From a virus, in IMG/VR virus record IMGVR_UViG_3300017957_001843, positions 1-64,000 of that record: a DNA stretch of 64,000 bases. One strand, written 5' to 3'. The position numbers were made by a program, and so were the translations under genes. The notes beneath the pieces were generated by a model. The model had not been told where the DNA came from and ran no database searches. It worked only from the letters and a program-made list of their open reading frames with translations. The stretch's first letter is position 1. Each line of letters starts with the position of its first letter. This document shows positions 1 through 64,000 of this stretch, piece by piece.

Positions 1-458
1 GAGGTTAATGAATATTCAAAATCAACTTCTCCACCGTCAATATATGTAATATATTCATTTGAGTACCAAACTTTAGGACCGTGTGCTCCGAAACTTTCTA
101 AGTATTTTTCTTTTACAGGAGTATAATTTTTAAAAAACCGTGTCAACGTTCCTTCATTACAATTATATACAGGAATGTTAAATGTACAATCTCTTTGTGT
201 ATCAATATGTGCCGGTAATTGCCCTGGTTCAAATTTCATAAGTTTTATAAAATCTTTTAATTTAGGATGTTTATCTCTTATATCTTGTAGGTACTTATAG
301 TCTTTGACTTGTAATACATTTTCATCTGTATACCTTAATGCTAGTGGTGCCGGAGCATCTATCCAGTCTTGAGTAATCCATTGTGTTCCTAATTCAACAA
401 AGAAATTTATATCAATATCACTTTTACTAAACTCTTTTACATATTGATTATGAATCAT
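1..458 (-). CDS. Putative 2OG-Fe(II) oxygenase-like protein, 3' end runs off the window (not in the ORF track)
   Basis: Manual translation from the ATG at 458 (ATGA overlap with the upstream stop) gives MIHNQYVKEF...GQLPAHIDTQRDCTFNIPVYN..., open to position 1. HxD followed by an 'NIP' strand, as in the neighbour 455..973. Confidence 0.65.
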   Translation of the reverse strand, partial: MIHNQYVKEFSKSDIDINFFVELGTQWITQDWIDAPAPLALRYTDENVLQVKDYKYLQDIRDKHPKLKDFIKLMKFEPGQLPAHIDTQRDCTFNIPVYNCNEGTLTRFFKNYTPVKEKYLESFGAHGPKVWYSNEYITYIDGGEVDFEYSLT

Positions 459-973
459 ATGATTAATCCTTTTAATTTTTTATTATATATTTCGCAAACT
501 TCTTCGTATGGTTCTTCAAAACACAACTGAAAAACTATTCTAGGACTTTTGTCGTTGTATTCTACGTTATGAAAACACCCACCAGTATTTAATATTGCTC
601 CGCAATTATGGTATCCTACACTACAAACAAAATTTTCATTATCATCATAAAACATAGTTTTACTTGCAGTTGGTGCTAATGGAAAATTAATTACAGTTTG
701 CCTAGGCATATATAAATTTTCATATTCGTTATAACGATTACGATCTTTATGTATTTTACTTCCTGTTTCTGTTACACGTAATAATTGGCACACACAATTT
801 ATACCTTTAGGTTTAAAATGCTGAATTGTACTAGGTAGTTTAAAAAAACTTATTTTATAACTTATGTCTACAAATGCATCTGTGGCTAGTGCATACTCAA
901 GTAACGAATCTCTTGTTACTTGTGATAAAGCATATTGTACTTGTTTATAATATGGATCATAACTCTGTAGCAT
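455..973 (-). CDS. Putative 2OG-Fe(II) oxygenase-like protein
   Basis: KIHKD (HxD) ... VINFPL ... FHNV (distal His) ... PRIVFQL (2OG-binding Arg) pattern. Confidence 0.65.
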   Translation of the reverse strand: MLQSYDPYYKQVQYALSQVTRDSLLEYALATDAFVDISYKISFFKLPSTIQHFKPKGINCVCQLLRVTETGSKIHKDRNRYNEYENLYMPRQTVINFPLAPTASKTMFYDDNENFVCSVGYHNCGAILNTGGCFHNVEYNDKSPRIVFQLCFEEPYEEVCEIYNKKLKGLII

Positions 974-1796
974 ATTCTTTCTTTTTATTTTCGTATTTTT
1001 CTTGTAACAGCTTTGTTACTACTCCAGTTTTTTGTGTTTCTGTAATGCCGCCGCTTGAACTAGTAATAAAAATTTCATCAGCATTATGAAACATTGTTGT
1101 TGTAATAGGCATACGTTTAAAAGTTATATTATTTTCTTTTGCTATATCTTCAACGACACTCATAGTAATACCTTTAAGAACATTATTATTTGCTGTTTTA
1201 ATTACTCCGTCTTTGACAATGCCAACGTTAAATCCAGGGCCTTCTGTTACAAATCCATTTGTATCTACTAAAACTGTAGTGTCGTACTCTTCTGGTTTAT
1301 TTCGCTGACTCATTGTAAGTTCAATCCAGGCCATATTCTTATATTGTTGACCATAGTAATCATCGTTAACACGATTTGTATCTTGATCTAAGTATAATTT
1401 AACTTGCGGATTTTTTGCAATAGGATAACTAGGTTTAATATACATTGCAAAATGTGTAGGACAATTTTCTAAATCTCTTGGATTTCCGCTGGGAGGAAAA
1501 CCTCTCCAGATAATAAACCATACAAACGCATTGTCAATAGGATTACGCTTTGCAAGTTCTTTTATAATTTCTAAAGGATCTACATCAGGTATAGTTAGTC
1601 CATAACGTTCTGCACTGGCTTTAAATCTTCCTAAATGCCTATCATAACAAAATGCTTTGCCGTCATAGACCGGCATAACATCGTAAGTAGCATCACAGTG
1701 TATAAAACCAAAGTCAAGTATAGAAGGGCCTATATCTCTTAATGGTAAGTATTCACCGTTTTTATATGCAATTAAATCTAAAACATCATTCATCAA
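957..1796 (-). CDS. PLP fold-type IV aminotransferase, (R)-selective amine transaminase-like
   Basis: LDFGFIHCDATYDV, HLGRF, FVWFIIWRG, catalytic Lys in YKNMAW, TEGPGFNV, VLKGIT, ADEIFITSSSGG. Confidence 0.85.
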   Translation of the reverse strand: MMNDVLDLIAYKNGEYLPLRDIGPSILDFGFIHCDATYDVMPVYDGKAFCYDRHLGRFKASAERYGLTIPDVDPLEIIKELAKRNPIDNAFVWFIIWRGFPPSGNPRDLENCPTHFAMYIKPSYPIAKNPQVKLYLDQDTNRVNDDYYGQQYKNMAWIELTMSQRNKPEEYDTTVLVDTNGFVTEGPGFNVGIVKDGVIKTANNNVLKGITMSVVEDIAKENNITFKRMPITTTMFHNADEIFITSSSGGITETQKTGVVTKLLQEKYENKKKEYATEL

Positions 1797-2043
1797 AATG
1801 TACCTTTCGTAATTGCGGATCGTCAGGCAATTTTTGCTTCAGTGTTTTCAAACGATTTATTCTCCATTCAAGGAGTTTAAAATCTAACACCCAAGGAAAA
1901 ATTGCGTGTATTAAACTTCCTATTGTTATAAAAAGTAAAAAGAAAAATTCCCCTATCGCTAAACGGAAATGCCACCAATAGCCAGCGTCTTCGCGACCAG
2001 CTTTAGCCTTAGCTTCTTTAAGGTGGGCAAAATTAAACCACAT
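1786..2043 (-). CDS. Small DUF6356-like protein with a hydrophobic segment
   Basis: HL...GYWWHFRLA...LIHAIFPW pattern. Overlaps both neighbours in the operon. Confidence 0.55.
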   Translation of the reverse strand: MWFNFAHLKEAKAKAGREDAGYWWHFRLAIGEFFFLLFITIGSLIHAIFPWVLDFKLLEWRINRLKTLKQKLPDDPQLRKVHFDE

Positions 2044-2587
2044 ATTTGTTCTGTATCCTTTCTCTACGTTTTTTATATTCTTGAATATTTAATTTCCATA
2101 AATTTTGTTTTGTATAATATAATTCTATTTCTCCTTTGTCTTCTAATATACCTTGCTTTGCTAATAATCCCATTAATCGATGATTCCTAGCAGCTTTGCC
2201 GTTAGAATGATCGTTATATAGATTTGTTGTCATATAAAGATTATCACTTGGACACCAATCTATAAACAAAGGTATAAACTCTCTCTGTGTTAAACTATTC
2301 CAATCTCCTTTACCTAGACCTTTAAAACTATCTGTATGAGGTAATTCGCATCCTCTAAAAAGTATTCTCCAAGCATCATTAGAAACTTCAGGTAAAGGAT
2401 GACATCCTGCAACTGCTATAATTTCTTCATCTCTAATTGCACACCAATATTCTCCTTGTGTTTTACACCAAATTAATTTCATTGCACGAAAGCTAGAGTT
2501 ATTTTCATATCCTAAATCTTTACATTTATTACAAAATACTTGTAACATATCAAGATGTTTATCTTGTATTTTTTCTATCTTAATCAT
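2033..2587 (-). CDS. Putative GNAT-fold acyltransferase
   Basis: YWCAIRDEEIIAVAGCH ... AWRILFRG beta-strand pattern; 184 aa. Weak motif evidence only. Confidence 0.45.
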   Translation of the reverse strand: MIKIEKIQDKHLDMLQVFCNKCKDLGYENNSSFRAMKLIWCKTQGEYWCAIRDEEIIAVAGCHPLPEVSNDAWRILFRGCELPHTDSFKGLGKGDWNSLTQREFIPLFIDWCPSDNLYMTTNLYNDHSNGKAARNHRLMGLLAKQGILEDKGEIELYYTKQNLWKLNIQEYKKRRERIQNKYVV

Positions 2588-3198
2588 AGTACTTGAAAAT
2601 TATGAACAGTATTTAAAAAAGTACGTTCATTTAATTTTACATTAATTACTAACCAATAACTAGGGTCTTTTTTTGTATTAAAAAGTTCGTGTTCTTTAGC
2701 AGTATCAATAAAATACAATCCTCCAGATTCCCAATTTAATAACTTTCCTTCTAAAATAAAGTTACACGGATTAACTAAAGGAGATATTAATCTAAAACTA
2801 TCTAGCTTTGTTCCTCTAAAATCTCTATGTTTAGGAAAAAATCCGCCAGGTCCTAATTTTAAAATGTGTGTTCTAAATATATCTCCCTTCCAAGGATCTA
2901 ATATTTTTTTCAAATCTTCATTTTCATAAACCGGAGTTGGGACACAAAAATCTTCTTCTTCGTATGTTGTACCATTTTCTTTATTATATTCGTGTAAACT
3001 ATCTAGATCAGGGATACCACTTATTCCGCCATCTAGACTAGTAATACTCAGTCCTTGCCTATTATTCGGTAAACGTCTAGGGTTATACTGTACGTACTCA
3101 AAGTTTTCTTCAGTCCAATCTACAATTTTGCGGCCAGGAGCATAAAACTTTAATTGGTTAACTTTGCCATAAGTTACAAGGGTGTTATAGAGTTGCAT
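2584..3198 (-). CDS. 2OG-Fe(II) oxygenase, Asp/Asn beta-hydroxylase-like
   Basis: LKLGPGGFFPKHRD (HxD), FRLISPL, GGLYFIDTAKEHELFN (distal His). Confidence 0.75.
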   Translation of the reverse strand: MQLYNTLVTYGKVNQLKFYAPGRKIVDWTEENFEYVQYNPRRLPNNRQGLSITSLDGGISGIPDLDSLHEYNKENGTTYEEEDFCVPTPVYENEDLKKILDPWKGDIFRTHILKLGPGGFFPKHRDFRGTKLDSFRLISPLVNPCNFILEGKLLNWESGGLYFIDTAKEHELFNTKKDPSYWLVINVKLNERTFLNTVHNFQVL

Positions 3199-3253
3199 AC
3201 TATTATATATCGTATTTTTCAGTCAGTACTAGCCGTATTGAGTTATATACACA

Positions 3254-3261
3254 TATAAATA
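3254..3261 (+). promoter_or_regulatory. T4 late-type promoter motif TATAAATA, 4 nt before the GTG start at 3266
   Basis: Exact TATAAATA in the divergent intergenic region. Confidence 0.55.
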
Positions 3262-3265
3262 AATT

Positions 3266-4255
3266 GTGATTATAGAATCGATTTCAAAAAATAACTGGTT
3301 TACAGACTACACTGTACAATGGCGTCCAATTATGATGTGCAATTATGATTGTAGTTATTGTAGTCCGACAAGTCATTTAGCAATTGAAAAACGAAGCATA
3401 CCTACTGCTAATGATCTTATTAAAGCAGCAAAAAATCTTAGAAACGCAATTCCTAAAGACAAAGAAACAATGGTTGTTATTACGGGTGGAGAGCCATTTT
3501 TAATCAAAGATATACACTTATGGTTAGAATATTTGTTAGACAATAATTTTTATATAATGATATTTACAAATAGTAGTCTAAATGAAGAAACTTACAAAAA
3601 GTGTAAAAAAGTTTTTTCAAATAAAAAATTACTTTTTAAAATGAGCTTTCATCCTGAATTTGCAGACATAGATAAATTTGCAACACTGGCAAATAATATA
3701 CAAAAATTAGGTGCAAAAGTAGAAATACGTGCAATGTTAGCAAATAAAATGTTTGATAAGATTGATGAATTAGAATCTAAAACAAATGTAGATTTTATTA
3801 GACTTCCTGTTTTTCCGTTATATAATAAAAAAGAAAATAAAGTAAACCCTATAAACAGTAGCAGCAGAAACTTAAAAGACTATTACCAAACAGCTGACGA
3901 CGGAAAACTAAACTATTTTACAAAAGACGAATTACAAAAACTTAAACAATACGAAGATGTTGACCCGCCAGATTACTTAAAAATAAAAATAAACGATAAT
4001 ATAGATTACAGTGCAGATAAAATAGTTTTGCAAGGAAAAAATATTTTTAAAGGTTGGAAATGTAGTGTTGTACAACGAAAACTGGTTATTAAACCAAATG
4101 GTGATTTACACTATGGTATATGTAATAACGAAGGAGTTTTTGGAAATATCTATGATGAAAATTTAGATCTATTTTCCAAAAAATTTACCACCTGTAATGC
4201 TCCGCTTTGTGGAGTAATAGAAGAAGTTATGTTAGAAAAATATAAAGATGTATAA
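3266..4255 (+). CDS. Radical SAM protein with C-terminal Twitch/SPASM-like Cys domain
   Basis: CNYDCSYC (CxxxCxxC), ITGGEPF, C-terminal WKC...GIC...TTCNAPLC. Confidence 0.9.
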   Translation: MIIESISKNNWFTDYTVQWRPIMMCNYDCSYCSPTSHLAIEKRSIPTANDLIKAAKNLRNAIPKDKETMVVITGGEPFLIKDIHLWLEYLLDNNFYIMIFTNSSLNEETYKKCKKVFSNKKLLFKMSFHPEFADIDKFATLANNIQKLGAKVEIRAMLANKMFDKIDELESKTNVDFIRLPVFPLYNKKENKVNPINSSSRNLKDYYQTADDGKLNYFTKDELQKLKQYEDVDPPDYLKIKINDNIDYSADKIVLQGKNIFKGWKCSVVQRKLVIKPNGDLHYGICNNEGVFGNIYDENLDLFSKKFTTCNAPLCGVIEEVMLEKYKDV

Positions 4256-5345
4256 TAAAGTAGAACACATACACTTAGAGCCAACTAGCGAATGTAACGC
4301 TAGATGTCCAATGTGCGAGCGCACATATGAAACTACATTAGAAACACACCCTTGCTTAAAAGTCACAGAGTGGAAAAGCAACGATCTAGATAAAATCTTA
4401 GATGATCCGTTTTTTAAAGATGTAAAAATTATACATATAAATGGAAACTATGGAGATATTGTAAGCCATTCTCACCCTAAAGAATTGTTAAATGTCATTA
4501 TAAAAAGAAATATTGCATTGCATATCAATACCAATGGCGGAGCATTAAATACTGAATTTTGGAAATGGTTAGGCTCGTACGAGAGAGCACTAGTTGAGTT
4601 TGATATAGACGGTTTAGAAGATACTCATCATTTGTATAGACGTAACACAAGATTTGATATTGTAATAAAAAATGCAAAAGCATATATCGATGCCGGAGGC
4701 AAAGCTAAATGGGCTATGAATGGATTTAAGCACAATGAACATCAGGTTGAAGAATGCAGAGAATTAGCTAAAGATTTAGGCTTCAGTCAGTTTTACTACA
4801 GACCTTCAAGTAGGTGGATGTGGTCAAGCAAACTAGATATTTTAGATAAAAATTACAATTTTGCATACAGTATCGAGCCTGCAAAAGAATTCCAAGATCT
4901 TGCAAGTAAATTACCTTACTACAAATCAAGACCTCCTGAAGCATATAAAAACAAAATATACAATAAACGTGTTCCTTTAGTAGAAACTAACTGTAATGTA
5001 AATTGTAAGGTTATAGGTGAAAAAAGTATATACAAGCTAGAGTCAGTATACATAAGTTCTGATCAGCGGTTATGGCCGTGTTGCTGGATGCACCTTGACG
5101 ATATTAGATCAGACTGGAAGGAAAATAAAGGCGGATTTGAAAGTTTGTTTAGAGACAAGGATAGAGATTTTAATAATTTGTTAAAAAATTCTGTTTCTAA
5201 AATGTTAGAAAACGGATTGTTTAAACGTATAAGCGATAGTTGGAATACTAATAATGTTTTATACGAGTGTGCAAGGACCTGTAAAGATAAAAATAACTTT
5301 CAAATGCAGACATCAGTAAGCTCTCACAACGATCTTAAAAAGTAA
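4248..5345 (+). CDS. Radical SAM protein with C-terminal Twitch/SPASM domain (paralog of 14369..15592)
   Basis: CNARCPMC, GNYGD, NTNGG, DIDGLEDTHHLYRRN, WPCCW, CARTC. Confidence 0.9.
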   Translation: MYNKVEHIHLEPTSECNARCPMCERTYETTLETHPCLKVTEWKSNDLDKILDDPFFKDVKIIHINGNYGDIVSHSHPKELLNVIIKRNIALHINTNGGALNTEFWKWLGSYERALVEFDIDGLEDTHHLYRRNTRFDIVIKNAKAYIDAGGKAKWAMNGFKHNEHQVEECRELAKDLGFSQFYYRPSSRWMWSSKLDILDKNYNFAYSIEPAKEFQDLASKLPYYKSRPPEAYKNKIYNKRVPLVETNCNVNCKVIGEKSIYKLESVYISSDQRLWPCCWMHLDDIRSDWKENKGGFESLFRDKDRDFNNLLKNSVSKMLENGLFKRISDSWNTNNVLYECARTCKDKNNFQMQTSVSSHNDLKK

Positions 5346-6810
5346 AACTTTTTATAATTTTTACTACTTCTTCATTTTGATCTTCATATTCTTCTAAATA
5401 TTTACGTCCTATGTTAAAAGATTTTCCGCTCACAGTTGGTTTTTCATATAAACCTAGCTCTATTGCTCTATTTAAAAATATAAAATGTCTTTCTATTCTT
5501 TTTTTGTAATCGTTTTCTTTACTTTCCCATTCAAAATAATTAGTGATATTATGTATGTCATAATCTTCTGAATTGATATATACCGGTGTACCTGGAATCA
5601 TAATCATAGGATGGTCAGAAGCAACAGTTTGAACAACTTCAGGATATTCTGCAAACATCTCTAATATTTTAAGTGTGTCTTGAAAATCTTCTTCTGTTTC
5701 TGTTGGAAATCCGACAAACATTAACGGAGTAAATTTTAAACCTACTTTTTTCATTTCTTCTAAATGAAATCTAACTGCTTCGTTAGAAAAAGGCTTACCT
5801 ATTTCTTTTCTTATTTTTTCACTTCCGGATTCTATCCCTACACTAACTGTCTTTAACCCAGCTGCTATCATTTTAGAAAATATTGTAGGATCTGTTTGCC
5901 GTATTTCTCTAAATATAAATTGTCCGTTGAACTTAAATTCGACTCCAGTTTCTTCTGTAAACTTTGCTATTACTTCTAACATTTTTACAAATTCTTTTTG
6001 ATTACCATTGATTAAACTGTCTGTGAATCTAAACCTTTTAATATTATGTTGGTGATACAAATGAATCATTTCATTTGCTATTCGTTCTCCTGATTTCCAT
6101 AAAAATTTACGCCATAACAAAGGTACATTACAAAATGCACAGTTTCTAACACATCCCCTTGATCCGCTTATATATAATAGAGGATTATTTTTGTATAAGC
6201 TAAAATCTATTCCAGTATAATCTGCATAAGGAATAGTTTCTCGATCAAAATTATTATCAAAATCATAATTGTTTATTCCAGGATAATCTTTAACTCCTTC
6301 TAGATACTTCACAATAGAAATTTCGGCATCACCTGATATAAAATCGTCAATACGTTTCATTCTTTTTAATCTATCTATTACTTCTACTACACCGTCGTGA
6401 GATGTAGTCAAGGCTGGGCCTCCTAAAACAATCTTAACATTAGGATTCTTTTCTTTTATAACCTTTGTTACTAAAAAAATACTAGGAAAACTCCAGTATG
6501 AAAAAACAGTTATTCCTATTATCTTTGGTTTTTTTGGAGCAATATATTTTTTATAGTACCGATTTATTTCTTTAGTATACTGTCTTTCTATTTTTAAAAC
6601 AAGATCTTTGTCTATTAATGTAGTGTCAGATACATTCCAAATATATCCCATTTTTGTATCAATAGTTTGTTTATAAAACCAAGCATTAAAATCTAAAAAT
6701 TCACTTTTATACCCAGCAGATTTTACACAACCATTGAGCTGAGCAACTGCAAGAATTGGACCTTGCACTTCTAATTTAGGAACTGTCATAAAGAGTATAT
6801 CAAGTGCCAT
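5335..6810 (-). CDS. Cobalamin-binding radical SAM protein (class B methyltransferase-like)
   Basis: N-terminal B12-binding-type domain (IIGITVFS, KIVLGGP, GDAE), SRGCVRNCAFC, FTDSLING, VGIESGS, VGFPTETEEDF, PGTP. Confidence 0.88.
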   Translation of the reverse strand: MALDILFMTVPKLEVQGPILAVAQLNGCVKSAGYKSEFLDFNAWFYKQTIDTKMGYIWNVSDTTLIDKDLVLKIERQYTKEINRYYKKYIAPKKPKIIGITVFSYWSFPSIFLVTKVIKEKNPNVKIVLGGPALTTSHDGVVEVIDRLKRMKRIDDFISGDAEISIVKYLEGVKDYPGINNYDFDNNFDRETIPYADYTGIDFSLYKNNPLLYISGSRGCVRNCAFCNVPLLWRKFLWKSGERIANEMIHLYHQHNIKRFRFTDSLINGNQKEFVKMLEVIAKFTEETGVEFKFNGQFIFREIRQTDPTIFSKMIAAGLKTVSVGIESGSEKIRKEIGKPFSNEAVRFHLEEMKKVGLKFTPLMFVGFPTETEEDFQDTLKILEMFAEYPEVVQTVASDHPMIMIPGTPVYINSEDYDIHNITNYFEWESKENDYKKRIERHFIFLNRAIELGLYEKPTVSGKSFNIGRKYLEEYEDQNEEVVKIIKSFTF

Positions 6811-6814
6811 AATT

Positions 6815-7696
6815 TTATTTTATTTCTACCTTTACTAAGTTTCTTTGTAAAATAACTTTTAAAAAATCTTCTGATATGTTTTTTTGTAATATACCTAATG
6901 GAATATGTCCTATACTGTTTTTCGGATCGTGAATATTAATCCCGCCTTCTACCATCCATTTTTTACAAGCTTTAATTTCTTTTTCTTGGTTATAGATTGT
7001 ATTTGCTTGTAATTGAAAAAAGAAACTAGGACTATATTCTTTCAACACTACAGCAGTTTTAGGTGTTCTCCCACTTTTCATAGTTTTTAAAAAATCTTCC
7101 CCCAATGCATTATAATTTAAATATACTACATAAGGTTCTATATAAGGACTATATAGACTGTAATCTTTTTCATCAAACGCTATTTTTTTAACATTAGGAA
7201 CTTTTGATATAGGATCTACAACTCTAAATCTTACCCTCGGTGTTAAGTATTTATTACTAAGTTCGTCAGCTAATTTTTCAGAATGATGTATATGATCATT
7301 AAAGTTATCTCTGAGGCGTGTTGCTTCCTTTTTTGATAAATTACCGTTAGATATCCAATCATTATTAGCACTAATAGATTCGTATATAAAATGTAATTCG
7401 CTAAGATCGTTTATACTGAAAGAGACCTTTCCGGCATCTATTGTATATTTAAAAGGTACTGTATCAGGTATATGACTATTGATATGTGTAATTGTGTTGC
7501 TTAATTTTTTAAATTCAGTGCCATACTCAAATCCGCTTAAGGTAAGCTGATATTCATAATTAGAATTATTAATAACTTCTTGGAGTTGTTTACACCATTT
7601 ATCAATAAAATAATTTTCAAATAATTTTATTTCAATAATATTTTTATATACTTCTTTATCTATATTTTTTTCAAAATGTAAGTTTAATACTTTCAT
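6815..7696 (-). CDS. Hypothetical protein (paralog of 11611..12444)
   Basis: 293-aa ORF in the operon. LSELHFIYE, FNDHIHHSE, LGEDF and GHIPLG mirror motifs of 11611..12444. Confidence 0.7.
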   Translation of the reverse strand: MKVLNLHFEKNIDKEVYKNIIEIKLFENYFIDKWCKQLQEVINNSNYEYQLTLSGFEYGTEFKKLSNTITHINSHIPDTVPFKYTIDAGKVSFSINDLSELHFIYESISANNDWISNGNLSKKEATRLRDNFNDHIHHSEKLADELSNKYLTPRVRFRVVDPISKVPNVKKIAFDEKDYSLYSPYIEPYVVYLNYNALGEDFLKTMKSGRTPKTAVVLKEYSPSFFFQLQANTIYNQEKEIKACKKWMVEGGINIHDPKNSIGHIPLGILQKNISEDFLKVILQRNLVKVEIK

Positions 7697-8379
7697 TTTA
7701 CTCCAATCCTCATAAATCTTGTATACTTAGATAATTTAAGTTCCCCTTGATAGTATACATTCTGCATAGGAGTAGTTCTACTAAAATCGTCTAGATCTAT
7801 GCAACAATTTATGTGTTCTGGTAAATCGAAGTAATTATTAGTTTGTAATATTACAATTGTTCCTGTTGGTATGTTTTCATACCATTGTTTAAAATTTTCA
7901 ATGTGTTCACAACTAGTATTAATAATAGTATCAGGCATTTCTGTAAGATTCAAACTACTTCCATCGGCTCTGTAGGTAATGTGTGTAGTAGGATATTCCA
8001 TATCAAGAATATCTATAGTGCTTGCTTTAAACTGCCAGCCATCCATTACCCAAGGTCTATTCATATTATCAGCTATAGATGCACAACTACTATCAATATC
8101 AAAGCTACGTATTTTTTCAAATTTATCTTTTGCACGTTCAAACATTAAACTAGCAAGTGTACCATACCAACCCGCACATATAAAAACAGTACCTAAATTA
8201 GATGGCAAATTTTCAACAAGCCATAGTTTACTTTCTAATTGTCCTAAACTAAAAGCATCTACCATAGCAGTTTCACTTTCAGGAAACATATTAAGAGTAC
8301 GCTTTAGTTGTGAAACTACTTTATTTTCAGGATAAAGATATTCTAATCCATTAAGTAGATTAACTGTATTGCTCATCAA
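7693..8379 (-). CDS. Class I SAM-dependent methyltransferase-like protein
   Basis: VFICAGWYG (motif I), IRSFDID (acidic motif II), IINTSCEH. Confidence 0.7.
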   Translation of the reverse strand: MMSNTVNLLNGLEYLYPENKVVSQLKRTLNMFPESETAMVDAFSLGQLESKLWLVENLPSNLGTVFICAGWYGTLASLMFERAKDKFEKIRSFDIDSSCASIADNMNRPWVMDGWQFKASTIDILDMEYPTTHITYRADGSSLNLTEMPDTIINTSCEHIENFKQWYENIPTGTIVILQTNNYFDLPEHINCCIDLDDFSRTTPMQNVYYQGELKLSKYTRFMRIGVK

Positions 8380-9985
8380 ATTGCTCCTTTAACCAGTCGA
8401 AATTATTTATTAACTGAAGATCATTGCTATTAGAAAGGCCAAACTCGCGGCCAGCCCTAGCACCGGCAAGAGCGTAGGAACCGTAAGGTCTGTCTTCTCC
8501 AATTGTACACCACGTTTCAAGTCTTTGTTCTGTTTCTTCATTTTTCTGCCTATCAATTATTTTACTACTAAGTTTTGCACACTCTCTAAATGCACTTTTC
8601 CAAGTGTTAAAAGGATCTGTATTAAATGCTGTAATATTTGATATTTCTTGTATTGCATTAAACTTACCACTTATACTTGTAGTCATATCAGGTTTACTAG
8701 TGTCCATATTCAGTGTTTCTTTTCTCGGAAATAATTTTACACCTCCGTATCCGTATACAAGATCATTTATAGGATTTTTTGATCTCCAAACAAAAACATT
8801 ATCTTTTTTCCATAACGGAACTTGATAATCAAACTTAAAAGTATCAACCATTTGTGCATCACCGTCTACAATCCAAATCATTGGTGTATCACAAATTTTT
8901 GCTGCCTCAATATGTGCTTGGTGTATTCCTTTTACTCCGTGTACACGTTTTGTTTTTGGATACTTTTTACATAAATTTTGATAATTTTCATCTGCATTAG
9001 GTTCTTGGTAACTTATAAAAACAATATCATACGGCTTAGGTGTACTAGCTATAATATCGTTTTCTTTTTTATTAACAACAAATCCGTAATCCCATTCTCT
9101 TTGACTTATTTCACATTGTTTGCTGCACAAAATTATACCATCAAAATAAATACCATTTTTAAAAATATGGTTGCTTTCTCTATCATATTTGTTATCGTGT
9201 GTAAAATACAAATCAAAATCGAAATCTTCTGCTACATTAACGTGTGAAGGTATAATCCAAAACATTTCAGTAGTAGATTTTTCTAAAACTTCTTTGTATT
9301 CTTCATATGTATCTGCTTTATAAATGTCATATTTTTTAGGATAACACGCAATAGTATTCCATTCTTTTCTATTTACGAAGTGTCTATACTCGATTTCATT
9401 TTTTGTTACAGGAGCAAATTTACTACACAAATATATTCCTAATCTATTATTTCCTTCAACTTCTTGTAAAAAACTATGGTTTTGTTGTCTATCTATTGTT
9501 TCAAAATGATTTATATAAAAGTTATTTGTAAATTCTTTGTCAACATTTATATTTGGACTACTCATCCAAAATAAATCAGTCGAAGTATTTTCTAATGCAT
9601 AACAATAATCTTCATAAGTTTCTATTTCAAATATATCAAAAGGTTTAGGAGTACTAGCTTTAATATCTACTTCTTTTTTATTTTGAAAAATTCGGGTAGA
9701 AAATTCTTTATCAGTTACATTAACACTTTTCGGAAATAAGCAAATACCATCATAATGTATATCATTTAAAAAGACGTGAATATATTCTTTGCTCCAATCA
9801 TCCGGTTCATAATCAAACAAAAACGATTCTAGTGGAATTGTATCTTGCCAAACTACCCAAAACATTTTTGTAAAAACTTTGCGTTTAGCTTTTTCAAAAG
9901 AATCTGTACGTTTGGCTGTTACAAAACGTTCCTTTAATTTTTTCCAGTTATCGTCATTGTTGCCTATATAAACAATATCATACAT
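8360..9985 (-). CDS. Glycosyltransferase (GT-A)-like protein with three degenerate N-terminal repeats
   Basis: C-terminal domain YDIVFISYQEPNA...WIVDGD (DxD)...GYGGVKLFP...SAFRECAKL. Likely start is the ATG at 9985, overlapping the upstream stop; the track start is 10048. Confidence 0.7.
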   Translation of the reverse strand: MYDIVYIGNNDDNWKKLKERFVTAKRTDSFEKAKRKVFTKMFWVVWQDTIPLESFLFDYEPDDWSKEYIHVFLNDIHYDGICLFPKSVNVTDKEFSTRIFQNKKEVDIKASTPKPFDIFEIETYEDYCYALENTSTDLFWMSSPNINVDKEFTNNFYINHFETIDRQQNHSFLQEVEGNNRLGIYLCSKFAPVTKNEIEYRHFVNRKEWNTIACYPKKYDIYKADTYEEYKEVLEKSTTEMFWIIPSHVNVAEDFDFDLYFTHDNKYDRESNHIFKNGIYFDGIILCSKQCEISQREWDYGFVVNKKENDIIASTPKPYDIVFISYQEPNADENYQNLCKKYPKTKRVHGVKGIHQAHIEAAKICDTPMIWIVDGDAQMVDTFKFDYQVPLWKKDNVFVWRSKNPINDLVYGYGGVKLFPRKETLNMDTSKPDMTTSISGKFNAIQEISNITAFNTDPFNTWKSAFRECAKLSSKIIDRQKNEETEQRLETWCTIGEDRPYGSYALAGARAGREFGLSNSNDLQLINNFDWLKEQFDEQYS

Positions 9986-11111
9986 TATGTCTAGTATTTC
10001 CGTAATGGACAAATCTGTTTGGGCCAGCATAAGATCTCCAAGGATCAAACACTGTATAATTACCGGGTTCTATATCATCAGTTTCGTGTACTCTTACAAC
10101 TACCATAGGACTATCTTCTACTATCCGACCGCCTAGCTCTTTAACATAATATTGCACTAGCAAACTATAACTACCGTCTGTATATTCTACTCCAGGCTTG
10201 TAACTGTCGCTACTAAACTTTATTTTATTTCCGTACTTGAGAATTTCAATAGCCATATTACGAGCCTGCTGCTCTCGTGCATTCATTACACTGTCAAATA
10301 TATCATATCCCAAATGTAACTGATCAGCCATATAACGTAGCGCAATATTATCTCGTGGATGACAAGCACCACCGTCTCCCATTCCTGCCTTCATATAGCT
10401 AGGACCCATAATACGCTGTGTACTATCCTTTAATGCATTAGTTACTACATCTACATTAATATTACCTTGTTGTATTGCAACGTCTTGGATCATATTTACT
10501 AATCCAATCTTAGTGCTAATAAATGTATTATAAAACACTTTTATGCACTCGCATTCGTCCCAGGTGCCAATAACATAACGAGGGTTGTTTTCCATTATAG
10601 TTTTATAAAAGTCAACAAGTTGTTTAGCATCGCCAGTTTCTGTACCGTCTTCAGTACCAATCATTATCATTTCTGGATTGACCATATCCCACGCAACAGT
10701 TCCCATTGCAATTAAATAAGGGTTATAAACAAATCGAGTATTTGTTACTAATGGTTCTAGTTCTCTACGGACTGTTCCTGGCAATACAGTGCTTATAAGA
10801 ACAAGCAATTGGTCGTTGTTCATATGCTTGTTACACTCAGTAAGAACTTCTTTGACGATAGAATAGTCAAAATCTTTTGGTTCTAAATGCGCTGTTGGAG
10901 CTCGGCCGTCATAGTCAGGATCGTGAGGAGTTGGAACAGCAACAAATACAATGTCTCTGCCATTTACTGCTCCTGCTATAGTAGGAAACTGATCAACATT
11001 GTTAGTCTTACACTTTTTAATATCATAACCCGTTACATCGTGTCCTTTGCTTGCTATAACTTCTGCACACGGTAATCCTAATTTACCTAATCCTATAAAA
11101 CATATCTTCAT
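9978..11111 (-). CDS. UDP-glucose/GDP-mannose 6-dehydrogenase family protein
   Basis: Rossmann IGLGKLG, VAVPTP, STVLPGT, YNP, IKVFYNTF (K/N), catalytic Cys in GDGGACHPRD, YKPG. Likely start MKICFIG at 11111 (ATGA overlap). Confidence 0.9.
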   Translation of the reverse strand: MKICFIGLGKLGLPCAEVIASKGHDVTGYDIKKCKTNNVDQFPTIAGAVNGRDIVFVAVPTPHDPDYDGRAPTAHLEPKDFDYSIVKEVLTECNKHMNNDQLLVLISTVLPGTVRRELEPLVTNTRFVYNPYLIAMGTVAWDMVNPEMIMIGTEDGTETGDAKQLVDFYKTIMENNPRYVIGTWDECECIKVFYNTFISTKIGLVNMIQDVAIQQGNINVDVVTNALKDSTQRIMGPSYMKAGMGDGGACHPRDNIALRYMADQLHLGYDIFDSVMNAREQQARNMAIEILKYGNKIKFSSDSYKPGVEYTDGSYSLLVQYYVKELGGRIVEDSPMVVVRVHETDDIEPGNYTVFDPWRSYAGPNRFVHYGNTRHNV

Positions 11112-11593
11112 AACATTACCTGCCATACTCCATACTTATATGTATCTGCCAATGGCACTGTATATTCATCTATTCTGGATCGTGTAAGTTGTACAGCAAT
11201 GGAGACCTTTTTAAGATGTTTATTTTTTCTTAATTTATAGCTGCTTAGTTCTCTTGCATCGTTTGTACATATTGGATAATGAAATCCAGTATAAATTAAG
11301 TGTTCTATATTATTTCGTTTGATATACTTTTTTAGTACTGTTGGACTAAGTGTTGACAAATCAAAATCTATATCTAACAAAGGATGCGGGTCATTTGGAG
11401 AAACATAATTTATTTCTATAATTTTAGCACCTTGTTTTTTAAGATCGTGTAATCGCTGATTTAGATAAGACACAAACGCATCATTTGTATATTTTTCTTC
11501 GTCATACCTATAAGAATTTTTAGGTAATCCTACATCTATTACTACAATACCAATATTTTTATAGTTGGTTATATTTTCCTTTAAATACTGCAT
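11108..11593 (-). CDS. Isochorismatase/cysteine hydrolase-like protein
   Basis: IVVID near the N-terminus and IEHLIYTGFHYPIC (G...C nucleophile loop). Confidence 0.55.
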   Translation of the reverse strand: MQYLKENITNYKNIGIVVIDVGLPKNSYRYDEEKYTNDAFVSYLNQRLHDLKKQGAKIIEINYVSPNDPHPLLDIDFDLSTLSPTVLKKYIKRNNIEHLIYTGFHYPICTNDARELSSYKLRKNKHLKKVSIAVQLTRSRIDEYTVPLADTYKYGVWQVML

Positions 11594-11610
11594 AGCATAA
11601 GGTATTTATA
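11582..11610. promoter_or_regulatory. Overlapping opposite late-type motifs: TAAATA on + (11582-11587) and TATAAATA on - (11603-11610)
   Basis: Sequence tTAAATActgcatagcataaggTATTTATAatg, between divergent genes only 17 bp apart. Confidence 0.5.
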
Positions 11611-12444
11611 ATGTATGTATATATTGATTTCGGAGATATGGTTATACCTGTTAATTTGTGTGACACTCCTTATAAAAAACATCTAATAGATAATTTAAAT
11701 AGCATTGAAGATTGGAGGGCAAAAAGTTTATCTCGTCCTACAGTAAAGGAATATAATGACAAAGTAGTAAACGACAACTGGTCCATTTTACACGAGTATT
11801 ATTATAAACTTTGCCAAATACTACAAACACCGCCAAAGTATAATTTGCCTAACAAATTTGATAATACAAATTATTATCTTAATATACTACATAGATACTT
11901 TACAACTGCACGTACACATAAAACGTGGGACAATAAACATTTCGATATGAATGAAGAAATATACGATTTAATAAATGGCTTGAATGATTCGGTGCATATA
12001 ATTGAAACGTATACCAGCAATTCGATTATAGAAGCATACAAAAGTAAACCAGTCCGTTGGTTAGAATTAATCGGAACACCTGAAAACAACGATAATTTGT
12101 TAAAAGTAGACGACTATCCTGAATATACGTCTCAAAATTATAATGTTTATGCAATAAAACAAATAACTGGTAAAGACTTTATTACTTCGTTTTTTGATAA
12201 CGATACAGCAAATGCTTGGGATATACAAAATTTTCATATTACATATATAGGATTTTGTATAGATGTATTTGGAGACTTTAAAAGAATATGGAGTGACGAA
12301 AGATTTATTAAATGGCTAGAACAATCTAATTACAACGGCAAAGTAGGTTATTTTCCTGTCGGAAACATAAAGGGCAAACACCTAAGATATTTACAGAAAA
12401 ATTTCAAAAAAATTAATACAAAAACTTTATCAGTTTATCTTTAA
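11611..12444 (+). CDS. Hypothetical protein (paralog of 6815..7696)
   Basis: 277-aa ORF with LNILHRYF, LNDSVHIIE, TGKDF, GYFPVG. Confidence 0.7.
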   Translation: MYVYIDFGDMVIPVNLCDTPYKKHLIDNLNSIEDWRAKSLSRPTVKEYNDKVVNDNWSILHEYYYKLCQILQTPPKYNLPNKFDNTNYYLNILHRYFTTARTHKTWDNKHFDMNEEIYDLINGLNDSVHIIETYTSNSIIEAYKSKPVRWLELIGTPENNDNLLKVDDYPEYTSQNYNVYAIKQITGKDFITSFFDNDTANAWDIQNFHITYIGFCIDVFGDFKRIWSDERFIKWLEQSNYNGKVGYFPVGNIKGKHLRYLQKNFKKINTKTLSVYL

Positions 12445-13585
12445 TAATATTTTTTGTAGGCTGTTTTAAAAAAAGATCTTGGTTGTGTTTACATTTTTCT
12501 AAAATGTGTTTATCTATATCTATGTCTCTTTTTAAATTTTCTATAACAATACGCAATTGTTGCTTTGTATCCGTTTGTTCATCATAATTTTCATTAAATA
12601 GTTCAGGAAAAGTTTCGTATCCTAAACTTCTCAAATATTCAAGAGTTCCGCTAGTGCCGTGTAATAAAAATGGATGCCCCATTAATATAGGTTTGTATGT
12701 TTTTTCAGTAATAAATTTTATTTTGTTACCAGTGTATGTTTCACTTACTAAACTATATTTTGTTTTTAAATACAAATCTTTATCTGAATGTTGATCGTTA
12801 TTCGGATCGTCGAGAGGTAATAAAAGTTTTTTTGGTACAACTTTTTTGACTAATTTATACTCAGACTGATCGTAATTATACCAATAATCAAAATCTTCTT
12901 TAGATAGTATATTTGATTCGTGCCAAAGGTTACTTACTAAATTATTATCTAATAATTTATGTTTATGAATATAATATATAAGAGCTTGTTTGTTTGGCCT
13001 CATTCTTTTATTGAAATTTAAAAAATTTTTATTTTTTACTGCTTTTTGGTGTTCACTAATAATTTGATCATAATTATTTCCGCTTATTTTTAAATGTCTA
13101 AACAAATGCATTATTTCAAAAATGTCAATTCCTAAAACATTAATCTTACTCCAGTAATCATCATTATATTTTTTATGATTATTAGCAGCATCAAGATCTC
13201 CGCAAATATAGTAAACTTTTTCAGGAGGAATATCTTTTTCTAGTAAAAAATCTTTTAACTTATTCCATCTATATTTCCAAAAATAAAATGGTGTTGCTTC
13301 GGTTGCTTGATATAATAACAAAAAGATATCGTTATTATCTTTAATCTTAGACCATATTTCTTCAGGTAATCTATATAAATCAGAATATTCTGTTGGAAAC
13401 ATTAAATTAAATTTTATAAAACTTTTTGACGAATACGTTGTAGTATACTTATAGCTTATATTAACTGATTTTAACAACCATTCGAAACTCCAACAATCAC
13501 TAGGATTGCTAGGAGTAAATGTTGTTTCCAAATCATTATATTTAGAAAAATCATAATCATTATCTAGATATAAAAAATTCAACAA
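12413..13585 (-). CDS. Putative GT-B glycosyltransferase (GT10/fucosyltransferase-like C-terminal motif)
   Basis: FLNFNKRMRPNK, YSLVSET, FITEKTYKPILMGHPFLLHG, LEYLRSLGYETF. Confidence 0.5.
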   Translation of the reverse strand: MLNFLYLDNDYDFSKYNDLETTFTPSNPSDCWSFEWLLKSVNISYKYTTTYSSKSFIKFNLMFPTEYSDLYRLPEEIWSKIKDNNDIFLLLYQATEATPFYFWKYRWNKLKDFLLEKDIPPEKVYYICGDLDAANNHKKYNDDYWSKINVLGIDIFEIMHLFRHLKISGNNYDQIISEHQKAVKNKNFLNFNKRMRPNKQALIYYIHKHKLLDNNLVSNLWHESNILSKEDFDYWYNYDQSEYKLVKKVVPKKLLLPLDDPNNDQHSDKDLYLKTKYSLVSETYTGNKIKFITEKTYKPILMGHPFLLHGTSGTLEYLRSLGYETFPELFNENYDEQTDTKQQLRIVIENLKRDIDIDKHILEKCKHNQDLFLKQPTKNIIKDKLIKFLY

Positions 13586-13593
13586 TATCTTAC

Positions 13594-14382
13594 CTACCTT
13601 ACTATTTCTTTTGTAATTCTGTTTGCAAACTCAGTATGTCTTTCTTCCGGAGGATGTCCAAAGCCACAATGATCATTTTGTTGCATTTCAATATAACCGT
13701 TATATAAAAATTTATCTTTATGTTTTTGTTTTATGTAATAATACAAATCTTTTACTATATAATGTATATTATTGTCATCAAAATCATTTTGTGGATCACA
13801 AATTGGACGCATAAACTGTACATACACATTATCATTTAAGTTTAGTATATTTTCAACTGTTTTTAAATAATTTACAATAAAATTATTATACGACCATAAA
13901 TATTCCAAATTCCATTTTACTACTTCTTTTGGTACTTTACCTAAATAATTTAAATTTGTTAATGCTGTTGTATAAGTATCATTGCTCGGCCATTTAAGTA
14001 TACGAGTATATTGTGTAAGGCCTAATAATATTAAATCACCTTTTCGAAAATCTTTTTGGAAAAATTTAAACATTTCTAAAAAATGTTCGTCTATTCCTGT
14101 GCCGCCTTTAGCTAAATTTAAAAAGTCTAAATCTAAATTTTTTGCTAGTTTAGCTGCCCAAGAAGAATTTAAATTTTTATGCTTCTGATCTTTTATTAGT
14201 TCTTGATATGTTATATTGTCGTCATTACGCAAATTATAAAAACCACTGAGCCCATTTTTTATTTTTAACTCTTTACATTTTTCGTAATTCAAATTTAAAA
14301 TTTTATGATCGTTTAATTCATCACCGGCAGTCCAACTACATCCAAAAGCAACAATACGATTATAATTTTCAAGATTTATCAT
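13594..14382 (-). CDS. SGNH/GDSL hydrolase-like protein (acyl esterase or transferase)
   Basis: AFGCSWTAG (block I), LNLAKGGTG (block II), GHP (block V). Likely start is the ATG at 14382. Confidence 0.65.
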   Translation of the reverse strand: MINLENYNRIVAFGCSWTAGDELNDHKILNLNYEKCKELKIKNGLSGFYNLRNDDNITYQELIKDQKHKNLNSSWAAKLAKNLDLDFLNLAKGGTGIDEHFLEMFKFFQKDFRKGDLILLGLTQYTRILKWPSNDTYTTALTNLNYLGKVPKEVVKWNLEYLWSYNNFIVNYLKTVENILNLNDNVYVQFMRPICDPQNDFDDNNIHYIVKDLYYYIKQKHKDKFLYNGYIEMQQNDHCGFGHPPEERHTEFANRITKEIVR

Positions 14383-15592
14383 TTCTCGAGTATATCCTAT
14401 CAATTTCGCTATTACTGCCACAAGTCATTGCACAATAAGATAACTTTCCTTGAGAATATTTTTCTTTTGTCCAAGTTTCTGTATATACCTTATCTAAATA
14501 ACCATTTTTAATTATTTCGTTTATATTAGTCTTTTTAAGATCAAACTTGTCAATACCAAACTTACGTATATGTACACGTAATTGGGTATCTTCATATAAA
14601 TCAATAGAGCTATCTACTCTTGTACCTACATAACAACAAGGAAATACAATACCATTGCAACTTACATATATTTCACTTCTTTGATCTTTCAAGCAACTTT
14701 TACAATTTATTTCCATATCTTGGTACTGAAGAAGATATGTATTCCAGTGTGGTAATTCTTCCTCAACAAAAGTATCAACTCTATGCTCAACTTTAGGATG
14801 GTAACCTTTTTTAATATCTTTCAAATAACCTAAATCTTTTTTTGGTTCAACATCTCGGTTAATTTTTTGAAAATCAGTCCTGTTTAAAAAATCTAAATTT
14901 GTTGGAGGGTCAATTATATATTCTAAATTTCCGTCTCTATCATAGACACCTTTTGATTTTAATTCCCCATTTTTGAGTGTATCGAATCCTAATGCTCTTT
15001 TAATTTCAATATCTCTAAAGCCTAATAGTTTACTATATTCTTTTGCTTCTTCAATTTGATGTTCATTATAACCGAACACAAGAAATTCCCACCGTGCTCT
15101 TGCCCCCGTTGACAAATATGCTTTTACATTTTCCATTAGTTTAGACCACTTTACATTTCGTCTATATAAATGATTAGTATCTTCTAGTCCATCAATACTA
15201 AATGTAACCCGATGATCAGTGTTTTTAGAAACTAGTTTTTCTCCAAAACTTTTCCAAAAGTTAGCATCTCTCATTCCTCCATTAGTATGATATACTATTG
15301 TACAGCGCGGAGCAGTCTCTTGAATATATTCTGTGATTTCTATAATATCTTTAGCCATCATTGGATCACCGTGAGTACCACAAAATAGTATTCTAAGCAT
15401 ATTTTTCATAAATTCGGGTGGGAACCAAGTTTTAAATTGATCAATTGAAATCGATTCTAATTTCAAATCTGGTCTTGTCCTAGCAGTAGAATCTACAAAC
15501 CTAGGACACATAGGACAAGCAGCATTACAATAGTTGCTAAGTTCTATATGCATATGTGTTACTGTAGATTTACTCCACTCAAAATTTTTCAT
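14369..15592 (-). CDS. Radical SAM protein with C-terminal Twitch/SPASM domain
   Basis: CNAACPMC, GTHGDP, HTNGG, FSIDGLEDTNHLYRRN, FPCCY, CAMTC. Confidence 0.9.
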   Translation of the reverse strand: MKNFEWSKSTVTHMHIELSNYCNAACPMCPRFVDSTARTRPDLKLESISIDQFKTWFPPEFMKNMLRILFCGTHGDPMMAKDIIEITEYIQETAPRCTIVYHTNGGMRDANFWKSFGEKLVSKNTDHRVTFSIDGLEDTNHLYRRNVKWSKLMENVKAYLSTGARARWEFLVFGYNEHQIEEAKEYSKLLGFRDIEIKRALGFDTLKNGELKSKGVYDRDGNLEYIIDPPTNLDFLNRTDFQKINRDVEPKKDLGYLKDIKKGYHPKVEHRVDTFVEEELPHWNTYLLQYQDMEINCKSCLKDQRSEIYVSCNGIVFPCCYVGTRVDSSIDLYEDTQLRVHIRKFGIDKFDLKKTNINEIIKNGYLDKVYTETWTKEKYSQGKLSYCAMTCGSNSEIDRIYSRNDKS

Positions 15593-16767
15593 ATTTTGTA
15601 TCCATTCTTTTTCATAAGGGTATAAAACTCTGGAAAGGTTTTACTAAATGACTGTCCTCTATATTCGTCTTGCATTTTTGTTACTTCTAAAAATCTATCC
15701 CAATGTTCTTCTTTATATGGTTCAGAATTCATAAAATTTATAATACTGTTTACCCAATACTTTTCATTGATAGTTTCAAGTTTAGTTTGGACTGCCTTTT
15801 TAATTTCAGGCGGTAAATTTTTAATACAATAATGATGCGGTCCAAAAACTAAATTTAAATATATATTTCTAGTATGTGGTAAAAATTCATTGTACATTTC
15901 ATCTATATAATAAACGTTTAATGTGCTAATCGTATTACAAATACTTACATTAAATTTTGGCATCTCTTTAGAAATACTAATTAATTTCAGTAAGTTAGAT
16001 TTTACTGTATCCCAATCTGCAGGATATCTAACATAATTTAGCTTATCTTTTACTCCGTCAATACTAAAATCAATATCTATACCTTTAAAATGTTTTAAGA
16101 TATTATATTTTTCATCGTCCCAAATAGTTCCATTTGTATTGTAGTGTAATGTAATGTTTTTTGCTATGTCTTTTTCTATTGCATACTCCAACATTTCCCA
16201 TTGTTTTTTAACAAGGAAAGGTTCACCACCATAAAAATCAATATGAAGAACGTGTTCTAAATTATTTTCAAATTCTTTCCAAAACTTACTATCATCATCA
16301 AATGCGTGATTAAATCTTTTTAACCATTCTTTATATTCTGGTTGACTACCTTTAAAGAATTTTAAATCGAACCATTCTTTGTTCCAGAAACTACTATTAA
16401 AAGGTCCACAAGTACGACACTTAATATTGCAAGTAGTACCCATATTAATATCTAATAACTGAAAAGTACCATCTATTTTATTTGCAGTATGACGTTCATT
16501 GTCTCTAAGTCTTTTACTTTTTTTGCCTGCTTCTTCTTCTGACCAACAGTGTTTGCAAGCAGGATGTTTTTTACCTTTATTAAAGGCTTTTATAATTTTT
16601 TTTCTAGTTTTTGAATTAGCAATTTCAGTAAAAGTATTATCTTTTACATTAAGCGGATTGTCATTATCGTCAAAATAATTTTCAGACATCATACAACAGG
16701 CTTTACACGACCCATCTGTGTTAATTCTTAAACCTTTTTTTAAATTTACGCACTCTAACTGATTCAT
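15589..16767 (-). CDS. Radical SAM protein with N-terminal Twitch/SPASM-like domain
   Basis: N-terminal C...DGSCKACC...CKHCW; core CNIKCRTC, YGGEPF, YNTNG, FSIDG. Confidence 0.9.
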   Translation of the reverse strand: MNQLECVNLKKGLRINTDGSCKACCMMSENYFDDNDNPLNVKDNTFTEIANSKTRKKIIKAFNKGKKHPACKHCWSEEEAGKKSKRLRDNERHTANKIDGTFQLLDINMGTTCNIKCRTCGPFNSSFWNKEWFDLKFFKGSQPEYKEWLKRFNHAFDDDSKFWKEFENNLEHVLHIDFYGGEPFLVKKQWEMLEYAIEKDIAKNITLHYNTNGTIWDDEKYNILKHFKGIDIDFSIDGVKDKLNYVRYPADWDTVKSNLLKLISISKEMPKFNVSICNTISTLNVYYIDEMYNEFLPHTRNIYLNLVFGPHHYCIKNLPPEIKKAVQTKLETINEKYWVNSIINFMNSEPYKEEHWDRFLEVTKMQDEYRGQSFSKTFPEFYTLMKKNGYKI

Positions 16768-17948
16768 AAGTATTTTCTTATCTCCGGAAATATGTCAGTT
16801 AAAGACTCGTTTCTACGATCATCTAACCATTTTGTTCTTTCAACAAATTTGTTCCATAAATCCGGAGAACCCTTTTCTTTTAAATTATTTAATAAAGCTT
16901 CAAATTTTTCTGGATATTTTTCATACCATTTACTATTTAAAATTTTCTTAATTGCTTGTTTTTTTAATTTTTGTGGCAAAACTTTAGGCTGCAAATATTC
17001 CGGATATACTAATAATTGAGGGTAAACATTTGATGTCATTACCCAAGGTTCGATGTCAATTTCATCAAAAAATTCTGTAATATAAAATGCATTATAAATC
17101 ATCCAAGTAGAGTTTACAACAACTTCTTTATTACTGCCAAAATGTTCTACTATTTTATTTAAATTATTTTTTACTTTAACATCGTTGTAACCAGATCTGA
17201 TGTATTCTCCCAAAGACCCTAAACCATCTAGACTAACGCTATATGTTACTCTAGAAAAGTTTTTCCACATATCAATTATATTATATTTTCCATATTTTAT
17301 AATGCTGCCATTACTTTGGTAATATAATTCAGGATGTAAATCATTTTTTATACACCAATCTAAAAATTCATAGTGTTCTTTTTGCACTAGCGGTTCTCCG
17401 CCAGCAAAATACACATACTTTATGTTTTTTAAATATTCATAATTATCATCGCAATATTTTACAATATCTGGAATACTAGTTAATGTATCGAGAGGTGGAT
17501 TAATTGTATCTTCATACCATTTAGTACTTGCTCCAGCACCACACATTCTACATTTATAATTGCACACGTTACTAAATCTAACATCAAAATACAATATATC
17601 TACATCATAATATCCGTCAGATTGTGTATTGCTAATTATTTTTTGTTCTAGTTCAGCAGTAAGATACTTTGTATTGCTATGCTTCCTTGCACTATGATTT
17701 CCATATTTTTCTAAAATATAGCATTTTTCGCAATTTTTTATTTTTTTATCTGCAAGCATATCTTTTCTAATACGCTTAAAATCTTTATTGTTTAATGCTT
17801 CATTTATACTTGTATCTTTTGCATTAACAAAATTATCTTCTTTAGAAAACTTTTTAGCCATACAGCAAGGTATAACAGTTCCTTCTGTTTCTACGTGTAA
17901 ATGCATCCAAGGTAATACACAAAAATATGGTTTATCTTTTAAACTCAT
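16764..17948 (-). CDS. Radical SAM protein with N-terminal Twitch/SPASM-like domain
   Basis: FCVLPWMHL...GTVIPCC...CEKC; core CNYKCRMC, AGGEPL, SLDG. Confidence 0.9.
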   Translation of the reverse strand: MSLKDKPYFCVLPWMHLHVETEGTVIPCCMAKKFSKEDNFVNAKDTSINEALNNKDFKRIRKDMLADKKIKNCEKCYILEKYGNHSARKHSNTKYLTAELEQKIISNTQSDGYYDVDILYFDVRFSNVCNYKCRMCGAGASTKWYEDTINPPLDTLTSIPDIVKYCDDNYEYLKNIKYVYFAGGEPLVQKEHYEFLDWCIKNDLHPELYYQSNGSIIKYGKYNIIDMWKNFSRVTYSVSLDGLGSLGEYIRSGYNDVKVKNNLNKIVEHFGSNKEVVVNSTWMIYNAFYITEFFDEIDIEPWVMTSNVYPQLLVYPEYLQPKVLPQKLKKQAIKKILNSKWYEKYPEKFEALLNNLKEKGSPDLWNKFVERTKWLDDRRNESLTDIFPEIRKYL

Positions 17949-19341
17949 TGTATACCTCTTTGCAAGTCTCTAAAAAATTCTTATATAAAGGAAACGTATT
18001 TGTAAAGTTTAAATTACTGCGTTTATCATAATCTGTAAAAAATACATAAAAATCTCGTCTGCCTCGACTAATTAAATCTGAAGTAATCTTTTGAGATCCG
18101 TCATAAAAATAATCTCTTACTCTTTTAAATTTTTCGTATTCGTGCTGGCTAAATTTAAAGGTATCGCCACCATCACTTCTTAAATTTTTATTGATAAACT
18201 GTAAATCATCGTCTAAATATTTTCCAAATTCATTAGGTAAGATATTAATCATCCAATGTGGCGGCTCTTTAAGGTAAGGAGTATCAAAACCAAGCATTTG
18301 TCTATGATCGTTTTCTGTATTGTATTTTTGTCTTAGCTCTAGTATTTTTTCTAATAAAGGTCTAAAATATGCAACAGCAAGAACATTATATGTAATCATA
18401 ATACTTACAGGAGAATTTGTAGTTGTAATAAAGGTATCTAAATTTTTCTCCCAAAGTTTGCAATCAAGACCTCGACGCATATATTCTGCTTGTTCGCCCC
18501 AACTATCTATACTTGTATATAATCTAAATGATTTAATTTTATTTTCATCGAGGAGTTTTTTTACACGTTCGCTTAATCTTTTAACTTTGTTATGAGTTAC
18601 TCCTAAATTACTATTCATATTAATTTCTAATTCAGGTGCAGGTTCTCTATCTAACAAGTCTAACATTTTAAAAATATTAGAACTCATTAAAGGTTCTCCG
18701 CCTGTTAGTCTCAAAACTCTAAGATCATTTTTTAAATCAGGCCACCAATCCCAAAATGCAGTAACATATGGATTTTCTTCCTCATTTTGATAAAAATGTC
18801 CTTCTTTATCTAAAAATTCTATACCATACTGGTTATATGTTAAATCATAGTTACCGTGTTTTTTTATTTCGTCTACCCATAAACTACTAGCCTGAGGGCA
18901 ACAATAACCGCATTTAAAATTACAACCGTTACCAAAACTTAATTCTAAAAATCTAGGATTAATATTTTTATCCCACGGCATTGTTTTTATTAAATCAATA
19001 TCGTCCTTAACCCAAGAACTGGCACTATGAAACATTCTATCACTAAAATGTTCTCCTGGTAAATCTTCAATATTCCAACAGTAATAACATTCTTCAGGCC
19101 GGCCGCCTTCTAACATTGTCTTACGCTGCATTTTCTTATAGTTTGTATTGTGCAATGCACTAGGATCATTTAAAACTTCTTCAAGGGGAATATGATGAGG
19201 GCGCGGATGATAACAACTATGATTATCACCTGTTTGCAAGTATAATGTTTCGTTTAACCATTTCATTGCACAGAAGCCAGGGCCTACTTCATTTAGCTTG
19301 TCCCTTGTGCGCTTTACGTGATCCATATATCCGTCACTCAT
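17932..19341 (-). CDS. Radical SAM protein with N-terminal Twitch-like domain (HSCYHP variant)
   Basis: FCAMKW...HSCYHP...ECYYCW; core CNFKCGYC, TGGEPL, SIDSWG. Confidence 0.9.
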   Translation of the reverse strand: MSDGYMDHVKRTRDKLNEVGPGFCAMKWLNETLYLQTGDNHSCYHPRPHHIPLEEVLNDPSALHNTNYKKMQRKTMLEGGRPEECYYCWNIEDLPGEHFSDRMFHSASSWVKDDIDLIKTMPWDKNINPRFLELSFGNGCNFKCGYCCPQASSLWVDEIKKHGNYDLTYNQYGIEFLDKEGHFYQNEEENPYVTAFWDWWPDLKNDLRVLRLTGGEPLMSSNIFKMLDLLDREPAPELEINMNSNLGVTHNKVKRLSERVKKLLDENKIKSFRLYTSIDSWGEQAEYMRRGLDCKLWEKNLDTFITTTNSPVSIMITYNVLAVAYFRPLLEKILELRQKYNTENDHRQMLGFDTPYLKEPPHWMINILPNEFGKYLDDDLQFINKNLRSDGGDTFKFSQHEYEKFKRVRDYFYDGSQKITSDLISRGRRDFYVFFTDYDKRSNLNFTNTFPLYKNFLETCKEVYNEFKR

Positions 19342-20764
19342 TCGTTAACTCCTTGCATTCATTTATAAATTTTTCAAATGTAGGGAATACTACTTGTATA
19401 TTTGTATTCCTTCTCTTGTCGTGTTCTGTAAAATATAGATAAAAATTCTTTTTAGCGATATCTTCTAACGGTGGCGGCATCTTATCACAAGCCCAGTCAT
19501 ACAAACGTTTTACTCTATCAACTTCGAAATCTTTAAAACCTTTATATCTATTTTCTTTAGTTTCTTTATTTGCTTCCATAAACTCTATGCTATTTAATAA
19601 AGGCTGTAACATCTCTTTTGATGCTAACTTCATACTCATCCAGTTTGGATCGTGTAACATAGGAGTATCAAACCATATTAACTGTCTATTAGTATTAAAT
19701 TCTTGCCTCATTTTTAATATATTTTGAATATATACTTCCCAATTAGGCAAACTTAAAATATTAGCAGTAACTATAAATGTTAAACTATGCTTATCACTCT
19801 TATTAAGGTAGTCACATACATTTTTATACAATGTATTAAAATTCATTCCATTTCGAATGTATTCTGCTTGTTCTCCCCAACTATCTAAACTGCAATATAA
19901 CATAAAGTGCTCAATAGCATCTTTATCAGTAATTTCTTTTAGAGAAGTTAAAAACTTACTCCATTGTTCGCCTGGCGGGCAGCAATTACTTGTTATACTT
20001 AAATGTAATTGTTTGTGTGGGTTATTTTTTACATAATCAAACACCTTAAATGTATTTTTATCCATTAAAGGTTCACCGCCTGTCATACGAAATGTTTTTA
20101 ATTTAGAATATATTTCAGGAAACCATTTCCAAAATGCTTCTACATATGGATTATTCGGACTGTTATCTATTTTCAAACTGTCTACATAAGAAGGATGATT
20201 GTGTTCTTTGTCATATAATTTGTATGCGCCATATTTTTTTGTTTCTTTTAGCCATTCTGTTGATAACGAAGGGCTACAATATGCACATTTTAAATTACAA
20301 GCCTGATTAAAGTTTACTTCAACATATCTTGGTACAGGATTGCCTGTGGCTCCTTCCTTTAATGCTTCTTCAAATATTCCTTCTTCAATTACATCTAAAC
20401 TTCTATAAGCTCTATCACTAATATTACCTTGATCTTCTAATGCCCAACAGAATTCACATTCTTTAGGACGTTCTCCGTTTAGCATCTTTGCACGTTGTTC
20501 TTTTTTATGCTTTGTATTATGTAAAGCACTTGGATCTTGTTGCAATTCAGTTAAAGGTATATGGTGACTTAACGGATGATAACAACTATGTGTGCGGCCA
20601 GTAGGAATATGTATGCTTACATTAAACCATTTAGCAAGACAAAAGCTAGGACTTATATTATTAAGTTTATCTTCTAATAGTTTAATATCTTCAAAATATA
20701 CACTTTTGTATGCAGTACTAGTTGAATCTGTTTTTACCTTATCACCTTTTTGGTTATCGCTCAT
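19334..20764 (-). CDS. Radical SAM protein with N-terminal Twitch-like domain (tandem paralog of 17932..19341)
   Basis: FCLAKW...HSCYHP...ECEFCW; core CNLKCAYC, TGGEPL, SLDSWGEQAEY. Confidence 0.9.
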   Translation of the reverse strand: MSDNQKGDKVKTDSTSTAYKSVYFEDIKLLEDKLNNISPSFCLAKWFNVSIHIPTGRTHSCYHPLSHHIPLTELQQDPSALHNTKHKKEQRAKMLNGERPKECEFCWALEDQGNISDRAYRSLDVIEEGIFEEALKEGATGNPVPRYVEVNFNQACNLKCAYCSPSLSTEWLKETKKYGAYKLYDKEHNHPSYVDSLKIDNSPNNPYVEAFWKWFPEIYSKLKTFRMTGGEPLMDKNTFKVFDYVKNNPHKQLHLSITSNCCPPGEQWSKFLTSLKEITDKDAIEHFMLYCSLDSWGEQAEYIRNGMNFNTLYKNVCDYLNKSDKHSLTFIVTANILSLPNWEVYIQNILKMRQEFNTNRQLIWFDTPMLHDPNWMSMKLASKEMLQPLLNSIEFMEANKETKENRYKGFKDFEVDRVKRLYDWACDKMPPPLEDIAKKNFYLYFTEHDKRRNTNIQVVFPTFEKFINECKELTNE

Positions 20765-21681
20765 TCTTTTTCCAAAAATCTATCAGACATTCTCATAGGA
20801 TTTTGGTAAATTTCTTTAAAAAATTTACTCTGAGAACCGCTTAGTGGTATTTCTGCTATAGGAATGTCGAGTTTATCTATAAGCAAGGCACCTAATTTTT
20901 CTATTTCATCGTTTATATTTTCTTCCGTGATGTCTTTACTAATTTTATCCCAATGCTCATTTAAATATTCAAAATCACGTACATTTATATAATCCCAATC
21001 TGTACACATTGTTTTGTACAACCCTTCTCTTGCACCATAAACTGCCCATAATCCGTTTTCTACGTCAGCACCTACCATTAACCAGATATACAATCGGTGT
21101 AGGTTCTTCCAATGATTTTTGTAAAAGTCTTCTGGAGAAACACGCACACCTCTGTCCAGTGCCATTTTAACACCTTCACGAAAACCTGCTCTCCAGGCTT
21201 GATGAGGAGTTGCATTATTGTGTACATCACAATATACTCCTTCCATTTGTATATATTTTATATCCCAGCAAAAATCTACTTGTGCGTGTTGATTTCTAGG
21301 ATCAGCATTTTCGTGTGTTCTCATTCTAAGTACATAGTCTTTAGGCCAACATTTTAAACCGCCATTTCCATAAATTAATCCATTTATCATATTATTTCCG
21401 GCCCAGCTAATAACGCAGTTTGATAAATCTTCGTTTTCGTCAAAATCTATTGTTTGGTTTAGAAAATCTTGTCTAACAATATTGTCGCCGTCAACTGTAA
21501 TGAACCTATCTGTTTCACTAAGTTCTGCACACGCTTTATGTGCTGCATCCGAACCTTCTACACCGTGTACACGTTTAGCCCAAGGAACTTTACTACACAA
21601 GTCTGCATAGTTTTTTTCTGCGTTAGGTTCATCATATGAAAGATATATGATATCATAGTCTAATACTTTGAATTTTGTCAT
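20761..21681 (-). CDS. Glycosyltransferase (GT-A)-like protein, paralog of the C-terminal domain of 8360..9985
   Basis: YDIIYLSYDEPNA, KRVHGV, ITVDGD (DxD), YGNGGLKCWP, AGFREGVKM. Confidence 0.7.
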   Translation of the reverse strand: MTKFKVLDYDIIYLSYDEPNAEKNYADLCSKVPWAKRVHGVEGSDAAHKACAELSETDRFITVDGDNIVRQDFLNQTIDFDENEDLSNCVISWAGNNMINGLIYGNGGLKCWPKDYVLRMRTHENADPRNQHAQVDFCWDIKYIQMEGVYCDVHNNATPHQAWRAGFREGVKMALDRGVRVSPEDFYKNHWKNLHRLYIWLMVGADVENGLWAVYGAREGLYKTMCTDWDYINVRDFEYLNEHWDKISKDITEENINDEIEKLGALLIDKLDIPIAEIPLSGSQSKFFKEIYQNPMRMSDRFLEKE

Positions 21682-22295
21682 TGTCTCACTTCAAAATTAT
21701 ACTTGTCAAAATACTTAGCGGTATAAATGCTTACGTCAGTTGGATTTATATTACCATCTACTTGATCTGTAACATTTACCTTTTCTTCATACAGTAAAGA
21801 TTGATAACCAATCTTGATTGTGTTATGTAGAACATTAGGATCATTTTTGTCTGTAATACTAAAATTCATAACCAAATCAAATACAAATTTGCTCTCTAAT
21901 TCTAGCTGTTCTAATCTTTTATCTTGGTCTAAGTAAATATACCATTCATCTTTGTAATTGGATATTGTTAGATCAGCATCGGGAACATTTTGTGGTATAT
22001 TGTACAATCTATCTCTAACATTAGGAATCTTTATTTTTTCGATTTGATCTGTAACTTCTAATCTATTTTCAATAGGATTAAACGTAACTATAAAATCATC
22101 TAATCTACGCAGGCCTTTTTGAATGTCTTTAACATCGTCATAGTTTACATATATTGAATGATAACCAGGAGTTTCTTCTTCTTGATTGCATATTTTTATA
22201 ATTTTACCATTATCGGGATCAAAATAAACGTGCATACCAACATTACTTTTTGATACTTCTAAATTCTTAATAAACTTTTGTAGGTTGTTTATCAT
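21678..22295 (-). CDS. Hypothetical protein
   Basis: 205-aa ORF, translationally coupled (ATGA) on both sides. Confidence 0.75.
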   Translation of the reverse strand: MINNLQKFIKNLEVSKSNVGMHVYFDPDNGKIIKICNQEEETPGYHSIYVNYDDVKDIQKGLRRLDDFIVTFNPIENRLEVTDQIEKIKIPNVRDRLYNIPQNVPDADLTISNYKDEWYIYLDQDKRLEQLELESKFVFDLVMNFSITDKNDPNVLHNTIKIGYQSLLYEEKVNVTDQVDGNINPTDVSIYTAKYFDKYNFEVRQ

Positions 22296-23128
22296 TTTAT
22301 ATTCTCCATATATGTATTCAACATATAAGGTTTAACAAAATCTTTTTCTGTATAGTGCAAAATACCAGTCTGTTGGAAATTACCAATTTTTAACTGTCCT
22401 TTTTGATTCATATATACATCTACACAATCTTGCCAATTTGATTTTGGTTTAAGCCAATCTTGTATCTGAGACTTCATATGCACAAAATTAGGAAAACTAG
22501 CAACTTTATTTGTAATTTTGTCTTCACAATCTAGGATTATAGTTACAATTGCACTACAAACATCTATACTACACCAAGAAGGTCTGTTATCTTTTAGAAA
22601 AATTTCGTAAAATTTTTGCCAATTTTGAACTACAAATTCTAGCCACTTATAAAATTTGTGTGCAAAATCTCCTTTTTCAAAGTAATGAAAGCCACTATAT
22701 AAATTTGGTAGATTATTAGAAGTAAAAGTTTTCCTATAATAATCATTTTCTATTAGTGTTCCTCTATATGTATACACTTTGTTTGTAAAAAACATTTCGT
22801 AGTTATCAAGAAAATTCCACCAACTAGATATGTTTTGTAATATTAAAATATCAGTATCAAGAACAATAGTTTTATCGTAGGGCGACATATGGTAAATTTT
22901 CCATCGATTTTGAATTTTCCACTCAAAATCAACTGCATCATCGTTCCATATGATAGGAATAATATTGTCGAACAAATCTACATATTTTGCAGGTACAGCA
23001 TCATCTGTAATTATACTGATAAGCTCGTTAGGATTATGTTTTTTTAAACTTAGTGCTAATAAACAAGCCTGTTGAACATAATCAACTTTTTCGTTGTTTT
23101 GCGCAAGAACAACAATACCTTTAGTCAT
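22292..23128 (-). CDS. GT8-like glycosyltransferase
   Basis: QACLLALSLK, ISIITD, SPYDKTIVLDTD (DxD), YSGFHYF, FVHMK. Confidence 0.75.
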   Translation of the reverse strand: MTKGIVVLAQNNEKVDYVQQACLLALSLKKHNPNELISIITDDAVPAKYVDLFDNIIPIIWNDDAVDFEWKIQNRWKIYHMSPYDKTIVLDTDILILQNISSWWNFLDNYEMFFTNKVYTYRGTLIENDYYRKTFTSNNLPNLYSGFHYFEKGDFAHKFYKWLEFVVQNWQKFYEIFLKDNRPSWCSIDVCSAIVTIILDCEDKITNKVASFPNFVHMKSQIQDWLKPKSNWQDCVDVYMNQKGQLKIGNFQQTGILHYTEKDFVKPYMLNTYMENIK

Positions 23129-23972
23129 AGCCTACCTCGTCAATTATTCTATTAAGACTAAATTTGTTCATTACGTGTATACTTTGTCCTTTAGTACGCA
23201 AAGGAGTATATTCTCCAACATATTTGTCTTTTTCTACTAAAAAAATAAATTCAGTGTCATTTAGTTTCCATAAAATGTCTCTGTCTGTTGTATATAAATG
23301 TCTACCAGGAAGTTCAGAAATAAAACTACCTTTAGAAAATCCGTTCATTATATGTCCAGCAATGCTAAAAGCAAAATCATTTCTAAATAATGTGCTTGCT
23401 AGTTGATACACTGTACAATAATGATTCCAATTTTCCTGTATGTGTTTTATTAAATCAAAATATATTTTGTTCAATTTAGTTTTTCTAAAAAATACAACTG
23501 TTGCCCAATAAAAATCTATACTATAATCGCTTATATGATCAAACTCTCTTTCATCTCTTACTTTTGCTATGTCATCGGATTTTCTAAACATTTGTAAATC
23601 ATTTGGTGAATCAAAACAATTTGCAAGTAGACTATTAGAAATAATGTAGTCTGTGTCTAACAACAAAGTTTCTTCATATGGAGATAAGTCATATGCATCT
23701 ACTCTATAGTTATTTTTAAAATTTAATTTTTTGCTAGTAAGAGTGCCATCATAATAATCACGTTTGTTAGGTCCATCGTCTCGATAGTCTATTTTTATAA
23801 TATTATCAAAAGTATCTTCAGGAAACTGTTCTTCAAGATACAAGACACTGTCTGTAATAATACTTACAGGTATATTAAGATATTTTTTAATTCTATTTGC
23901 AAGGAAAACTGCCTGTTTTACATAATCAATAGTATCATTATTTCTTGCAATTAACAATGCCCCTTTAGTCAA
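23121..23972 (-). CDS. GT8-like glycosyltransferase (tandem paralog of 22292..23128)
   Basis: MTKGALLIARNN, VSIITD, SPYEETLLLDTD (DxD), RNDFAFSIA, IHVMNK. Confidence 0.75.
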   Translation of the reverse strand: MTKGALLIARNNDTIDYVKQAVFLANRIKKYLNIPVSIITDSVLYLEEQFPEDTFDNIIKIDYRDDGPNKRDYYDGTLTSKKLNFKNNYRVDAYDLSPYEETLLLDTDYIISNSLLANCFDSPNDLQMFRKSDDIAKVRDEREFDHISDYSIDFYWATVVFFRKTKLNKIYFDLIKHIQENWNHYCTVYQLASTLFRNDFAFSIAGHIMNGFSKGSFISELPGRHLYTTDRDILWKLNDTEFIFLVEKDKYVGEYTPLRTKGQSIHVMNKFSLNRIIDEVGYD

Positions 23973-24321
23973 TTTCTAAACCCACTAATCCTTCTACAGA
24001 TCTATTCTTTTTTAGATTTTGATATTCAACAAAATAGTTGTTAGATGCGCTAAAATATGTATCTAGTATTTCAGAATTGAATTCTTCAATATTATCTATT
24101 TGTAAAGGTATACTATTATCATCAACTAAAATTATTTCATCTTGCTTAAAAGCTATCATAGTACTACAAAAATTAATAAGTTCTTTAGTAACAGTAAACT
24201 GACATCCGTTGTAAAAGAAAATTAAATCTTCTAGATATTTCTCTTTCAGTAAACGCTTTTGGTTATTTAATGTAACCATATAGTTAGAAAATTCAATTGC
24301 TTTTTCTAATCTTTCGTCCAT
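23965..24321 (-). CDS. Hypothetical protein, first gene after the sigma70-type promoter
   Basis: 118-aa ORF with an AGGAG ribosome-binding site upstream. Confidence 0.75.
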   Translation of the reverse strand: MDERLEKAIEFSNYMVTLNNQKRLLKEKYLEDLIFFYNGCQFTVTKELINFCSTMIAFKQDEIILVDDNSIPLQIDNIEEFNSEILDTYFSASNNYFVEYQNLKKNRSVEGLVGLEID

Positions 24322-24346
24322 ATTGACACTCCTATAAGATTATAGT

Positions 24347-24375
24347 AGTATATAACAAAAAAATGCTTTTGTCAA
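24347..24375 (-). promoter_or_regulatory. Consensus sigma70-type promoter TTGACA-N17-TATACT
   Basis: Minus strand: TTGACA (24375-24370), 17-bp spacer, TATACT (24352-24347), then AGGAG and the ATG at 24321. Confidence 0.8.
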
Positions 24376-24386
24376 GAAAGATCTGA

Positions 24387-25106
24387 CTACAGATTTCTTT
24401 GGTGATCAGTAAACTTGTTACCTTGTGTGTCCTCGCCCCGCCAATACCTTTTTCCTACACCGTGAGGTTTTTGCGTGTCAGGACCGCCACGTTCTTTACC
24501 TGCGTTTATCATTTCTTGTTGCTCGTTTTTTACTTCTTCAATTGCATTATAATTTTCAGCAAGATCAATTTCAAAATTGTCTACAAAATATCTAGGTATT
24601 GGTAACACTGCACTGATTATATCACCTTTCTTGACATTTACTTTTACATTAGGAGTTAATATTTTTAAATTAAATGTAAAATCTCTGCGTAGATTGTCTG
24701 TTTCTACAACAGCAGTCATATTAGAAAGATTAGGTGTAAAATAATTAGGCGGATTAATCACCATTAAATTTATGCCTTTGGGTGTTTTGAAAGTGAATCT
24801 ATTTTGTACCGTAATCAACCCACTACCAAAATGCGCACTAATATGTTGTTTATCTGTACCTTCACTATCTATAATTACATCATTAGGAGCATCGCCGCCA
24901 TTCCAAATCGCACTAAAATTAGTTGTGCTTTTTATAGCAAATCCATACTGATTGCCTATTACTACTGGTAAACAATGTACTACGTGTTTATTGATCCAAT
25001 TTCTAGTTTTTTTGCCCTTGAGAGGTTCTACAATTTCTAAGTAATCGTTTTTATGTAAATCATTTTCTGGTACTATCAGTATTTTATTTTGAGGTACATT
25101 AATCAT
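24387..25106 (-). CDS. DUF6065-like protein
   Basis: HCLPVVIGNQYGF, HFGSGLIT, FKTPKGINL...PPN, VVETD, FTFNLK motifs. Confidence 0.65.
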   Translation of the reverse strand: MINVPQNKILIVPENDLHKNDYLEIVEPLKGKKTRNWINKHVVHCLPVVIGNQYGFAIKSTTNFSAIWNGGDAPNDVIIDSEGTDKQHISAHFGSGLITVQNRFTFKTPKGINLMVINPPNYFTPNLSNMTAVVETDNLRRDFTFNLKILTPNVKVNVKKGDIISAVLPIPRYFVDNFEIDLAENYNAIEEVKNEQQEMINAGKERGGPDTQKPHGVGKRYWRGEDTQGNKFTDHQRNL

Positions 25107-25626
25107 CTTTTGTTAAAAATAAAACTATTGTATATCTTTCTCCACTAGTAACTTCACTGACTCCGTGTAGATACTCTTTTGTTCCTTTGAACTGTACAAG
25201 AGTGCCCGGAACAGTCTTAGGTTCAATGTTTTGATTTGGAAAAAATATTTGTCCGCCTTTGTAATCGCTATTTAGATAGATCAAAACACTATAATGTCTA
25301 TTTGGATACGGATGCGGAGATCCGTCTAGATTTTCACAATCTGCGTGAGGTGGATCTAGTTTATCTCCTTTGCGCCACCTAACAATTTGACAAGTTTCTA
25401 CAAAACTTTTTTGTTTTTCATTTGCTTCTATCAATTTTACAATACGATCTTGGATATCTTTTATTTGTGCTAAAACATTTGGATTTGTTATTAAGTTGTA
25501 GTGTATAAATTTTTCACTCCAATGATCATTTGTAACAACCCAATCGGAAGTTGTTTTTGCATAGTTACAAATATCAGTGGTAGTTTGTTCGTCTAAAAAA
25601 TTATTGTCAATGTAAATATCCTGCAT
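25099..25626 (-). CDS. 2OG-Fe(II) oxygenase, prolyl 4-hydroxylase-like
   Basis: QIVRW, PPHAD (HxD), YSVLIYLNSDYKGGQIFFP, HGVSEVTSGERYT (distal His and 2OG-binding Arg). Confidence 0.85.
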   Translation of the reverse strand: MQDIYIDNNFLDEQTTTDICNYAKTTSDWVVTNDHWSEKFIHYNLITNPNVLAQIKDIQDRIVKLIEANEKQKSFVETCQIVRWRKGDKLDPPHADCENLDGSPHPYPNRHYSVLIYLNSDYKGGQIFFPNQNIEPKTVPGTLVQFKGTKEYLHGVSEVTSGERYTIVLFLTKDD

Positions 25627-25656
25627 ACATTATATATTAGTATATGCAGGATATTT
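25614..25656 (-). promoter_or_regulatory. Perfect 14-bp inverted repeat covering the start codon of the P4H-like gene
   Basis: AAATATCCTGCATA (25614-25627) and TATGCAGGATATTT (25643-25656), 15-nt loop. The ATG at 25626-25624 lies in the stem. Confidence 0.75.
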
Positions 25657-25668
25657 TATATAATTTGA

Positions 25669-28600
25669 CTAAAACGAAGGTAAACCTCCCCCGGTAATAG
25701 TGAAGGTTGTGCTTGCACTTCCGGCTCCTGTTTGTGCAACACCTACTGAATAACTTCCTACTGGGAATGTTGCGTCTATAAAATCGTTACCACTAGAATT
25801 AGTAGTTCTAGATCCACTTGTATAGAAAGTACCATTTCTGTATACAGCATAAGAATAACTTGTATTAGGTATGCCTCCTGTTACACTAGCAATAGCCGTA
25901 GTACCAACCACGGATACAGATATCCCAATCTGATAGGACGGTGGAGGTGGCGGCGGTGGTGGTGGCGGAGGTGGTGGTGGCGGAGGTGGCGGAGGTGGCG
26001 GAGGTGGTGGTGGTGGAACCGAAGCCGTCACCGTTATACTGTCCGATGCTAATGTTGTTTTTGATCCAAACCAATCGTTCACCAAATATATTGTAAAATT
26101 ACCAGTAGAACTAAATGTTTGTGGTAAACTACCTGGATTTTGTGTTGGTGCAAACGCTCCTATATAACTACCGTCTCTATAATATGCAAGATATACATCT
26201 GTTCCGTTTGACCAACTCCAAGATGCAGTAAATGTAGTACTATTAACAACTCCACTAGAAGGCGAAATAGCATAACTTCCACTAGCTGGTGGTGGTGGTG
26301 GCGGTGGGGGTGGCGGTGGGGGTGGCGGTGGCGGAGGTGCAGCCACCACTGAAAGATTTGCAGTTACTGACACACTTTGGCTTTGGCCGTTTTCGTCTGT
26401 ATATGTCACAAATGCGCCGCCGACATATGTTCCTGTTTGAGCTAATATGACACTAAGAGAATGAGCACTTGTAGTTGTGCTTGATGATGTAACTGATCCA
26501 CTAGGATTTCTAATATATGTGTAACTACTATTTCCAGTAAATCCTAGATTAGGCTGGTAATAGAACGTACCTGTGTCGCCAACATAATGAGGTGCAGATG
26601 ATGTTACAGTTACACTCGGTGTTGGTGCAGCTACAGGTGCATTTGCAATAGGAATAGTATCTGATGCAGTTGCATAACTTGTAGTTCCACTAGAGTTTGT
26701 GTAAGCTGTTGCAATACTTGCTCTCCAATTGCCTGTGCCGCTTAATACTTCGTGAAGTAGTGTTCCACTAGCAGCAGTAGAATTTGTAACTGAAGTGCTC
26801 GAGCTCGGTGGATAAATTGCTGCATAAGAGCTGTTTCCTCCTCCTCTAGAAAAATTAGCAGCTATCGTGTCGCCTATTATACCCGATGGTTCATCAAATG
26901 CTATAGAGGGCGTCGGAACAACCACTGCTGCACTTGCTGTCATTGTTGCATCTGCACCTGTTGCTAAATTAGGATCATTTCTGTTAAAAACAGCTATAGA
27001 TGCTGTATATGTTCCTACGACACTAGCAGTACCAGAATCAGATCCACTATTTTGTGTGCTATTATAGATCTGCTGGCCATTAGGGTCAGTAACAGATACG
27101 ATTGTACCAAATATTGTTTCGTTATTATTTGCATCCCAACTCATAGTGTAATTTGTAGAATTAACTGTACCTGTAGTTGGAGACCAACTTATGCTAGGAG
27201 TGTTTGGGCTAGGATTTGAAGGTGTTGTACTTGTATCTCCTACTGTTGTTGATGTTGTAGCTACTGCACTTCCACCGCTGGTTGCACTTACTACTACCTG
27301 GAATGATTCTTGCCCTTCTGTAGTTTGATCAGCTGTAGGAGATATTGAAAATTGTCCTGTATTATTATTAATAGTAAATGAACCACTTGTAGAACTAAAA
27401 TCTGCACTTGAAGTTGTGAGGTTATTTATACGCCAATATAGTGAAGTTCCGTTTGGTATTCCTGATGTTGTAACTGTATATGTTCCAGAACTACCTTCAC
27501 TAATTACATTACCCGCAGGTCCTGTAATCGAATAACTAGGTGCTGCTGTTGATACTGATGCTGTCCTAGTGTTGCCTGTAGAACTAAAGTTTAATGTTGC
27601 AGCACAATTAGGATAAACAGAAGTTGCTATAGCTACTAAACTTGTATTACCTAGTGAATTTGTATTTCCGCTACCTACAATTTGTGAAAAACCAGAAGTA
27701 TTTGTAATAGTAAATGTATCAAACGGTGTAGCATTAGTCACATATATTCCTACTTCGCCGTTTATTCCGGGATCTATGGCTACCATTTGCACATTTTCAT
27801 TCACTGCTGCTGTAACCGTAAAACTTATATTTGCTCCTGTATCAAGGAAATTTGCAGGAGATAGGTTATAATTTCTTGTACCCGGTGTATTAATAACAGC
27901 AGATAGAGACCAATTACCGTTGGCATCAAAATTGTCTGCGAGGGTGTCGCTTCCTGATATAGTAAATGAACTGTTTGGTCTGCCACCTGTTGCGCTAAGT
28001 GTAACTGTATCGCCTGTAACAGGATTAGTAGGAGATACAGATAACGAAACTGTATACGTATCAGTAACTGTATAATTTAACGTAACACTACCACTATTGT
28101 CATCTGTAAATGTAATACTGTAGTTGCCTGCGGGAGAACTTTGTACTTGTATACCTGCTGCAACTCCTGACGAGTTAAAATTACCTAAATTAAAACCATT
28201 GGCATAAAAATTTCCATTAGGAAATCCACCGCTCAACGAAACTTCTCTATTTGCTCCAGTAGCACCTGTTGTAATTGTAAAATTATTTCTATCCAATTGA
28301 AGATTAGATGTTACAGTCTGTGAAGCACTAGCTGTTGAAGGATTTCCTGTACTAAAAGTTGCTACCGCATTATATGTTCCAGGAGAAATGTGGTTACGTG
28401 ACCAAGTTCCTAAACCACTTGAATTTAATGATATAGTATTAGACTGATTAATCAGCAAAGGACTTGTGTGAGAAGTGTTTATAGTAACTGATTGGAAGGG
28501 ATCTCCAGAAACAGAAATGTTAAATGGCGTATTAGCTCTAATAGTAGAAGGCATAGTAATACTATTATTAGGATTGTCATTGTCTAATAAATCTAAAGAG

Positions 28601-31056
28601 GCACTAGCACTGTCTCCGCTGTCTCTGTGCGTCCAAGTAAATGTGATAGTTTTGTTGCCGTCATTTATGCTATCATCTTCAGTCTGCTTAACTATGCCAA
28701 CATACCCACTATTTACTCCTCCGCTTTGTGTTTCGCTCCCTGTCAAACTTGCATATGTAGATGTAAAATCATTAGAATTAACCCCACTAATACTCCAATC
28801 AAAAATATCACCAGAACTATAACCAGTAGTAGCGATCTGTGCAATAAATACTCCGCCTTCTGTGATGCTAGTTATAGATTGTGAATTCTGGGTAAATGAA
28901 GGAGTGATACTTTTTGCAACAGGCGTTGTTGAAGTGTCTTGTATTGTTGCAAATTTAGCATTTGAAACATTATTAGGTCCACTTACTCGTGTCCCGAAAA
29001 TTTCTGATCCTTCAGTTGTGGAATCTGCAACAGTTGTTCTAGTAAATGTGTATGTACCGTCGCCTGTGTTTGGTAGATTAGTTATTGTAACTGCTGCTGA
29101 GCCGCTCATTACACCGCCAACAAAGTCTGCTGCAACAGCATTTGTTCCACTAGTTGCATTTACATTAGACCAACTTACGTTTCCTGTTGATGATGACCAA
29201 TTACTTACTGTACCTGTATATGTGTATGTGTTATATGTAGTTTCGTTACCAATAGTCGGTGATGTGTAACCAGTATCAACAGATAAATCATTGTTTACTG
29301 TGGGTATGTTATTGTCAACGCCTGCGCCCGTCCAATAAATTTTATAACTTTGACCATCACCTTCAGCTTTTAGTGCAGTAAAATCAAAAGTTCTATTTAC
29401 AGCACGAAAATCAAGTACACTTTGAGGGATAACACTAATAGGAACTGTCAATGATGCAGGACTTGCACCTAAACTATACGTTTTAGTTGCAGATCCGGAT
29501 GTTGAACTTATACCGTCTACTGAAACATCCCAAGCCGTTGGTCTGCCAGTTTCTTGTACTGTAACATTTCCGCTTGCATTGCCTGTGCTTGTAAGAGTAA
29601 TATTAGTAGTAGAGCTTGTTCCTATTTGCACATCGCCTATATCCCACGCTGTTGATTGTGTTAAGTATGAACTAGGTGAAACATCAAATGTAAACACTTG
29701 CGGAGGAGGTGGTGGCGGTGGTGGCGGTGGTGGCGGAGGTGGCGCAACACTAGTATCATTTATTGTCATACTAATGCTATCTTTTCCATTATCTAAACTT
29801 AGAGTAAGTGTTTCAGACCCTTCTGTAATTTGATCTGCTACAGGACTTATTACAACTGAATTAGTTGTACCTACAACAAAAGATCCTTGTAACGGAATAC
29901 CTAAATCAGCCTGTGAAGTTCCTGTAATAGTATAAGGAATTACTGTACCATTAGATACGTTACTAGTAGACAATGTTATGCTTGCGCTACTGCCTTCGTT
30001 TACATTACTTGCAGACCTACTCAAATTGTAAGTAGCAACAGGCGGCTGCGATGCACTTAGCTCAACAATGTTACTTCCTACAGGTACATCTGCTGATCCA
30101 TATACCACTGTGTTATAAGTCTGCCCGTTAATATCTACAGATCCGTTTGGTATAAGTAATTGTGCGCTACTGGTCCAATTACCAAATACAGGCTCATCTA
30201 TACTGAATCCGCCTGGACTAGGATCAGCAAAATTTACTTTAAATTGTATAGTCCTTGAATCTACATCTAGTGCATACAATTCATATTGACTTAAATTATA
30301 AGTGCCTCCTGCATTTTTACTGTAGCAAAGTTGGTAGCTACTACTAAGGTTAGTTGCACCAACATTTTGTCCATTACCTACGCCGGCATTGCTAAAAGTT
30401 CTATCACCTTTAAAACTTACAACTCCCATACTTTGCATTTCTGTTTGCCAGTCCACAGTTTTTTGTTGTGATCCTGTATAACTTACACTTGCACTAAATC
30501 TTACCTCACCCCCTGCGTTAAAAAAATGACGGCGAGTTTCGTCTGTAGGGAAAGTAATCGTAAAAATATGGTTAATAAAACTAGTCCATTGACCATTTAC
30601 AGAATTTAAATATGTGCTGGTAATTTGATTGCCACTGGAATTATTCAAATCAGCAACATTTGCTTGTCCTACTGTATCTATCTCAAATCTATCATTTTCG
30701 ATTTGAGTCATTAAATTTTCTAAATTTTGTATATAAGTAAGTTCTACAAGCTCAGCGTCATTGGGATTGTTGACAAAGTCTCCTACAACAAAATCATTTA
30801 CTGAAACATTTCCAGCACCTAATTGGTGTGCTCTACATCTAATTAAATCTATGTATAAGTCTTCGTATTGTTGTGCAGTGATTTTATCACTAGAAGGAGG
30901 CGCAACAGATCTTGTTCCGTCTACATTTTGAGATGCATTAAGTGTTTCACCATACCCAAAGTCGGGTGCTGCTGTTAAAGATGTCCCTAGTACTTTTTCT
31001 AGCCTATCCTGTAGGCTGTTAAAGCGAGACGCTAAAATCGTTGTAGTTGTTGCCAT
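25669..31056 (-). CDS. Large virion fibre/appendage protein (1795 aa) with Ig/Calx-beta-like repeats and three polyproline tracts
   Basis: N-terminal ~300 aa paralogous to 31113..36068 (RRHFFNAGGEVRFS); repeated 'ADxxTEGxE' Calx-beta-like motifs; Ser/Thr-rich; P14, P17 and P26 runs; follows the tail-fibre genes. Confidence 0.8.
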   Translation of the reverse strand: MATTTTILASRFNSLQDRLEKVLGTSLTAAPDFGYGETLNASQNVDGTRSVAPPSSDKITAQQYEDLYIDLIRCRAHQLGAGNVSVNDFVVGDFVNNPNDAELVELTYIQNLENLMTQIENDRFEIDTVGQANVADLNNSSGNQITSTYLNSVNGQWTSFINHIFTITFPTDETRRHFFNAGGEVRFSASVSYTGSQQKTVDWQTEMQSMGVVSFKGDRTFSNAGVGNGQNVGATNLSSSYQLCYSKNAGGTYNLSQYELYALDVDSRTIQFKVNFADPSPGGFSIDEPVFGNWTSSAQLLIPNGSVDINGQTYNTVVYGSADVPVGSNIVELSASQPPVATYNLSRSASNVNEGSSASITLSTSNVSNGTVIPYTITGTSQADLGIPLQGSFVVGTTNSVVISPVADQITEGSETLTLSLDNGKDSISMTINDTSVAPPPPPPPPPPPPPPQVFTFDVSPSSYLTQSTAWDIGDVQIGTSSTTNITLTSTGNASGNVTVQETGRPTAWDVSVDGISSTSGSATKTYSLGASPASLTVPISVIPQSVLDFRAVNRTFDFTALKAEGDGQSYKIYWTGAGVDNNIPTVNNDLSVDTGYTSPTIGNETTYNTYTYTGTVSNWSSSTGNVSWSNVNATSGTNAVAADFVGGVMSGSAAVTITNLPNTGDGTYTFTRTTVADSTTEGSEIFGTRVSGPNNVSNAKFATIQDTSTTPVAKSITPSFTQNSQSITSITEGGVFIAQIATTGYSSGDIFDWSISGVNSNDFTSTYASLTGSETQSGGVNSGYVGIVKQTEDDSINDGNKTITFTWTHRDSGDSASASLDLLDNDNPNNSITMPSTIRANTPFNISVSGDPFQSVTINTSHTSPLLINQSNTISLNSSGLGTWSRNHISPGTYNAVATFSTGNPSTASASQTVTSNLQLDRNNFTITTGATGANREVSLSGGFPNGNFYANGFNLGNFNSSGVAAGIQVQSSPAGNYSITFTDDNSGSVTLNYTVTDTYTVSLSVSPTNPVTGDTVTLSATGGRPNSSFTISGSDTLADNFDANGNWSLSAVINTPGTRNYNLSPANFLDTGANISFTVTAAVNENVQMVAIDPGINGEVGIYVTNATPFDTFTITNTSGFSQIVGSGNTNSLGNTSLVAIATSVYPNCAATLNFSSTGNTRTASVSTAAPSYSITGPAGNVISEGSSGTYTVTTSGIPNGTSLYWRINNLTTSSADFSSTSGSFTINNNTGQFSISPTADQTTEGQESFQVVVSATSGGSAVATTSTTVGDTSTTPSNPSPNTPSISWSPTTGTVNSTNYTMSWDANNNETIFGTIVSVTDPNGQQIYNSTQNSGSDSGTASVVGTYTASIAVFNRNDPNLATGADATMTASAAVVVPTPSIAFDEPSGIIGDTIAANFSRGGGNSSYAAIYPPSSSTSVTNSTAASGTLLHEVLSGTGNWRASIATAYTNSSGTTSYATASDTIPIANAPVAAPTPSVTVTSSAPHYVGDTGTFYYQPNLGFTGNSSYTYIRNPSGSVTSSSTTTSAHSLSVILAQTGTYVGGAFVTYTDENGQSQSVSVTANLSVVAAPPPPPPPPPPPPPPPPPASGSYAISPSSGVVNSTTFTASWSWSNGTDVYLAYYRDGSYIGAFAPTQNPGSLPQTFSSTGNFTIYLVNDWFGSKTTLASDSITVTASVPPPPPPPPPPPPPPPPPPPPPPPPPPSYQIGISVSVVGTTAIASVTGGIPNTSYSYAVYRNGTFYTSGSRTTNSSGNDFIDATFPVGSYSVGVAQTGAGSASTTFTITGGGLPSF
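25939..26016 (-). repeat. Polyproline tract, 26 Pro codons
   Basis: 78 nt of mixed CCA/CCG/CCT codons. Confidence 0.95.
26287..26337 (-). repeat. Polyproline tract, 17 Pro codons
   Basis: 51 nt of mixed CCN codons. Confidence 0.95.
29701..29742 (-). repeat. Polyproline tract, 14 Pro codons
   Basis: 42 nt of mixed CCN codons. Confidence 0.95.
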
Positions 31057-31079
31057 TAACTTTCTCTTAGTTGCTAGTG

Positions 31080-31087
31080 TATTTATT
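31080..31087 (-). promoter_or_regulatory. Late-type promoter motif AATAAATA upstream of the polyproline fibre gene
   Basis: GAATAAATAC in the intergenic gap; the same motif recurs before other structural genes. Confidence 0.55.
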
Positions 31088-31112
31088 CAAAAGCAACTTC
31101 AACGATTTTTTA

Positions 31113-34100
31113 CTATCTTATATCAATGCCAGTTTCAACAACTATAACACTTTGTGATACAGTTGTACCGTCTACCTGTAATGATGCTTTCACTTGCCTA
31201 GTCGGCTGTCCGTCGTTTACACCCATTACATAACCCGGAACATATATACTTCCTGATCCTGTCGAAGTTGTAAAAGTTTGATCAAGCCATATGTTATTAC
31301 CCACCATATCTTGTATAATGACTCTAAAGTTTGTGCCACCGCCGGTTGTATAGCTCCAAGCTACAAGGTCTCCTGCTCCATAAATAGTCAGCGGACTACC
31401 AAAGGTAATTGTTCCATCTGGTGTAGGTGTAGTAATAACTTCTACTGATGTACTATCTATCAATACTTCTTTTGTGATTGAATCATACAAATTGTAATTC
31501 CACACGCCAAGAGTATCCGGAGCATTTACTGTAAACGATCCTCCAGCACTAGTTAAAGCAATTAGCTGTGCTATTGGTCCAGTTACCGGATCTACAAATT
31601 CTAAATAAACTTGAGATCCTGGAGCATTTTGCACTGACCAAGTATATGTAAGATCTGTATCACTATATGCAACAGCAGGTAAAACTGTAAGAGATCCTGT
31701 AGCAGCTTGTTCTGCAAGTTCATACGTTGCATCAGCAATAAATTTACCATTCACAAACAACTCGAATGTATAGGTTCCAGTTCCGTTTTGAAGTGTACGA
31801 GATTTAGAGCCACTTGTGCCTACATTTTCTAACTGATTATCTCTTTGCACTAATGCACCATTTGGACCTATTATCTGTACATAGATGCTAGTTGCACCAG
31901 TTGTGCTCCAGGAGTATGTTGCTTCATTATTTCCTGAACCTGCTGCAACTGATATACTACCAGTAACTTGTTCAGTTATTGTTAGTGCTGCACTATCGAC
32001 CACGGGTCCTATTTGACTATTTGCGTGTGCATTTACAAGATACTCGCCTGTAGACAATAATTCAGTTATATTAATTGAAGTACCATTGCCACTTACTGTA
32101 GTTGGTCCTAGGAGACTTCCGTCTCCACTTGCATCATATACACTCCACCATATAGATGTTCCGTCTGCAACATCAGTTGTTGCTAGATCATAAGTAGCAG
32201 ATTGTCCCTCCTGAACAGTTTGTGTTGCAGGTGTTATGATATAAGTTGGGGTAGGTGCAGGTGCTTCTTCACGCTGTATCGTTAGTGTAAATTCTGGATA
32301 ATTGCCGCTGTAACCAGGAGAAACAAATGCATATTTCACTCTATATGTTGTATTGTCATCATCTGGTACCGTTGCTGCTACACCTATATCTGCTGTATTG
32401 TAGTTTGCAGCGTATTGTAGCGTTCCGCTCGTTGGTGAAACAGCAGCATAAACGCCTGTTGGTTTTTCACTTACATAAGCTGACCAATCAAGGGGTAGTT
32501 GCCTTGGAGAGCTGCCTTCATCCTTGTATAATTTGAAAGTTGTTGAAGGTGTATGGCTTCCAGTCGCAGGAATAGTTATAGTCTCACTGGAGGTACTTAA
32601 ATAAAGAGGAGTGTCTTCAACTTGTGGTTGTTCCACTGTAACATATTTTGTATCTGTGTTAACTCCTGGATAGCTATATGATATAGTATAGGTAATTTCT
32701 CCAGGTTCGGGTTCTGTAATTTGAACACTTGCATTGCCTAAATTATTAAAAGTTCCACTAATTAGTCCTGACCCAGATCCGTTTATAGTCCACGTTGTAT
32801 TAGGTTGACCGCCTGTTGCTGTTATAGTGAAAGGTACATCTTCGGTTACTGTACCAGGAACTGTCCATACCACATCACTAGGCGGAGTTGTTGCGTCTTC
32901 ATATGAAATATAAATTGTTTTTAGATTACTACCGTTTGGAGTAGTACGCAACACAGTGCCAAATCTTTCTGCATCTGCTATTCCGTCGTCAGCAAGGGTT
33001 CTAGAAAACTGTGCTGTGTTGTTTTGTATTGTAATCGAACCATTCATTGCACCGTCAGTAAAATCATTTCCGTTAACACTTTGAACAGCCTGCCCTGATT
33101 TGTGTGCCCAATAAAGAGTTGTACCGTTTGCTACATTCGTTGTAGTAACAGTAAAGGTTACTGTTTCACCTTCTGTCATAGATGACTTATCTGCTGACAT
33201 ATCATAAGTGGGTGTTGTATCCACTTCAGGAGTGACTCTTACAGGATAGCTAATAGATGTACCTGCAGTATGTCTTATTAATAGACTCATATTTACCTGT
33301 GTATCGCTATTAATAATAGCACCTATTTTAATGCTTTTCATAGCTAGGGGAGTAACTAAAAATGGAAAATTTATTGCACTGTTGGATGGGTTTGATACCG
33401 TCAATGCGCCCTGTGAAGGATACTGGGGTATAATATCGGTTACTGAAACATTACCACCTATGGAATATATATCAATGGTAGCAAATCCTGTATCCCCAGG
33501 AGGTAAAGTAAGGTTTGTACTTGCAGGTGCTACTTTAAGTTCTGGAGTTTCTGGTGGCTCTACTTCTATTTCAACATATGAAATTTGAATTGCGCCGTCG
33601 CCGCCGCTGTTAAATCCTGTAGACGATCCGCCGCTTGCGCCGCCACCGCCGCCATATGTTCCGCCAGTTGCCCCAGATCCAGAGTTTCCTCCAGCACTGC
33701 CGCCGCCTGGTGAACCTGATTGCCCTGCTGCACCAAAAGTGCCCGTGCTGTCAAGTTGTTGGTTAAAACCAACACCGCCGCCACCTCCAGCATCAAGGCT
33801 AGGACTTGATGATCCTGAGCCACCACCACCACCGCCGGCACCTGCGCCGCCGTTGCTGCCGTTAGTTGCTAGTATACCTGAAATGCTGCGGCCACCGTTA
33901 CCTCCGTCTCCGCCGTTGGCATTAAGTCCTCCGGCGCCACCGCCGCCGCCTCCACCATAGGTATAATAGCCGCTTCCACCTCGACCACCGTTGCCGCCTG
34001 CTGATCCAGGAGATACAAATCCTCCAGGAGTTCCGCCAGACGATAAAACTGTGTTATCTAAAATTTTGCCGCCTGCGCCTCCGCCTGAGGCTCTAAGAAA

Positions 34101-36068
34101 ACTGCTGGAACTCCACCAAGTAGATTCGCCTGCGCCACCTGCGGCTCCGCCTGCACCAACATCTACATTAAATTCCAATCCAGCAGTAGGTCGAGTATAT
34201 GTATATTCGGCATAGCCGCCACCACCGCCACCGCCGGCGCCGTTATTTTGACCAGAACCGCCACCGCCAATAACTTTGACTGTTAAGGTTTCGAGATTTC
34301 CAGGAACTCTATAATAATAGCTACCAGGTCCTCTAGTTACACTAGGGCTAGTATTTGGTATTTCTGTACGCACATTTGTTGGGAATGAGCTATCAGTGAT
34401 CCTAGTCCTTGCTTCTGGTGGTTTGTTAAGCACAATTGTACCGTTAATACTACCTGTTCTTATTTGTACATCAAACGCTTCAGGTCCTTCTAGTAAATTG
34501 TCAGGTCTAGTTATTAAAATAAATGATCCAGTATTGTTATTAATTGTAAATGAACCGCTAGGTGTTTCTGCAAAATCATCTTCGCTTATGTTACCTTCAG
34601 CCTGGAATACTGTGTAAAATAATTCTGTTCCATCATCGAGATTGGTAGTAGTGACAGTATATAATACTGTTGCATTATCTTCGTCAACAACATTTGTATT
34701 TGCACTAACTGCATAAGTAGGATCTGGAGCTTCTACAGTACCTAAACTATCATCTATGATTGTAATTGCACCTGTTTGGGCAACCTGGGTAGTTCTTTCT
34801 ATGTTTGTAAATAATCTCAAACGGAAAGATTCACTACCTTCGGTAATTGCATCTGCTCTTATGTTTCTATTTACTGTTCTTTCAGCCTGTGTATATGAAG
34901 ATGTAATTGTAACACTACCTTGCAGTGTATTATCCTCAAAATCTGCTGCTGTAATATTGCCACTTAATATTTGTGTGTCCCAATATAGTGTCACAGGAAA
35001 ATCTACATTTACTGCCTGTACTATGTAATCTACACTAGAATATTGTCCATTAGCAACATTTCCAATTTCATACTGATCTCTTGCTGTAGTAATACCGAAA
35101 GAATATTCTGGATTCTTATTCACTTCGGGGGGAATCTCATAACCTGATAGTGATGTTTCAGTGTATAATGAAGGAGACTTAACACTAACATAGTTACCTA
35201 CTGCTCTATAAACTTGTATGTTGCTTTCTAACTTTCCGTCAACGTTGTTGTCATAATTAGATCCTGTAGACGAATCATTGAAATCTACTTTGAATTCAAT
35301 CTTTTTATCATCTACTTGTCTAGCTTTTATAGAATAGTTATTAGATGCATAAAGACTACTATAAGTTCCGCGGCCACTTTTTTGAAAGATTGTCTGGAAG
35401 CTAGTTGTTAAGTCATAATTACCAATGTATGTCTGCGGAACGTTGCCTACAGTAGTTGTTGTATATCCAAAAGATACAGTGCCTACATCATTACACAAAT
35501 CAGCCCAGTCTAATCCTTTTGCATTTCTTGCTCCAACATTTGCAGTAGAAAAACGTATTTGTCCGCCTGTATTAAAAAAATGTCTTCTATGATTAGCATC
35601 ATCAAAAGTGACTGTAAAAATGTGTGATATTACATCATTCCATCTTGCAGATCTATTATCTGTTAACTCTAATTTTTGCTCAGCCTGTGAAGGATGAATA
35701 TTAAATTTATCTGATTCTACTTGGGATATTAAATCTTCAAAATCTTCAAATCCTTTTAACTCACCCTCAGGATCTGTAGAAACTAAACCATCATCATTAA
35801 CAAATTGGCTTGTGTCTTCAGCAATTGTATTTAAATTGGCTGTAACCCTTGCAATACTTAAATCGCCTGGTCCTACTTGGTGCACCCTTGCATTTAAAAT
35901 ATCTGTATAAATGTTGTTTATATCAGAAGCTCTAATAATACCGTCTGTGGCATTAACTTGAGAACTGGCTAATGTTTGTCCGTAGCCATTTTGGCCCGAT
36001 CCTTCTCCATATACTAACGCAATCCTATTTTGCAGGTTATTAATATCAGCTGCTTGGATATTAGCCAT
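31113..36068 (-). CDS. Large virion fibre/appendage protein (1651 aa) with Calx-beta-like repeats and a glycine-rich domain
   Basis: Shared N-terminus (RRHFFNTGGQIRFS), ADAITEGSESF and PDNLLEGPEAF repeats, Gly-rich block at ~33592-34269. Confidence 0.8.
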   Translation of the reverse strand: MANIQAADINNLQNRIALVYGEGSGQNGYGQTLASSQVNATDGIIRASDINNIYTDILNARVHQVGPGDLSIARVTANLNTIAEDTSQFVNDDGLVSTDPEGELKGFEDFEDLISQVESDKFNIHPSQAEQKLELTDNRSARWNDVISHIFTVTFDDANHRRHFFNTGGQIRFSTANVGARNAKGLDWADLCNDVGTVSFGYTTTTVGNVPQTYIGNYDLTTSFQTIFQKSGRGTYSSLYASNNYSIKARQVDDKKIEFKVDFNDSSTGSNYDNNVDGKLESNIQVYRAVGNYVSVKSPSLYTETSLSGYEIPPEVNKNPEYSFGITTARDQYEIGNVANGQYSSVDYIVQAVNVDFPVTLYWDTQILSGNITAADFEDNTLQGSVTITSSYTQAERTVNRNIRADAITEGSESFRLRLFTNIERTTQVAQTGAITIIDDSLGTVEAPDPTYAVSANTNVVDEDNATVLYTVTTTNLDDGTELFYTVFQAEGNISEDDFAETPSGSFTINNNTGSFILITRPDNLLEGPEAFDVQIRTGSINGTIVLNKPPEARTRITDSSFPTNVRTEIPNTSPSVTRGPGSYYYRVPGNLETLTVKVIGGGGSGQNNGAGGGGGGGYAEYTYTRPTAGLEFNVDVGAGGAAGGAGESTWWSSSSFLRASGGGAGGKILDNTVLSSGGTPGGFVSPGSAGGNGGRGGSGYYTYGGGGGGGAGGLNANGGDGGNGGRSISGILATNGSNGGAGAGGGGGGSGSSSPSLDAGGGGGVGFNQQLDSTGTFGAAGQSGSPGGGSAGGNSGSGATGGTYGGGGGASGGSSTGFNSGGDGAIQISYVEIEVEPPETPELKVAPASTNLTLPPGDTGFATIDIYSIGGNVSVTDIIPQYPSQGALTVSNPSNSAINFPFLVTPLAMKSIKIGAIINSDTQVNMSLLIRHTAGTSISYPVRVTPEVDTTPTYDMSADKSSMTEGETVTFTVTTTNVANGTTLYWAHKSGQAVQSVNGNDFTDGAMNGSITIQNNTAQFSRTLADDGIADAERFGTVLRTTPNGSNLKTIYISYEDATTPPSDVVWTVPGTVTEDVPFTITATGGQPNTTWTINGSGSGLISGTFNNLGNASVQITEPEPGEITYTISYSYPGVNTDTKYVTVEQPQVEDTPLYLSTSSETITIPATGSHTPSTTFKLYKDEGSSPRQLPLDWSAYVSEKPTGVYAAVSPTSGTLQYAANYNTADIGVAATVPDDDNTTYRVKYAFVSPGYSGNYPEFTLTIQREEAPAPTPTYIITPATQTVQEGQSATYDLATTDVADGTSIWWSVYDASGDGSLLGPTTVSGNGTSINITELLSTGEYLVNAHANSQIGPVVDSAALTITEQVTGSISVAAGSGNNEATYSWSTTGATSIYVQIIGPNGALVQRDNQLENVGTSGSKSRTLQNGTGTYTFELFVNGKFIADATYELAEQAATGSLTVLPAVAYSDTDLTYTWSVQNAPGSQVYLEFVDPVTGPIAQLIALTSAGGSFTVNAPDTLGVWNYNLYDSITKEVLIDSTSVEVITTPTPDGTITFGSPLTIYGAGDLVAWSYTTGGGTNFRVIIQDMVGNNIWLDQTFTTSTGSGSIYVPGYVMGVNDGQPTRQVKASLQVDGTTVSQSVIVVETGIDIR

Positions 36069-36077
36069 AACAATTCC

Positions 36078-37553
36078 TTATACTTTTAGAACACATTCTA
36101 CTAATTTTTCATCTTCATCGTTATTTGTTTCCAATGCAATTCCGACTAAAGCATTTGATTGTATAGTAGTACAAACTCCTTCATCCCAAGCATACACAGC
36201 TTGACCTTTGGATACTGGGCCTTTTATCCTTACCGGAACTCTCCCTTTCAAAGCAATAGCTTGGCCGTCTGCTTCTGAATTCATCAAATATGCAGGCTTT
36301 TCTGAAATAACACCTATGCACAAATCGCTAGTTTTTGCAGGCCTTGTTTCTTCATCTCCGCCTACTGCCATTGCTGTTCCTACAGGACATTCACAACAGG
36401 TGGTATATTTTTCTGCTAAGTCGGCATATCTAGCCTGTGTAGCTGTACCTTGAAACAAATTAGCAACAATATTTCCGTCTGCTGTACGCACAGCAACAGT
36501 ATTATTAGAAAGCAATTGACTTCCTGTTGCATATTGGCCTGTTGCATATTTTAATTTATCTGCGTTGTCTGCTGTTCCTCTTAAATTTGTTGCATATACT
36601 TCGTTCCATCTAAGATCAGCAGTACCTATATCAAAAGAATTATCAGAACCAGGTTTAATTCCTATAGAATCAACACGCCCAATTTCTTCTGTAGTTCCTA
36701 GGTTATTAGTTACTCTCCAAATTATACTTTGTGTAGGTAAAGTATTTTCTAATATTCCATTGTTATCTGCAACATACATTCTAAATTCATTATTATTTCC
36801 TATTGTTATACCATCGTTAGGAAAATTTGTTACACCAGTAAATGTTGCGCCATCTCTTAATAAAAATTCGGTTACTGCTTTTCCATCTAATTTAGCTGCA
36901 TTAGAAGCAGTACCGTGGAATTCATACTCTCTATCAGGAATTCCTGCACTATTTGTCACACCATTATCAACTAATTGTGTCCATTTCAAAGTTACACCTT
37001 TTCTAACAGTGTCAAAACCGGCAATAGCATTACTAGGATCAATAGAAAATTCTTTTGAACTTATGATAGTGACAACCTCATCTTCTACAGTAGAAGCTAT
37101 ACAAGTATATGTTTCGCCATCAAGTCCTAAAATATCAAGGCTGACCATTTGTGTAAGTCCTTCGCCTGCGTTTTGAGGACCAATCAGTACATAAACTGCA
37201 CCATTATACACATATAATTGATCATTACCTGAATCCCACCAAAAATCGCCAACAGTTGAACCAGTGGGTTGAGAATCAGCTGCATTAGCACCTCCGGATG
37301 TTTTCCAAGTATTACCATCATAGAATTTTAATTTTGTAGCAGCACTGTCATACCAAATTTGTCCGCTTAATGGTCTTGGCGGAGCAACTGTACCTGAAAA
37401 GTTTTCTAAAAGATACAAAAAGTTTTCATTTTGTATTTCTCCGTACCCGGCATAATTTTTACCTATAAACTTAAGATCTGTTGTTTGATCTAAAGTACCA
37501 TCCTCTACATTGGTTAATATAGTATTGTTAAATCTATCTATTTGGTAAGCCAT
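36078..37553 (-). CDS. Baseplate/tail-fibre protein with C-terminal intramolecular chaperone/peptidase G2-like domain
   Basis: N-terminal GKNYAGYGE...NENFLYLLENF...GQIWYD; C-terminal YADLAEKY...GVIS...AYLMN...IALKGRVPV. Confidence 0.7.
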   Translation of the reverse strand: MAYQIDRFNNTILTNVEDGTLDQTTDLKFIGKNYAGYGEIQNENFLYLLENFSGTVAPPRPLSGQIWYDSAATKLKFYDGNTWKTSGGANAADSQPTGSTVGDFWWDSGNDQLYVYNGAVYVLIGPQNAGEGLTQMVSLDILGLDGETYTCIASTVEDEVVTIISSKEFSIDPSNAIAGFDTVRKGVTLKWTQLVDNGVTNSAGIPDREYEFHGTASNAAKLDGKAVTEFLLRDGATFTGVTNFPNDGITIGNNNEFRMYVADNNGILENTLPTQSIIWRVTNNLGTTEEIGRVDSIGIKPGSDNSFDIGTADLRWNEVYATNLRGTADNADKLKYATGQYATGSQLLSNNTVAVRTADGNIVANLFQGTATQARYADLAEKYTTCCECPVGTAMAVGGDEETRPAKTSDLCIGVISEKPAYLMNSEADGQAIALKGRVPVRIKGPVSKGQAVYAWDEGVCTTIQSNALVGIALETNNDEDEKLVECVLKV

Positions 37554-37579
37554 TCTTGTTAACCCCTAGTGCTATATGT

Positions 37580-37587
37580 TATTTATT
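37580..37587 (-). promoter_or_regulatory. Late-type promoter motif AATAAATA
   Basis: CGAATAAATAAC between genes, followed by a GGGG RBS-like sequence. Confidence 0.55.
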
Positions 37588-37590
37588 CGT

Positions 37591-39519
37591 TTAAAATGAA
37601 TAAGGTGATGTTGTACTTACGTGATCCCAAGTTGTTCCATTTGATGAGAAAGTCATAAGTGTCCTTGTTGGTGTAAGTATAACACTACCACTTGCTGTAT
37701 TAGATGCTACAATATCTTGTACAACTGATTCATTTTGTGTTCCATTTGAGTCTACATCTAGTGCAGACTTTGTTAGTACACCAGACGTATCTGGTGATAA
37801 AGTTACACTAACGTCTATACCTTCTACTATTGCTCCAGCATAAGATGTAGCGTGAACTTTTGCATTTTTTCCTATGTTAATAGTGTGTGCAGGATACATA
37901 GATTGTATAATAGTAGCAACATTATTTTCCAATGTTGCTCCTGTTCCTAAACCTGTAATATCCATACTAAACACAATAGGCTCTTCGGCAATTGAACTAT
38001 CTACATAGTTTTTCGTTGCCGCGTCTTGAAGATCTGTTGGATCAGCTATTCCTGTAATTTTTTGTGAATCTTGAACTGCAATATCACCTGCTGCTGTGAT
38101 GTTTATGCCATTATTTGAAACAATGGCAAATGTTCCTGCAGAGGGAGATGCTGTTATAGTAGCGCCATCTAAATTTATATCGTCAACATTTAACTCTACT
38201 AATGTTCCTATTCTAACTAAATCATCTGCATACAGTATATTAGATAAACTGTCATTAGTAAGTTTATCCTGGCCGCCTATTTTATAGGCCCTAGTATTAT
38301 CGCTCAAATCAGCATTTACATTTGATGTCCAAGAATTTGTAGCATTTATCCAAGTCCAATTTTTATCGCCCATATCAGAAGTAGATAGTATCAAACCGCC
38401 GTCATCTGCATTAGCCCCTGTCACAACGTTTCCGTCTGATGTTTTAGCAAGTTCGATATTTTTATCTTCTACTCTTAATGTAGCAACGTCTATACTTGTA
38501 GTTTCACCTTCAACTAACAAGTTTCCTGTTACTCTTAAGTCACCGTCTACATCTAAAGTATACTCAGGCAATCTAGACGAAGTACCTGTTGCATCTTTTG
38601 TAAAAATACCTACACGTTCTGTACTTGCATCAATATAAATTGCATCTACTGTAACACTTCCTGCTTGACTAGACTTAACACGTAAACTAATATCTTCGTC
38701 TGTAATTTGATTTTCTATATAAAATCTAGGACCAACTATACGCTGCACAACGTTTTGTGATAAACCTAATGTAATACCACCATTATTTGATACAGTCAGT
38801 GTTCCAGTAGTTGTGCCATTTGACGTTGAAGGTAAAAATGAGTCAGCTGTTCTAACAACACCACCTGCTGTTACTAGAGCATTAGCAGACTCAGCAATAC
38901 CTCTGTATTTAAAATTGTCTTTATCTACAATATTAAACCCTTTGTAGATAATACCATCAGGATTTGCATCAGTAATTAATCCTGTAATTCTTTGACTATA
39001 AGTAGGAGTAAATTCTAGCTCACTAACCACAGCGACTATTATCCCTCCTACATAAAGACTTGCAATAGTTCTCGATCTGCTTTGAGTATCAAGAATACTT
39101 TCTACTTTGAATCCTGTTTCTTGTTGTGTAGCTGTATATCCAGGACCTACTAATATTAAATCGTTACCGTCATAAGCATAAAATTGATTATTAAGATTGT
39201 CTATCCATAAATCTCCTGCAACCATAGTAGGCGATTCGTCTTGAACAAATGGGCCACCAGATGCTTTCCACTGTTGTCCGTCGTAAACTTTAAGCCTTTT
39301 ATCACTTTTATCCCACCATACTTGCCCTTCTAACGGATTACTTGGTGCAGACGTACTTGAAAAACTTTCTAACAACCTTATAAAATTTTCGTTAAATGCT
39401 TCGCCGTAACCAGTATAATTTTTTCCTACCAACGTTAAATTTGTAGTAGTGTTATCTATTTGACCATCTACTAAGTCTGTAAGTATAGTTCCGTCTGTTT
39501 TATTAAGTTGATAGCTCAT
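37591..39519 (-). CDS. Baseplate/tail-fibre protein (642 aa)
   Basis: Shared N-terminus GKNYTGYGE...NENFIRLLESF...EGQVWWD; fibre motif DPTDLQDAATKNYVD. Confidence 0.75.
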   Translation of the reverse strand: MSYQLNKTDGTILTDLVDGQIDNTTTNLTLVGKNYTGYGEAFNENFIRLLESFSSTSAPSNPLEGQVWWDKSDKRLKVYDGQQWKASGGPFVQDESPTMVAGDLWIDNLNNQFYAYDGNDLILVGPGYTATQQETGFKVESILDTQSRSRTIASLYVGGIIVAVVSELEFTPTYSQRITGLITDANPDGIIYKGFNIVDKDNFKYRGIAESANALVTAGGVVRTADSFLPSTSNGTTTGTLTVSNNGGITLGLSQNVVQRIVGPRFYIENQITDEDISLRVKSSQAGSVTVDAIYIDASTERVGIFTKDATGTSSRLPEYTLDVDGDLRVTGNLLVEGETTSIDVATLRVEDKNIELAKTSDGNVVTGANADDGGLILSTSDMGDKNWTWINATNSWTSNVNADLSDNTRAYKIGGQDKLTNDSLSNILYADDLVRIGTLVELNVDDINLDGATITASPSAGTFAIVSNNGINITAAGDIAVQDSQKITGIADPTDLQDAATKNYVDSSIAEEPIVFSMDITGLGTGATLENNVATIIQSMYPAHTINIGKNAKVHATSYAGAIVEGIDVSVTLSPDTSGVLTKSALDVDSNGTQNESVVQDIVASNTASGSVILTPTRTLMTFSSNGTTWDHVSTTSPYSF

Positions 39520-39520
39520 T

Positions 39521-41650
39521 TTATTGTCCAGTATAAATTATATAATTGACAGCTAGATAAGGATTCATAATATTCAATGGTGCACCTACAAATTCCGGAT
39601 TTTCCTCTGTACCTAAATTTCTAAAGTCACCTGTTCCTGTGACACCACCTCCGTCTACGCCGCCGCTAGATGAAAGACCCTGTGTGCCGCCTAATCCTGG
39701 TTCTACTGTTAATGTAATTGCATTATCATCAGAAGGTTCTCCTGCTGCTTCTCTAATTGCATAGTATTGGTTACCGCTAGGTCCTTCTAAATCGTGTTCG
39801 TGCTCAGGCAAATTAGTATCTCTAATTGTTATTTCTTCTGCCCCTGCATTTCCGCCAATTTGATCTGCTGCCTGAGATGTTACTCTGTTAGCAGATATAT
39901 CATTCATATTATCTAAACCTAGTGCAAATCTACCTCTAAAATCAGGTAAGCCGAAAGTTGTTGCACCATTATTTGCAAGTAAAGTTCTATCCTTAAATGA
40001 ATAGCCAATAGCTTCAAATAGTATGCTATAATCTGCAATATTAACTACTGCTCCGTCACAAAATAACCAACCATTAGGTAATGCTATACCTCCGAATGGT
40101 ACAATTACACCTGCAGGAACTAAAGGAATTGTGTTTAGAAAAGTACTTTTCTTAACTTTATAAACGCCGGATGTGTAACCGCCACTAGTATTTAATTTAT
40201 TGATTAGTATTTCGTCTTCATTGCTTGAAAAAGGTAATGAATCTTTATTAGAAATAAAACTGTTTGATATACTTAAATTGAATGTCTTGTTAGTTCCTCC
40301 TGTTTGTCCATCAAACTCGAAACTTACATTTTCTACATCTCCTGTAGCTTGAAATGTAGTTGCTGTTGCTAATCTATCTGCAGATCCTGCTCTACCACTA
40401 ACTGTGCCACTGACGTTACCTTGTATATTTCCAAAGAAAGTTGTGGCGTGTATTTCTTCATATTTCGAAGTGCTACTACCGATATTACGTGTACCGCTGC
40501 CATCAGGAACAATATTGCCGGAAGTAATTACTCCTGCACCGTCTCCAGTTCCCATTGATAAGTCGCCGCCAACAAATAAGTTTCTACCAATTGCTGCGCC
40601 ACCTTTTGTAACAAGTGTTCCTGTATTGAGATCATTTGCTTGAAATGTCGTGTCTATTAATATTTGCCCTGTAGTAGGATCACCTGTTCTTGAATTAACT
40701 TTTAACGTACCTTTTAGATCTAGCTCTTCTTCAGGTGCAGCAGTGTTAATACCAATTAATCCTCTTGCATCTACTCTTAAAACATTTGAATATGTAGTTC
40801 CATTTAACATTCTTACGTCTAAAGATGCACCACTACTATTTTGTTGTATTACTGCACTTTGGTTTTCAACTTGCAAACTTAATTGTCCACTAGAACCTAT
40901 AGAAACACCATCATCATTTCTTACATTAAGTTTAAAATTAGATGACGTTTCAGAATCAGCACGTAAAAAATTACTTGCAGGTATAGTTTGGCCGCCTATA
41001 ACAAGGGCATCTGCTTTTTCTGCTACGCCAAAATATTTTAAATCTTCTGTGCCAACTAACGGACTAGAGCTTAGATTTATACCAGCACCTATAGTCGCAA
41101 ATCCCGGTATTGATGTTTTTGGTGTGAATGCTTGACTACTAATTATTATTGCATTATTATTTCTTACTTTGATAACAAAAACACTATACGTAACATCATC
41201 GATGCCCACAATCGATTCTGTTTGGCCGCCAGTAAGTAATCCATCACTAAAGTCCGGACCAACTAAGATCCAGCCTGCTCCTGTAAACAAATATAACTGC
41301 TGTGTTTCTGTATTAACCCAAAGATCGCCCCTTGTTGAGTTTGCTACATCTGGTTCATTTGTTGCTTTTTTTACACCATTAGCTGCAACCCAAGTTGTGC
41401 CATCATATAATTTAAGTTGATTAACCCCGTCGCTAATATCATACCATAATTGCCCTTCGACAGGCCTTTCTGGTGCATTTTCATTTGCAAAGTTTTCTAA
41501 TAGATGTAAGAAGTTTTCATTTATAGATGCGCCATATCCTGTATATCCTTTGCCTGGATAAGATAAAGATGTTTCTTGGTTCAATGAATTGTCTTCAATA
41601 ACAATACTTCCTTTGTTAACACTATCGGTGTATCTAATTTCGTATGCCAT
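39521..41650 (-). CDS. Short tail fibre-like protein with phage tail collar domain
   Basis: Shared N-terminus; collar motif PAGVIVPFGG...PNGWLFCDG...LFEAIG...FGLPDFRGRF; terminal MNPYLAVNYII. Confidence 0.85.
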   Translation of the reverse strand: MAYEIRYTDSVNKGSIVIEDNSLNQETSLSYPGKGYTGYGASINENFLHLLENFANENAPERPVEGQLWYDISDGVNQLKLYDGTTWVAANGVKKATNEPDVANSTRGDLWVNTETQQLYLFTGAGWILVGPDFSDGLLTGGQTESIVGIDDVTYSVFVIKVRNNNAIIISSQAFTPKTSIPGFATIGAGINLSSSPLVGTEDLKYFGVAEKADALVIGGQTIPASNFLRADSETSSNFKLNVRNDDGVSIGSSGQLSLQVENQSAVIQQNSSGASLDVRMLNGTTYSNVLRVDARGLIGINTAAPEEELDLKGTLKVNSRTGDPTTGQILIDTTFQANDLNTGTLVTKGGAAIGRNLFVGGDLSMGTGDGAGVITSGNIVPDGSGTRNIGSSTSKYEEIHATTFFGNIQGNVSGTVSGRAGSADRLATATTFQATGDVENVSFEFDGQTGGTNKTFNLSISNSFISNKDSLPFSSNEDEILINKLNTSGGYTSGVYKVKKSTFLNTIPLVPAGVIVPFGGIALPNGWLFCDGAVVNIADYSILFEAIGYSFKDRTLLANNGATTFGLPDFRGRFALGLDNMNDISANRVTSQAADQIGGNAGAEEITIRDTNLPEHEHDLEGPSGNQYYAIREAAGEPSDDNAITLTVEPGLGGTQGLSSSGGVDGGGVTGTGDFRNLGTEENPEFVGAPLNIMNPYLAVNYIIYTGQ

Positions 41651-41660
41651 TATCTACTCC

Positions 41661-42263
41661 TTACCCTGCCAAACTCTGTACACGTACCGTATAATCAATT
41701 TGTATAAGCCTATTAAGAGATTTTTGTACAGGATGGAAAATTACGTGTGTCAAAAGTCTGCCTTCGCCGTCTGCAGAATAACTTCTAAGGCCTAACTCGT
41801 CAAATACATAGGCGTTATTTTGGCTTGATGCTGTATCAAATGCATCTTGGCCGTCTGGTTCGCCGTAATCTAACAAGCAACTTACTAAAATGTCTGTATA
41901 GTTTACACCGCTTAAATGTCTTACTTCGGTCTTGTTGCGTACAGGATCAGTATTGTTAACACTACGTTCATCTACAACTTTTTTGTATGTTTGATTATAT
42001 AACGTAGCGTTTGAACCAGTGCTATTTGGTGTCAAATATGTAATTATACCAGTAGGATCAACACTAGTTCCGCCATTTCCAAAGGCCATTTCATTTATAA
42101 ATCCTTGGCCCTGGTTAGCTAAACTCTCTGCTAATGCAATACTCATATTTTCATAATGAATTGCATTACGTTTATTAATATAAACCTGTTGTGTTTCAGG
42201 ATCATATATTTTTATATGTCCTTGCACTAGTATTCCGCTGTTGTCTTGCATTTTATCGCTCAT
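41661..42263 (-). CDS. Conserved virion structural protein (baseplate region)
   Basis: 200-aa ORF (MAFGNGG, FDELGL, HPVQKSLNR) between wedge and fibre genes. Confidence 0.65.
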   Translation of the reverse strand: MSDKMQDNSGILVQGHIKIYDPETQQVYINKRNAIHYENMSIALAESLANQGQGFINEMAFGNGGTSVDPTGIITYLTPNSTGSNATLYNQTYKKVVDERSVNNTDPVRNKTEVRHLSGVNYTDILVSCLLDYGEPDGQDAFDTASSQNNAYVFDELGLRSYSADGEGRLLTHVIFHPVQKSLNRLIQIDYTVRVQSLAG

Positions 42264-42280
42264 TTGATTTTCCTATACTG

Positions 42281-42288
42281 TATTTATT
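42281..42288 (-). promoter_or_regulatory. Late-type promoter motif AATAAATA overlapping the stop codon of the 5270-aa gene
   Basis: GAATAAATACAGTATAGGA before the ATG at 42263. Confidence 0.5.
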
Positions 42289-45200
42289 CAGGCAGTTCAG
42301 ATGTTCCTGCACGTAAGAATCTACTTATACTATTGTCCGACTCTCCTAATGTTTCGTTGTTTTGTGTCCATAATTTACCTTGCTTTTTAACAATGCTTAT
42401 TACAGTTCCTTCAATTGGAATTTCACGTAAAACAATACTTTGGCTTATAGGGTCAAATTTTACGTCAGGATCAATTGTCACATCACCTTCTGGACTATCT
42501 TGTTCAAATATTGGTAGATATCTTTTCTGTTCTTGTTTGTCCATACGTTTGCCGCCTACAAAAACCTCAATTTCGTCAATGAATGCAGTCGGATCTGTAA
42601 TTTGATAGACTCTACTTAATCCATCACTTGTAAAGTTTTGAACTATCGAAGTGTCTCTATAAGGAACTGTTTTACTTATGTTTTGATCGTAAACTTTTGT
42701 ACCTATATTGTAAACGTCTTTTATTCCTGTTCCAAGTGTGCCTCTGCGCAATTGTCTAAGTATATTGTTTTCCTTGACAAAGTATTCTATTCTTTCACCG
42801 TCTATAAAAATTATACCTGGTAAATTTTGGGACTTATTCGGTTCAGAAAGATTTTCTCCACTTACTAATTCAATGCGTAAATCATATTGATTTAATGGAG
42901 CTGCAAGTGTTGTTGCAGCAGCATCTAATCTTTTAAAATGTGTTCTATTTAAAATATCTTTAAATTGTCTATAAGCAAATTTGCTTTCACTTGCTTCAGC
43001 TGTAAAGTGCATAATATCTAAAACATCATCGGGTTGTGGAATTTCTTTTAATATTACTTTATCTTTAACTTCGTTGAGTGTATAATCAACTTCAGCCGAC
43101 AATAATGTGCCATTTTTTATTACCCATACATATTTAGAATCAATTGCTGGCTTGCGAAGTTCTATCTCACCTACTGTAAGCCTATTGTATGTAATATAAT
43201 CATTACTATCAACATTTAATGTTGTTCTAGAAACTACATCATAATTCATTCTTTCTATTTCTAATATATCGTGATTGCTGAATTGATATATTTCTATTTC
43301 GCTTTCATCAGCAGGTGGATTTGTTAATGTTACTGTAGTTGGACTTGTTAGTGTGTATTCTCCGTCAGTAATAACGTAAATTTCTAAGGAGTCTCCTGGA
43401 TTTCCTACATCATCTGCTAGTACAACACTACTATTAGCAATATCAAATCGCCATTGTAATTCTTCTACAGTTATTAAAGATCCGTTTAAAAATACTACAA
43501 TATCAGTTGTAAGTAGCGATCCTGAAGGCTGTTGGAAGACTTCAAGGGCAAATTCACGTTGTCTATTTTCTGGTATTGTATATTGAATATTATATCCAGG
43601 TGATAAAATATTATTATCTACTTTAACAATTAAGTTATATTGAGTCGGTTTACTATAAAACGGTGCTGAACTTAATTCAAAATTAGTCTCTGTACCATCT
43701 CCTAAGAATGTATCTTTCTTCAATTGACTATAATTTACAATAGAATTTCCAGCAAATATTGCAATATATACTAAACTATCTTCTGGAGGTGCTGTATCAA
43801 AATCTACAACTAAATTACTATTAGAACTATCTTCTCCAAATGTAACTTCTTGTTTTACACCATCTATACTTGCATACACAGAGATATCTTCTTGTAGTCT
43901 AACATTAGTTGCAAAATGTCTGTTGACACCGTCACCAAAATATGAATTATAGTCTAGAATACTTTGTCCTGCTTGTGACATTGTAACAATGTTCAACGCT
44001 GCGCCTTCTTGCCATATTTCTATATCTGTTACAACAGATCTAATGACTACAACATTATTATTCCAATCTATATCGTAATCTTCACCTTGTGTTAAAATAG
44101 TATTATCTATTTTTACAAATACACTATCTACTGTTCCGGGAGCTACACCTAAATTATAAACGTTTTGTGATTCTACAATTCTATAATTTTGTAAAAATAT
44201 TTTACCTTGGCCGCTGCCATCTCTTGTGTAAACCTTAATATCTAACGTATCAAACACCTGTCCAGGCACTAATTCTTCTGGACCTGCTTGTGCAGCTTCA
44301 CTAATAAATCCGTCACCATCAGTAATGATATCTTCAGCATTTATCCCAGTTGCAGTAGTGTAGGCTAAATCGCCGCCTGATAATTGTGTATCATAACTAT
44401 TAGTGTCAGGTAAAATACTACCGTCGCTTGTTGTTTTTCTAACTATTAAAGTATCACCGTCTAATAATACAACACCAAGATCTTGTAAATTTATAATATC
44501 TGTTGTGCCGTCTCCTGTAATACTTTGTATAATTGCATTTGTGTTTGTTACAGGAAGTGTAGTTCCAAAATTTGGATCGTCTAATCTTACAAAAGGATTA
44601 GGGTTAGGTTCCTGTGAGCTGTAAGATCTTCTATAAACATTATACTCTACACCATTTTCTAGTGGCTTGGTTAATTGAACTGCAATTGTAGACTGATCTG
44701 CTGTGAAAACTTCGTCTTCAAATTGATCGTCGAACTCGTCCCATAGGTCCGTATACCAACCTTTTCTATCCCAGCCAGATATTCCAACAAATGCATAACT
44801 TCTAACTTCTACACCGCCATAGTCTACGCCTGTCATAAGTTGTGCCAGATCCTTACCATACATATCAGATAACGGATTATATGCAAATTGTATTCTATCT
44901 TCTGCTCCTAACATACTTAACGGTATTTGATACTGTACTGTAATAGTATCTCCTAGTGCAGGAGGAGTTGTAAATATTATCTTACCTCTTGAACGTGTAT
45001 ATGATTTTGAGTTATCTATAATATTTTCGTATGTATACTTGCTTCTTAATTGCTCTATTTCATTTACAAAAACTTTTACTTTTGAATTATCTAGTTCTAT
45101 TGGAAATGGTAGATCAAATACAGTTTTATTGTTTGTTCCTTCAAAAGTTTCACTCTTTTGTATAGTCTGGAAGAAATAGTCTCCTAATAATCTATCAAAC

Positions 45201-48200
45201 TTTACAACTATATGCGGAGATCTTACAACACCGTTACCTAAGACTGCAACTGCTTTTGCATCTGTGCCATTTTCGTCTTTTGACCCTTCAATTGTTACAG
45301 TTGGCAAACTTGTATATCCATTACCAGGATTTGTAACAATTATTTTTGTAATCTTTCCATAACCCAAAACTGCTTTTGCTGTTGCACCAGCGCCACCTCC
45401 GCCGGAAATTTTTACTACCGGAGTAAATGTATATTCAGAGCCGCTGTCAGCTATTTCAATATCTTTAATTTGATAGCCAAAATTATCTCTCCAATGCTTT
45501 CTTGGATAGACCAAAGTATTAGTTTCATCTCCAACTAAATTATTTGTTACAAGTGTAGTATTACTAGACCTTATATTTCCTGAAGTAGTATCATAATAAG
45601 GTGAAAGGTCAAAATCAGTTAAAACACTTCCAGTAGGTTCTACGTGATCATAACTATCAACAAATTTCCTTATATTAGTGCTATAGGGTTTAACTTCTTT
45701 GACATATTCTTCATAGTCTTCAAGATTACTATACTTAAATGTGGGTGTCATTTCTAACATACCTAATTTATGTGTAGCTGATATGAAACTTGTTTTGAAA
45801 AACCAATCTACATTAGTTTGTTCAGACAGGATATATCTTAAACTTGCAAAGAATAGCTGATTATATTCAATTTCAATATCACCAATGAATATATCATCTC
45901 TAATTGTTTCTAGAATAATTCTTAATTCTCTAACAGGATTTGTATCATAAAATGCACTATCAAAACTTTTGTTATCATAACCTATGTCATTATTTGCAAA
46001 ATCATACAAGCTCGATGCAAGCTCTATAGTTCCATTTTGTCTGCCGATGGTCTTATAGTTTATTGTATAGTCTTCAGTATTTTCATTAGATATTTTTTCT
46101 AATAGGATCCAACCGCCAGATCCTACATTTTCTATTTTGACAACATCTCCTATCGTATCATCTAACGCCGCTAATTGATAAGAATTTTGGACAGCATAAT
46201 CTATATCTGTAAATTGATTATATCCCTCAGCATAATAATCTACATAATTCCAATATAAACTTACATCATAAGATTGTATTGCTGTTCTTAGCCAATTTTT
46301 TTGTACTTCGTTATATTCATATATCGTCCATTTATTAAATGCTGTGCTATCTGCATTTACAAGGACACTAAATTTTCTTAACTTTATGGCTACATTATCA
46401 TTATATCCGACTCCTTGTGAAACAACATCAACATTTGTAATTTGTCCAAGGTTATTAATAGATATTTCAAAAACAGCACCTGATCCGTCACCTTCTATTT
46501 GATAACTAGGTTCAATTTTATATCCTCTGCCGGGATCTGTAATTTCGACACGTAAAATTTTTCCGTTTACAACTATAGGTGTAAGTTTGGCAGGAGTGAC
46601 TCTATTTGTGCTTACAAATTCTAATTCGTCAAAGGTATCAATTGCAAGATCATATCGGCCTGTAAATGTGCTTGGAGCATTTTCTTTTTGCAAAAGATTG
46701 TTTATATTTTTTTCATCTACAATAGGAGATTGTGAACAAACAAAGTTAATTCTTTCTACTGTTTGCTTTAATGCTTCTATCCTATTAACAAAAATACTTT
46801 GTCTTGGTTTATTTTGAATGCCAATCCTTTTTGCAGGGGAAATTTTTGGATCAGGTACAGGACGCAAAGTACTGTCAACACCTATTAAGCTATCAAACCA
46901 TTTAAGTTCTATATCTTTATTAGGCTTGCTTGAGCTTAAATTCTCCGAAATTATCTGGTATTGTGTATGTTCATTTTGTTCTTTGCCAACTTCTTCTTTA
47001 TACTTGATGTTTAACACAATGTCATCCGAAGTAATAATCTTATCTAGATTATTAATAACAAGCTTGTTTTCTGCAATTAAACTAACATATCTATAACCTG
47101 ATTGTCTAGGTCTTGCAATTAATTGGACCATATTTCTAAGATTTAATTTTCTATTAGGCAAATTTGGTACAGTTTGTTTGTTTTCTACCCAGAAATAATA
47201 TTTTGTACTAAAAGTTTGACTGACTTGATCATATTCTAGTTTTGCACTATACTTTGTATCTCCATAAATTGCTGTGCCGCTTATTCCTAGAGAAAGGCCA
47301 TTATCTGTATCTGCTAATTGATTCCATTGGCTAGGCAAATAGTCACTTTCAACCCACTCATATATGTCAATTGTTGCTCCAGGTAATAATCTATTCCATT
47401 CATTTCTTTGGAAGGTAGTAGATCCTTGGTATGGGAAACTAAATCTTGCAGTGCTAACATTCCACCAAACTTGTCCAACATAACTAGCACCCCAGAATAA
47501 TTTAGGATCAACGTCTTTATCTGCAATTGGACCTACATTGTATTTTGCAGGATCATAATTTAGTTTGTATGTTAATTCTTGGTCTACTATACCTGCAATT
47601 TTACCTTGTATTGGATCAATATAATCAATATAAGATATTATTTCATTTGATCTTTTATTGTAAACAAACATACCGTCTATTTTATCAAGGTCTACAGGAA
47701 GTCGGCTAGATCTAAGTGACGTCCAACTCTTTGTATTTTTTACTTTTCTATAGTCTATAACAAAGCCGCGTTCATTGCCTATAACATTTTGTGCATAAGG
47801 TAATCCTACGTATATATGATTTCCTTGTGATAAAATATTATCACCAAAATTCTCTCTTTGATTAGGATACAGTAATTGTTCCGAATATATCAAACCATTA
47901 CCGATATCTTCAAAAATGTAAACAGTGCCTTTGTCTACTTTCCTATTAGCAAAAGTTGTAAAGTTTTTATCAAAAGTAGTAGCATCTCTTTCTTCACTAT
48001 CAGTATCCAAAATATAGTTAATTTCATTTAACCTATTGACATAAGTGTCAAATCTAGTAGGAATTACCATATCACCATTTAAACTAGAAATAGCTAAATT
48101 TTCATTGCTATAATCTAAGCTATATCCAAATCTTTCTACTTCTTCATTATTAGGAGATTGTAAAGTAAATGTAGGTGCTGTAACTCCGTTATCTTCTATA

Positions 48201-51200
48201 CCAAATTTGTTTGCATTATAATCGTAACTGTAAATCCAAACAGCTCCTTGGTCTATCTTATTCGCATCATCATAAGGAACACTTACTGCTATCGAGCTCC
48301 CGTCGGGTTTCAAAGATATTGAATTTGCCCATAAATTTTGATCAACATATACATCAGGTGTTTCTGAATCATTGTCGTGATCTTTCAGTACATAACTACT
48401 ACTTGGTGCCTTTATAATTTGTTTTAAATTATATTTCTTTTGTTCTAAATTATAAACAGCAATTGCTGATTCAAATGTGCTATCAGATAACATTTGTTTT
48501 GTTTTTACAATTAAAGTTTCGCCGTTTTCGCTTACATCAAATGCATCTGCAAATTGTTCAATATTTTCAATTGGATCATACACTTGTTCAAATAGTGTTG
48601 CGAAACCTGTAAGATTTGGAAGATAACCTAGGTAATCAATACTATCAATCTGCGATTCCCAAGAAGTATTTGTTAAACTAGGCGCATCTGCTCCTGCACT
48701 AATATTTGTAAGAGCTTTCCAGAATGTACCGTCTTGTAAGACAATATTGTTTTCTGCATAAGAATACAAATCATTAAATTGTCCTCTGTACTGTTCGTCT
48801 TTGCCTCTTCTCCAAGAAATATTGTTCCATAATACAGGATTTCGTATATCTTCTTCAGCTGACGAAGCAATATCTTTGTTTGCACGGAAATAATCATCTT
48901 TGAATATTACTACATCACCTTTTGTATACGCCGCATCTAATTTATATCCTCCTGTCAAATTAACAGTAGTATCAACACCTTGATTATATATTTCTATTGC
49001 TCCAGGATTTGTGCGCCATTCATATGGATCATTACGCGAATCACCCGAAGGCTCGTTAGATATAAACAGTGTGTATAACTCATTATTTTTACTAATTTTT
49101 ACTTTTGATCCAAAACGCTTATCTTTACCGGCATATTCTGATGCTATTGCAATCTGGAACTGATAAAGTCCTGTATTGTCTCTTCTATAAATTGAAACTA
49201 CACCCTGATTCTCGTATCCGCCAGTTCCGAATCTATCAGCCGGTATATTAAAAACCTGTGTATAATCTTTGTTAAGACTGTACGGAGCATTCTGTAATCT
49301 ATCAATTCCACTAAGTGTATCTTCATTAAAAAAGAAATATTCTTGATCAATTATAGGTATTACATCATTCCAATTTTTGCTAACAGGAAAATTCCTACCA
49401 GCATCTATTAATAATAATTTTCCTATTATAGAGTTTCCAATTGCAATGTCGTCATCAACACTATCTACTGTGCCTATTACTTGATCAGGATCTCCTGCAC
49501 CTCTTAGTGAAGGATTACTTAAACGTTTTATTTGGTATCTACCTATATTAGTCTGTTGTTCAAAATTGCCGGGTTGTAAATCTGTCCTTACTTTAACATA
49601 TACTCTTACTCTATTAAAGTTTCTTTGATAAAATACTACTTCTGCTGCACTAGTTGTGTTACTTGTAAGTGCAAGGCCGCCAAAGCCGTCTCTCGGAGTT
49701 TGGACATCGACTAGTATATCTCCAATTTCTGGTTCGAACACATCGCCTTGGAAGTCAAATTCTGTAAACTCAAAATCAATGAATCCGTCCCATATATCTT
49801 CGACTAGTTGATTTTTCGTCAAGTCATTAATACTAATACCACTTGTTGTAATATCATAGTCAGGATTATCAAAAAATTTCATTCCAAAAGTTTGATTTGG
49901 ATCTTGTAAAAATCTTGCATACAGTTCGTCTGAATATTCTTTAGCAGCCCTTATAACCAGTTTGGTGCTAGGACGGGCAAGCTCTGTACCGCCATTATCG
50001 CCTGTATAGGCTAAATGAGAAATAAAACTAGCTTGGTTTTTACGATTTATATAAGGCCCTATCGTACCTATTGCATCTTGTATATTGCTATACAAATTAA
50101 TAGGATGTTGCTCTACAATTTCGCTTGCTAATCTTACATCAACATAAACTAAACCTCTGCCCACATCATAATAAGTTGAATTATTTCTATATGTAAATTC
50201 TTCACCAGCAAATGTAGTTGTAGTATAACCACTTGTAGGTGCTTCTGAAGTCCTGTACGTTTTGAATAACCAATATCCGCCCACAGCGTCTGTAGTCGCA
50301 TAGGTGTTTTCTTCAGTATAAAATCCTACAAAGTCGTCGTTACTTGTATATAATTCTCCTGTTACGCTAAATGTACCATTAGCATTTATTATGTAAATTA
50401 CTGCACTATCTTCATTTTTAGCAGTATAATATACTTCACCTGCGCCTGTGTCTGTAACTACCCTATCACCGATAGTCGGTAAAGTAACAAAAGCATCAAT
50501 GTAAAAAATATGATCAACTTTTTCATTGATAATATGTTCTTGTCTTAAAAATTCAGGAGTAATTTCAGTTATTTGGTTGTTAAATGGATAATAATTGTCA
50601 AGTGTAGGATACGTAAAACTTCTTATATTCCACGCTAAACTTACGCCGTCACCTACATCAGTACCATTATACATATCAGCTGGTGCTCTAACTAAGAAGT
50701 GGTCAACAATATTATTAGGCAATCCGGGATCACCTGCTACAAGTAATGTTAGACTTGTACTATCAGCATCTGCTTCTTCGGTAATATCAATGTAAGAATC
50801 AAAAGTTGAAAATGGTTGATCTTCAATACGAGGTAAAATATTTCTATTTGCCCTCCATAGAGATTCTCTATATCTTACTATATCACCTTTTACATATGAT
50901 GTGTCAGGATCGAAATCTCCCTTGTATCTTGTCTTTACATAACTAGCATTTGGGGCGCCTATTGCTAGATATTCTCCGTCAATGGATACATCTATTGATT
51001 GTCCAAAATTACTGTATATTGGATCAAAATATGCAAACGGATTATCTTCCTGTACCCAATATTCAGCTATTTCTGCATCGCTAAACACATTGCCACTAGT
51101 ATGAGATTGGACAGATTTCCAATATGTGCGTGTACTATCTATATCGTAAACAACAATAGTGTTTCTTCGATATAAAGTATTAGGTAACCAAGGTCTGATT

Positions 51201-54200
51201 CTATCAGGCGGAAATATACTTTGATCAACTTGTAGTAAATTACTGTCACTTCCTCTTCTATAATAATCTACTTTGCCGTTTTTATCTTTGCCGGAAGATA
51301 CAAAGAAATTTTTATTATCGCCAGTTACAGCCATACTATCAGAAAATCCTTGATCTTCATCATCATAATCACTTATGTTAATAATAGATTGATGAAGTTT
51401 GTATGCAGGGTTATTTTCAATTACTTTCCAGTCACCATTTTCATAATCCTCAATCCAGAATTTTTGTTTATCATATATTTTTGATTGTGCTAGTAGATTT
51501 GCTGTTTCTACATTTTCTGTCCTAACATTTCTTAACTTAGTAACAATGTAATTTTTTCCTGTAAAGGTTTCTGGTTGGTTACCCGAAATGGTGCTAAAAC
51601 GTATTTTATCTAGCTTTATACTTTCAACTTTGTAAAATCCAGTTAGGTTAAATTCATCTGCACCTTTAACACCTATAAAGTCGCCTTCTTTTACATTACC
51701 ACCGGCCCAGCGATCTACTTTTAATTCCCATATAGGATCTCCGTCATCATTTGCAGTCAACGTCTCGGTTAATTCTTGACCGTACACGTCGGCTTCAATA
51801 TGTTGATACACTGCCCAAGGATTATTTCCTGTTTCTACTACCCAAATGTAGTCTCCAATAGCTAATTGATTTACATCTCCATCGGGCAACTCGCTTTCGG
51901 TGCCTGCTACAAATGTAACATCTTCTTCGTTAACAAAACCTCCTGATTTAATAATCTCTTCTGTTAAAATCTTTGTAGGAAATGGTTTATGATTATATTC
52001 CAACGGAGTGTCGTACATTTGAAAAGGTAATATTCTATAGTGTCTGTCAAAATTTGTATCAGGTAAAGATTGCACAAGTTCTATAGCCTGAGGAGACTCC
52101 TGTATTTTATCTTCTTTGAAGTTTATTTCTATTTGTTTTTTATTATCAACATTACCATATCTTCCTACTTGTAAAGCCCATTCTTCGTAGAATTCTAAAG
52201 TATTTTCTCCTGCTGTACCGAGAGATTTGAAAAGCTTATCTAAAGCATTTTGTGTCCCTTTATCTTGGATATATCCTTGATAAAATTTATACTGACTTAC
52301 ATCATCAGGAATAATATTTGCAAGATATTGACGTTTTTGAAATCCTGTCAATTGCTTTGCCATTTGTTGTAAATTTATATCAAACCCTTGCGTGTCTAAA
52401 CTGTAAAAATCTGTAAACTGGTTAATTCTATAATCAAAATTTGTTATTAATTCTGACTCGGGCTTTTCTGATAATCTATACCAATCGTTACTATTAAATG
52501 TACTAGAACCTGGAACATTTTTTGTTGCCACATAATAGAATTGCTTGTACTTTACTAAAGTACCTATATCATAATCTTTCCAAGTTGTCCAATCTGTAAC
52601 TTTTGCATCATCAAAAACAAATCCCGGTATGTTTAAACTACCATTCCAATCTGCAGCTCTATAACCTGTAACTTTAATTCGCTCTTGTCTATACCCAGTT
52701 GAAGGTTGGAAAATAATATCATTAAAAACTGTGTTGTTATCAATCAATACAACGTGTTCTTTATGTACCAAAGGCAACACAGCACTATACAAACCTTCAG
52801 TCTCATTATTAGTTTGTATACCGAAGCTATTTTTATCTCTCAGTAAACTTGTAAATTCTCTAGACAATGGTTCTCCATTTGCTTGTAAAATAGAGTAAGG
52901 ATAAAAATCATCATTTATGTTATCAACAACAAGATAATCTTTTTGGAAATTAAATCTATTAGCAGCAGGCGACAATGTTATAACTGTTCCGGACGCCCAG
53001 CCTTGTGTTGTCCAGAACAAAAATTCTTTACAAATTTGATCCCAATCGTTTACAATGCCTTCGCCTTCTACAAAGTTGAAATCAAATCCTATCTCTTTGA
53101 GATATTCACCATAACCTAACAAAAAGTCTACTACTTCTTGTGAATTTTTAAGTGTTTGCCCGTAAGGAATAGATAAGGTTTCATTTTTATCAAAATTACG
53201 TTTGAACAAAGCTGTCTTGCCGCCAACTGTTGGAACTTCAGGTAATTTTACTAAATTAGTTGTAGTGAAAGATTCACCTGTTGTGTGAGTTTTTGTAACT
53301 CTGTAAAAATTATTCACGTATTCTACTATTGTATCTTTTACATATAGTTTTTCTGCTTCCCAATCTGTAGTCGCTTCAGATACTCCGCCAACTGACACTG
53401 GAACTGCTTTACTACCTATAATAGGTGCATAGTAGTTAAAAAACGGATTTTCGTTATTATATCCACGTATCGTAAATCCGCTGGCTCTCTTTTCTACAAC
53501 TACTCCGCTATAAGATGCTACAAACTGAGGAGAACTTGTGTTAAAGAATATTTCATAGTTTTCTGGAGGTATGTAAATACCTCCATCTTCTAATTGTTGT
53601 TGAGGACTTCTGCTATCTAGAATTAAGTTCAGCTTTGTTTTATCACTAAAGCTTCCTAGTTTAAATCCTAATTGATTTGTAATTGACAAAACTTCTTGTT
53701 GATAATCATTGTATACTGTAAGAATATCACTTGCTACTAAATTGTAGATGTAATTAACAAGTCCGGACGTTGAAATCCGTAAATTATCTGCAAAGGTATT
53801 AGGAAAAATTATTTTATTTGTTGTTAAATTTTTTCCTGTTTCTTTATAAACCTGTTGACCTGCAAGGTTAGTAATTGTTCTCGATACATCAAAGCCTTTT
53901 CCTAATGTATCTGAAGGCTTGTTTAAAATTAAGCTGGTAATAATAGCGAATGGATAATCCGAACTTCTTCTCCAGGCAGTTTCTACAGGAGATTCGTCGC
54001 CAAAACTAAAATTATTTGTACTTTGTCTTTGAACAAACTGATTCACATAACCACTTCTTTGTGGTGCTTTTACAAACCCTTTTGTATCAACAGGAATGTG
54101 ACTTGTGATATTAGGTTTAGCATATTTCTCAGTGTATCTTACATTCCCCGGTTCTGCAATTTTTCCTACTTCGATATCTCTCCATAAAATTAAATTATCA

Positions 54201-57200
54201 GATGTGTAAGGAGCAGGACCATACACAGTATCCCACCATTTAGGTTTTCTTTTGATGCCAAGTATTTCCCAAGGATGAGAATGTGGACGATCTGTGCCAA
54301 AAGCTCTTTTGTAAACGCCTCTCCAGAATCCAGGCAAAAGCTTACCATTAGGATCTAATGCAGATGAATAATTGTATGTAAACGGATTTGTTCTATCGTA
54401 GAAAAAATTATCAGTATAATCAGCATCAACAAATGTTAGCCATTTTTTGAAAAACTGTAGTAATGAACCATTTACTTCTGACCTATCAAATTCATTATCA
54501 CCTTTATCGTTGCCTTCAAATGCATCTATATCTATACCGGTTTTATCATAGTCAACTTTGATATTGTTGAAGATACGTTTTTCTAGTTCTAATAATAATT
54601 CATCTCTAAAATCCAAATATGCTCTAACATAACTGCCGTCGTGTCCTCTAATCATAGGTATGCCTACAGGATACGCATCTATTTCTATGTTGTCATTTAC
54701 ACCGTGGAAGCCACCAGTATCAGGCATATACAAGTTCCTGTTATGACCTTTAATTTGATGTATATGGAACGATCCTGTGCCGCCGTTTTCTACGTCTTTA
54801 TCAATAGCTGCTTGTTGTGTAGTAAACACAGGGTAGAACCATCCCCTAATTCCTGCATTCTTAAATCCTTCAGAAACTTCGCCGTATATTTTATACTCCT
54901 TACCATCTACAGAACTTTCTGTTTGATAAGTGTCGTCTAATGTAAGTTCAGGATAGTATTTTGGATATAACCCTAGTTTACTTGGTGTCGGTGAAATGTA
55001 TGATCCGTCAGTAGTTTCATATTCGTATATTTCAATTAAATCATTTTCTATTTGGCCTGCACTGATAATAACATACCCTTGATTGTCAAAAGTATAGTCT
55101 TTTTCAAAAGTAAGTTGTTTTCCGTTTAGATATATGTATACAGACTTAGATGATAATTCTTCTAACCCAAACGAATTTGTAAGTGCATACTGTGTGATTC
55201 TTGAATCTAATACCCGATAATCTATTTTGTTGTAAGGTCCATAACCTAACATATCTGAAAAATAGAAGGGTTGAGATTTTACTTTATCTTTATTGATAGC
55301 TGCAAGTATTTTATCAACGTGTTGTTTTGTTTCTCCATCAAATCCTAAAGTTGTTGCAGTATCTAAAAACACTCTTTTGAATCTGTTGTATTCAGTATTT
55401 GCATATTTAATTGCTTTAATCAAATTGTATTTTTTATTTGTTATATGATATAACGGCAGATTGATAGGCGCAGCGTGTTTAACAAATCGTTTTCCGTATT
55501 TGTTTATATTACCAAGGTCTCTGATATTTCCTCTACCAGGAAATACTCCTTTAAAGTCATTGATTTCACCGACCATACTATCAACGTGGTCAATAACTTC
55601 GCCCAATGTAAATTCTGATATGTCTTCGTTTAACGGATTTCTATCTAAGTTGATAGGAACTTCGTAGTATCCATTATTATTTTTTTGCGATTTACTATCT
55701 GATTTTACAAGCAAAACATCATTTACAGATAAATTAGATGTAAATCGTATCAACGCTCTCTGGTTAATCCTGTTTATTGTGTAATCAACATTCTTATATT
55801 GTAATTTGTTATTTACATATACAATTAATCGTAAGTCATTTAAATCGCCTGCATTATTATATACTCTCACAGCAAAATCATTTACTTGTGATATGTCTAC
55901 AATTCTTTGATCAATCACCCATTGTTTACTTTGAATAGGCTGCGATGACCAGCCATTGACATAATCAAATTCTGTTCTAGTTTTGTATTTGCGTAAAAAT
56001 GCAATGTCAGTGTTCACTGTTACAATTTGTTCATTTTCCTGTATAGTAAATGAATCATTTTGCAGATTAAATTCAAAAACAATGTCACCTGAGTTTTCTA
56101 ATGATCTGTAAGTTAGCGGAAATCCTAATTCGTCGTCTTCTGTTCCTTGGCCTTGTTTGTAAGAAAATATTTTTGTTCCCTTAAACGTAGAAGAATTAAA
56201 CACATCTAAATCGCCATAGGGGTTACCTTGAGGACAACACAAATCAAACATAGGAGATTGATTAATCTTATTTTTTACTTGTGCAAGTGCCCATTCATTG
56301 TTATGATAATGATAAATTTGTCCGCTGTTTTTATTACCTTGTTTTACTAAAACATTTTCTAAAGATAAAGGCGTAGTGTCTTCAGTTTCTACTAAAGATA
56401 TTTGACGCCTATTGTTGATTGTTATAAACTTAACTTCGTAAATTTTACCTCTAACTATTAAATCTGTATCAGCAGCAAACAATACTCGCATACCTTCTGC
56501 AAGTTCAATACCGTCTACATTATATCCAATAGTTCCTTCGATAGTAGAAAATACATCACGTGTAAACGTATCTATAAGATCAACGTCTTGTTTGGCTTCA
56601 ACACCATAATCGTAAAGTTTCAGCCCTGCATTAAATTCAATTATCGGTCTTTTAGCTCTAAAATTTTCATCTATATTAATAGGTAAATTATTATATGTAT
56701 AACTTTTTTCTATTACATCTTTATGAAACCACTTATTATACCTAGACCAAGAGTTTTTATCTTTAGCTGCACGATTTATAATAATATAATCTTTGTCTTG
56801 CGCATACGAGCTTGCATTTGAAAATGGTAAAACATCAAATGCATCGCTGTCATAAGGTACTAAAACATCTTGATTGTAAACAGCCGGAATCAATAGATCC
56901 TTTTCATTTATTAAGACAATTTTGTCTCCTACACCTTCTACATACCACAAGTCTTCTTCGTATTTTTTAGGTGTAATATTGCCTTGAAATTTAATTTTCA
57001 TTCCGTTTGATAATTCAACACCGTTTGCACTAGTATATTGTTTTTTACCTAAAACTTCGTTGCCAACATCTAAAAATGTATTTTCTTCTATATCATATAT
57101 TCTAATAACACCGCTTGTATCTTGGTCATTTTTTGAAACATAATATAATCTATCTGGTGCACTAAAAGGTATTGTAAATTCAATGGTGCCTCTTTCAATG

Positions 57201-58096
57201 TATGCTGTTGCTACTTCTTCTCCGTCTTCGCCTAATTTTCTTATACCATCAGGATAAAGAGTGCTTACATTTTCTCCTTCTTCGAATTCAATGCTACCAC
57301 TATCAGGTAAAACAATAAACTCACCTGTATCGTAACTTAAATTATTTGCATCATACAAACTGCCATCAAACAAGCCGTTGTCTCTAAGTCCTTCAGTGCC
57401 TGCGGTTATAACAGCAGTTCCGGGAGTAAATGATCTACTAATAGCAATAGCCATAGGATGTCCTGGCGCATCTATTTCAAATCTATAAGTTTGACCTCTA
57501 TAAAGTTTTATAGAGGGGTTACTTACAAAACCGTCATTAAATATATACGTTGTATTATCGCCTTGATCTGACGTTGTTACAGTGTATGTGCTTGTAACTT
57601 CTTGACTTTGTCCTCGTACTGGCACAGATAAAGGACCAGTAGGTGCCCAATAGTATTCTCTAAAATTAACAAACTTATCCCAATCAATATGCGGGTTCCA
57701 ACTATAATATTCTGAACTGTTTAATCTACTGTGGTTTTTTGTATTAGCACCAAAATAATTTAATGTGCCAATATAGTCATTATAATCTTTATAAAAAGTA
57801 ACATTATTAGACTCGTCTTTTATTACAGTTGCAGGTTCGAGCTGATATGCTTCTCTAGAATCGTTTACATCATTCAAATAATTATCAGAGGGGTTAAATG
57901 ACTTTGCAGTTTTACGTCCTACATAATCATTTAATTTTTCAGCAACGCCGGGCTGTATAAGTTGATCTATTGTTCCTTGTAAGAATTTTTTATTTGTAAC
58001 ACTGCGGAAAAATTTAGGAATAAAATCACTAGCAGTACGGTTTTGTTCTCCGTCAGCTGGCAATGCACTTTCATTCTGTTCGTCGTTGTAAGACAT
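42284..58096 (-). CDS. Giant (5270 aa) baseplate wedge/virion structural protein with CBM5/12-like and FG-GAP-like repeats
   Basis: Directly follows the gp6-like gene; repeats of type W/F..x..Y..GD.V.Y...(Y/W); FGQSIDVS...LAIGAP propeller blades; 'V.VTNPG.GY...P.V.I' repeats. Confidence 0.75.
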   Translation of the reverse strand: MSYNDEQNESALPADGEQNRTASDFIPKFFRSVTNKKFLQGTIDQLIQPGVAEKLNDYVGRKTAKSFNPSDNYLNDVNDSREAYQLEPATVIKDESNNVTFYKDYNDYIGTLNYFGANTKNHSRLNSSEYYSWNPHIDWDKFVNFREYYWAPTGPLSVPVRGQSQEVTSTYTVTTSDQGDNTTYIFNDGFVSNPSIKLYRGQTYRFEIDAPGHPMAIAISRSFTPGTAVITAGTEGLRDNGLFDGSLYDANNLSYDTGEFIVLPDSGSIEFEEGENVSTLYPDGIRKLGEDGEEVATAYIERGTIEFTIPFSAPDRLYYVSKNDQDTSGVIRIYDIEENTFLDVGNEVLGKKQYTSANGVELSNGMKIKFQGNITPKKYEEDLWYVEGVGDKIVLINEKDLLIPAVYNQDVLVPYDSDAFDVLPFSNASSYAQDKDYIIINRAAKDKNSWSRYNKWFHKDVIEKSYTYNNLPINIDENFRAKRPIIEFNAGLKLYDYGVEAKQDVDLIDTFTRDVFSTIEGTIGYNVDGIELAEGMRVLFAADTDLIVRGKIYEVKFITINNRRQISLVETEDTTPLSLENVLVKQGNKNSGQIYHYHNNEWALAQVKNKINQSPMFDLCCPQGNPYGDLDVFNSSTFKGTKIFSYKQGQGTEDDELGFPLTYRSLENSGDIVFEFNLQNDSFTIQENEQIVTVNTDIAFLRKYKTRTEFDYVNGWSSQPIQSKQWVIDQRIVDISQVNDFAVRVYNNAGDLNDLRLIVYVNNKLQYKNVDYTINRINQRALIRFTSNLSVNDVLLVKSDSKSQKNNNGYYEVPINLDRNPLNEDISEFTLGEVIDHVDSMVGEINDFKGVFPGRGNIRDLGNINKYGKRFVKHAAPINLPLYHITNKKYNLIKAIKYANTEYNRFKRVFLDTATTLGFDGETKQHVDKILAAINKDKVKSQPFYFSDMLGYGPYNKIDYRVLDSRITQYALTNSFGLEELSSKSVYIYLNGKQLTFEKDYTFDNQGYVIISAGQIENDLIEIYEYETTDGSYISPTPSKLGLYPKYYPELTLDDTYQTESSVDGKEYKIYGEVSEGFKNAGIRGWFYPVFTTQQAAIDKDVENGGTGSFHIHQIKGHNRNLYMPDTGGFHGVNDNIEIDAYPVGIPMIRGHDGSYVRAYLDFRDELLLELEKRIFNNIKVDYDKTGIDIDAFEGNDKGDNEFDRSEVNGSLLQFFKKWLTFVDADYTDNFFYDRTNPFTYNYSSALDPNGKLLPGFWRGVYKRAFGTDRPHSHPWEILGIKRKPKWWDTVYGPAPYTSDNLILWRDIEVGKIAEPGNVRYTEKYAKPNITSHIPVDTKGFVKAPQRSGYVNQFVQRQSTNNFSFGDESPVETAWRRSSDYPFAIITSLILNKPSDTLGKGFDVSRTITNLAGQQVYKETGKNLTTNKIIFPNTFADNLRISTSGLVNYIYNLVASDILTVYNDYQQEVLSITNQLGFKLGSFSDKTKLNLILDSRSPQQQLEDGGIYIPPENYEIFFNTSSPQFVASYSGVVVEKRASGFTIRGYNNENPFFNYYAPIIGSKAVPVSVGGVSEATTDWEAEKLYVKDTIVEYVNNFYRVTKTHTTGESFTTTNLVKLPEVPTVGGKTALFKRNFDKNETLSIPYGQTLKNSQEVVDFLLGYGEYLKEIGFDFNFVEGEGIVNDWDQICKEFLFWTTQGWASGTVITLSPAANRFNFQKDYLVVDNINDDFYPYSILQANGEPLSREFTSLLRDKNSFGIQTNNETEGLYSAVLPLVHKEHVVLIDNNTVFNDIIFQPSTGYRQERIKVTGYRAADWNGSLNIPGFVFDDAKVTDWTTWKDYDIGTLVKYKQFYYVATKNVPGSSTFNSNDWYRLSEKPESELITNFDYRINQFTDFYSLDTQGFDINLQQMAKQLTGFQKRQYLANIIPDDVSQYKFYQGYIQDKGTQNALDKLFKSLGTAGENTLEFYEEWALQVGRYGNVDNKKQIEINFKEDKIQESPQAIELVQSLPDTNFDRHYRILPFQMYDTPLEYNHKPFPTKILTEEIIKSGGFVNEEDVTFVAGTESELPDGDVNQLAIGDYIWVVETGNNPWAVYQHIEADVYGQELTETLTANDDGDPIWELKVDRWAGGNVKEGDFIGVKGADEFNLTGFYKVESIKLDKIRFSTISGNQPETFTGKNYIVTKLRNVRTENVETANLLAQSKIYDKQKFWIEDYENGDWKVIENNPAYKLHQSIINISDYDDEDQGFSDSMAVTGDNKNFFVSSGKDKNGKVDYYRRGSDSNLLQVDQSIFPPDRIRPWLPNTLYRRNTIVVYDIDSTRTYWKSVQSHTSGNVFSDAEIAEYWVQEDNPFAYFDPIYSNFGQSIDVSIDGEYLAIGAPNASYVKTRYKGDFDPDTSYVKGDIVRYRESLWRANRNILPRIEDQPFSTFDSYIDITEEADADSTSLTLLVAGDPGLPNNIVDHFLVRAPADMYNGTDVGDGVSLAWNIRSFTYPTLDNYYPFNNQITEITPEFLRQEHIINEKVDHIFYIDAFVTLPTIGDRVVTDTGAGEVYYTAKNEDSAVIYIINANGTFSVTGELYTSNDDFVGFYTEENTYATTDAVGGYWLFKTYRTSEAPTSGYTTTTFAGEEFTYRNNSTYYDVGRGLVYVDVRLASEIVEQHPINLYSNIQDAIGTIGPYINRKNQASFISHLAYTGDNGGTELARPSTKLVIRAAKEYSDELYARFLQDPNQTFGMKFFDNPDYDITTSGISINDLTKNQLVEDIWDGFIDFEFTEFDFQGDVFEPEIGDILVDVQTPRDGFGGLALTSNTTSAAEVVFYQRNFNRVRVYVKVRTDLQPGNFEQQTNIGRYQIKRLSNPSLRGAGDPDQVIGTVDSVDDDIAIGNSIIGKLLLIDAGRNFPVSKNWNDVIPIIDQEYFFFNEDTLSGIDRLQNAPYSLNKDYTQVFNIPADRFGTGGYENQGVVSIYRRDNTGLYQFQIAIASEYAGKDKRFGSKVKISKNNELYTLFISNEPSGDSRNDPYEWRTNPGAIEIYNQGVDTTVNLTGGYKLDAAYTKGDVVIFKDDYFRANKDIASSAEEDIRNPVLWNNISWRRGKDEQYRGQFNDLYSYAENNIVLQDGTFWKALTNISAGADAPSLTNTSWESQIDSIDYLGYLPNLTGFATLFEQVYDPIENIEQFADAFDVSENGETLIVKTKQMLSDSTFESAIAVYNLEQKKYNLKQIIKAPSSSYVLKDHDNDSETPDVYVDQNLWANSISLKPDGSSIAVSVPYDDANKIDQGAVWIYSYDYNANKFGIEDNGVTAPTFTLQSPNNEEVERFGYSLDYSNENLAISSLNGDMVIPTRFDTYVNRLNEINYILDTDSEERDATTFDKNFTTFANRKVDKGTVYIFEDIGNGLIYSEQLLYPNQRENFGDNILSQGNHIYVGLPYAQNVIGNERGFVIDYRKVKNTKSWTSLRSSRLPVDLDKIDGMFVYNKRSNEIISYIDYIDPIQGKIAGIVDQELTYKLNYDPAKYNVGPIADKDVDPKLFWGASYVGQVWWNVSTARFSFPYQGSTTFQRNEWNRLLPGATIDIYEWVESDYLPSQWNQLADTDNGLSLGISGTAIYGDTKYSAKLEYDQVSQTFSTKYYFWVENKQTVPNLPNRKLNLRNMVQLIARPRQSGYRYVSLIAENKLVINNLDKIITSDDIVLNIKYKEEVGKEQNEHTQYQIISENLSSSKPNKDIELKWFDSLIGVDSTLRPVPDPKISPAKRIGIQNKPRQSIFVNRIEALKQTVERINFVCSQSPIVDEKNINNLLQKENAPSTFTGRYDLAIDTFDELEFVSTNRVTPAKLTPIVVNGKILRVEITDPGRGYKIEPSYQIEGDGSGAVFEISINNLGQITNVDVVSQGVGYNDNVAIKLRKFSVLVNADSTAFNKWTIYEYNEVQKNWLRTAIQSYDVSLYWNYVDYYAEGYNQFTDIDYAVQNSYQLAALDDTIGDVVKIENVGSGGWILLEKISNENTEDYTINYKTIGRQNGTIELASSLYDFANNDIGYDNKSFDSAFYDTNPVRELRIILETIRDDIFIGDIEIEYNQLFFASLRYILSEQTNVDWFFKTSFISATHKLGMLEMTPTFKYSNLEDYEEYVKEVKPYSTNIRKFVDSYDHVEPTGSVLTDFDLSPYYDTTSGNIRSSNTTLVTNNLVGDETNTLVYPRKHWRDNFGYQIKDIEIADSGSEYTFTPVVKISGGGGAGATAKAVLGYGKITKIIVTNPGNGYTSLPTVTIEGSKDENGTDAKAVAVLGNGVVRSPHIVVKFDRLLGDYFFQTIQKSETFEGTNNKTVFDLPFPIELDNSKVKVFVNEIEQLRSKYTYENIIDNSKSYTRSRGKIIFTTPPALGDTITVQYQIPLSMLGAEDRIQFAYNPLSDMYGKDLAQLMTGVDYGGVEVRSYAFVGISGWDRKGWYTDLWDEFDDQFEDEVFTADQSTIAVQLTKPLENGVEYNVYRRSYSSQEPNPNPFVRLDDPNFGTTLPVTNTNAIIQSITGDGTTDIINLQDLGVVLLDGDTLIVRKTTSDGSILPDTNSYDTQLSGGDLAYTTATGINAEDIITDGDGFISEAAQAGPEELVPGQVFDTLDIKVYTRDGSGQGKIFLQNYRIVESQNVYNLGVAPGTVDSVFVKIDNTILTQGEDYDIDWNNNVVVIRSVVTDIEIWQEGAALNIVTMSQAGQSILDYNSYFGDGVNRHFATNVRLQEDISVYASIDGVKQEVTFGEDSSNSNLVVDFDTAPPEDSLVYIAIFAGNSIVNYSQLKKDTFLGDGTETNFELSSAPFYSKPTQYNLIVKVDNNILSPGYNIQYTIPENRQREFALEVFQQPSGSLLTTDIVVFLNGSLITVEELQWRFDIANSSVVLADDVGNPGDSLEIYVITDGEYTLTSPTTVTLTNPPADESEIEIYQFSNHDILEIERMNYDVVSRTTLNVDSNDYITYNRLTVGEIELRKPAIDSKYVWVIKNGTLLSAEVDYTLNEVKDKVILKEIPQPDDVLDIMHFTAEASESKFAYRQFKDILNRTHFKRLDAAATTLAAPLNQYDLRIELVSGENLSEPNKSQNLPGIIFIDGERIEYFVKENNILRQLRRGTLGTGIKDVYNIGTKVYDQNISKTVPYRDTSIVQNFTSDGLSRVYQITDPTAFIDEIEVFVGGKRMDKQEQKRYLPIFEQDSPEGDVTIDPDVKFDPISQSIVLREIPIEGTVISIVKKQGKLWTQNNETLGESDNSISRFLRAGTSELPE

Positions 58097-61000
58097 TAGT
58101 AACTAGATCCTCCGCTGTTAGATGAGCTTGTGTAAGTTGTACTACTGGTCGAAGTTGTACTACTGGTCGAAGTTGTACTACTGGTCGAAGTTGTACTACT
58201 AGTTGAGCTTGTTGCATTTGCACTTGCAATTCCACTTGTTGTAGAAGTAGAAACACTTGTGACTACACTTCCGCTTGCTTGTAATTCTGTAGCTGTAATC
58301 TCATCTATGATTTGTATATCAGAAACTTGCGCTGCACTAATAAAAATTTCATCAAATTCTGATTTTATTTCAAATAGTGATCCAAAACTTTGAGTTTCTT
58401 TTTTTGGAACAATTAAAATACTTTGTAACTTAGGACTTAACGTGTTCATTATGTATGCACTTAGTTCTTGGAAATAGAAAGTTTCTCCAAAGTCCCAATT
58501 TTCTAATTCAAAAAATTTGTCTACAGCAGAGATAATATCTGCTTTTAATTCGTTTTCATTTATGACTAAATTTTTGTTACGCACAATTTTAAAATTAACC
58601 TGCAAATCTTCTTTTGCCTTGCTACCAAACAATATTTTATACTTAACAGGATGATATACTATTTCATCACTTATTGACTTAATTGCATTTATAGAAGATC
58701 CGTAAGATCTTGTCAACACATCATTACTTGTAGGTAAAGGCATTACATCGATTGCACCTTTTATAAATTTACGCATTTCTACATCATAATTTTTTGTAAG
58801 TAGATATGTATCTATTATATTGCTTGCGCTCGGATCGATTCTATAATTATCGTCTGCAACGTGGATGTAATGGAATTTTAAATTGGATCTTCCAGTAAAC
58901 GCTTTATAATCAGTAGAAAGAGTCAAATTTCCTGCGGCTTTATTTAATTTTTTAAATACTTGTTCTTCTACCAAATAAAATACTTGACCTTCTACGTGTG
59001 TAGAGTACGAACCGATTGCATTTTCATTTGTTACAATTTTTACTTCTTGGGTTCCGGCTGTAGTTATTTCATTCGCAAAAAATTTAAAATCTTCTACACC
59101 ATCACTTGTTGTATATTTTTTTTGAAATACCAATTTATTTGCAATATCAATTAAATTGTTATTCTCATCAACTAAATCATTGAAAATATCTAAATTATCT
59201 ACTGCTCCGTCATCATCTAAATCAAAAAACTGCACTTGTATTTTTCTAGTGTCAACATAGCCTTCGGCATCTCTGTAGGCATCACTAATGCTCCATACAT
59301 AATCTTTTGAATATGGTTCGCCACTTGCAGCTTGTCTGTTTATACTTAAAATTTTAATTTGGTCTCTAATAATTTTTCCTGTTTTAGGATCGTAAATTTT
59401 ATCTGCTGCATCAAAGAAAAATCTAATTTCGTTTGCACTTTCAAAAATATATCTTTGATTTCTGTTAGTGATAGTATACTTTTCTCCGTCATTTGTGAAA
59501 TTTAGTAGCCAACTTGAATCTAAATTAGCAGCCGTAGTATCTCCCGATTTACCTAAAGCAAAATCATTTACCGAATTAACATTTTCTGCCAATACAAGTT
59601 TCCACTCTCTAGTAGTTGTATCATATCTTAAAGCAAAATCTTTATAAGAAAACGTTTGATCTATTATTTGTATTTTTAAATCATCACTTAAAACTTTAGA
59701 AAATTTTGCTACAATTGAAACTAATTGGCTGTTATCATTAACTACGTCTGTAAGACTAATATCTCCTATAGTATTCACCACGCTATCGCCTTCATTATTA
59801 ACAACAGAAACTTTTGTCCATTTATATAACGAAGCACCAAATTGTTCAGCATTTGTTGTTAATGTGCCATTTGGTAAAAAGTATTGTTGTGTTTGTCCTT
59901 GCATAGGTGCTTTGAATTTCAACATAGACCCTGTTTCTAAAAATCTAAGATTATTACTTGTAAAGGAAGATACTTTAAATCTATTTGTTGTATCATTTTG
60001 TGATACTAAATTGCCTGTGTTTTCATTTATTGCTTGATACTCGTTTTTCCAAATTGCAGACAAATCAATAGTATCGATTTGAGGAAATTCACTATAATAA
60101 AAATTACGCAAATTTGTAGATTGTATAATACCTTCTATTGTATTATATATTACACCTTCAATATCAGTTTGTGTATTAAACGTAAACGTGGAAGTTGAAT
60201 CATAATATTCTTTGTAAATAACACCATCATCAGCAAATAGGCTTGTGTTAGAATATTTGCCACTTGCATCTATTAAATCAAAATATCTGCTTATACCACT
60301 AGATATCCTGTTCACACTTTTTGTTTTAATAATATCTTGGCTTATTGCTAAAGGCCCTATATTATAATCTTCAGCTGTAATTAATCTGTTTTGCGTATAA
60401 TAAGTTGCAGGAGCATTTTGTTTTATACTTGTATTAGTTTCTGTCGTTGTACTGTTAGAAACAGTATAATTTAGTCTTAGGCCAATTGTTAATTTTTCTA
60501 AATTTCCGGCTCGCCCTTGATAAGGTATTTCAATGTTGACATTACCTATACCATTGGGTGTAACAACCATATTTTTATTTGCACTTGTTCTATAAAAAAC
60601 TTTAAAATTGCCTGCAGGTAAATTTCCAAATACACCGTCACTAAAAACTAAATTTATTCTATCACCTACTCTAGTTGTAACAGCAAATACGTTTCTAATA
60701 CCTTCAAACAAACTATTGTAAATTACATTATTACCTTCAACATTATCTAATCTTGTCCAAGGAGTTGTTTCAAACCCATTTGAATCTGTATTGTACAACC
60801 AAATGTCATCGTTATTAATATTTTCGGCATCAATTGCAATTATCTGATTAGGTGTAGGATTTGTTACATTGAATGTACCTGTATCAAGATTTCCTTGCCT
60901 AAAGTGCATAAAAAATCCAGTGTTTATACTACCTGCTCCTTGACCGTCATCTCTAAACAAAAATGCAGGACTGGTTCCAGGTACAGGAGGTTCTTCTACA

Positions 61001-61671
61001 ATAACATCACCTTGTATATCTGTACTAACAACTTCAAATCTTGTTGAAACGCCTTCTATGTTTTTAGAAAAAGGAAAGATTGCACTGTCTGTATTAGTTG
61101 CATTTATTCTATATTTTTGCGTTTGCACACCGTCAATATTTTGAGCCTTCAAGGGGTTGCCAATTGCATTGTTAGCAGGTAATGCAGCATTTAAGATTTT
61201 TATAAATTGTTCAAAATAGTTTTCATTAGTCTGATCGTTCCATTTTATTACTCTGCCTGACAGTTGTGAACCTGCACTATCAGTTAAATTTTCACTAGTT
61301 TTAACTGTAGTAATTTTCAATAAACCCCTGGCTGGTTGATTTCTTCTAGGATTGTAAGAAAGCATACGTGCTAATCTTAGTATACTTTCACGTCTTTCTG
61401 CAGTTTCAAGGAAATTTTCTCTAGCATTTAGGTCTACACGGAATGATAAGTTTTGCCCAAGGAAAGCAATCATATCAATTAGTGCAAGATATTCACTTGA
61501 CTCAATATAATCATTAAAATCTTCTGGATAGTTTTGACGCAGATAGTTAATCATTGTCCTGCGTAGGTTATCGAAATCATAGCTTTGGAAATCTGCATTC
61601 CTAAAACTTTGGTATATTTTTTTCCAGTCTTCAGCTACAAGTAACCTAGACTGTCTTTCGCTTGAAGACAT
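58096..61671 (-). CDS. Baseplate wedge subunit, T4 gp6-like
   Basis: YDFDNLRRTMINYLRQ...FNDYIESS...ENFLETAERRESILRLARMLSYNP, FSDGVFG, QNRLITAEDY; follows the gp25-like gene. Confidence 0.85.
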   Translation of the reverse strand: MSSSERQSRLLVAEDWKKIYQSFRNADFQSYDFDNLRRTMINYLRQNYPEDFNDYIESSEYLALIDMIAFLGQNLSFRVDLNARENFLETAERRESILRLARMLSYNPRRNQPARGLLKITTVKTSENLTDSAGSQLSGRVIKWNDQTNENYFEQFIKILNAALPANNAIGNPLKAQNIDGVQTQKYRINATNTDSAIFPFSKNIEGVSTRFEVVSTDIQGDVIVEEPPVPGTSPAFLFRDDGQGAGSINTGFFMHFRQGNLDTGTFNVTNPTPNQIIAIDAENINNDDIWLYNTDSNGFETTPWTRLDNVEGNNVIYNSLFEGIRNVFAVTTRVGDRINLVFSDGVFGNLPAGNFKVFYRTSANKNMVVTPNGIGNVNIEIPYQGRAGNLEKLTIGLRLNYTVSNSTTTETNTSIKQNAPATYYTQNRLITAEDYNIGPLAISQDIIKTKSVNRISSGISRYFDLIDASGKYSNTSLFADDGVIYKEYYDSTSTFTFNTQTDIEGVIYNTIEGIIQSTNLRNFYYSEFPQIDTIDLSAIWKNEYQAINENTGNLVSQNDTTNRFKVSSFTSNNLRFLETGSMLKFKAPMQGQTQQYFLPNGTLTTNAEQFGASLYKWTKVSVVNNEGDSVVNTIGDISLTDVVNDNSQLVSIVAKFSKVLSDDLKIQIIDQTFSYKDFALRYDTTTREWKLVLAENVNSVNDFALGKSGDTTAANLDSSWLLNFTNDGEKYTITNRNQRYIFESANEIRFFFDAADKIYDPKTGKIIRDQIKILSINRQAASGEPYSKDYVWSISDAYRDAEGYVDTRKIQVQFFDLDDDGAVDNLDIFNDLVDENNNLIDIANKLVFQKKYTTSDGVEDFKFFANEITTAGTQEVKIVTNENAIGSYSTHVEGQVFYLVEEQVFKKLNKAAGNLTLSTDYKAFTGRSNLKFHYIHVADDNYRIDPSASNIIDTYLLTKNYDVEMRKFIKGAIDVMPLPTSNDVLTRSYGSSINAIKSISDEIVYHPVKYKILFGSKAKEDLQVNFKIVRNKNLVINENELKADIISAVDKFFELENWDFGETFYFQELSAYIMNTLSPKLQSILIVPKKETQSFGSLFEIKSEFDEIFISAAQVSDIQIIDEITATELQASGSVVTSVSTSTTSGIASANATSSTSSTTSTSSTTSTSSTTSTSSTTYTSSSNSGGSSY
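58134..58200 (-). repeat. Perfect 18-bp tandem repeat (AAGTTGTACTACTGGTCG, about 3.7 copies) encoding a Ser/Thr-only tail
   Basis: Units at 58134, 58152 and 58170, partial unit at 58188; translates as (STTSTS)n. Confidence 0.9.
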
Positions 61672-61695
61672 AGCTTTTTCCTTGTTTATTAAAAA

Positions 61696-61703
61696 TATTT
61701 ATC
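61696..61703 (-). promoter_or_regulatory. Late-type promoter motif GATAAATA
   Basis: Lies upstream of the AAGGA RBS and the ATG of the gp6-like gene. Confidence 0.5.
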
Positions 61704-61730
61704 TGATCTAAAAAAGTGCGTATATAATTT

Positions 61731-62168
61731 TTACAGCAATCCGTTAGCTTGATCAAACTTAAATTTTAAGGATTCAGATATGTCATAGGGTATAAAAGTT
61801 ACTTCGCATTCAACGCTAATGCCTTGTTCGTAAGTATCAACTATAATTTGATTTGCTTGAAGTCTTTCATCATAATTTACAATATTTGTGACATTTTCTT
61901 GTATAGCTTCTTGTATTGCGGGAGTAAAAGGTTCATACAATAAATCCCAAATAATGCATCCAAATGTCGGATCGGATAATTTTTCACCTTGTCGTATATG
62001 AAAGTGATTGATTAGATCTTGTTTGATAAGCTCAAAATCGTATAGACTAAAACTTTTGTTGTCTGTAGCCAAAGTGCTAAAGCCCCTGTAAGCTCTGCCT
62101 TGTTTTGCAGTTCTATTAGGAGTTTTAACACTAACTCTTTTATATAGATTTTTTTCTAATTCGCTCAT
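61731..62168 (-). CDS. Baseplate wedge subunit, T4 gp25-like
   Basis: YRGFST, LIKQDLINHFHIRQGEKLSDPTFGCIIWDLLYEP, YDERL. Confidence 0.9.
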   Translation of the reverse strand: MSELEKNLYKRVSVKTPNRTAKQGRAYRGFSTLATDNKSFSLYDFELIKQDLINHFHIRQGEKLSDPTFGCIIWDLLYEPFTPAIQEAIQENVTNIVNYDERLQANQIIVDTYEQGISVECEVTFIPYDISESLKFKFDQANGLL

Positions 62169-62172
62169 ACTG

Positions 62173-62178
62173 TATTTA
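62173..62178 (-). promoter_or_regulatory. TAAATA motif 4 nt before the gp25-like ATG (probable leaderless transcript)
   Basis: TAGGTTAAATACAGTATG; the 12-nt gap after the upstream stop is mostly occupied by the motif. Confidence 0.5.
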
Positions 62179-62180
62179 AC

Positions 62181-64000
62181 CTATTCAGCTGACCCCGGAT
62201 CATTGTCATCATCGACTCCATCTGCATTAGGAGTACCATCAGCATTTTGTGGTCCTGGTAAGTTTTGTTGATCTTCTGGCTGTACTACTGGATCCTCTAG
62301 ATCGTTTCCTTGTTCTTCGTCAGGATGAGGATATTCTGTTTCGTCTCCATTCGACGGTCCTGCCGGTATAGTTCCGTTCCTTGGGAATGTAAAGGCTCCT
62401 CCTTCTTGTGTATGGGCACTGAAGTGCATAGCATCGTCTAAGCTAGTCCAGGCTCCGCCCCATCCTAATCCGTGCTTGTTTGCAATCTCAAGTGTGTTAG
62501 CAGGCATATCTGTAATAGGAGCATTTGGCGGACGAGGTCTAAAAAATCCATTTACGCCGCCGTCAACCGGATCTGGCCAGTTGATATCTATAGCGGCGCC
62601 GCTGGCGTGACAACTCCAACTTCTTCCTGCTCTAACAGATCTATATGCATAGCCGCCAAGTTTTTTAATTTCATAACCTGTAGCTTCAAACTCATCAAGA
62701 AAATCTTGAAAATTCTTTTGGAAAACTTCTGCAACTTGACAACTTAGTCCTGCTCTTCTAGCATATACTGTAACAAGTTTACCTTGTCCGTTAGGATCAA
62801 ATTGTGCATCACTAGGTGGTGTCGAATTTGGATCATTGTTTACTTGTCCGTCACCTGTTCCTCCACTAAAATCAGCACTTGATCCTGCTGAACCTGTTAC
62901 AGATCTTGAACTATTACTTCGTGCTGTGTTTTTATTAAATGTATCAGGACTTTCGTATCTTTCTGCAGGCACTAGTGTACCTGGCATTTCTCTATCTGTT
63001 TGTTCTTTTTTGAATGCCTGTGGATTTGTATTCTCGTGGTGCATATAAGGCTCGTGTTGGGGAGACCTTGTAAGAATACTTTCGTAAGGAACAGGTTGTT
63101 GAGCGCCAGGAAACATATAAGGAAGCGTGATTGTAGTTAACGGTTCTATTGATAATGCATCTACAGGATCGCTTGCAAGAGTTGCATTTAATGCTGTTAA
63201 TGCAATTATATGATCGTCACCTTCGGTTGCAGACGAACTATTTCCACTGTTCCAATGTATGTCAGTAGCATCTCCTGTTATTCTTGTAGCACCTTGTATG
63301 TTTACTGTGCCGCCTAATGCATTGTGAAAAGTATCTGTTCCAGCAATTAAGTTGTGTGCAGTTCCTGCTTCTTGGAACATTTCAGCTGCACTTATTAAAG
63401 TCATACGAGCTTCGGTTTCGTTAACAAAATTACCTGTTACTTTTAAACTTAAATCTCCTTCAATAACTTTATGATCCCATCCTGTAATTACACCATCCAT
63501 ATTACCATTAATACGGAATCTACAATCTCCACTATCCACTCCTTCACCAGTAGTTGATAGATTATAACTAGCAGATTTATCATATCTTATACCAACAGTT
63601 AAATCGTGCATATTAACGCCAGCATAACGAAATGTACTTGCGCCACTTTTTTGGTGCATTGTAGCGTCAGCTTTTATTCTAATATTTCTATTACTATGTA
63701 AACCGTAATCACCTTTTACTGTAGTTTTCTTTCCTAATCCTACAGTTGTGTCCGATTCTCCGGTAACTGTAAGTCTATAATCTTTTCCAACGTGAATTTT
63801 TGTGTCAAACATACTTTCAAGATGTATTCTGCCACTTTCTTTAGAATCAAAATATTGCTGCTCATCGCTCCATCTTGCAGTTGCTTTCATATTAATATTT
63901 CTGCCAGCTTCGATATTGAAGTCTCTTTCTGCTGTAAAGTTAATGTCATTATCAGACATTACACTTATACTATCCTGTGCGTGAATATCAATTTTACCAT
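62181..64000 (-). CDS. gp5-like baseplate hub/tail spike, 5'-truncated by the window, with C-terminal peptidase M15 domain
   Basis: The frame stays open beyond 63959 to the window edge (...GKIDIHAQDSISVMSDND); beta-helix-type repeats; M15 motifs SCHASGAAID and WGGAW...DAMHF; precedes gp25. Confidence 0.8.
   Translation of the reverse strand, partial: GKIDIHAQDSISVMSDNDINFTAERDFNIEAGRNINMKATARWSDEQQYFDSKESGRIHLESMFDTKIHVGKDYRLTVTGESDTTVGLGKKTTVKGDYGLHSNRNIRIKADATMHQKSGASTFRYAGVNMHDLTVGIRYDKSASYNLSTTGEGVDSGDCRFRINGNMDGVITGWDHKVIEGDLSLKVTGNFVNETEARMTLISAAEMFQEAGTAHNLIAGTDTFHNALGGTVNIQGATRITGDATDIHWNSGNSSSATEGDDHIIALTALNATLASDPVDALSIEPLTTITLPYMFPGAQQPVPYESILTRSPQHEPYMHHENTNPQAFKKEQTDREMPGTLVPAERYESPDTFNKNTARSNSSRSVTGSAGSSADFSGGTGDGQVNNDPNSTPPSDAQFDPNGQGKLVTVYARRAGLSCQVAEVFQKNFQDFLDEFEATGYEIKKLGGYAYRSVRAGRSWSCHASGAAIDINWPDPVDGGVNGFFRPRPPNAPITDMPANTLEIANKHGLGWGGAWTSLDDAMHFSAHTQEGGAFTFPRNGTIPAGPSNGDETEYPHPDEEQGNDLEDPVVQPEDQQNLPGPQNADGTPNADGVDDDNDPGSAE

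Follow-up and report, generated by a model that had tools for sequence, protein, structure and literature searches.

A polyproline fibre gene, a candidate prolyl hydroxylase and a DUF6065 gene beside a separable, putative glycan operon in a salt-marsh jumbo phage

The chlorovirus PBCV-1 encodes a small collagen-type prolyl 4-hydroxylase (P4H; 5c5t) together with proline-rich sequences, and the enzyme reportedly acts on the virus's own proline-rich repeats. Hydroxyproline is O-glycosylated in the extensins of plants and in the cell wall of Chlamydomonas, where a polyproline-II substrate is served by a P4H of the same superfamily (Cr-P4H, 2jig) in a secretory setting. The Skp1 pathway of Dictyostelium and Toxoplasma is cytoplasmic and runs from a P4H, PhyA, to sugar transferases that include the GT60 enzyme Gnt1 and a GT8-like terminal galactosyltransferase (6mw5). 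Among bacteriophages, mycobacteriophage glycosyltransferases encoded beside structural genes glycosylate virions (Freeman et al. 2023, via PMC12619734), which sets a precedent for phage-encoded virion glycans. As far as that system is described there, its glycans are carried by the C-terminal Ser/Thr tails of the capsid and tail tube, its glycosyltransferase families and hosts differ from those considered here, and neither radical SAM enzymes nor a hydroxylase take part. Our literature searches agree with a preliminary description of the present locus that no hydroxyproline pathway has been characterised in a phage.

The DNA analysed here, referred to as the window, is a stretch of 64,000 nucleotides from an uncultured salt-marsh jumbo myovirus, kin of RaK2, Atu_ph07 and RsoM2USA. 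From 63959 down to 12413 every gene lies on a single strand, with many overlaps and no intergenic gap above 65 bp. The region of interest is the distal end of a baseplate/fibre gene chain and holds two separable parts, a polyproline fibre cassette (A) and a glycosyltransferase/radical SAM module (B). What we observe directly are the sequences, their family and fold assignments and the pattern of co-occurrence; from these we infer each chemical step. We lean modestly toward explaining the whole as a separable cassette of polyproline fibre, hydroxylase and DUF6065, followed by a lineage-wide glycan operon that works independently of hydroxyproline.

The cassette opens with a multi-domain, S/T/N-rich, fibre-like protein of 1795 aa (25669..31056, minus strand, as are the genes below unless stated), three of whose inter-domain linkers are pure polyproline, just as previously described: P14 (aa 439-452; 29701..29742), P17 (aa 1574-1590; 26287..26337) and P26 (aa 1681-1706; 25939..26016), the last directly ahead of the final domain. 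All three tracts are written in a mixture of CCA, CCG, CCT and CCC codons. The gene sits within a series of tail-fibre-like genes, and the first ~300 aa of its product are paralogous to the adjoining 1651-aa protein (31% identity, E 9e-35); because of these neighbours and the shared N-terminal domain, we regard it as a putative virion protein. Homologues occur in the related viral contigs L007-L031.

Starting 42 bp past the fibre stop codon is a gene for a 175-aa, collagen-type prolyl-hydroxylase-like 2OG/Fe(II) oxygenase (25099..25626), previously labelled P4H-like and confirmed here as PF13640 (2OG-FeII_Oxy_3; 40.3 bits, cut-off 27). Its predicted catalytic residues H94, D96, H154 and R164 (H-x-D...H plus Arg) are invariant across 40 sequences. 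When the family profile is compared with PDB sequences, the top matches are prolyl 3- and 4-hydroxylases: human prolyl 3-hydroxylase 1 (P3H1, 8k0e; 1.8e-13, spanning the C-terminal half), Bacillus anthracis P4H (3itq, 5hv0; 3.5e-10, spanning nearly the full length), PBCV-1 P4H (3.1e-6) and Cr-P4H (2.2e-4). The phage enzyme shares its catalytic residues with the human and B. anthracis proteins, its best matches, but is shorter, at only 175 aa, and has no peptide-substrate-binding domain; judged from sequence, it may hydroxylate either position 3 or position 4. Enzymes of PF13640 hydroxylate further proteins besides polyproline ones. Two metatranscriptome libraries contain contigs on fibre and oxygenase that span the 42-bp gap, a weak hint of expression because DNA carry-over is possible.

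Overlapping the oxygenase gene by 8 nt is the DUF6065 gene anticipated at this place (24387..25106, 239 aa; PF19541, 4.7e-37). Its AF2 model (pLDDT 90) resembles 14 dUTPases (VIA Z 8-10; Foldseek 3e-4), and so its predicted fold is dUTPase-like. Like PBCV-1, then, this virus encodes a small collagen-type hydroxylase and proline-rich sequences. Unlike the algal virus, it has a bacterial host; the candidate substrate consists of uninterrupted proline tracts in a fibre-like protein whose gene is directly coupled to that of the enzyme, and a DUF6065 protein of dUTPase-like fold always accompanies the enzyme.

Mapping these genes across the clade, we found oxygenase and DUF6065 after polyproline fibres in the window, in L026-L030 (P15/P19/P25) and in L031 (P36). 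Both are missing after the polyproline-less fibres of L007 and L013 (2068 and 2018 aa) and of the short-fibre lineages L008-L023, which retain the other module genes as far as each locus covers them. The rods themselves vary in length and presence. L027 carries P19 in place of the window's P17 and P25 in place of its P26, a position occupied by P36 in L031 and by the short linker CGYTPPLSY in L007 and L013, and all of L031, L007 and L013 have a Cys-containing mini-domain linker where the window has P14. A four-gene tree groups L031 with L007/L013, so a single joint gain and a single joint loss account for the pattern: L031, with only its last linker polyproline, has kept the gene pair, and its sister lineage has lost both linker and pair. 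No other gene of the region co-varies with polyproline in the relatives. Searching whole contigs of five polyproline-less relatives with the oxygenase profile gave no match (the window's own gene scores 3.4e-62), but every related contig is a fragment (6-20% complete), and a gene missing from one may still be present elsewhere in its genome.

The trio recurs outside the clade. Among 43 non-redundant viral loci seeded by DUF6065, 42 carry the oxygenase. Of the 30 that extend 1.9 kb or more upstream, 22 have a co-directional Pro-rich ORF (polyP, PPVT, PPIIA or PPPYF repeats) on that side, against only 3/43 with one downstream. These partners vary greatly between phages in sequence and architecture. 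In genome and MAG contigs the oxygenase accompanies only 28 of 57 DUF6065 loci, with a Pro-rich ORF close by in about 7 of these 28. The reverse test gave a different picture: in an arbitrary set of 60 viral loci with a polyP ORF (12 or more residues), one P4H-like gene and no DUF6065 turned up. Polyproline does not require a linked hydroxylase, and the co-occurrence that the preliminary description proposed to check is exact among related contigs but rarely extends to polyproline in other viral contigs.

Since the pair is found in relatives only when the fibre has rods, this phage probably hydroxylates its own fibre, and the recurrence of the trio outside the clade lends comparative support to hydroxylation of the linkers. 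The cassette would thus supply substrate plus enzyme. During late gene expression, in the cytoplasm of an aerobic host, the oxygenase would use Fe(II), 2-oxoglutarate and O2 to hydroxylate prolines of the 14-, 17- and 26-residue rods, giving hydroxyproline-rich polyproline-II spacers that would gain stiffness and hydrophilicity and probably also resistance to proteases. DUF6065 may help through substrate handling or a second modification.

Module B follows the last fibre gene, or DUF6065 where present. Its first gene encodes a conserved 118-aa protein (23965..24321), found in all relatives straight after the fibre gene or DUF6065 and without a family match in Pfam, NCBIfam or PDB sequences; the same searches found none for a 205-aa protein also conserved in relatives (21678..22295). 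Between them lie two GT8-like genes, A (23121..23972), a retaining GT-A glycosyltransferase by profile and fold, and its paralogue B (22292..23128), ~22% identical. Neither matches Pfam or NCBIfam, yet the earlier GT8-like call holds: the family matches a glycogenin profile (1.5e-4), Foldseek places it with GT8/GT6 enzymes (~1e-6), and the DxD shared by both (columns D106/D108) is invariant. Structural neighbours include LgtC, WbbM and the Skp1 glycan galactosyltransferase, and A has >2500 metagenomic homologues, none of them named. The best-conserved gene of the module encodes a divergent GT2-like protein (20761..21681), one of two genes previously called GT-A-like; the other is the C-terminal domain of a 562-aa protein (8360..10048), which is paralogous to it and follows three N-terminal repeats. 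For both, the glycosyltransferase assignment is tentative, with 7 of 55 family members matching PF00535 (best 0.0011) and GmaR as top PDB profile match (E 0.15). Arranged in tandem, four radical SAM genes (19334..20764, 17932..19341, 16764..17948 and 15589..16767) encode a twitch domain at the N-terminus and match NF033640 at 301-338 bits (cut-off 170); we found no studied member of that family, so the name carries no chemistry.

In the window this operon is lengthened by a variable island. Radical SAM genes lie at 14369..15592 (with a Cys-rich C-terminus), 3266..4255 and 4248..5345 (both plus strand) and 5335..6810 (B12-binding), which with the tandem four make up the eight reported earlier, six above the Pfam cut-off and two rescued through NF033640 at ~300 bits. 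Two ORFs within 12413..14421, formerly labelled GT-B-like and acyl-transfer, have no profile match; for the GT-B-like one (12413..13585) this covers Pfam, NCBIfam, PHROGs and PDB sequences. The separate methyl- and acyl-transfer genes proposed earlier stay putative. The sugar dehydrogenase call stands for 9978..11126, which has the N-terminal and central domains of nucleotide-sugar dehydrogenases (PF03721 and PF00984) and scores 148 bits against TIGR03026, under the 189.8 cut-off. There are also a second cupin oxygenase-like gene, of the Asp/Arg beta-hydroxylase family (2584..3198; PF05118, 24.1 bits, cut-off 22.6), and an aminotransferase (957..1796), class IV (fold-type IV) and of the branched-chain or D-amino-acid type rather than a sugar aminotransferase.

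Module B probably builds or modifies a glycan. The target, judged on position alone, is at best guess the virion fibres. An alternative that we hold possible but doubtful is that the module and positions 1..14400 remodel the host envelope (LPS, capsule or receptor masking) or make another infection product instead of a virion glycan. Other phages carry surface-polysaccharide clusters, GT8 enzymes typically extend LPS cores or glycans (LgtC and WbbM being the structural neighbours in point), and the Asp/Arg-hydroxylase-family gene and nucleotide-sugar dehydrogenase suit envelope chemistry. The left part also varies among near-identical relatives, two of which (L025, L032) have the 8360 homologue directly after the 14369 homologue, and radical SAM genes reported in marine myophages, up to 12 of them, were described as Fe-S-related metabolic genes (PMC5332604). 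However, in marine phages and a soil Ralstonia phage alike, the core module holds a fixed place directly after the last fibre gene and shares its strand, with stop and start codons overlapping, and Pfam scans of the window found no flippase, polymerase or undecaprenyl-phosphate transferase. For the cassette, we consider it unlikely that oxygenase and DUF6065 act on a host protein, another phage protein or a small molecule, their place beside the fibre reflecting exchange of a recombination block. Bacterial P4Hs act on EF-Tu. With only two events within the clade and three adjacent genes, physical linkage within a fibre cassette that recombines might look like functional coupling; polyproline proteins of other viral contigs are almost never oxygenase-linked, many MAG-contig pairs have no Pro-rich neighbour, and the usual reading of viral P4H and 2OG oxygenase genes is a metabolic one (PMC11706807). 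Mere hitch-hiking, however, leaves unexplained why so divergent a Pro-rich partner keeps its position directly upstream on the same strand in 22/30 loci. Also against this reading, L031 keeps its last polyproline linker with the pair, and its sister lineage lost both.

Least probable, in our view quite improbable, is the full extensin-like model of the preliminary description, in which hydroxylated fibre prolines would receive from the GT8-like and GT2-like enzymes a glycan tailored by radical SAM and sugar enzymes. The genes are indeed co-oriented and tightly packed after the fibre, and a real GT8-like fold with the Skp1 galactosyltransferase among its neighbours recalls a cytoplasmic P4H acting before sugar transferases. 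Yet the module keeps the same gene order in every relative, whether or not its fibre has polyproline, and in the complete genome of RsoM2USA, which has no polyproline, oxygenase or DUF6065. Only those two genes co-vary with polyproline, so that, in contrast to extensin and Chlamydomonas glycosylation, the glycosyltransferase genes do not follow the hydroxylase, and module B is independent of hydroxyproline. Family-profile scans of the window ORFs found no match to the Hyp-GlcNAc transferase family PF11397 (GT60) of the Skp1 pathway or any other Hyp-specific glycosyltransferase, and the aminotransferase is not of sugar type. Elsewhere PF11397 is the commonest extra neighbour of phage oxygenase-DUF6065 pairs, present in 9 of 43 other loci, so some phages may glycosylate hydroxyproline.

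Mapping all genes of the window on its relatives, here viral contigs that match the fibre N-terminus or the oxygenase, we found that one block is conserved in every relative within the reach of the locus: the last fibre gene is followed by a 118-aa protein, two paralogous DxD proteins, 205-aa and 306-aa proteins and radical SAM genes (module B), with the 205-aa protein missing from detection in some lineages. The prolyl-4-hydroxylase (P4H)-like oxygenase and the DUF6065 gene are inserted between fibre and module B in three lineages only, those of the window, of L026-L030 and of L031. Fibres of L026-L030 carry pure proline runs of 15, 19 and 25 residues (P15/P19/P25) at the positions of the window's tracts, and the L031 fibre has a single P36 ahead of its last domain. 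The window's own lineage includes L025 and L032 (99% identity), which have the same gene order and neither of which reaches the proline tracts. The long fibres of L007 and L013 (2068 and 2018 aa) are 57% identical to the window's fibre over residues 5-712, yet their longest proline run is at most 4 residues, and oxygenase and DUF6065 are both absent, as they are from lineages with fibres of ~330 aa. The oxygenase profile has no match on the whole contigs (21-73 kb, fragments of genomes) of five polyproline-less relatives, and the same profile recovers the window's own gene at 3.4e-62. The co-occurrence of polyproline and P4H that the preliminary description proposed to look for in related phages is thus found within this clade, with oxygenase and DUF6065 present alongside polyproline fibres and absent from the contigs that lack them. 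In a tree built from four conserved module genes, L031 clusters with L007/L013 (support 1.0); the simplest history would be that polyproline, oxygenase and DUF6065 were gained jointly once and lost jointly once.

At the aligned linker positions, polyproline-less fibres have instead a short 'CGYTPPLSY' sequence or a small insert that contains Cys. In L007 (9146-15349) and L013 (9986-16039), these positions hold repeated ~40-aa inserts with two cysteines ('TPPAAGT...C...SGG...CGY.PP'), which may be small disulfide-closed knots in a spacer role.

The window's 1795-aa fibre-like protein, a translated ORF (25669..31056, minus strand), contains the pure P14, P17 and P26 tracts originally described, at residues 439-452, 1574-1590 and 1681-1706. 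They are coded by a mixture of CCA, CCG, CCT and CCC; the runs are maintained at the protein level rather than as a simple nucleotide repeat. The protein is rich in Ser (14%), Thr (14%) and Asn (8.5%) and has no Pfam domain aside from a spurious PRIMA1 match, which we rejected because it covers the proline run only. Its N-terminal ~300 residues have a paralogue at the start of the adjacent 1651-aa protein (31% identity, E 9e-35), and we infer that the 1795-aa protein is a fibre from its position and from this common domain. It has 58 N-x-S/T sequons, compared with 39.7 +/- 5.2 when its sequence is shuffled at constant composition, an excess that may reflect glycosylation or simply repeat structure. 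In the 1651-aa fibre-like neighbour (31113-36068, minus strand), Pfam recognises a Gly_rich_2 domain, and residues 612-810 contain several stretches of 5-7 consecutive glycines. Public short-read assemblies are interrupted at the polyproline-coding tracts 25937-26027 and 29698-29745, and given such breaks, metagenome assemblies will often contain polyproline fibres in truncated or split form.

The gene that follows the fibre after 42 bp codes for a 175-aa protein on the same strand (25099..25626) and is, as originally described, P4H-like: it matches PF13640 at 40.3 bits (gathering cut-off 27). As a single sequence searched against the PDB, it finds human prolyl 3-hydroxylase 1 (P3H1) at 1.4e-6 and bacterial P4H weakly. 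A family profile built from 40 members on viral contigs reaches P3H1 at 1.8e-13, Bacillus anthracis P4H at 3.5e-10 over nearly the full length, chlorovirus PBCV-1 P4H at 3.1e-6 and Chlamydomonas P4H at 2.2e-4. P3H1 and P4Hs of bacterial, viral and algal origin make up the eight best distinct PDB sequences, with PiuC-type and lysyl hydroxylases ranking below them at E above 0.002. The protein has the 2-His-1-carboxylate iron triad (H-x-D...H) and a basic residue for 2-oxoglutarate; H94, D96, H154 and R164 are invariant in 40/40 family members and align with the P3H1 core. These profile matches and invariant residues argue for a collagen-type prolyl-hydroxylase-like enzyme that looks catalytically competent, the substrate of which is not readable from sequence. 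We rejected the PHROG name 'DNA endonuclease' (phrog_2297), preferring the Pfam and PDB evidence.

Two salt-marsh metatranscriptome libraries have contigs on both the fibre and the oxygenase. Two of these contigs, 25598-25936 and 25601-25868, span the fibre 3' end, the 42-bp gap and the oxygenase start, which fits co-transcription of the two genes, with DNA carry-over possible in such libraries. Cover of the glycosyltransferase region is patchy and, consisting of contigs, is no measure of lower expression.

The association extends beyond the clade. Scanning viral contigs with a DUF6065 seed gave 219 confirmed relatives, of which 80 were retained; removal of the window's clade and clustering at ~90% left 43 DUF6065 viral loci. 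The oxygenase is present in 42 of these 43, mostly directly upstream of DUF6065, and a Pro-rich ORF (at least 10 prolines in 20 residues) lies upstream on the same strand in 22 of the 30 loci whose upstream sequence is at least 1.9 kb long, compared with a downstream Pro-rich ORF in just 3/43. The upstream tracts are pure polyproline or PPVT, PPIIA, PPPYF and PPPTT repeats, and the Pro-rich partner proteins are highly dissimilar among loci, which argues for function and not for shared ancestry of the block. In the reverse test, an arbitrary set of viral loci matching (CCN)14 yielded 60 that read as polyproline of at least 12 residues within an ORF, 37 of them with at least 2 kb downstream; a P4H-like gene was found in one of the 60 and DUF6065 in none. 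Polyproline in phage proteins is thus usually without a linked hydroxylase, and the forward and reverse counts together indicate that the association is directed from the enzyme pair to Pro-rich proteins and not from polyproline to the enzymes. On genome and MAG contigs, the oxygenase is present at 28/57 DUF6065 loci, and a Pro-rich ORF lies near ~7 of these 28, compared with 1 of the 29 loci with DUF6065 only. The association is strong in viral contigs and weaker elsewhere. On a 5-Mb Hyphomicrobiaceae chromosome (L266, 655-9719), an ORF of 2266 aa that contains 20 or more consecutive prolines precedes a stop-free frame of ~600 codons. Both profiles, oxygenase and DUF6065, match this frame, which may represent a fusion or derive from a prophage.

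DUF6065 itself (PF19541; 24387..25106, minus strand) overlaps the oxygenase gene by 8 nt. Its family assignment, already proposed in the preliminary description, is clear at 128.2 bits (cut-off 26.6) over profile positions 15-231 of 236. In an AlphaFold2 model (pLDDT 90, 41-sequence alignment), the structural neighbours are trimeric dUTPases, with VIA Z of 8.0-10.0 for 14 entries, rmsd of 2.5-3.7 A over 102-123 aligned residues and a Foldseek E of 3e-4, so the protein is predicted to have the dUTPase beta-barrel fold. Identity with dUTPases is 7-18%, and of the five conserved dUTPase motifs, which include the catalytic Asp, the Tyr over the sugar and the P-loop-like motif V, a stretch resembling motif III is the sole one to align, to a viral dUTPase at E 0.5; on these grounds we did not adopt a dUTPase assignment. 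A further reading is that DUF6065 might be a protein-modifying enzyme or an obligatory substrate-presenting subunit that, with the oxygenase, would carry out a two-step modification of proline-rich repeats in phage fibres, for example hydroxylation and then nucleotide-dependent transfer onto hydroxyproline. We consider this unlikely as it stands, but if true, it would establish a new family of enzymes that tailor virion proteins after translation and give a role to the many unexplained 2OG oxygenase genes of environmental phages. Atlas neighbours of DUF6065 are for the most part viral DUF6065 clusters, and full-text literature searches found no paper on the family. In sphingomonad, planctomycete and cyanobacterial contigs (L233-L238, L275-L285), some of 0.1-0.27 Mb, there are DUF6065 genes with no P4H-like gene beside them, showing that the family is not confined to the oxygenase pairing.

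In the preliminary description, hydroxylation of the fibre prolines was to be followed by glycosylation of the hydroxyproline by the neighbouring glycosyltransferase and radical SAM genes. These genes occur both with and without hydroxylase and polyproline: polyproline-less relatives have module B in the same order and place, as far as their contigs reach, and the cultured Ralstonia jumbo phage RsoM2USA has it as ORF354-349, behind structural proteins that have been experimentally confirmed (PMC8504454). In the complete RsoM2USA genome (343,806 bp), neither the oxygenase profile nor the DUF6065 profile finds a match, and there is no (CCN)10 run. Moreover, PF11397, the family of GT60/Gnt1-type hydroxyproline GlcNAc transferases, is matched by none of the 29 window ORFs scanned against Pfam. 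It is the commonest extra neighbour within the oxygenase-DUF6065 cassette of other phages (9/43 loci; in L072, 6442-7425 at 1e-37); hydroxyproline glycosylation may occur in some phages, on evidence that does not extend to the window's phage. Thus, we regard hydroxylation followed by glycosylation of the fibre prolines as improbable here, and the glycosyltransferase and radical SAM operon behind the fibre genes as a separate, lineage-wide feature, the product of which could be sought in cultured RsoM2USA. Four putative core glycosyltransferases with no reported target are described in a large aquatic phage lineage, the 'moraphage' group (PMC12619734), and many radical SAM genes of marine myophages are listed as Fe-S-related (PMC5332604).

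Hydroxylation of the fibre polyproline by the adjacent P4H-like enzyme is, on this genomic evidence, the best available explanation, and we would place it just on the probable side; the observation from which it started is largely confirmed. Environmental viromes abound in phage genes for 2OG/Fe(II) oxygenases and 'prolyl 4-hydroxylases', and such viral P4Hs and 2OG oxygenases are usually catalogued under auxiliary metabolism or stress (PMC11706807). For the window's oxygenase, a candidate substrate gene adjoins and the relatives amount to a natural gain/loss experiment, turning an annotation puzzle into a direct test of proline hydroxylation in a receptor-binding appendage. If true, the fibre would be the first bacteriophage virion protein with enzymatically hydroxylated proline, and full-text literature searches found no paper on such a modification; the hydroxylation would bear on fibre stiffness, reach, protease resistance and perhaps escape from recognition, and would give a functional context to the widespread DUF6065 family. 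The chlorovirus PBCV-1 reportedly encodes a P4H that has its own Pro-rich substrate. Like PBCV-1, the window combines a virus-encoded P4H-like enzyme with a Pro-rich candidate substrate of the virus itself, but here the candidate is a bacteriophage fibre and there is a constant uncharacterised partner, DUF6065. The window also contributes a clean gain/loss comparison in one clade and a cultured relative for the glycosyltransferase module.

The glycosyltransferase-like genes themselves were upheld to different degrees. The two GT8-like paralogues (23121..23972 and 22292..23128, minus strand) have no match in Pfam, even at E 10 and including PF01501, or in NCBIfam or PHROG. A profile of both (41 sequences) has glycogenins as its sole PDB matches, at 1.5e-4 across the DxD, of which D106 and D108 are invariant in the family. 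An AlphaFold2 model (pLDDT 89) finds glycogenin, LARGE1, LgtC, alpha-1,3-galactosyltransferases and the Skp1 glycan galactosyltransferase by Foldseek (~1e-6, TM 0.38-0.50). The pair is thus borne out at the fold level, with a GT-A fold, a DxD and glycogenin-type neighbours, and is better called GT8-like by fold than a Pfam GT8 member; its family counts over 2500 members from metagenomes, none of them named, on contigs of up to 380 kb. For the two other genes described as GT-A-like, 20761..21681 and the C-terminus of 8360..10048, the signal is weaker. They are paralogues in a family with 1695 cluster representatives, and the 20761..21681 protein has no PF00535 (GT2) match of its own; 7/55 family members match PF00535 weakly (best 0.0011), and the best PDB profile match is Listeria GmaR at E 0.15 over the DxD region, weakly suggesting a GT2-like fold. 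Comparison of the GT2-like with the GT8-like family by hhalign gave a probability of 0.3. In the 562-aa protein of 8360-10048 (minus strand), three ~90-aa N-terminal repeats precede the GT2-like domain, and many metagenomic relatives have up to 14 matched stretches and lengths of up to 1789 aa. The gene described as GT-B-like (12413..13585) has no match in PHROGs, Pfam, NCBIfam or PDB sequences, and neither do 23965..24321, 21678..22295, 13594..14421, 11611..12444, 11108..11593, 7693..8379 and 6815..7696; the GT-B-like, methyl-transfer and acyl-transfer labels gained no support from these searches.

All eight of the radical SAM genes originally counted match PF04055 (CxxxCxxC core). Four in tandem belong to NF033640, with an N-terminal twitch domain (301-338 bits, cut-off 170), and one is of the B12-binding type and resembles radical SAM methyltransferases while falling under all curated cut-offs; a search of genome contigs with the protein of 16764..17948 found no relative. 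The proposed UDP-sugar dehydrogenase (9978..11126, minus strand) has the N-terminal and central nucleotide-sugar dehydrogenase domains above Pfam cut-offs but scores 148.1 bits against TIGR03026, under the curated cut-off of 189.8, suggesting a divergent or shortened nucleotide-sugar dehydrogenase. The amino-transfer enzyme (957..1796) is indeed a fold-type IV aminotransferase, but of the branched-chain/D-amino-acid kind and not one acting on sugars.

The window covers bases 1-64000 of a 75,243-base IMG/VR contig estimated to be ~20% complete, with a G+C of ~26-45% and no tRNA genes. Near-identical DNA comes mainly from salt-marsh metagenomes, and megablast of 20000-32000 against GenBank phages gave no match. 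From 63959 down to 12413, every gene is on the minus strand; gaps between genes do not exceed 65 bp, and stop/start overlaps are frequent. Promoter and terminator scans gave counts equal to those of shuffled sequence. Encoded in the right part are several tail-fibre-like proteins and a protein of 5270 aa, together with a hub/lysozyme-like protein of the baseplate and wedge proteins of the gp25-like and gp6-like types. The gp6-like one shares 32-36% identity with its counterparts in the jumbo phages Phosso, Atu_ph07, SCTP-2 and RaK2, so the window is a fragment of an uncultured jumbo myovirus. The 5270-aa ORF (42284-58096, minus strand) lies between the baseplate wedge genes and the fibre genes, and relatives align to its C-terminal ~900 aa at ~48-51% identity. 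The left part differs among 99%-identical relatives and thus acts as a variable island; another cupin oxygenase gene (2584..3198, minus strand) sits there, distant from the fibre, and belongs to the Asp/Arg beta-hydroxylase family (PF05118).

Follow-up and report, generated by a model that had tools for sequence, protein, structure and literature searches.

A putative prolyl hydroxylase gene adjoins the polyproline tracts of a fibre-like protein in an uncultured large phage

Introduction

Why does a large phage carry an oxygenase gene of the prolyl hydroxylase type directly 3' of a giant fibre-like gene that encodes long runs of proline? Among the "auxiliary" genes of marine phages that still lack an explanation, those for 2-oxoglutarate (2OG)-Fe(II) oxygenases are some of the most frequent, and the original prediction for this locus paired such an enzyme with the neighboring fibre as its substrate. 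The window analyzed here is the 64,000-nucleotide stretch from positions 1 to 64,000 of IMG/VR record IMGVR_UViG_3300017957_001843, which comes from an uncultured large phage and is 75 kb in full.

Results

Locus and fibre-like protein

The three genes under study lie on the minus strand in the following arrangement:

25669..31056 (-), fibre-like ORF, 1795 aa (P0002), the proposed substrate
25627..25668 (-), spacer of 42 nt from the fibre stop codon to the oxygenase ATG, read from the sequence
25099..25626 (-), oxygenase ORF, 175 aa (P0001), prolyl-hydroxylase-like 2OG-Fe(II) oxygenase
24387..25106 (-), DUF6065 ORF, 239 aa, with an 8-nt overlap with the oxygenase stop

The adjacency of the oxygenase to a proline-rich gene, noted earlier, is confirmed; the spacer is 42 nt. 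This spacer holds an inverted repeat within which the oxygenase start codon lies, and a weak stem of the terminator type extends over the fibre stop. Tail fibre and baseplate genes surround the fibre-like gene; one baseplate-region protein of the window matched a lysin-like domain only. DNA searches with the window yielded no cultured relative, and the N-terminal domain of the fibre was likewise without a match there.

The fibre-like structural protein combines a conserved N-terminal domain of ~300 aa with arrayed repeat segments rich in Ser and Thr and with three polyproline linkers, which are encoded by a mixture of CCA, CCG, CCT, and CCC codons:

29701-29742 (-), P14 tract, residues 439 to 452, in frame in the fibre
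26287-26337 (-), P17 tract, residues 1574 to 1590, in frame in the fibre
25939-26016 (-), P26 tract, residues 1681 to 1706, the linker preceding the last ~90-aa domain

As had been noted, the two longest tracts lie near the C terminus and close to the oxygenase: P17 begins 222 residues from the end of the protein and 711 nt before the oxygenase ATG, and P26 ends 313 nt before that ATG. The listed ORFs of the window contain no further in-frame runs of at least 4 prolines. The CCN runs at 33640-34269 (+) were rejected as proline tracts, being the antisense of a neighboring gene's glycine runs. Apart from one match driven by polyproline, the fibre matched no Pfam or PHROG profile. Its N-terminal domain family has 426 relatives in viral contigs. 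In the relatives L002 to L006 the P26 site is kept as P25 and the counterpart of P17 is P19, while P14 has a P15 counterpart in L003 to L005; L007 and L204 carry one P36 linker before the last domain.

The oxygenase

PF13640 matched the 175-aa protein at 40.3 bits against a cutoff of 27 (E value, 6.5e-10; profile positions 2 to 97 of 98). The view that this is the only P4H-type oxygenase stands, because PF13640 matches once in the entire 75-kb record. The four 2OG oxygenase-like genes originally counted were not reproduced: HMMs support only two, namely, the PF13640 gene (25099-25626) and a PF05118 gene (2584-3198), and the DUF6065 neighbor is dUTPase-like rather than of the oxygenase fold. 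The motifs quoted earlier as a P4H-type signature, LIYLNSDYKGGQIFFPN and LHGVSEVTSGERYTIV, are both present in the translation, but such a signature is shared by PF13640 as a whole. The predicted active-site residues are as follows:

25345-25347 (-), H94, predicted iron ligand
25339-25341 (-), D96, predicted iron ligand
25165-25167 (-), H154, predicted iron ligand
25135-25137 (-), R164, predicted 2OG-binding residue

All four are invariant among 20 homologues, and the HxD...H...R site is complete. R164 aligns with an Arg of P3H1, whereas the P4H of Bacillus anthracis has Lys there. Enzymes of P4Hc sensu stricto bind 2OG through a Lys located some 10 residues beyond the distal His, a position occupied here by R164. 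Because the 2OG-binding position is Arg, we do not file the enzyme as P4Hc; it forms a separate PF13640 subfamily. For the same reason, the residue being Arg as in P3H1, hydroxylation specifically at the 4 position is not established. The signal peptide or membrane anchor expected of P4Hc, as secretory-pathway enzymes, is also missing, since no hydrophobic segment occurs at the N terminus (MQDIYIDNNF...).

The AF2 model of the oxygenase (pLDDT, 96; pTM, 0.91) has the double-stranded β-helix fold and matches solved members of it across all 175 residues, with TM scores of 0.73 to 0.80 in Foldseek and Z scores of 15 to 17.6 in VIA. The top Foldseek matches were the viral prolyl hydroxylase vCPH of PBCV-1 (5c5t; E value, 5.5e-11) and P3H1, and five prolyl hydroxylases scored Z 17.6 to 16.9 in VIA, with nucleic-acid oxygenases 3 to 5 Z units below them. 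By HMM and fold comparison the enzyme groups with protein prolyl hydroxylases, including PBCV-1 vCPH, P3H1, PHD2, PPHD, and the P4Hs of B. anthracis and Chlamydomonas; the clustering with nucleic-acid or small-molecule oxygenases that had been named as evidence against the prediction did not occur. The lysyl hydroxylases LH3 and mimivirus L230 were also close structural matches, OGFOD1 and Tpa1 likewise gave high VIA scores, and Tet_JBP and NgTET were weak matches. On the predicted structure, protein prolyl hydroxylases rank above nucleic-acid and small-molecule oxygenases as matches to the enzyme.

The DUF6065 partner

The protein encoded at 24387-25106 matched PF19541 at 128.2 bits against a cutoff of 26.6 (E value, 4.7e-37). 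The original prediction had passed over this conserved partner, which has more than 900 relatives and for which our literature search found no paper. Among the first 17 viral loci, it follows the oxygenase in all 16 that extend past the oxygenase; about 35 of 61 bacterial oxygenase loci are paired with it, and in one bacterial chromosome (L174) the two are fused in a single gene. DUF6065 is missing in two lineages that have oxygenase and polyproline (L230 and L251 to L253). As a partner of the oxygenase, DUF6065 is common but dispensable.

The AF2 model of DUF6065 (pLDDT, 88.7) is a dUTPase-like β-barrel of the jelly-roll type with a helical tail. VIA gave Z scores of 10.4 to 8.0 to eleven entries, nearly all of them dUTPases or the herpesvirus proteins beside them, and all 23 matches with Z of at least 5 were dUTPases, dCTP deaminases, or viral proteins among them; the Foldseek E value was 4.5e-4, and sequence identity to structures of the dUTPase superfamily was 6 to 16%. 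ESM Atlas returned unnamed viral clusters only. Because the fold is dUTPase-like, we reject DUF6065 as a second oxygenase. Its invariant blocks are GNQYGF, SHFGSG, and ETDNLRRDFTFN.

Joint presence and absence in phages with homologous fibres

We compared 80 phage loci with homologous fibres, counting a run of at least 7 prolines as a tract. Tracts occur in 13 loci from five lineages. Ten of these 13 carry the oxygenase, either 4 to 48 nt behind the fibre gene or at a distance of 5.1 kb, and the remaining three contigs end before that point; the other 67 loci have neither tract nor oxygenase (Fisher P = 1.7e-10). The contrast is sharpest between L204, which has a P36 fibre, the oxygenase, and DUF6065, and L269 and L205, in which the orthologous fibre lacks the tract and the cassette is exactly missing, while the flanks are up to 94% identical to those of L204. 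No member of the oxygenase family was found anywhere in the L269 and L205 contigs (73 kb and 22 kb). Tract and cassette lie inside one diverged 3' block in the comparison of L204 with L269. A second contrast sets L230 and L251 to L253 against L247, L248, L250, and L255. Sister phages thus compared differ in tract and oxygenase together, their genes being syntenic in other respects, and on the fibre tree (quick IQ-TREE) the tract/oxygenase combination requires 4 changes for 4 rows. By these comparative tests, adjacency of tract and oxygenase is far above chance.

Nonhomologous carriers and the wider oxygenase family

The same pairing is found with carriers that are not homologous to the fibre (L014, L015, and L177). 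In L174, a 5.1-Mb bacterial chromosome, an SdrD_B protein with nine linkers of P16 to P32 adjoins the DUF6065-oxygenase fusion gene, and 124 of 124 (CCN)12 windows of the chromosome fall inside that SdrD_B gene. Secreted polyPro-polyThr proteins are encoded by L145 and L150. Across the bacterial oxygenase loci, 3 proline tracts were seen against about 0.05 expected from background.

Long low-GC metagenomic oxygenase loci contain a Pro-rich ORF in 16 of 30 cases, compared with 4 of 67 controls, and a Pro-rich neighbor accompanies 12 of 26 oxygenase lineages (clusters at 60% identity, counting those with adequate flanks). Pure polyproline was rejected as the general neighbor of the whole family, since runs of at least 7 prolines occur in only 3 of 80 metagenomic loci; that neighbor is instead the Pro-Pro repeat, found beside distant relatives as (FFPP)n, (PPYVPPPV)n, (PPVNPPS)n, (STPP)n, (SFPP)n, and (TPPIIAV)n. 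About half of the lineages with adequate flanks have no Pro-rich neighbor, nor do about 30 of 35 bacterial oxygenase-DUF6065 pairs. A genome-wide link between oxygenase and tract in bacteria is weak: (CCN)12 occurs in 2 of 5 unselected pair-bearing genomes compared with 57 of 301 in the background, and both tracts lie at contig ends. Enzyme and tract, or enzyme and Pro-Pro repeat, have been gained and lost together repeatedly.

Discussion

Proposed function and alternatives

Among related phages and in some bacteria, the enzyme gene is present with proline tracts and absent without them; therefore, the oxygenase probably hydroxylates the tracts. The pairing of enzyme and substrate originally predicted gains support from joint presence and absence in sister phages, from nonhomologous proteins, and from bacteria. 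We consider it fairly probable that this putative cytoplasmic Fe(II)/2OG prolyl hydroxylase acts on the polyproline linkers of the adjoining fibre-like protein. The 175-aa enzyme would convert linker prolines to hydroxyproline during or shortly after translation, in the infected cell, from O2 and 2OG. Hydroxyproline would make the polyproline-II rods, which serve as spacers between the fibre domains, stiffer and more hydrated and might shield these rods or create attachment sites. DUF6065, translationally coupled downstream, may serve as an accessory subunit in many, though not all, such systems. The genomic association between oxygenase and proline tract is strong, and regiochemistry lies outside its reach. 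The analysis shows the fold class, the intact active site, and the joint gain and loss; proline as the modified residue, the hydroxyl position, the consequences for the virion, and a part played by DUF6065 are inferences. On the broader proposal that a two-gene module, a soluble prolyl-hydroxylase-like oxygenase usually with DUF6065, hydroxylates polyproline rods and Pro-Pro repeats both in virion fibres and in surface proteins of bacteria, our judgment is evenly balanced, and we are equally divided on whether the module is widespread, common to some bacteria and to uncultured phages of marine and fresh waters. Among the papers searched, we found none describing either the association or the module.

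Co-occurrence fits an enzyme that modifies the tract and one that helps to make it alike. Ribosomes stall on consecutive prolines, and the oxygenase might hydroxylate host EF-P, EF-Tu, or a ribosomal protein, letting ribosomes read the runs, and travel with proline-tract genes since those depend on it. Such a helper would explain the co-occurrence equally well, Pseudomonas putida PPHD (with EF-Tu, 4iw3) ties for the top structural match, OGFOD1 and Tpa1 score high, and many bacterial pairs lack a Pro-rich neighbor. We nevertheless judge it improbable that the enzyme acts in this way, and no likelier that dependence keeps it with the tract genes. The oxygenase gene follows the tract-bearing gene on one strand, with a gap of 42 nt here and an overlap in L015, L177, and L336, so that the tract would be translated before or together with its supposed helper. 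No translation gene recurs beside the bacterial pairs. Among 120 viral loci selected for (CCN)12, where the run encodes proline in one reading frame only, 118 have no oxygenase nearby; long proline runs therefore do not need the oxygenase. This reverse test produced one real case, L068, in which a P4H of the algal virus type, with an N-terminal hydrophobic segment, shows the same adjacency; L067, a second candidate, proved to have a polyglycine run. It is similarly doubtful that the enzyme modifies Lys, Asp, or Asn of the fibre or another virion protein, or DUF6065, with the tract a marker of fibre type. The structural closeness of LH3 and mimivirus L230 and the tight coupling and high conservation of DUF6065 speak for this, whereas sister fibres without the tract are also without the enzyme although nearly all their other domains are shared, carriers with unrelated domains have only Pro-Pro repeats in common, and two lineages combine oxygenase and polyproline without DUF6065.

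A metabolic, DNA repair, or nucleotide oxygenase could also ride by recombination on the variable 3' end of the fibre gene with no functional link to it. Published proposals for the 2OG oxygenases of cyanophages are DNA repair or the balancing of 2OG (PMC3037559), and the weak Tet_JBP and NgTET matches, the nucleotide-enzyme fold of DUF6065, and the single diverged block that separates L204 from L269 agree with this idea; the four or more independent joint changes on the fibre tree, the recurrence of the pairing with nonhomologous proteins and in bacterial chromosomes, and the lower scores of nucleic-acid oxygenases make it unlikely. An extensin-like pathway, in which hydroxyproline is subsequently glycosylated, was suggested by the genes downstream, where ORFs of 283, 278, 205, and 306 aa and radical SAM enzymes follow on the same strand with tight spacing, with UDP-sugar dehydrogenase and aminotransferase genes further on. 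We hold out little prospect for it: sister phages without tract and oxygenase keep the cluster equally, with identities of up to 85%, and it accompanies the oxygenase in no other lineage. Searches of Pfam, PHROGs, NCBIfam, and PDB sequences gave no support for the ORFs as glycosyltransferases and matched them to no solved structure; NCBIfam matches to YhhC, PRK05467, and FlmC fell far below their cutoffs and were set aside. Neither the putative sugar genes nor the radical SAM genes are coupled to the oxygenase.

If hydroxylation of the tracts is correct, one subfamily of phage oxygenases would gain a substrate class, the polyproline and Pro-Pro repeats of the phages' own fibres, and part of the abundant "metabolic" 2OG oxygenases of phages would be reassigned to virion tailoring. 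These would be the first bacteriophage particles bearing hydroxyproline, a new item among known phage modifications, and a bacterial counterpart to the hydroxyproline-rich proteins of eukaryotes. DUF6065 would receive its first function, and candidate substrates would extend to surface proteins of bacteria, for example, the SdrD-like protein and its nine polyproline linkers.

Comparison with known systems

The 2OG oxygenases of cultured cyanomyoviruses fall in the same PHROGs (PHROG 61/2297) at 25 to 37% identity to the phage enzyme, and a resemblance to human EGLN3 has been pointed out for them (PMC12774648). In S-RIM50, P-RSM4, and AG-345-L05, neither proline tract nor DUF6065 lies within 8 kb of the oxygenase. 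P. putida PPHD, a bacterial cytoplasmic prolyl hydroxylase, ties for the best VIA match (Z, 17.6); its target is one proline of a translation factor. B. anthracis P4H (3itq and 5hv0), a bacterial PF13640 enzyme, shares the fold, differs in the Lys aligned with R164, and has, to our knowledge, no DUF6065 partner. It binds collagen-like (Gly-Pro-Pro)n peptides, and its physiological substrate is debated.

Human P3H1 (leprecan; P3H1/CRTAP/PPIB complex, 8k0e) is the best PDB sequence match (E value, 1.4e-6) and aligns over ...YLN.D..GG...F...HGV..VT.G.R, the Arg included, with a VIA Z score of 17.5 and a root mean square deviation of 2.0. P3H1 is a 736-aa multidomain enzyme of the endoplasmic reticulum that makes 3-hydroxyproline in collagen; it works with accessory subunits, whereas no partner resembling CRTAP or a cyclophilin is present at the phage locus. 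Chlamydomonas Cr-P4H-1 and plant-type P4Hs (2jig and 3gze) have the same fold as the phage enzyme and accept poly(L-proline) and (Ser-Pro)n in the polyproline-II conformation, a chemistry like the one that we propose for the phage enzyme. They belong to the secretory pathway and their products are later arabinosylated, in contrast to the phage enzyme, from which the neighboring putative sugar genes are uncoupled.

The prolyl 4-hydroxylase vCPH of the chlorovirus PBCV-1 is, like the phage enzyme, virus encoded, small, and of a single domain, and it is the best Foldseek match (TM score, 0.75) and tied best in VIA (Z, 17.5), although identity over the aligned residues is only about 20% and vCPH comes from a eukaryotic virus. 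Its reported substrates are Pro-rich repeats in viral proteins; it is membrane anchored and binds 2OG by Lys. The phage enzyme is instead soluble, has Arg at that position, is often accompanied by DUF6065, and lies beside pure polyproline.

Gene layout

The window belongs to an IMG/VR viral contig of 75 kb, rated ~20% complete by CheckV, and therefore to a large tailed phage; its genes include a gp25-like baseplate gene and others of tail-fibre type. Searches with the DNA, the fibre N-terminal domain, and a baseplate-region protein found no cultured relative. The genes under study are as follows:

25669-31056 (-), fibre-like protein, 1795 aa (ORF translation)
25099-25626 (-), 2OG-Fe(II) oxygenase (PF13640), 175 aa; the ORF begins 42 nt past the fibre stop codon
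24387-25106 (-), DUF6065 (PF19541) protein; 8-nt overlap with the oxygenase ORF

The fibre comprises a conserved N-terminal domain of ~300 aa and numerous Ser/Thr-rich repeat segments. It also contains three runs of proline, all in frame and encoded by mixed codons, with lengths of 14, 17, and 26 residues (P14, P17, and P26). The original prediction placed a prolyl 4-hydroxylase (P4H)-like gene right after the longest tracts and read the two genes as enzyme and substrate. Its tract-to-enzyme distances were correct when the sequence was reread; its four oxygenase-like genes were reduced by HMMs to two, the PF13640 gene and a PF05118 gene at 2584-3198.

A 14-bp inverted repeat at 25614-25656 (AAATATCCTGCATA ... 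TATGCAGGATATTT) spans the oxygenase start codon and could gate translation of the enzyme, and a weak terminator-like stem overlaps the fibre stop codon. Upstream, 31113-36068 (-) encodes a 1651-aa paralogue that has its N-terminal domain in common with the fibre and carries polyglycine runs (G4 to G7, at 33640-34269) where the fibre has polyproline. A single 5270-aa ORF occupies 42284-58096 (-) within the structural region.

Family and fold of the oxygenase

The oxygenase scored above the PF13640 cutoff in a profile search, and H94, D96, H154, and R164 are invariant among 20 homologues of 40 to 70% identity. Its AlphaFold model is confident (pLDDT 96), and the best Foldseek match was the viral collagen prolyl hydroxylase of PBCV-1 (5.5e-11), followed by P3H1, Bacillus anthracis P4H, Chlamydomonas P4H, PHD2, LH3, and PPHD. 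In an independent all-against-all structure alignment, five prolyl hydroxylases tied at the top (Z, 17.6 to 16.9), with AlkB-type, TET, FTO, and small-molecule oxygenases at Z values of 12.6 to 14.6. Both comparisons place the enzyme with prolyl hydroxylases; clustering with nucleic-acid or small-molecule oxygenases, which the original prediction had named as the result that would speak against it, was not seen. The best match in a PDB sequence search was P3H1, including a shared 2OG-binding Arg, whereas B. anthracis P4H has Lys at this position. For this reason the enzyme is not assigned to the P4Hs sensu stricto and may be a 3- or a 4-hydroxylase.

Tract and enzyme among fibre relatives

Relatives at 69 to 72% identity keep the gene order and the tracts, the latter with varying lengths (P15/P19/P25; a single P36), and such conservation by itself is shared ancestry. 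The fibre N-terminal domain (30157-31056, minus strand; alignment A4) has 426 relatives in IMG/VR and no Pfam or PHROG match was found for it; its usual form is a pair of neighbouring proteins (~310 and ~330 aa), the second sometimes stretched to 745 to 2091 aa.

Viral contigs were scanned with this domain and 80 loci were scored, a tract being defined as at least 7 consecutive prolines. A tract was present in 13 loci, 10 of which also had the oxygenase, either 4 to 48 nt past the fibre or at a distance of 5.1 kb; in the remaining 3, the contig ends before the enzyme position. Neither feature occurred in 67 loci, and the enzyme occurred without a tract in none of the 80 (Fisher P = 1.7e-10). 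One contrast involves locus L204, in which a 2091-aa fibre with P36 is followed by the oxygenase and DUF6065. In the orthologous fibres of L269 and L205 (2018 and 2068 aa), a short TPPLSY linker stands in place of P36, and exactly the oxygenase and DUF6065 are missing between flanks that are syntenic with L204 at up to 94% identity; throughout these two contigs, neither an enzyme relative nor an 8-proline run was found. Fibres of 868 to 875 aa with P8/P10/P19-21 tracts (L230 and L251 to L253) are accompanied by the oxygenase without DUF6065, and those of 745 aa (L247, L248, L250, and L255) have neither tract nor enzyme. On a quick tree of the N-terminal domain, the tract-plus-enzyme combination represents four changes for four rows, the sisters of each lacking both.

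Sister phages without tract and enzyme retain the downstream ORFs (118, 283, 278, 205, and 306 aa) as well as the radical SAM genes, and in no other lineage were these found beside the enzyme; the ORFs gave no matches to glycosyltransferase models. An extensin-like pathway, in which these genes would glycosylate hydroxyproline made by the oxygenase, is therefore not supported. The radical SAM genes number eight, with five in succession and some containing SPASM domains; they lie at 3266-6810 and 14369-20764, a cluster kept in sister phages with or without the oxygenase and proline tracts. DUF6065, at 45 to 79% identity, is better conserved than the enzyme, is fused to it once, is missing from two polyproline lineages, and has a predicted dUTPase-like barrel with a helical tail.

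Unrelated carriers and bacterial loci

Two further tract proteins, of 570 aa with five tracts (L014) and 1546 aa with P14 and P7 (L015), do not resemble the window's fibre in BLAST comparisons, and in L177 the enzyme start is overlapped by a 221-aa protein whose end is Pro-rich. On the 5.1-Mb chromosome of a Hyphomicrobiaceae MAG (CBDCWE010000003.1; L174:655-9719), a 2266-aa SdrD_B/Cna-B-type surface protein contains nine P16-P32 linkers between its domains; directly downstream is a 600-aa fusion of DUF6065 (N-terminal) and oxygenase (C-terminal), with a TolC-like outer-membrane protein nearby. All 124 (CCN)12 windows of this genome fall within the SdrD_B gene. In two Steroidobacteraceae-type MAGs (L150:10249-10965 and L145:8351-9016), 1.5 kb downstream of an oxygenase-DUF6065 pair, a small protein combines a signal peptide and a hydrophobic segment with P19-P28 and, after it, a polythreonine tail; the appearance is that of tails of mucin or extensin type, here in bacteria.

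Any (CCN)12 run was present in 57 of 301 class-level genomes (55 of 299 without the unpublished genomes G049 and G151), or roughly 0.1 tract per Mb. At this rate, the bacterial oxygenase loci, which together span roughly 0.5 Mb, should contain ~0.05 tracts, versus 3 observed. Polyproline-coding tracts often lie at the very ends of MAG contigs (G311:C60 and G314:C120); assemblies appear to break at them, and such genes are therefore undercounted.

Pro-Pro repeats beside the wider family

Pure polyproline was rejected as a general rule, since a run of at least 7 prolines occurred in only 3 of 80 metagenomic loci with enzymes of 25 to 72% identity. ORFs scored as Pro-rich (at least 9 Pro per 20 residues) were found in 16 of 30 long low-GC enzyme loci versus 4 of 67 control phage loci, all 4 from one lineage (P = 4e-7). 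After clustering at 60% identity, 12 of 26 enzyme lineages had such an ORF, 7 of them on the same strand within 700 nt. The neighbours with a Pfam domain are of structural type: fn3 (L296 and L331), Listeria-Bacteroides repeat (L336), and Hint (L289). All have C-terminal tandem Pro-Pro repeats, of the (FFPP/YFPP)n type in 18 loci and otherwise (PPYVPPPV)n, (PPVNPPS)n, (STPP)n, (SFPP)n, or (TPPIIAV)n; the common denominator is the Pro-Pro unit.

The phage proteins at L296:3543-4922, L331:5131-5964, and L289:3703-4806 carry long repeats of the (FFPP/YFPP)n or (PPYVPPPV)n type; DUF6065, a ~250-aa ORF, and the oxygenase lie a few genes downstream. The repeats are followed by an intein/hedgehog-type Hint domain in L289, a similar-looking stretch with no Pfam call in L296, and, in L331, a Cys-rich end. 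The same adjacency was seen in what looks like an algal virus (IMGVR_UViG_3300032285_004126; L068:4519-5926), which encodes a membrane-anchored canonical P4H and then a 172-aa membrane protein with P26.

Proposed role of the oxygenase

The co-occurrence would be fitted equally well by an enzyme that modifies a translation factor, easing ribosomes through proline runs, and PPHD, which was solved with EF-Tu, is among the tied best structural matches. However, the enzyme gene lies downstream of the tract-bearing gene, often overlapping it, and no translation genes were found near the enzyme-DUF6065 pair in the bacterial loci. In approximately half of the enzyme lineages and in most bacterial pairs, the flanks hold unrelated housekeeping genes and no Pro-rich neighbour, and among viral loci picked for a (CCN)12 run, most lack an enzyme of this kind in the vicinity. 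The distant homologues of cultured cyanophages have no proline-tract or DUF6065 context, and our interpretation is therefore limited to the subfamily of the window's enzyme.

The adjacency of enzyme and tracts is confirmed, and co-occurrence, contrasts, and fold together support the pairing of enzyme and fibre. With moderate confidence, we consider the gene most likely to encode a prolyl hydroxylase that acts on the polyproline linkers of the fibre. A literature search found no paper linking phage oxygenases to polyproline. DNA repair or 2OG modulation has been proposed for cyanophage 2OG oxygenases (PMC3037559), and a 2026 annotation paper noted resemblance to human EGLN3 and named no substrate (PMC12774648). 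A viral prolyl hydroxylase paired with the virus's own Pro-rich proteins is a kind of system already known, of which the window's pair would be a new form.
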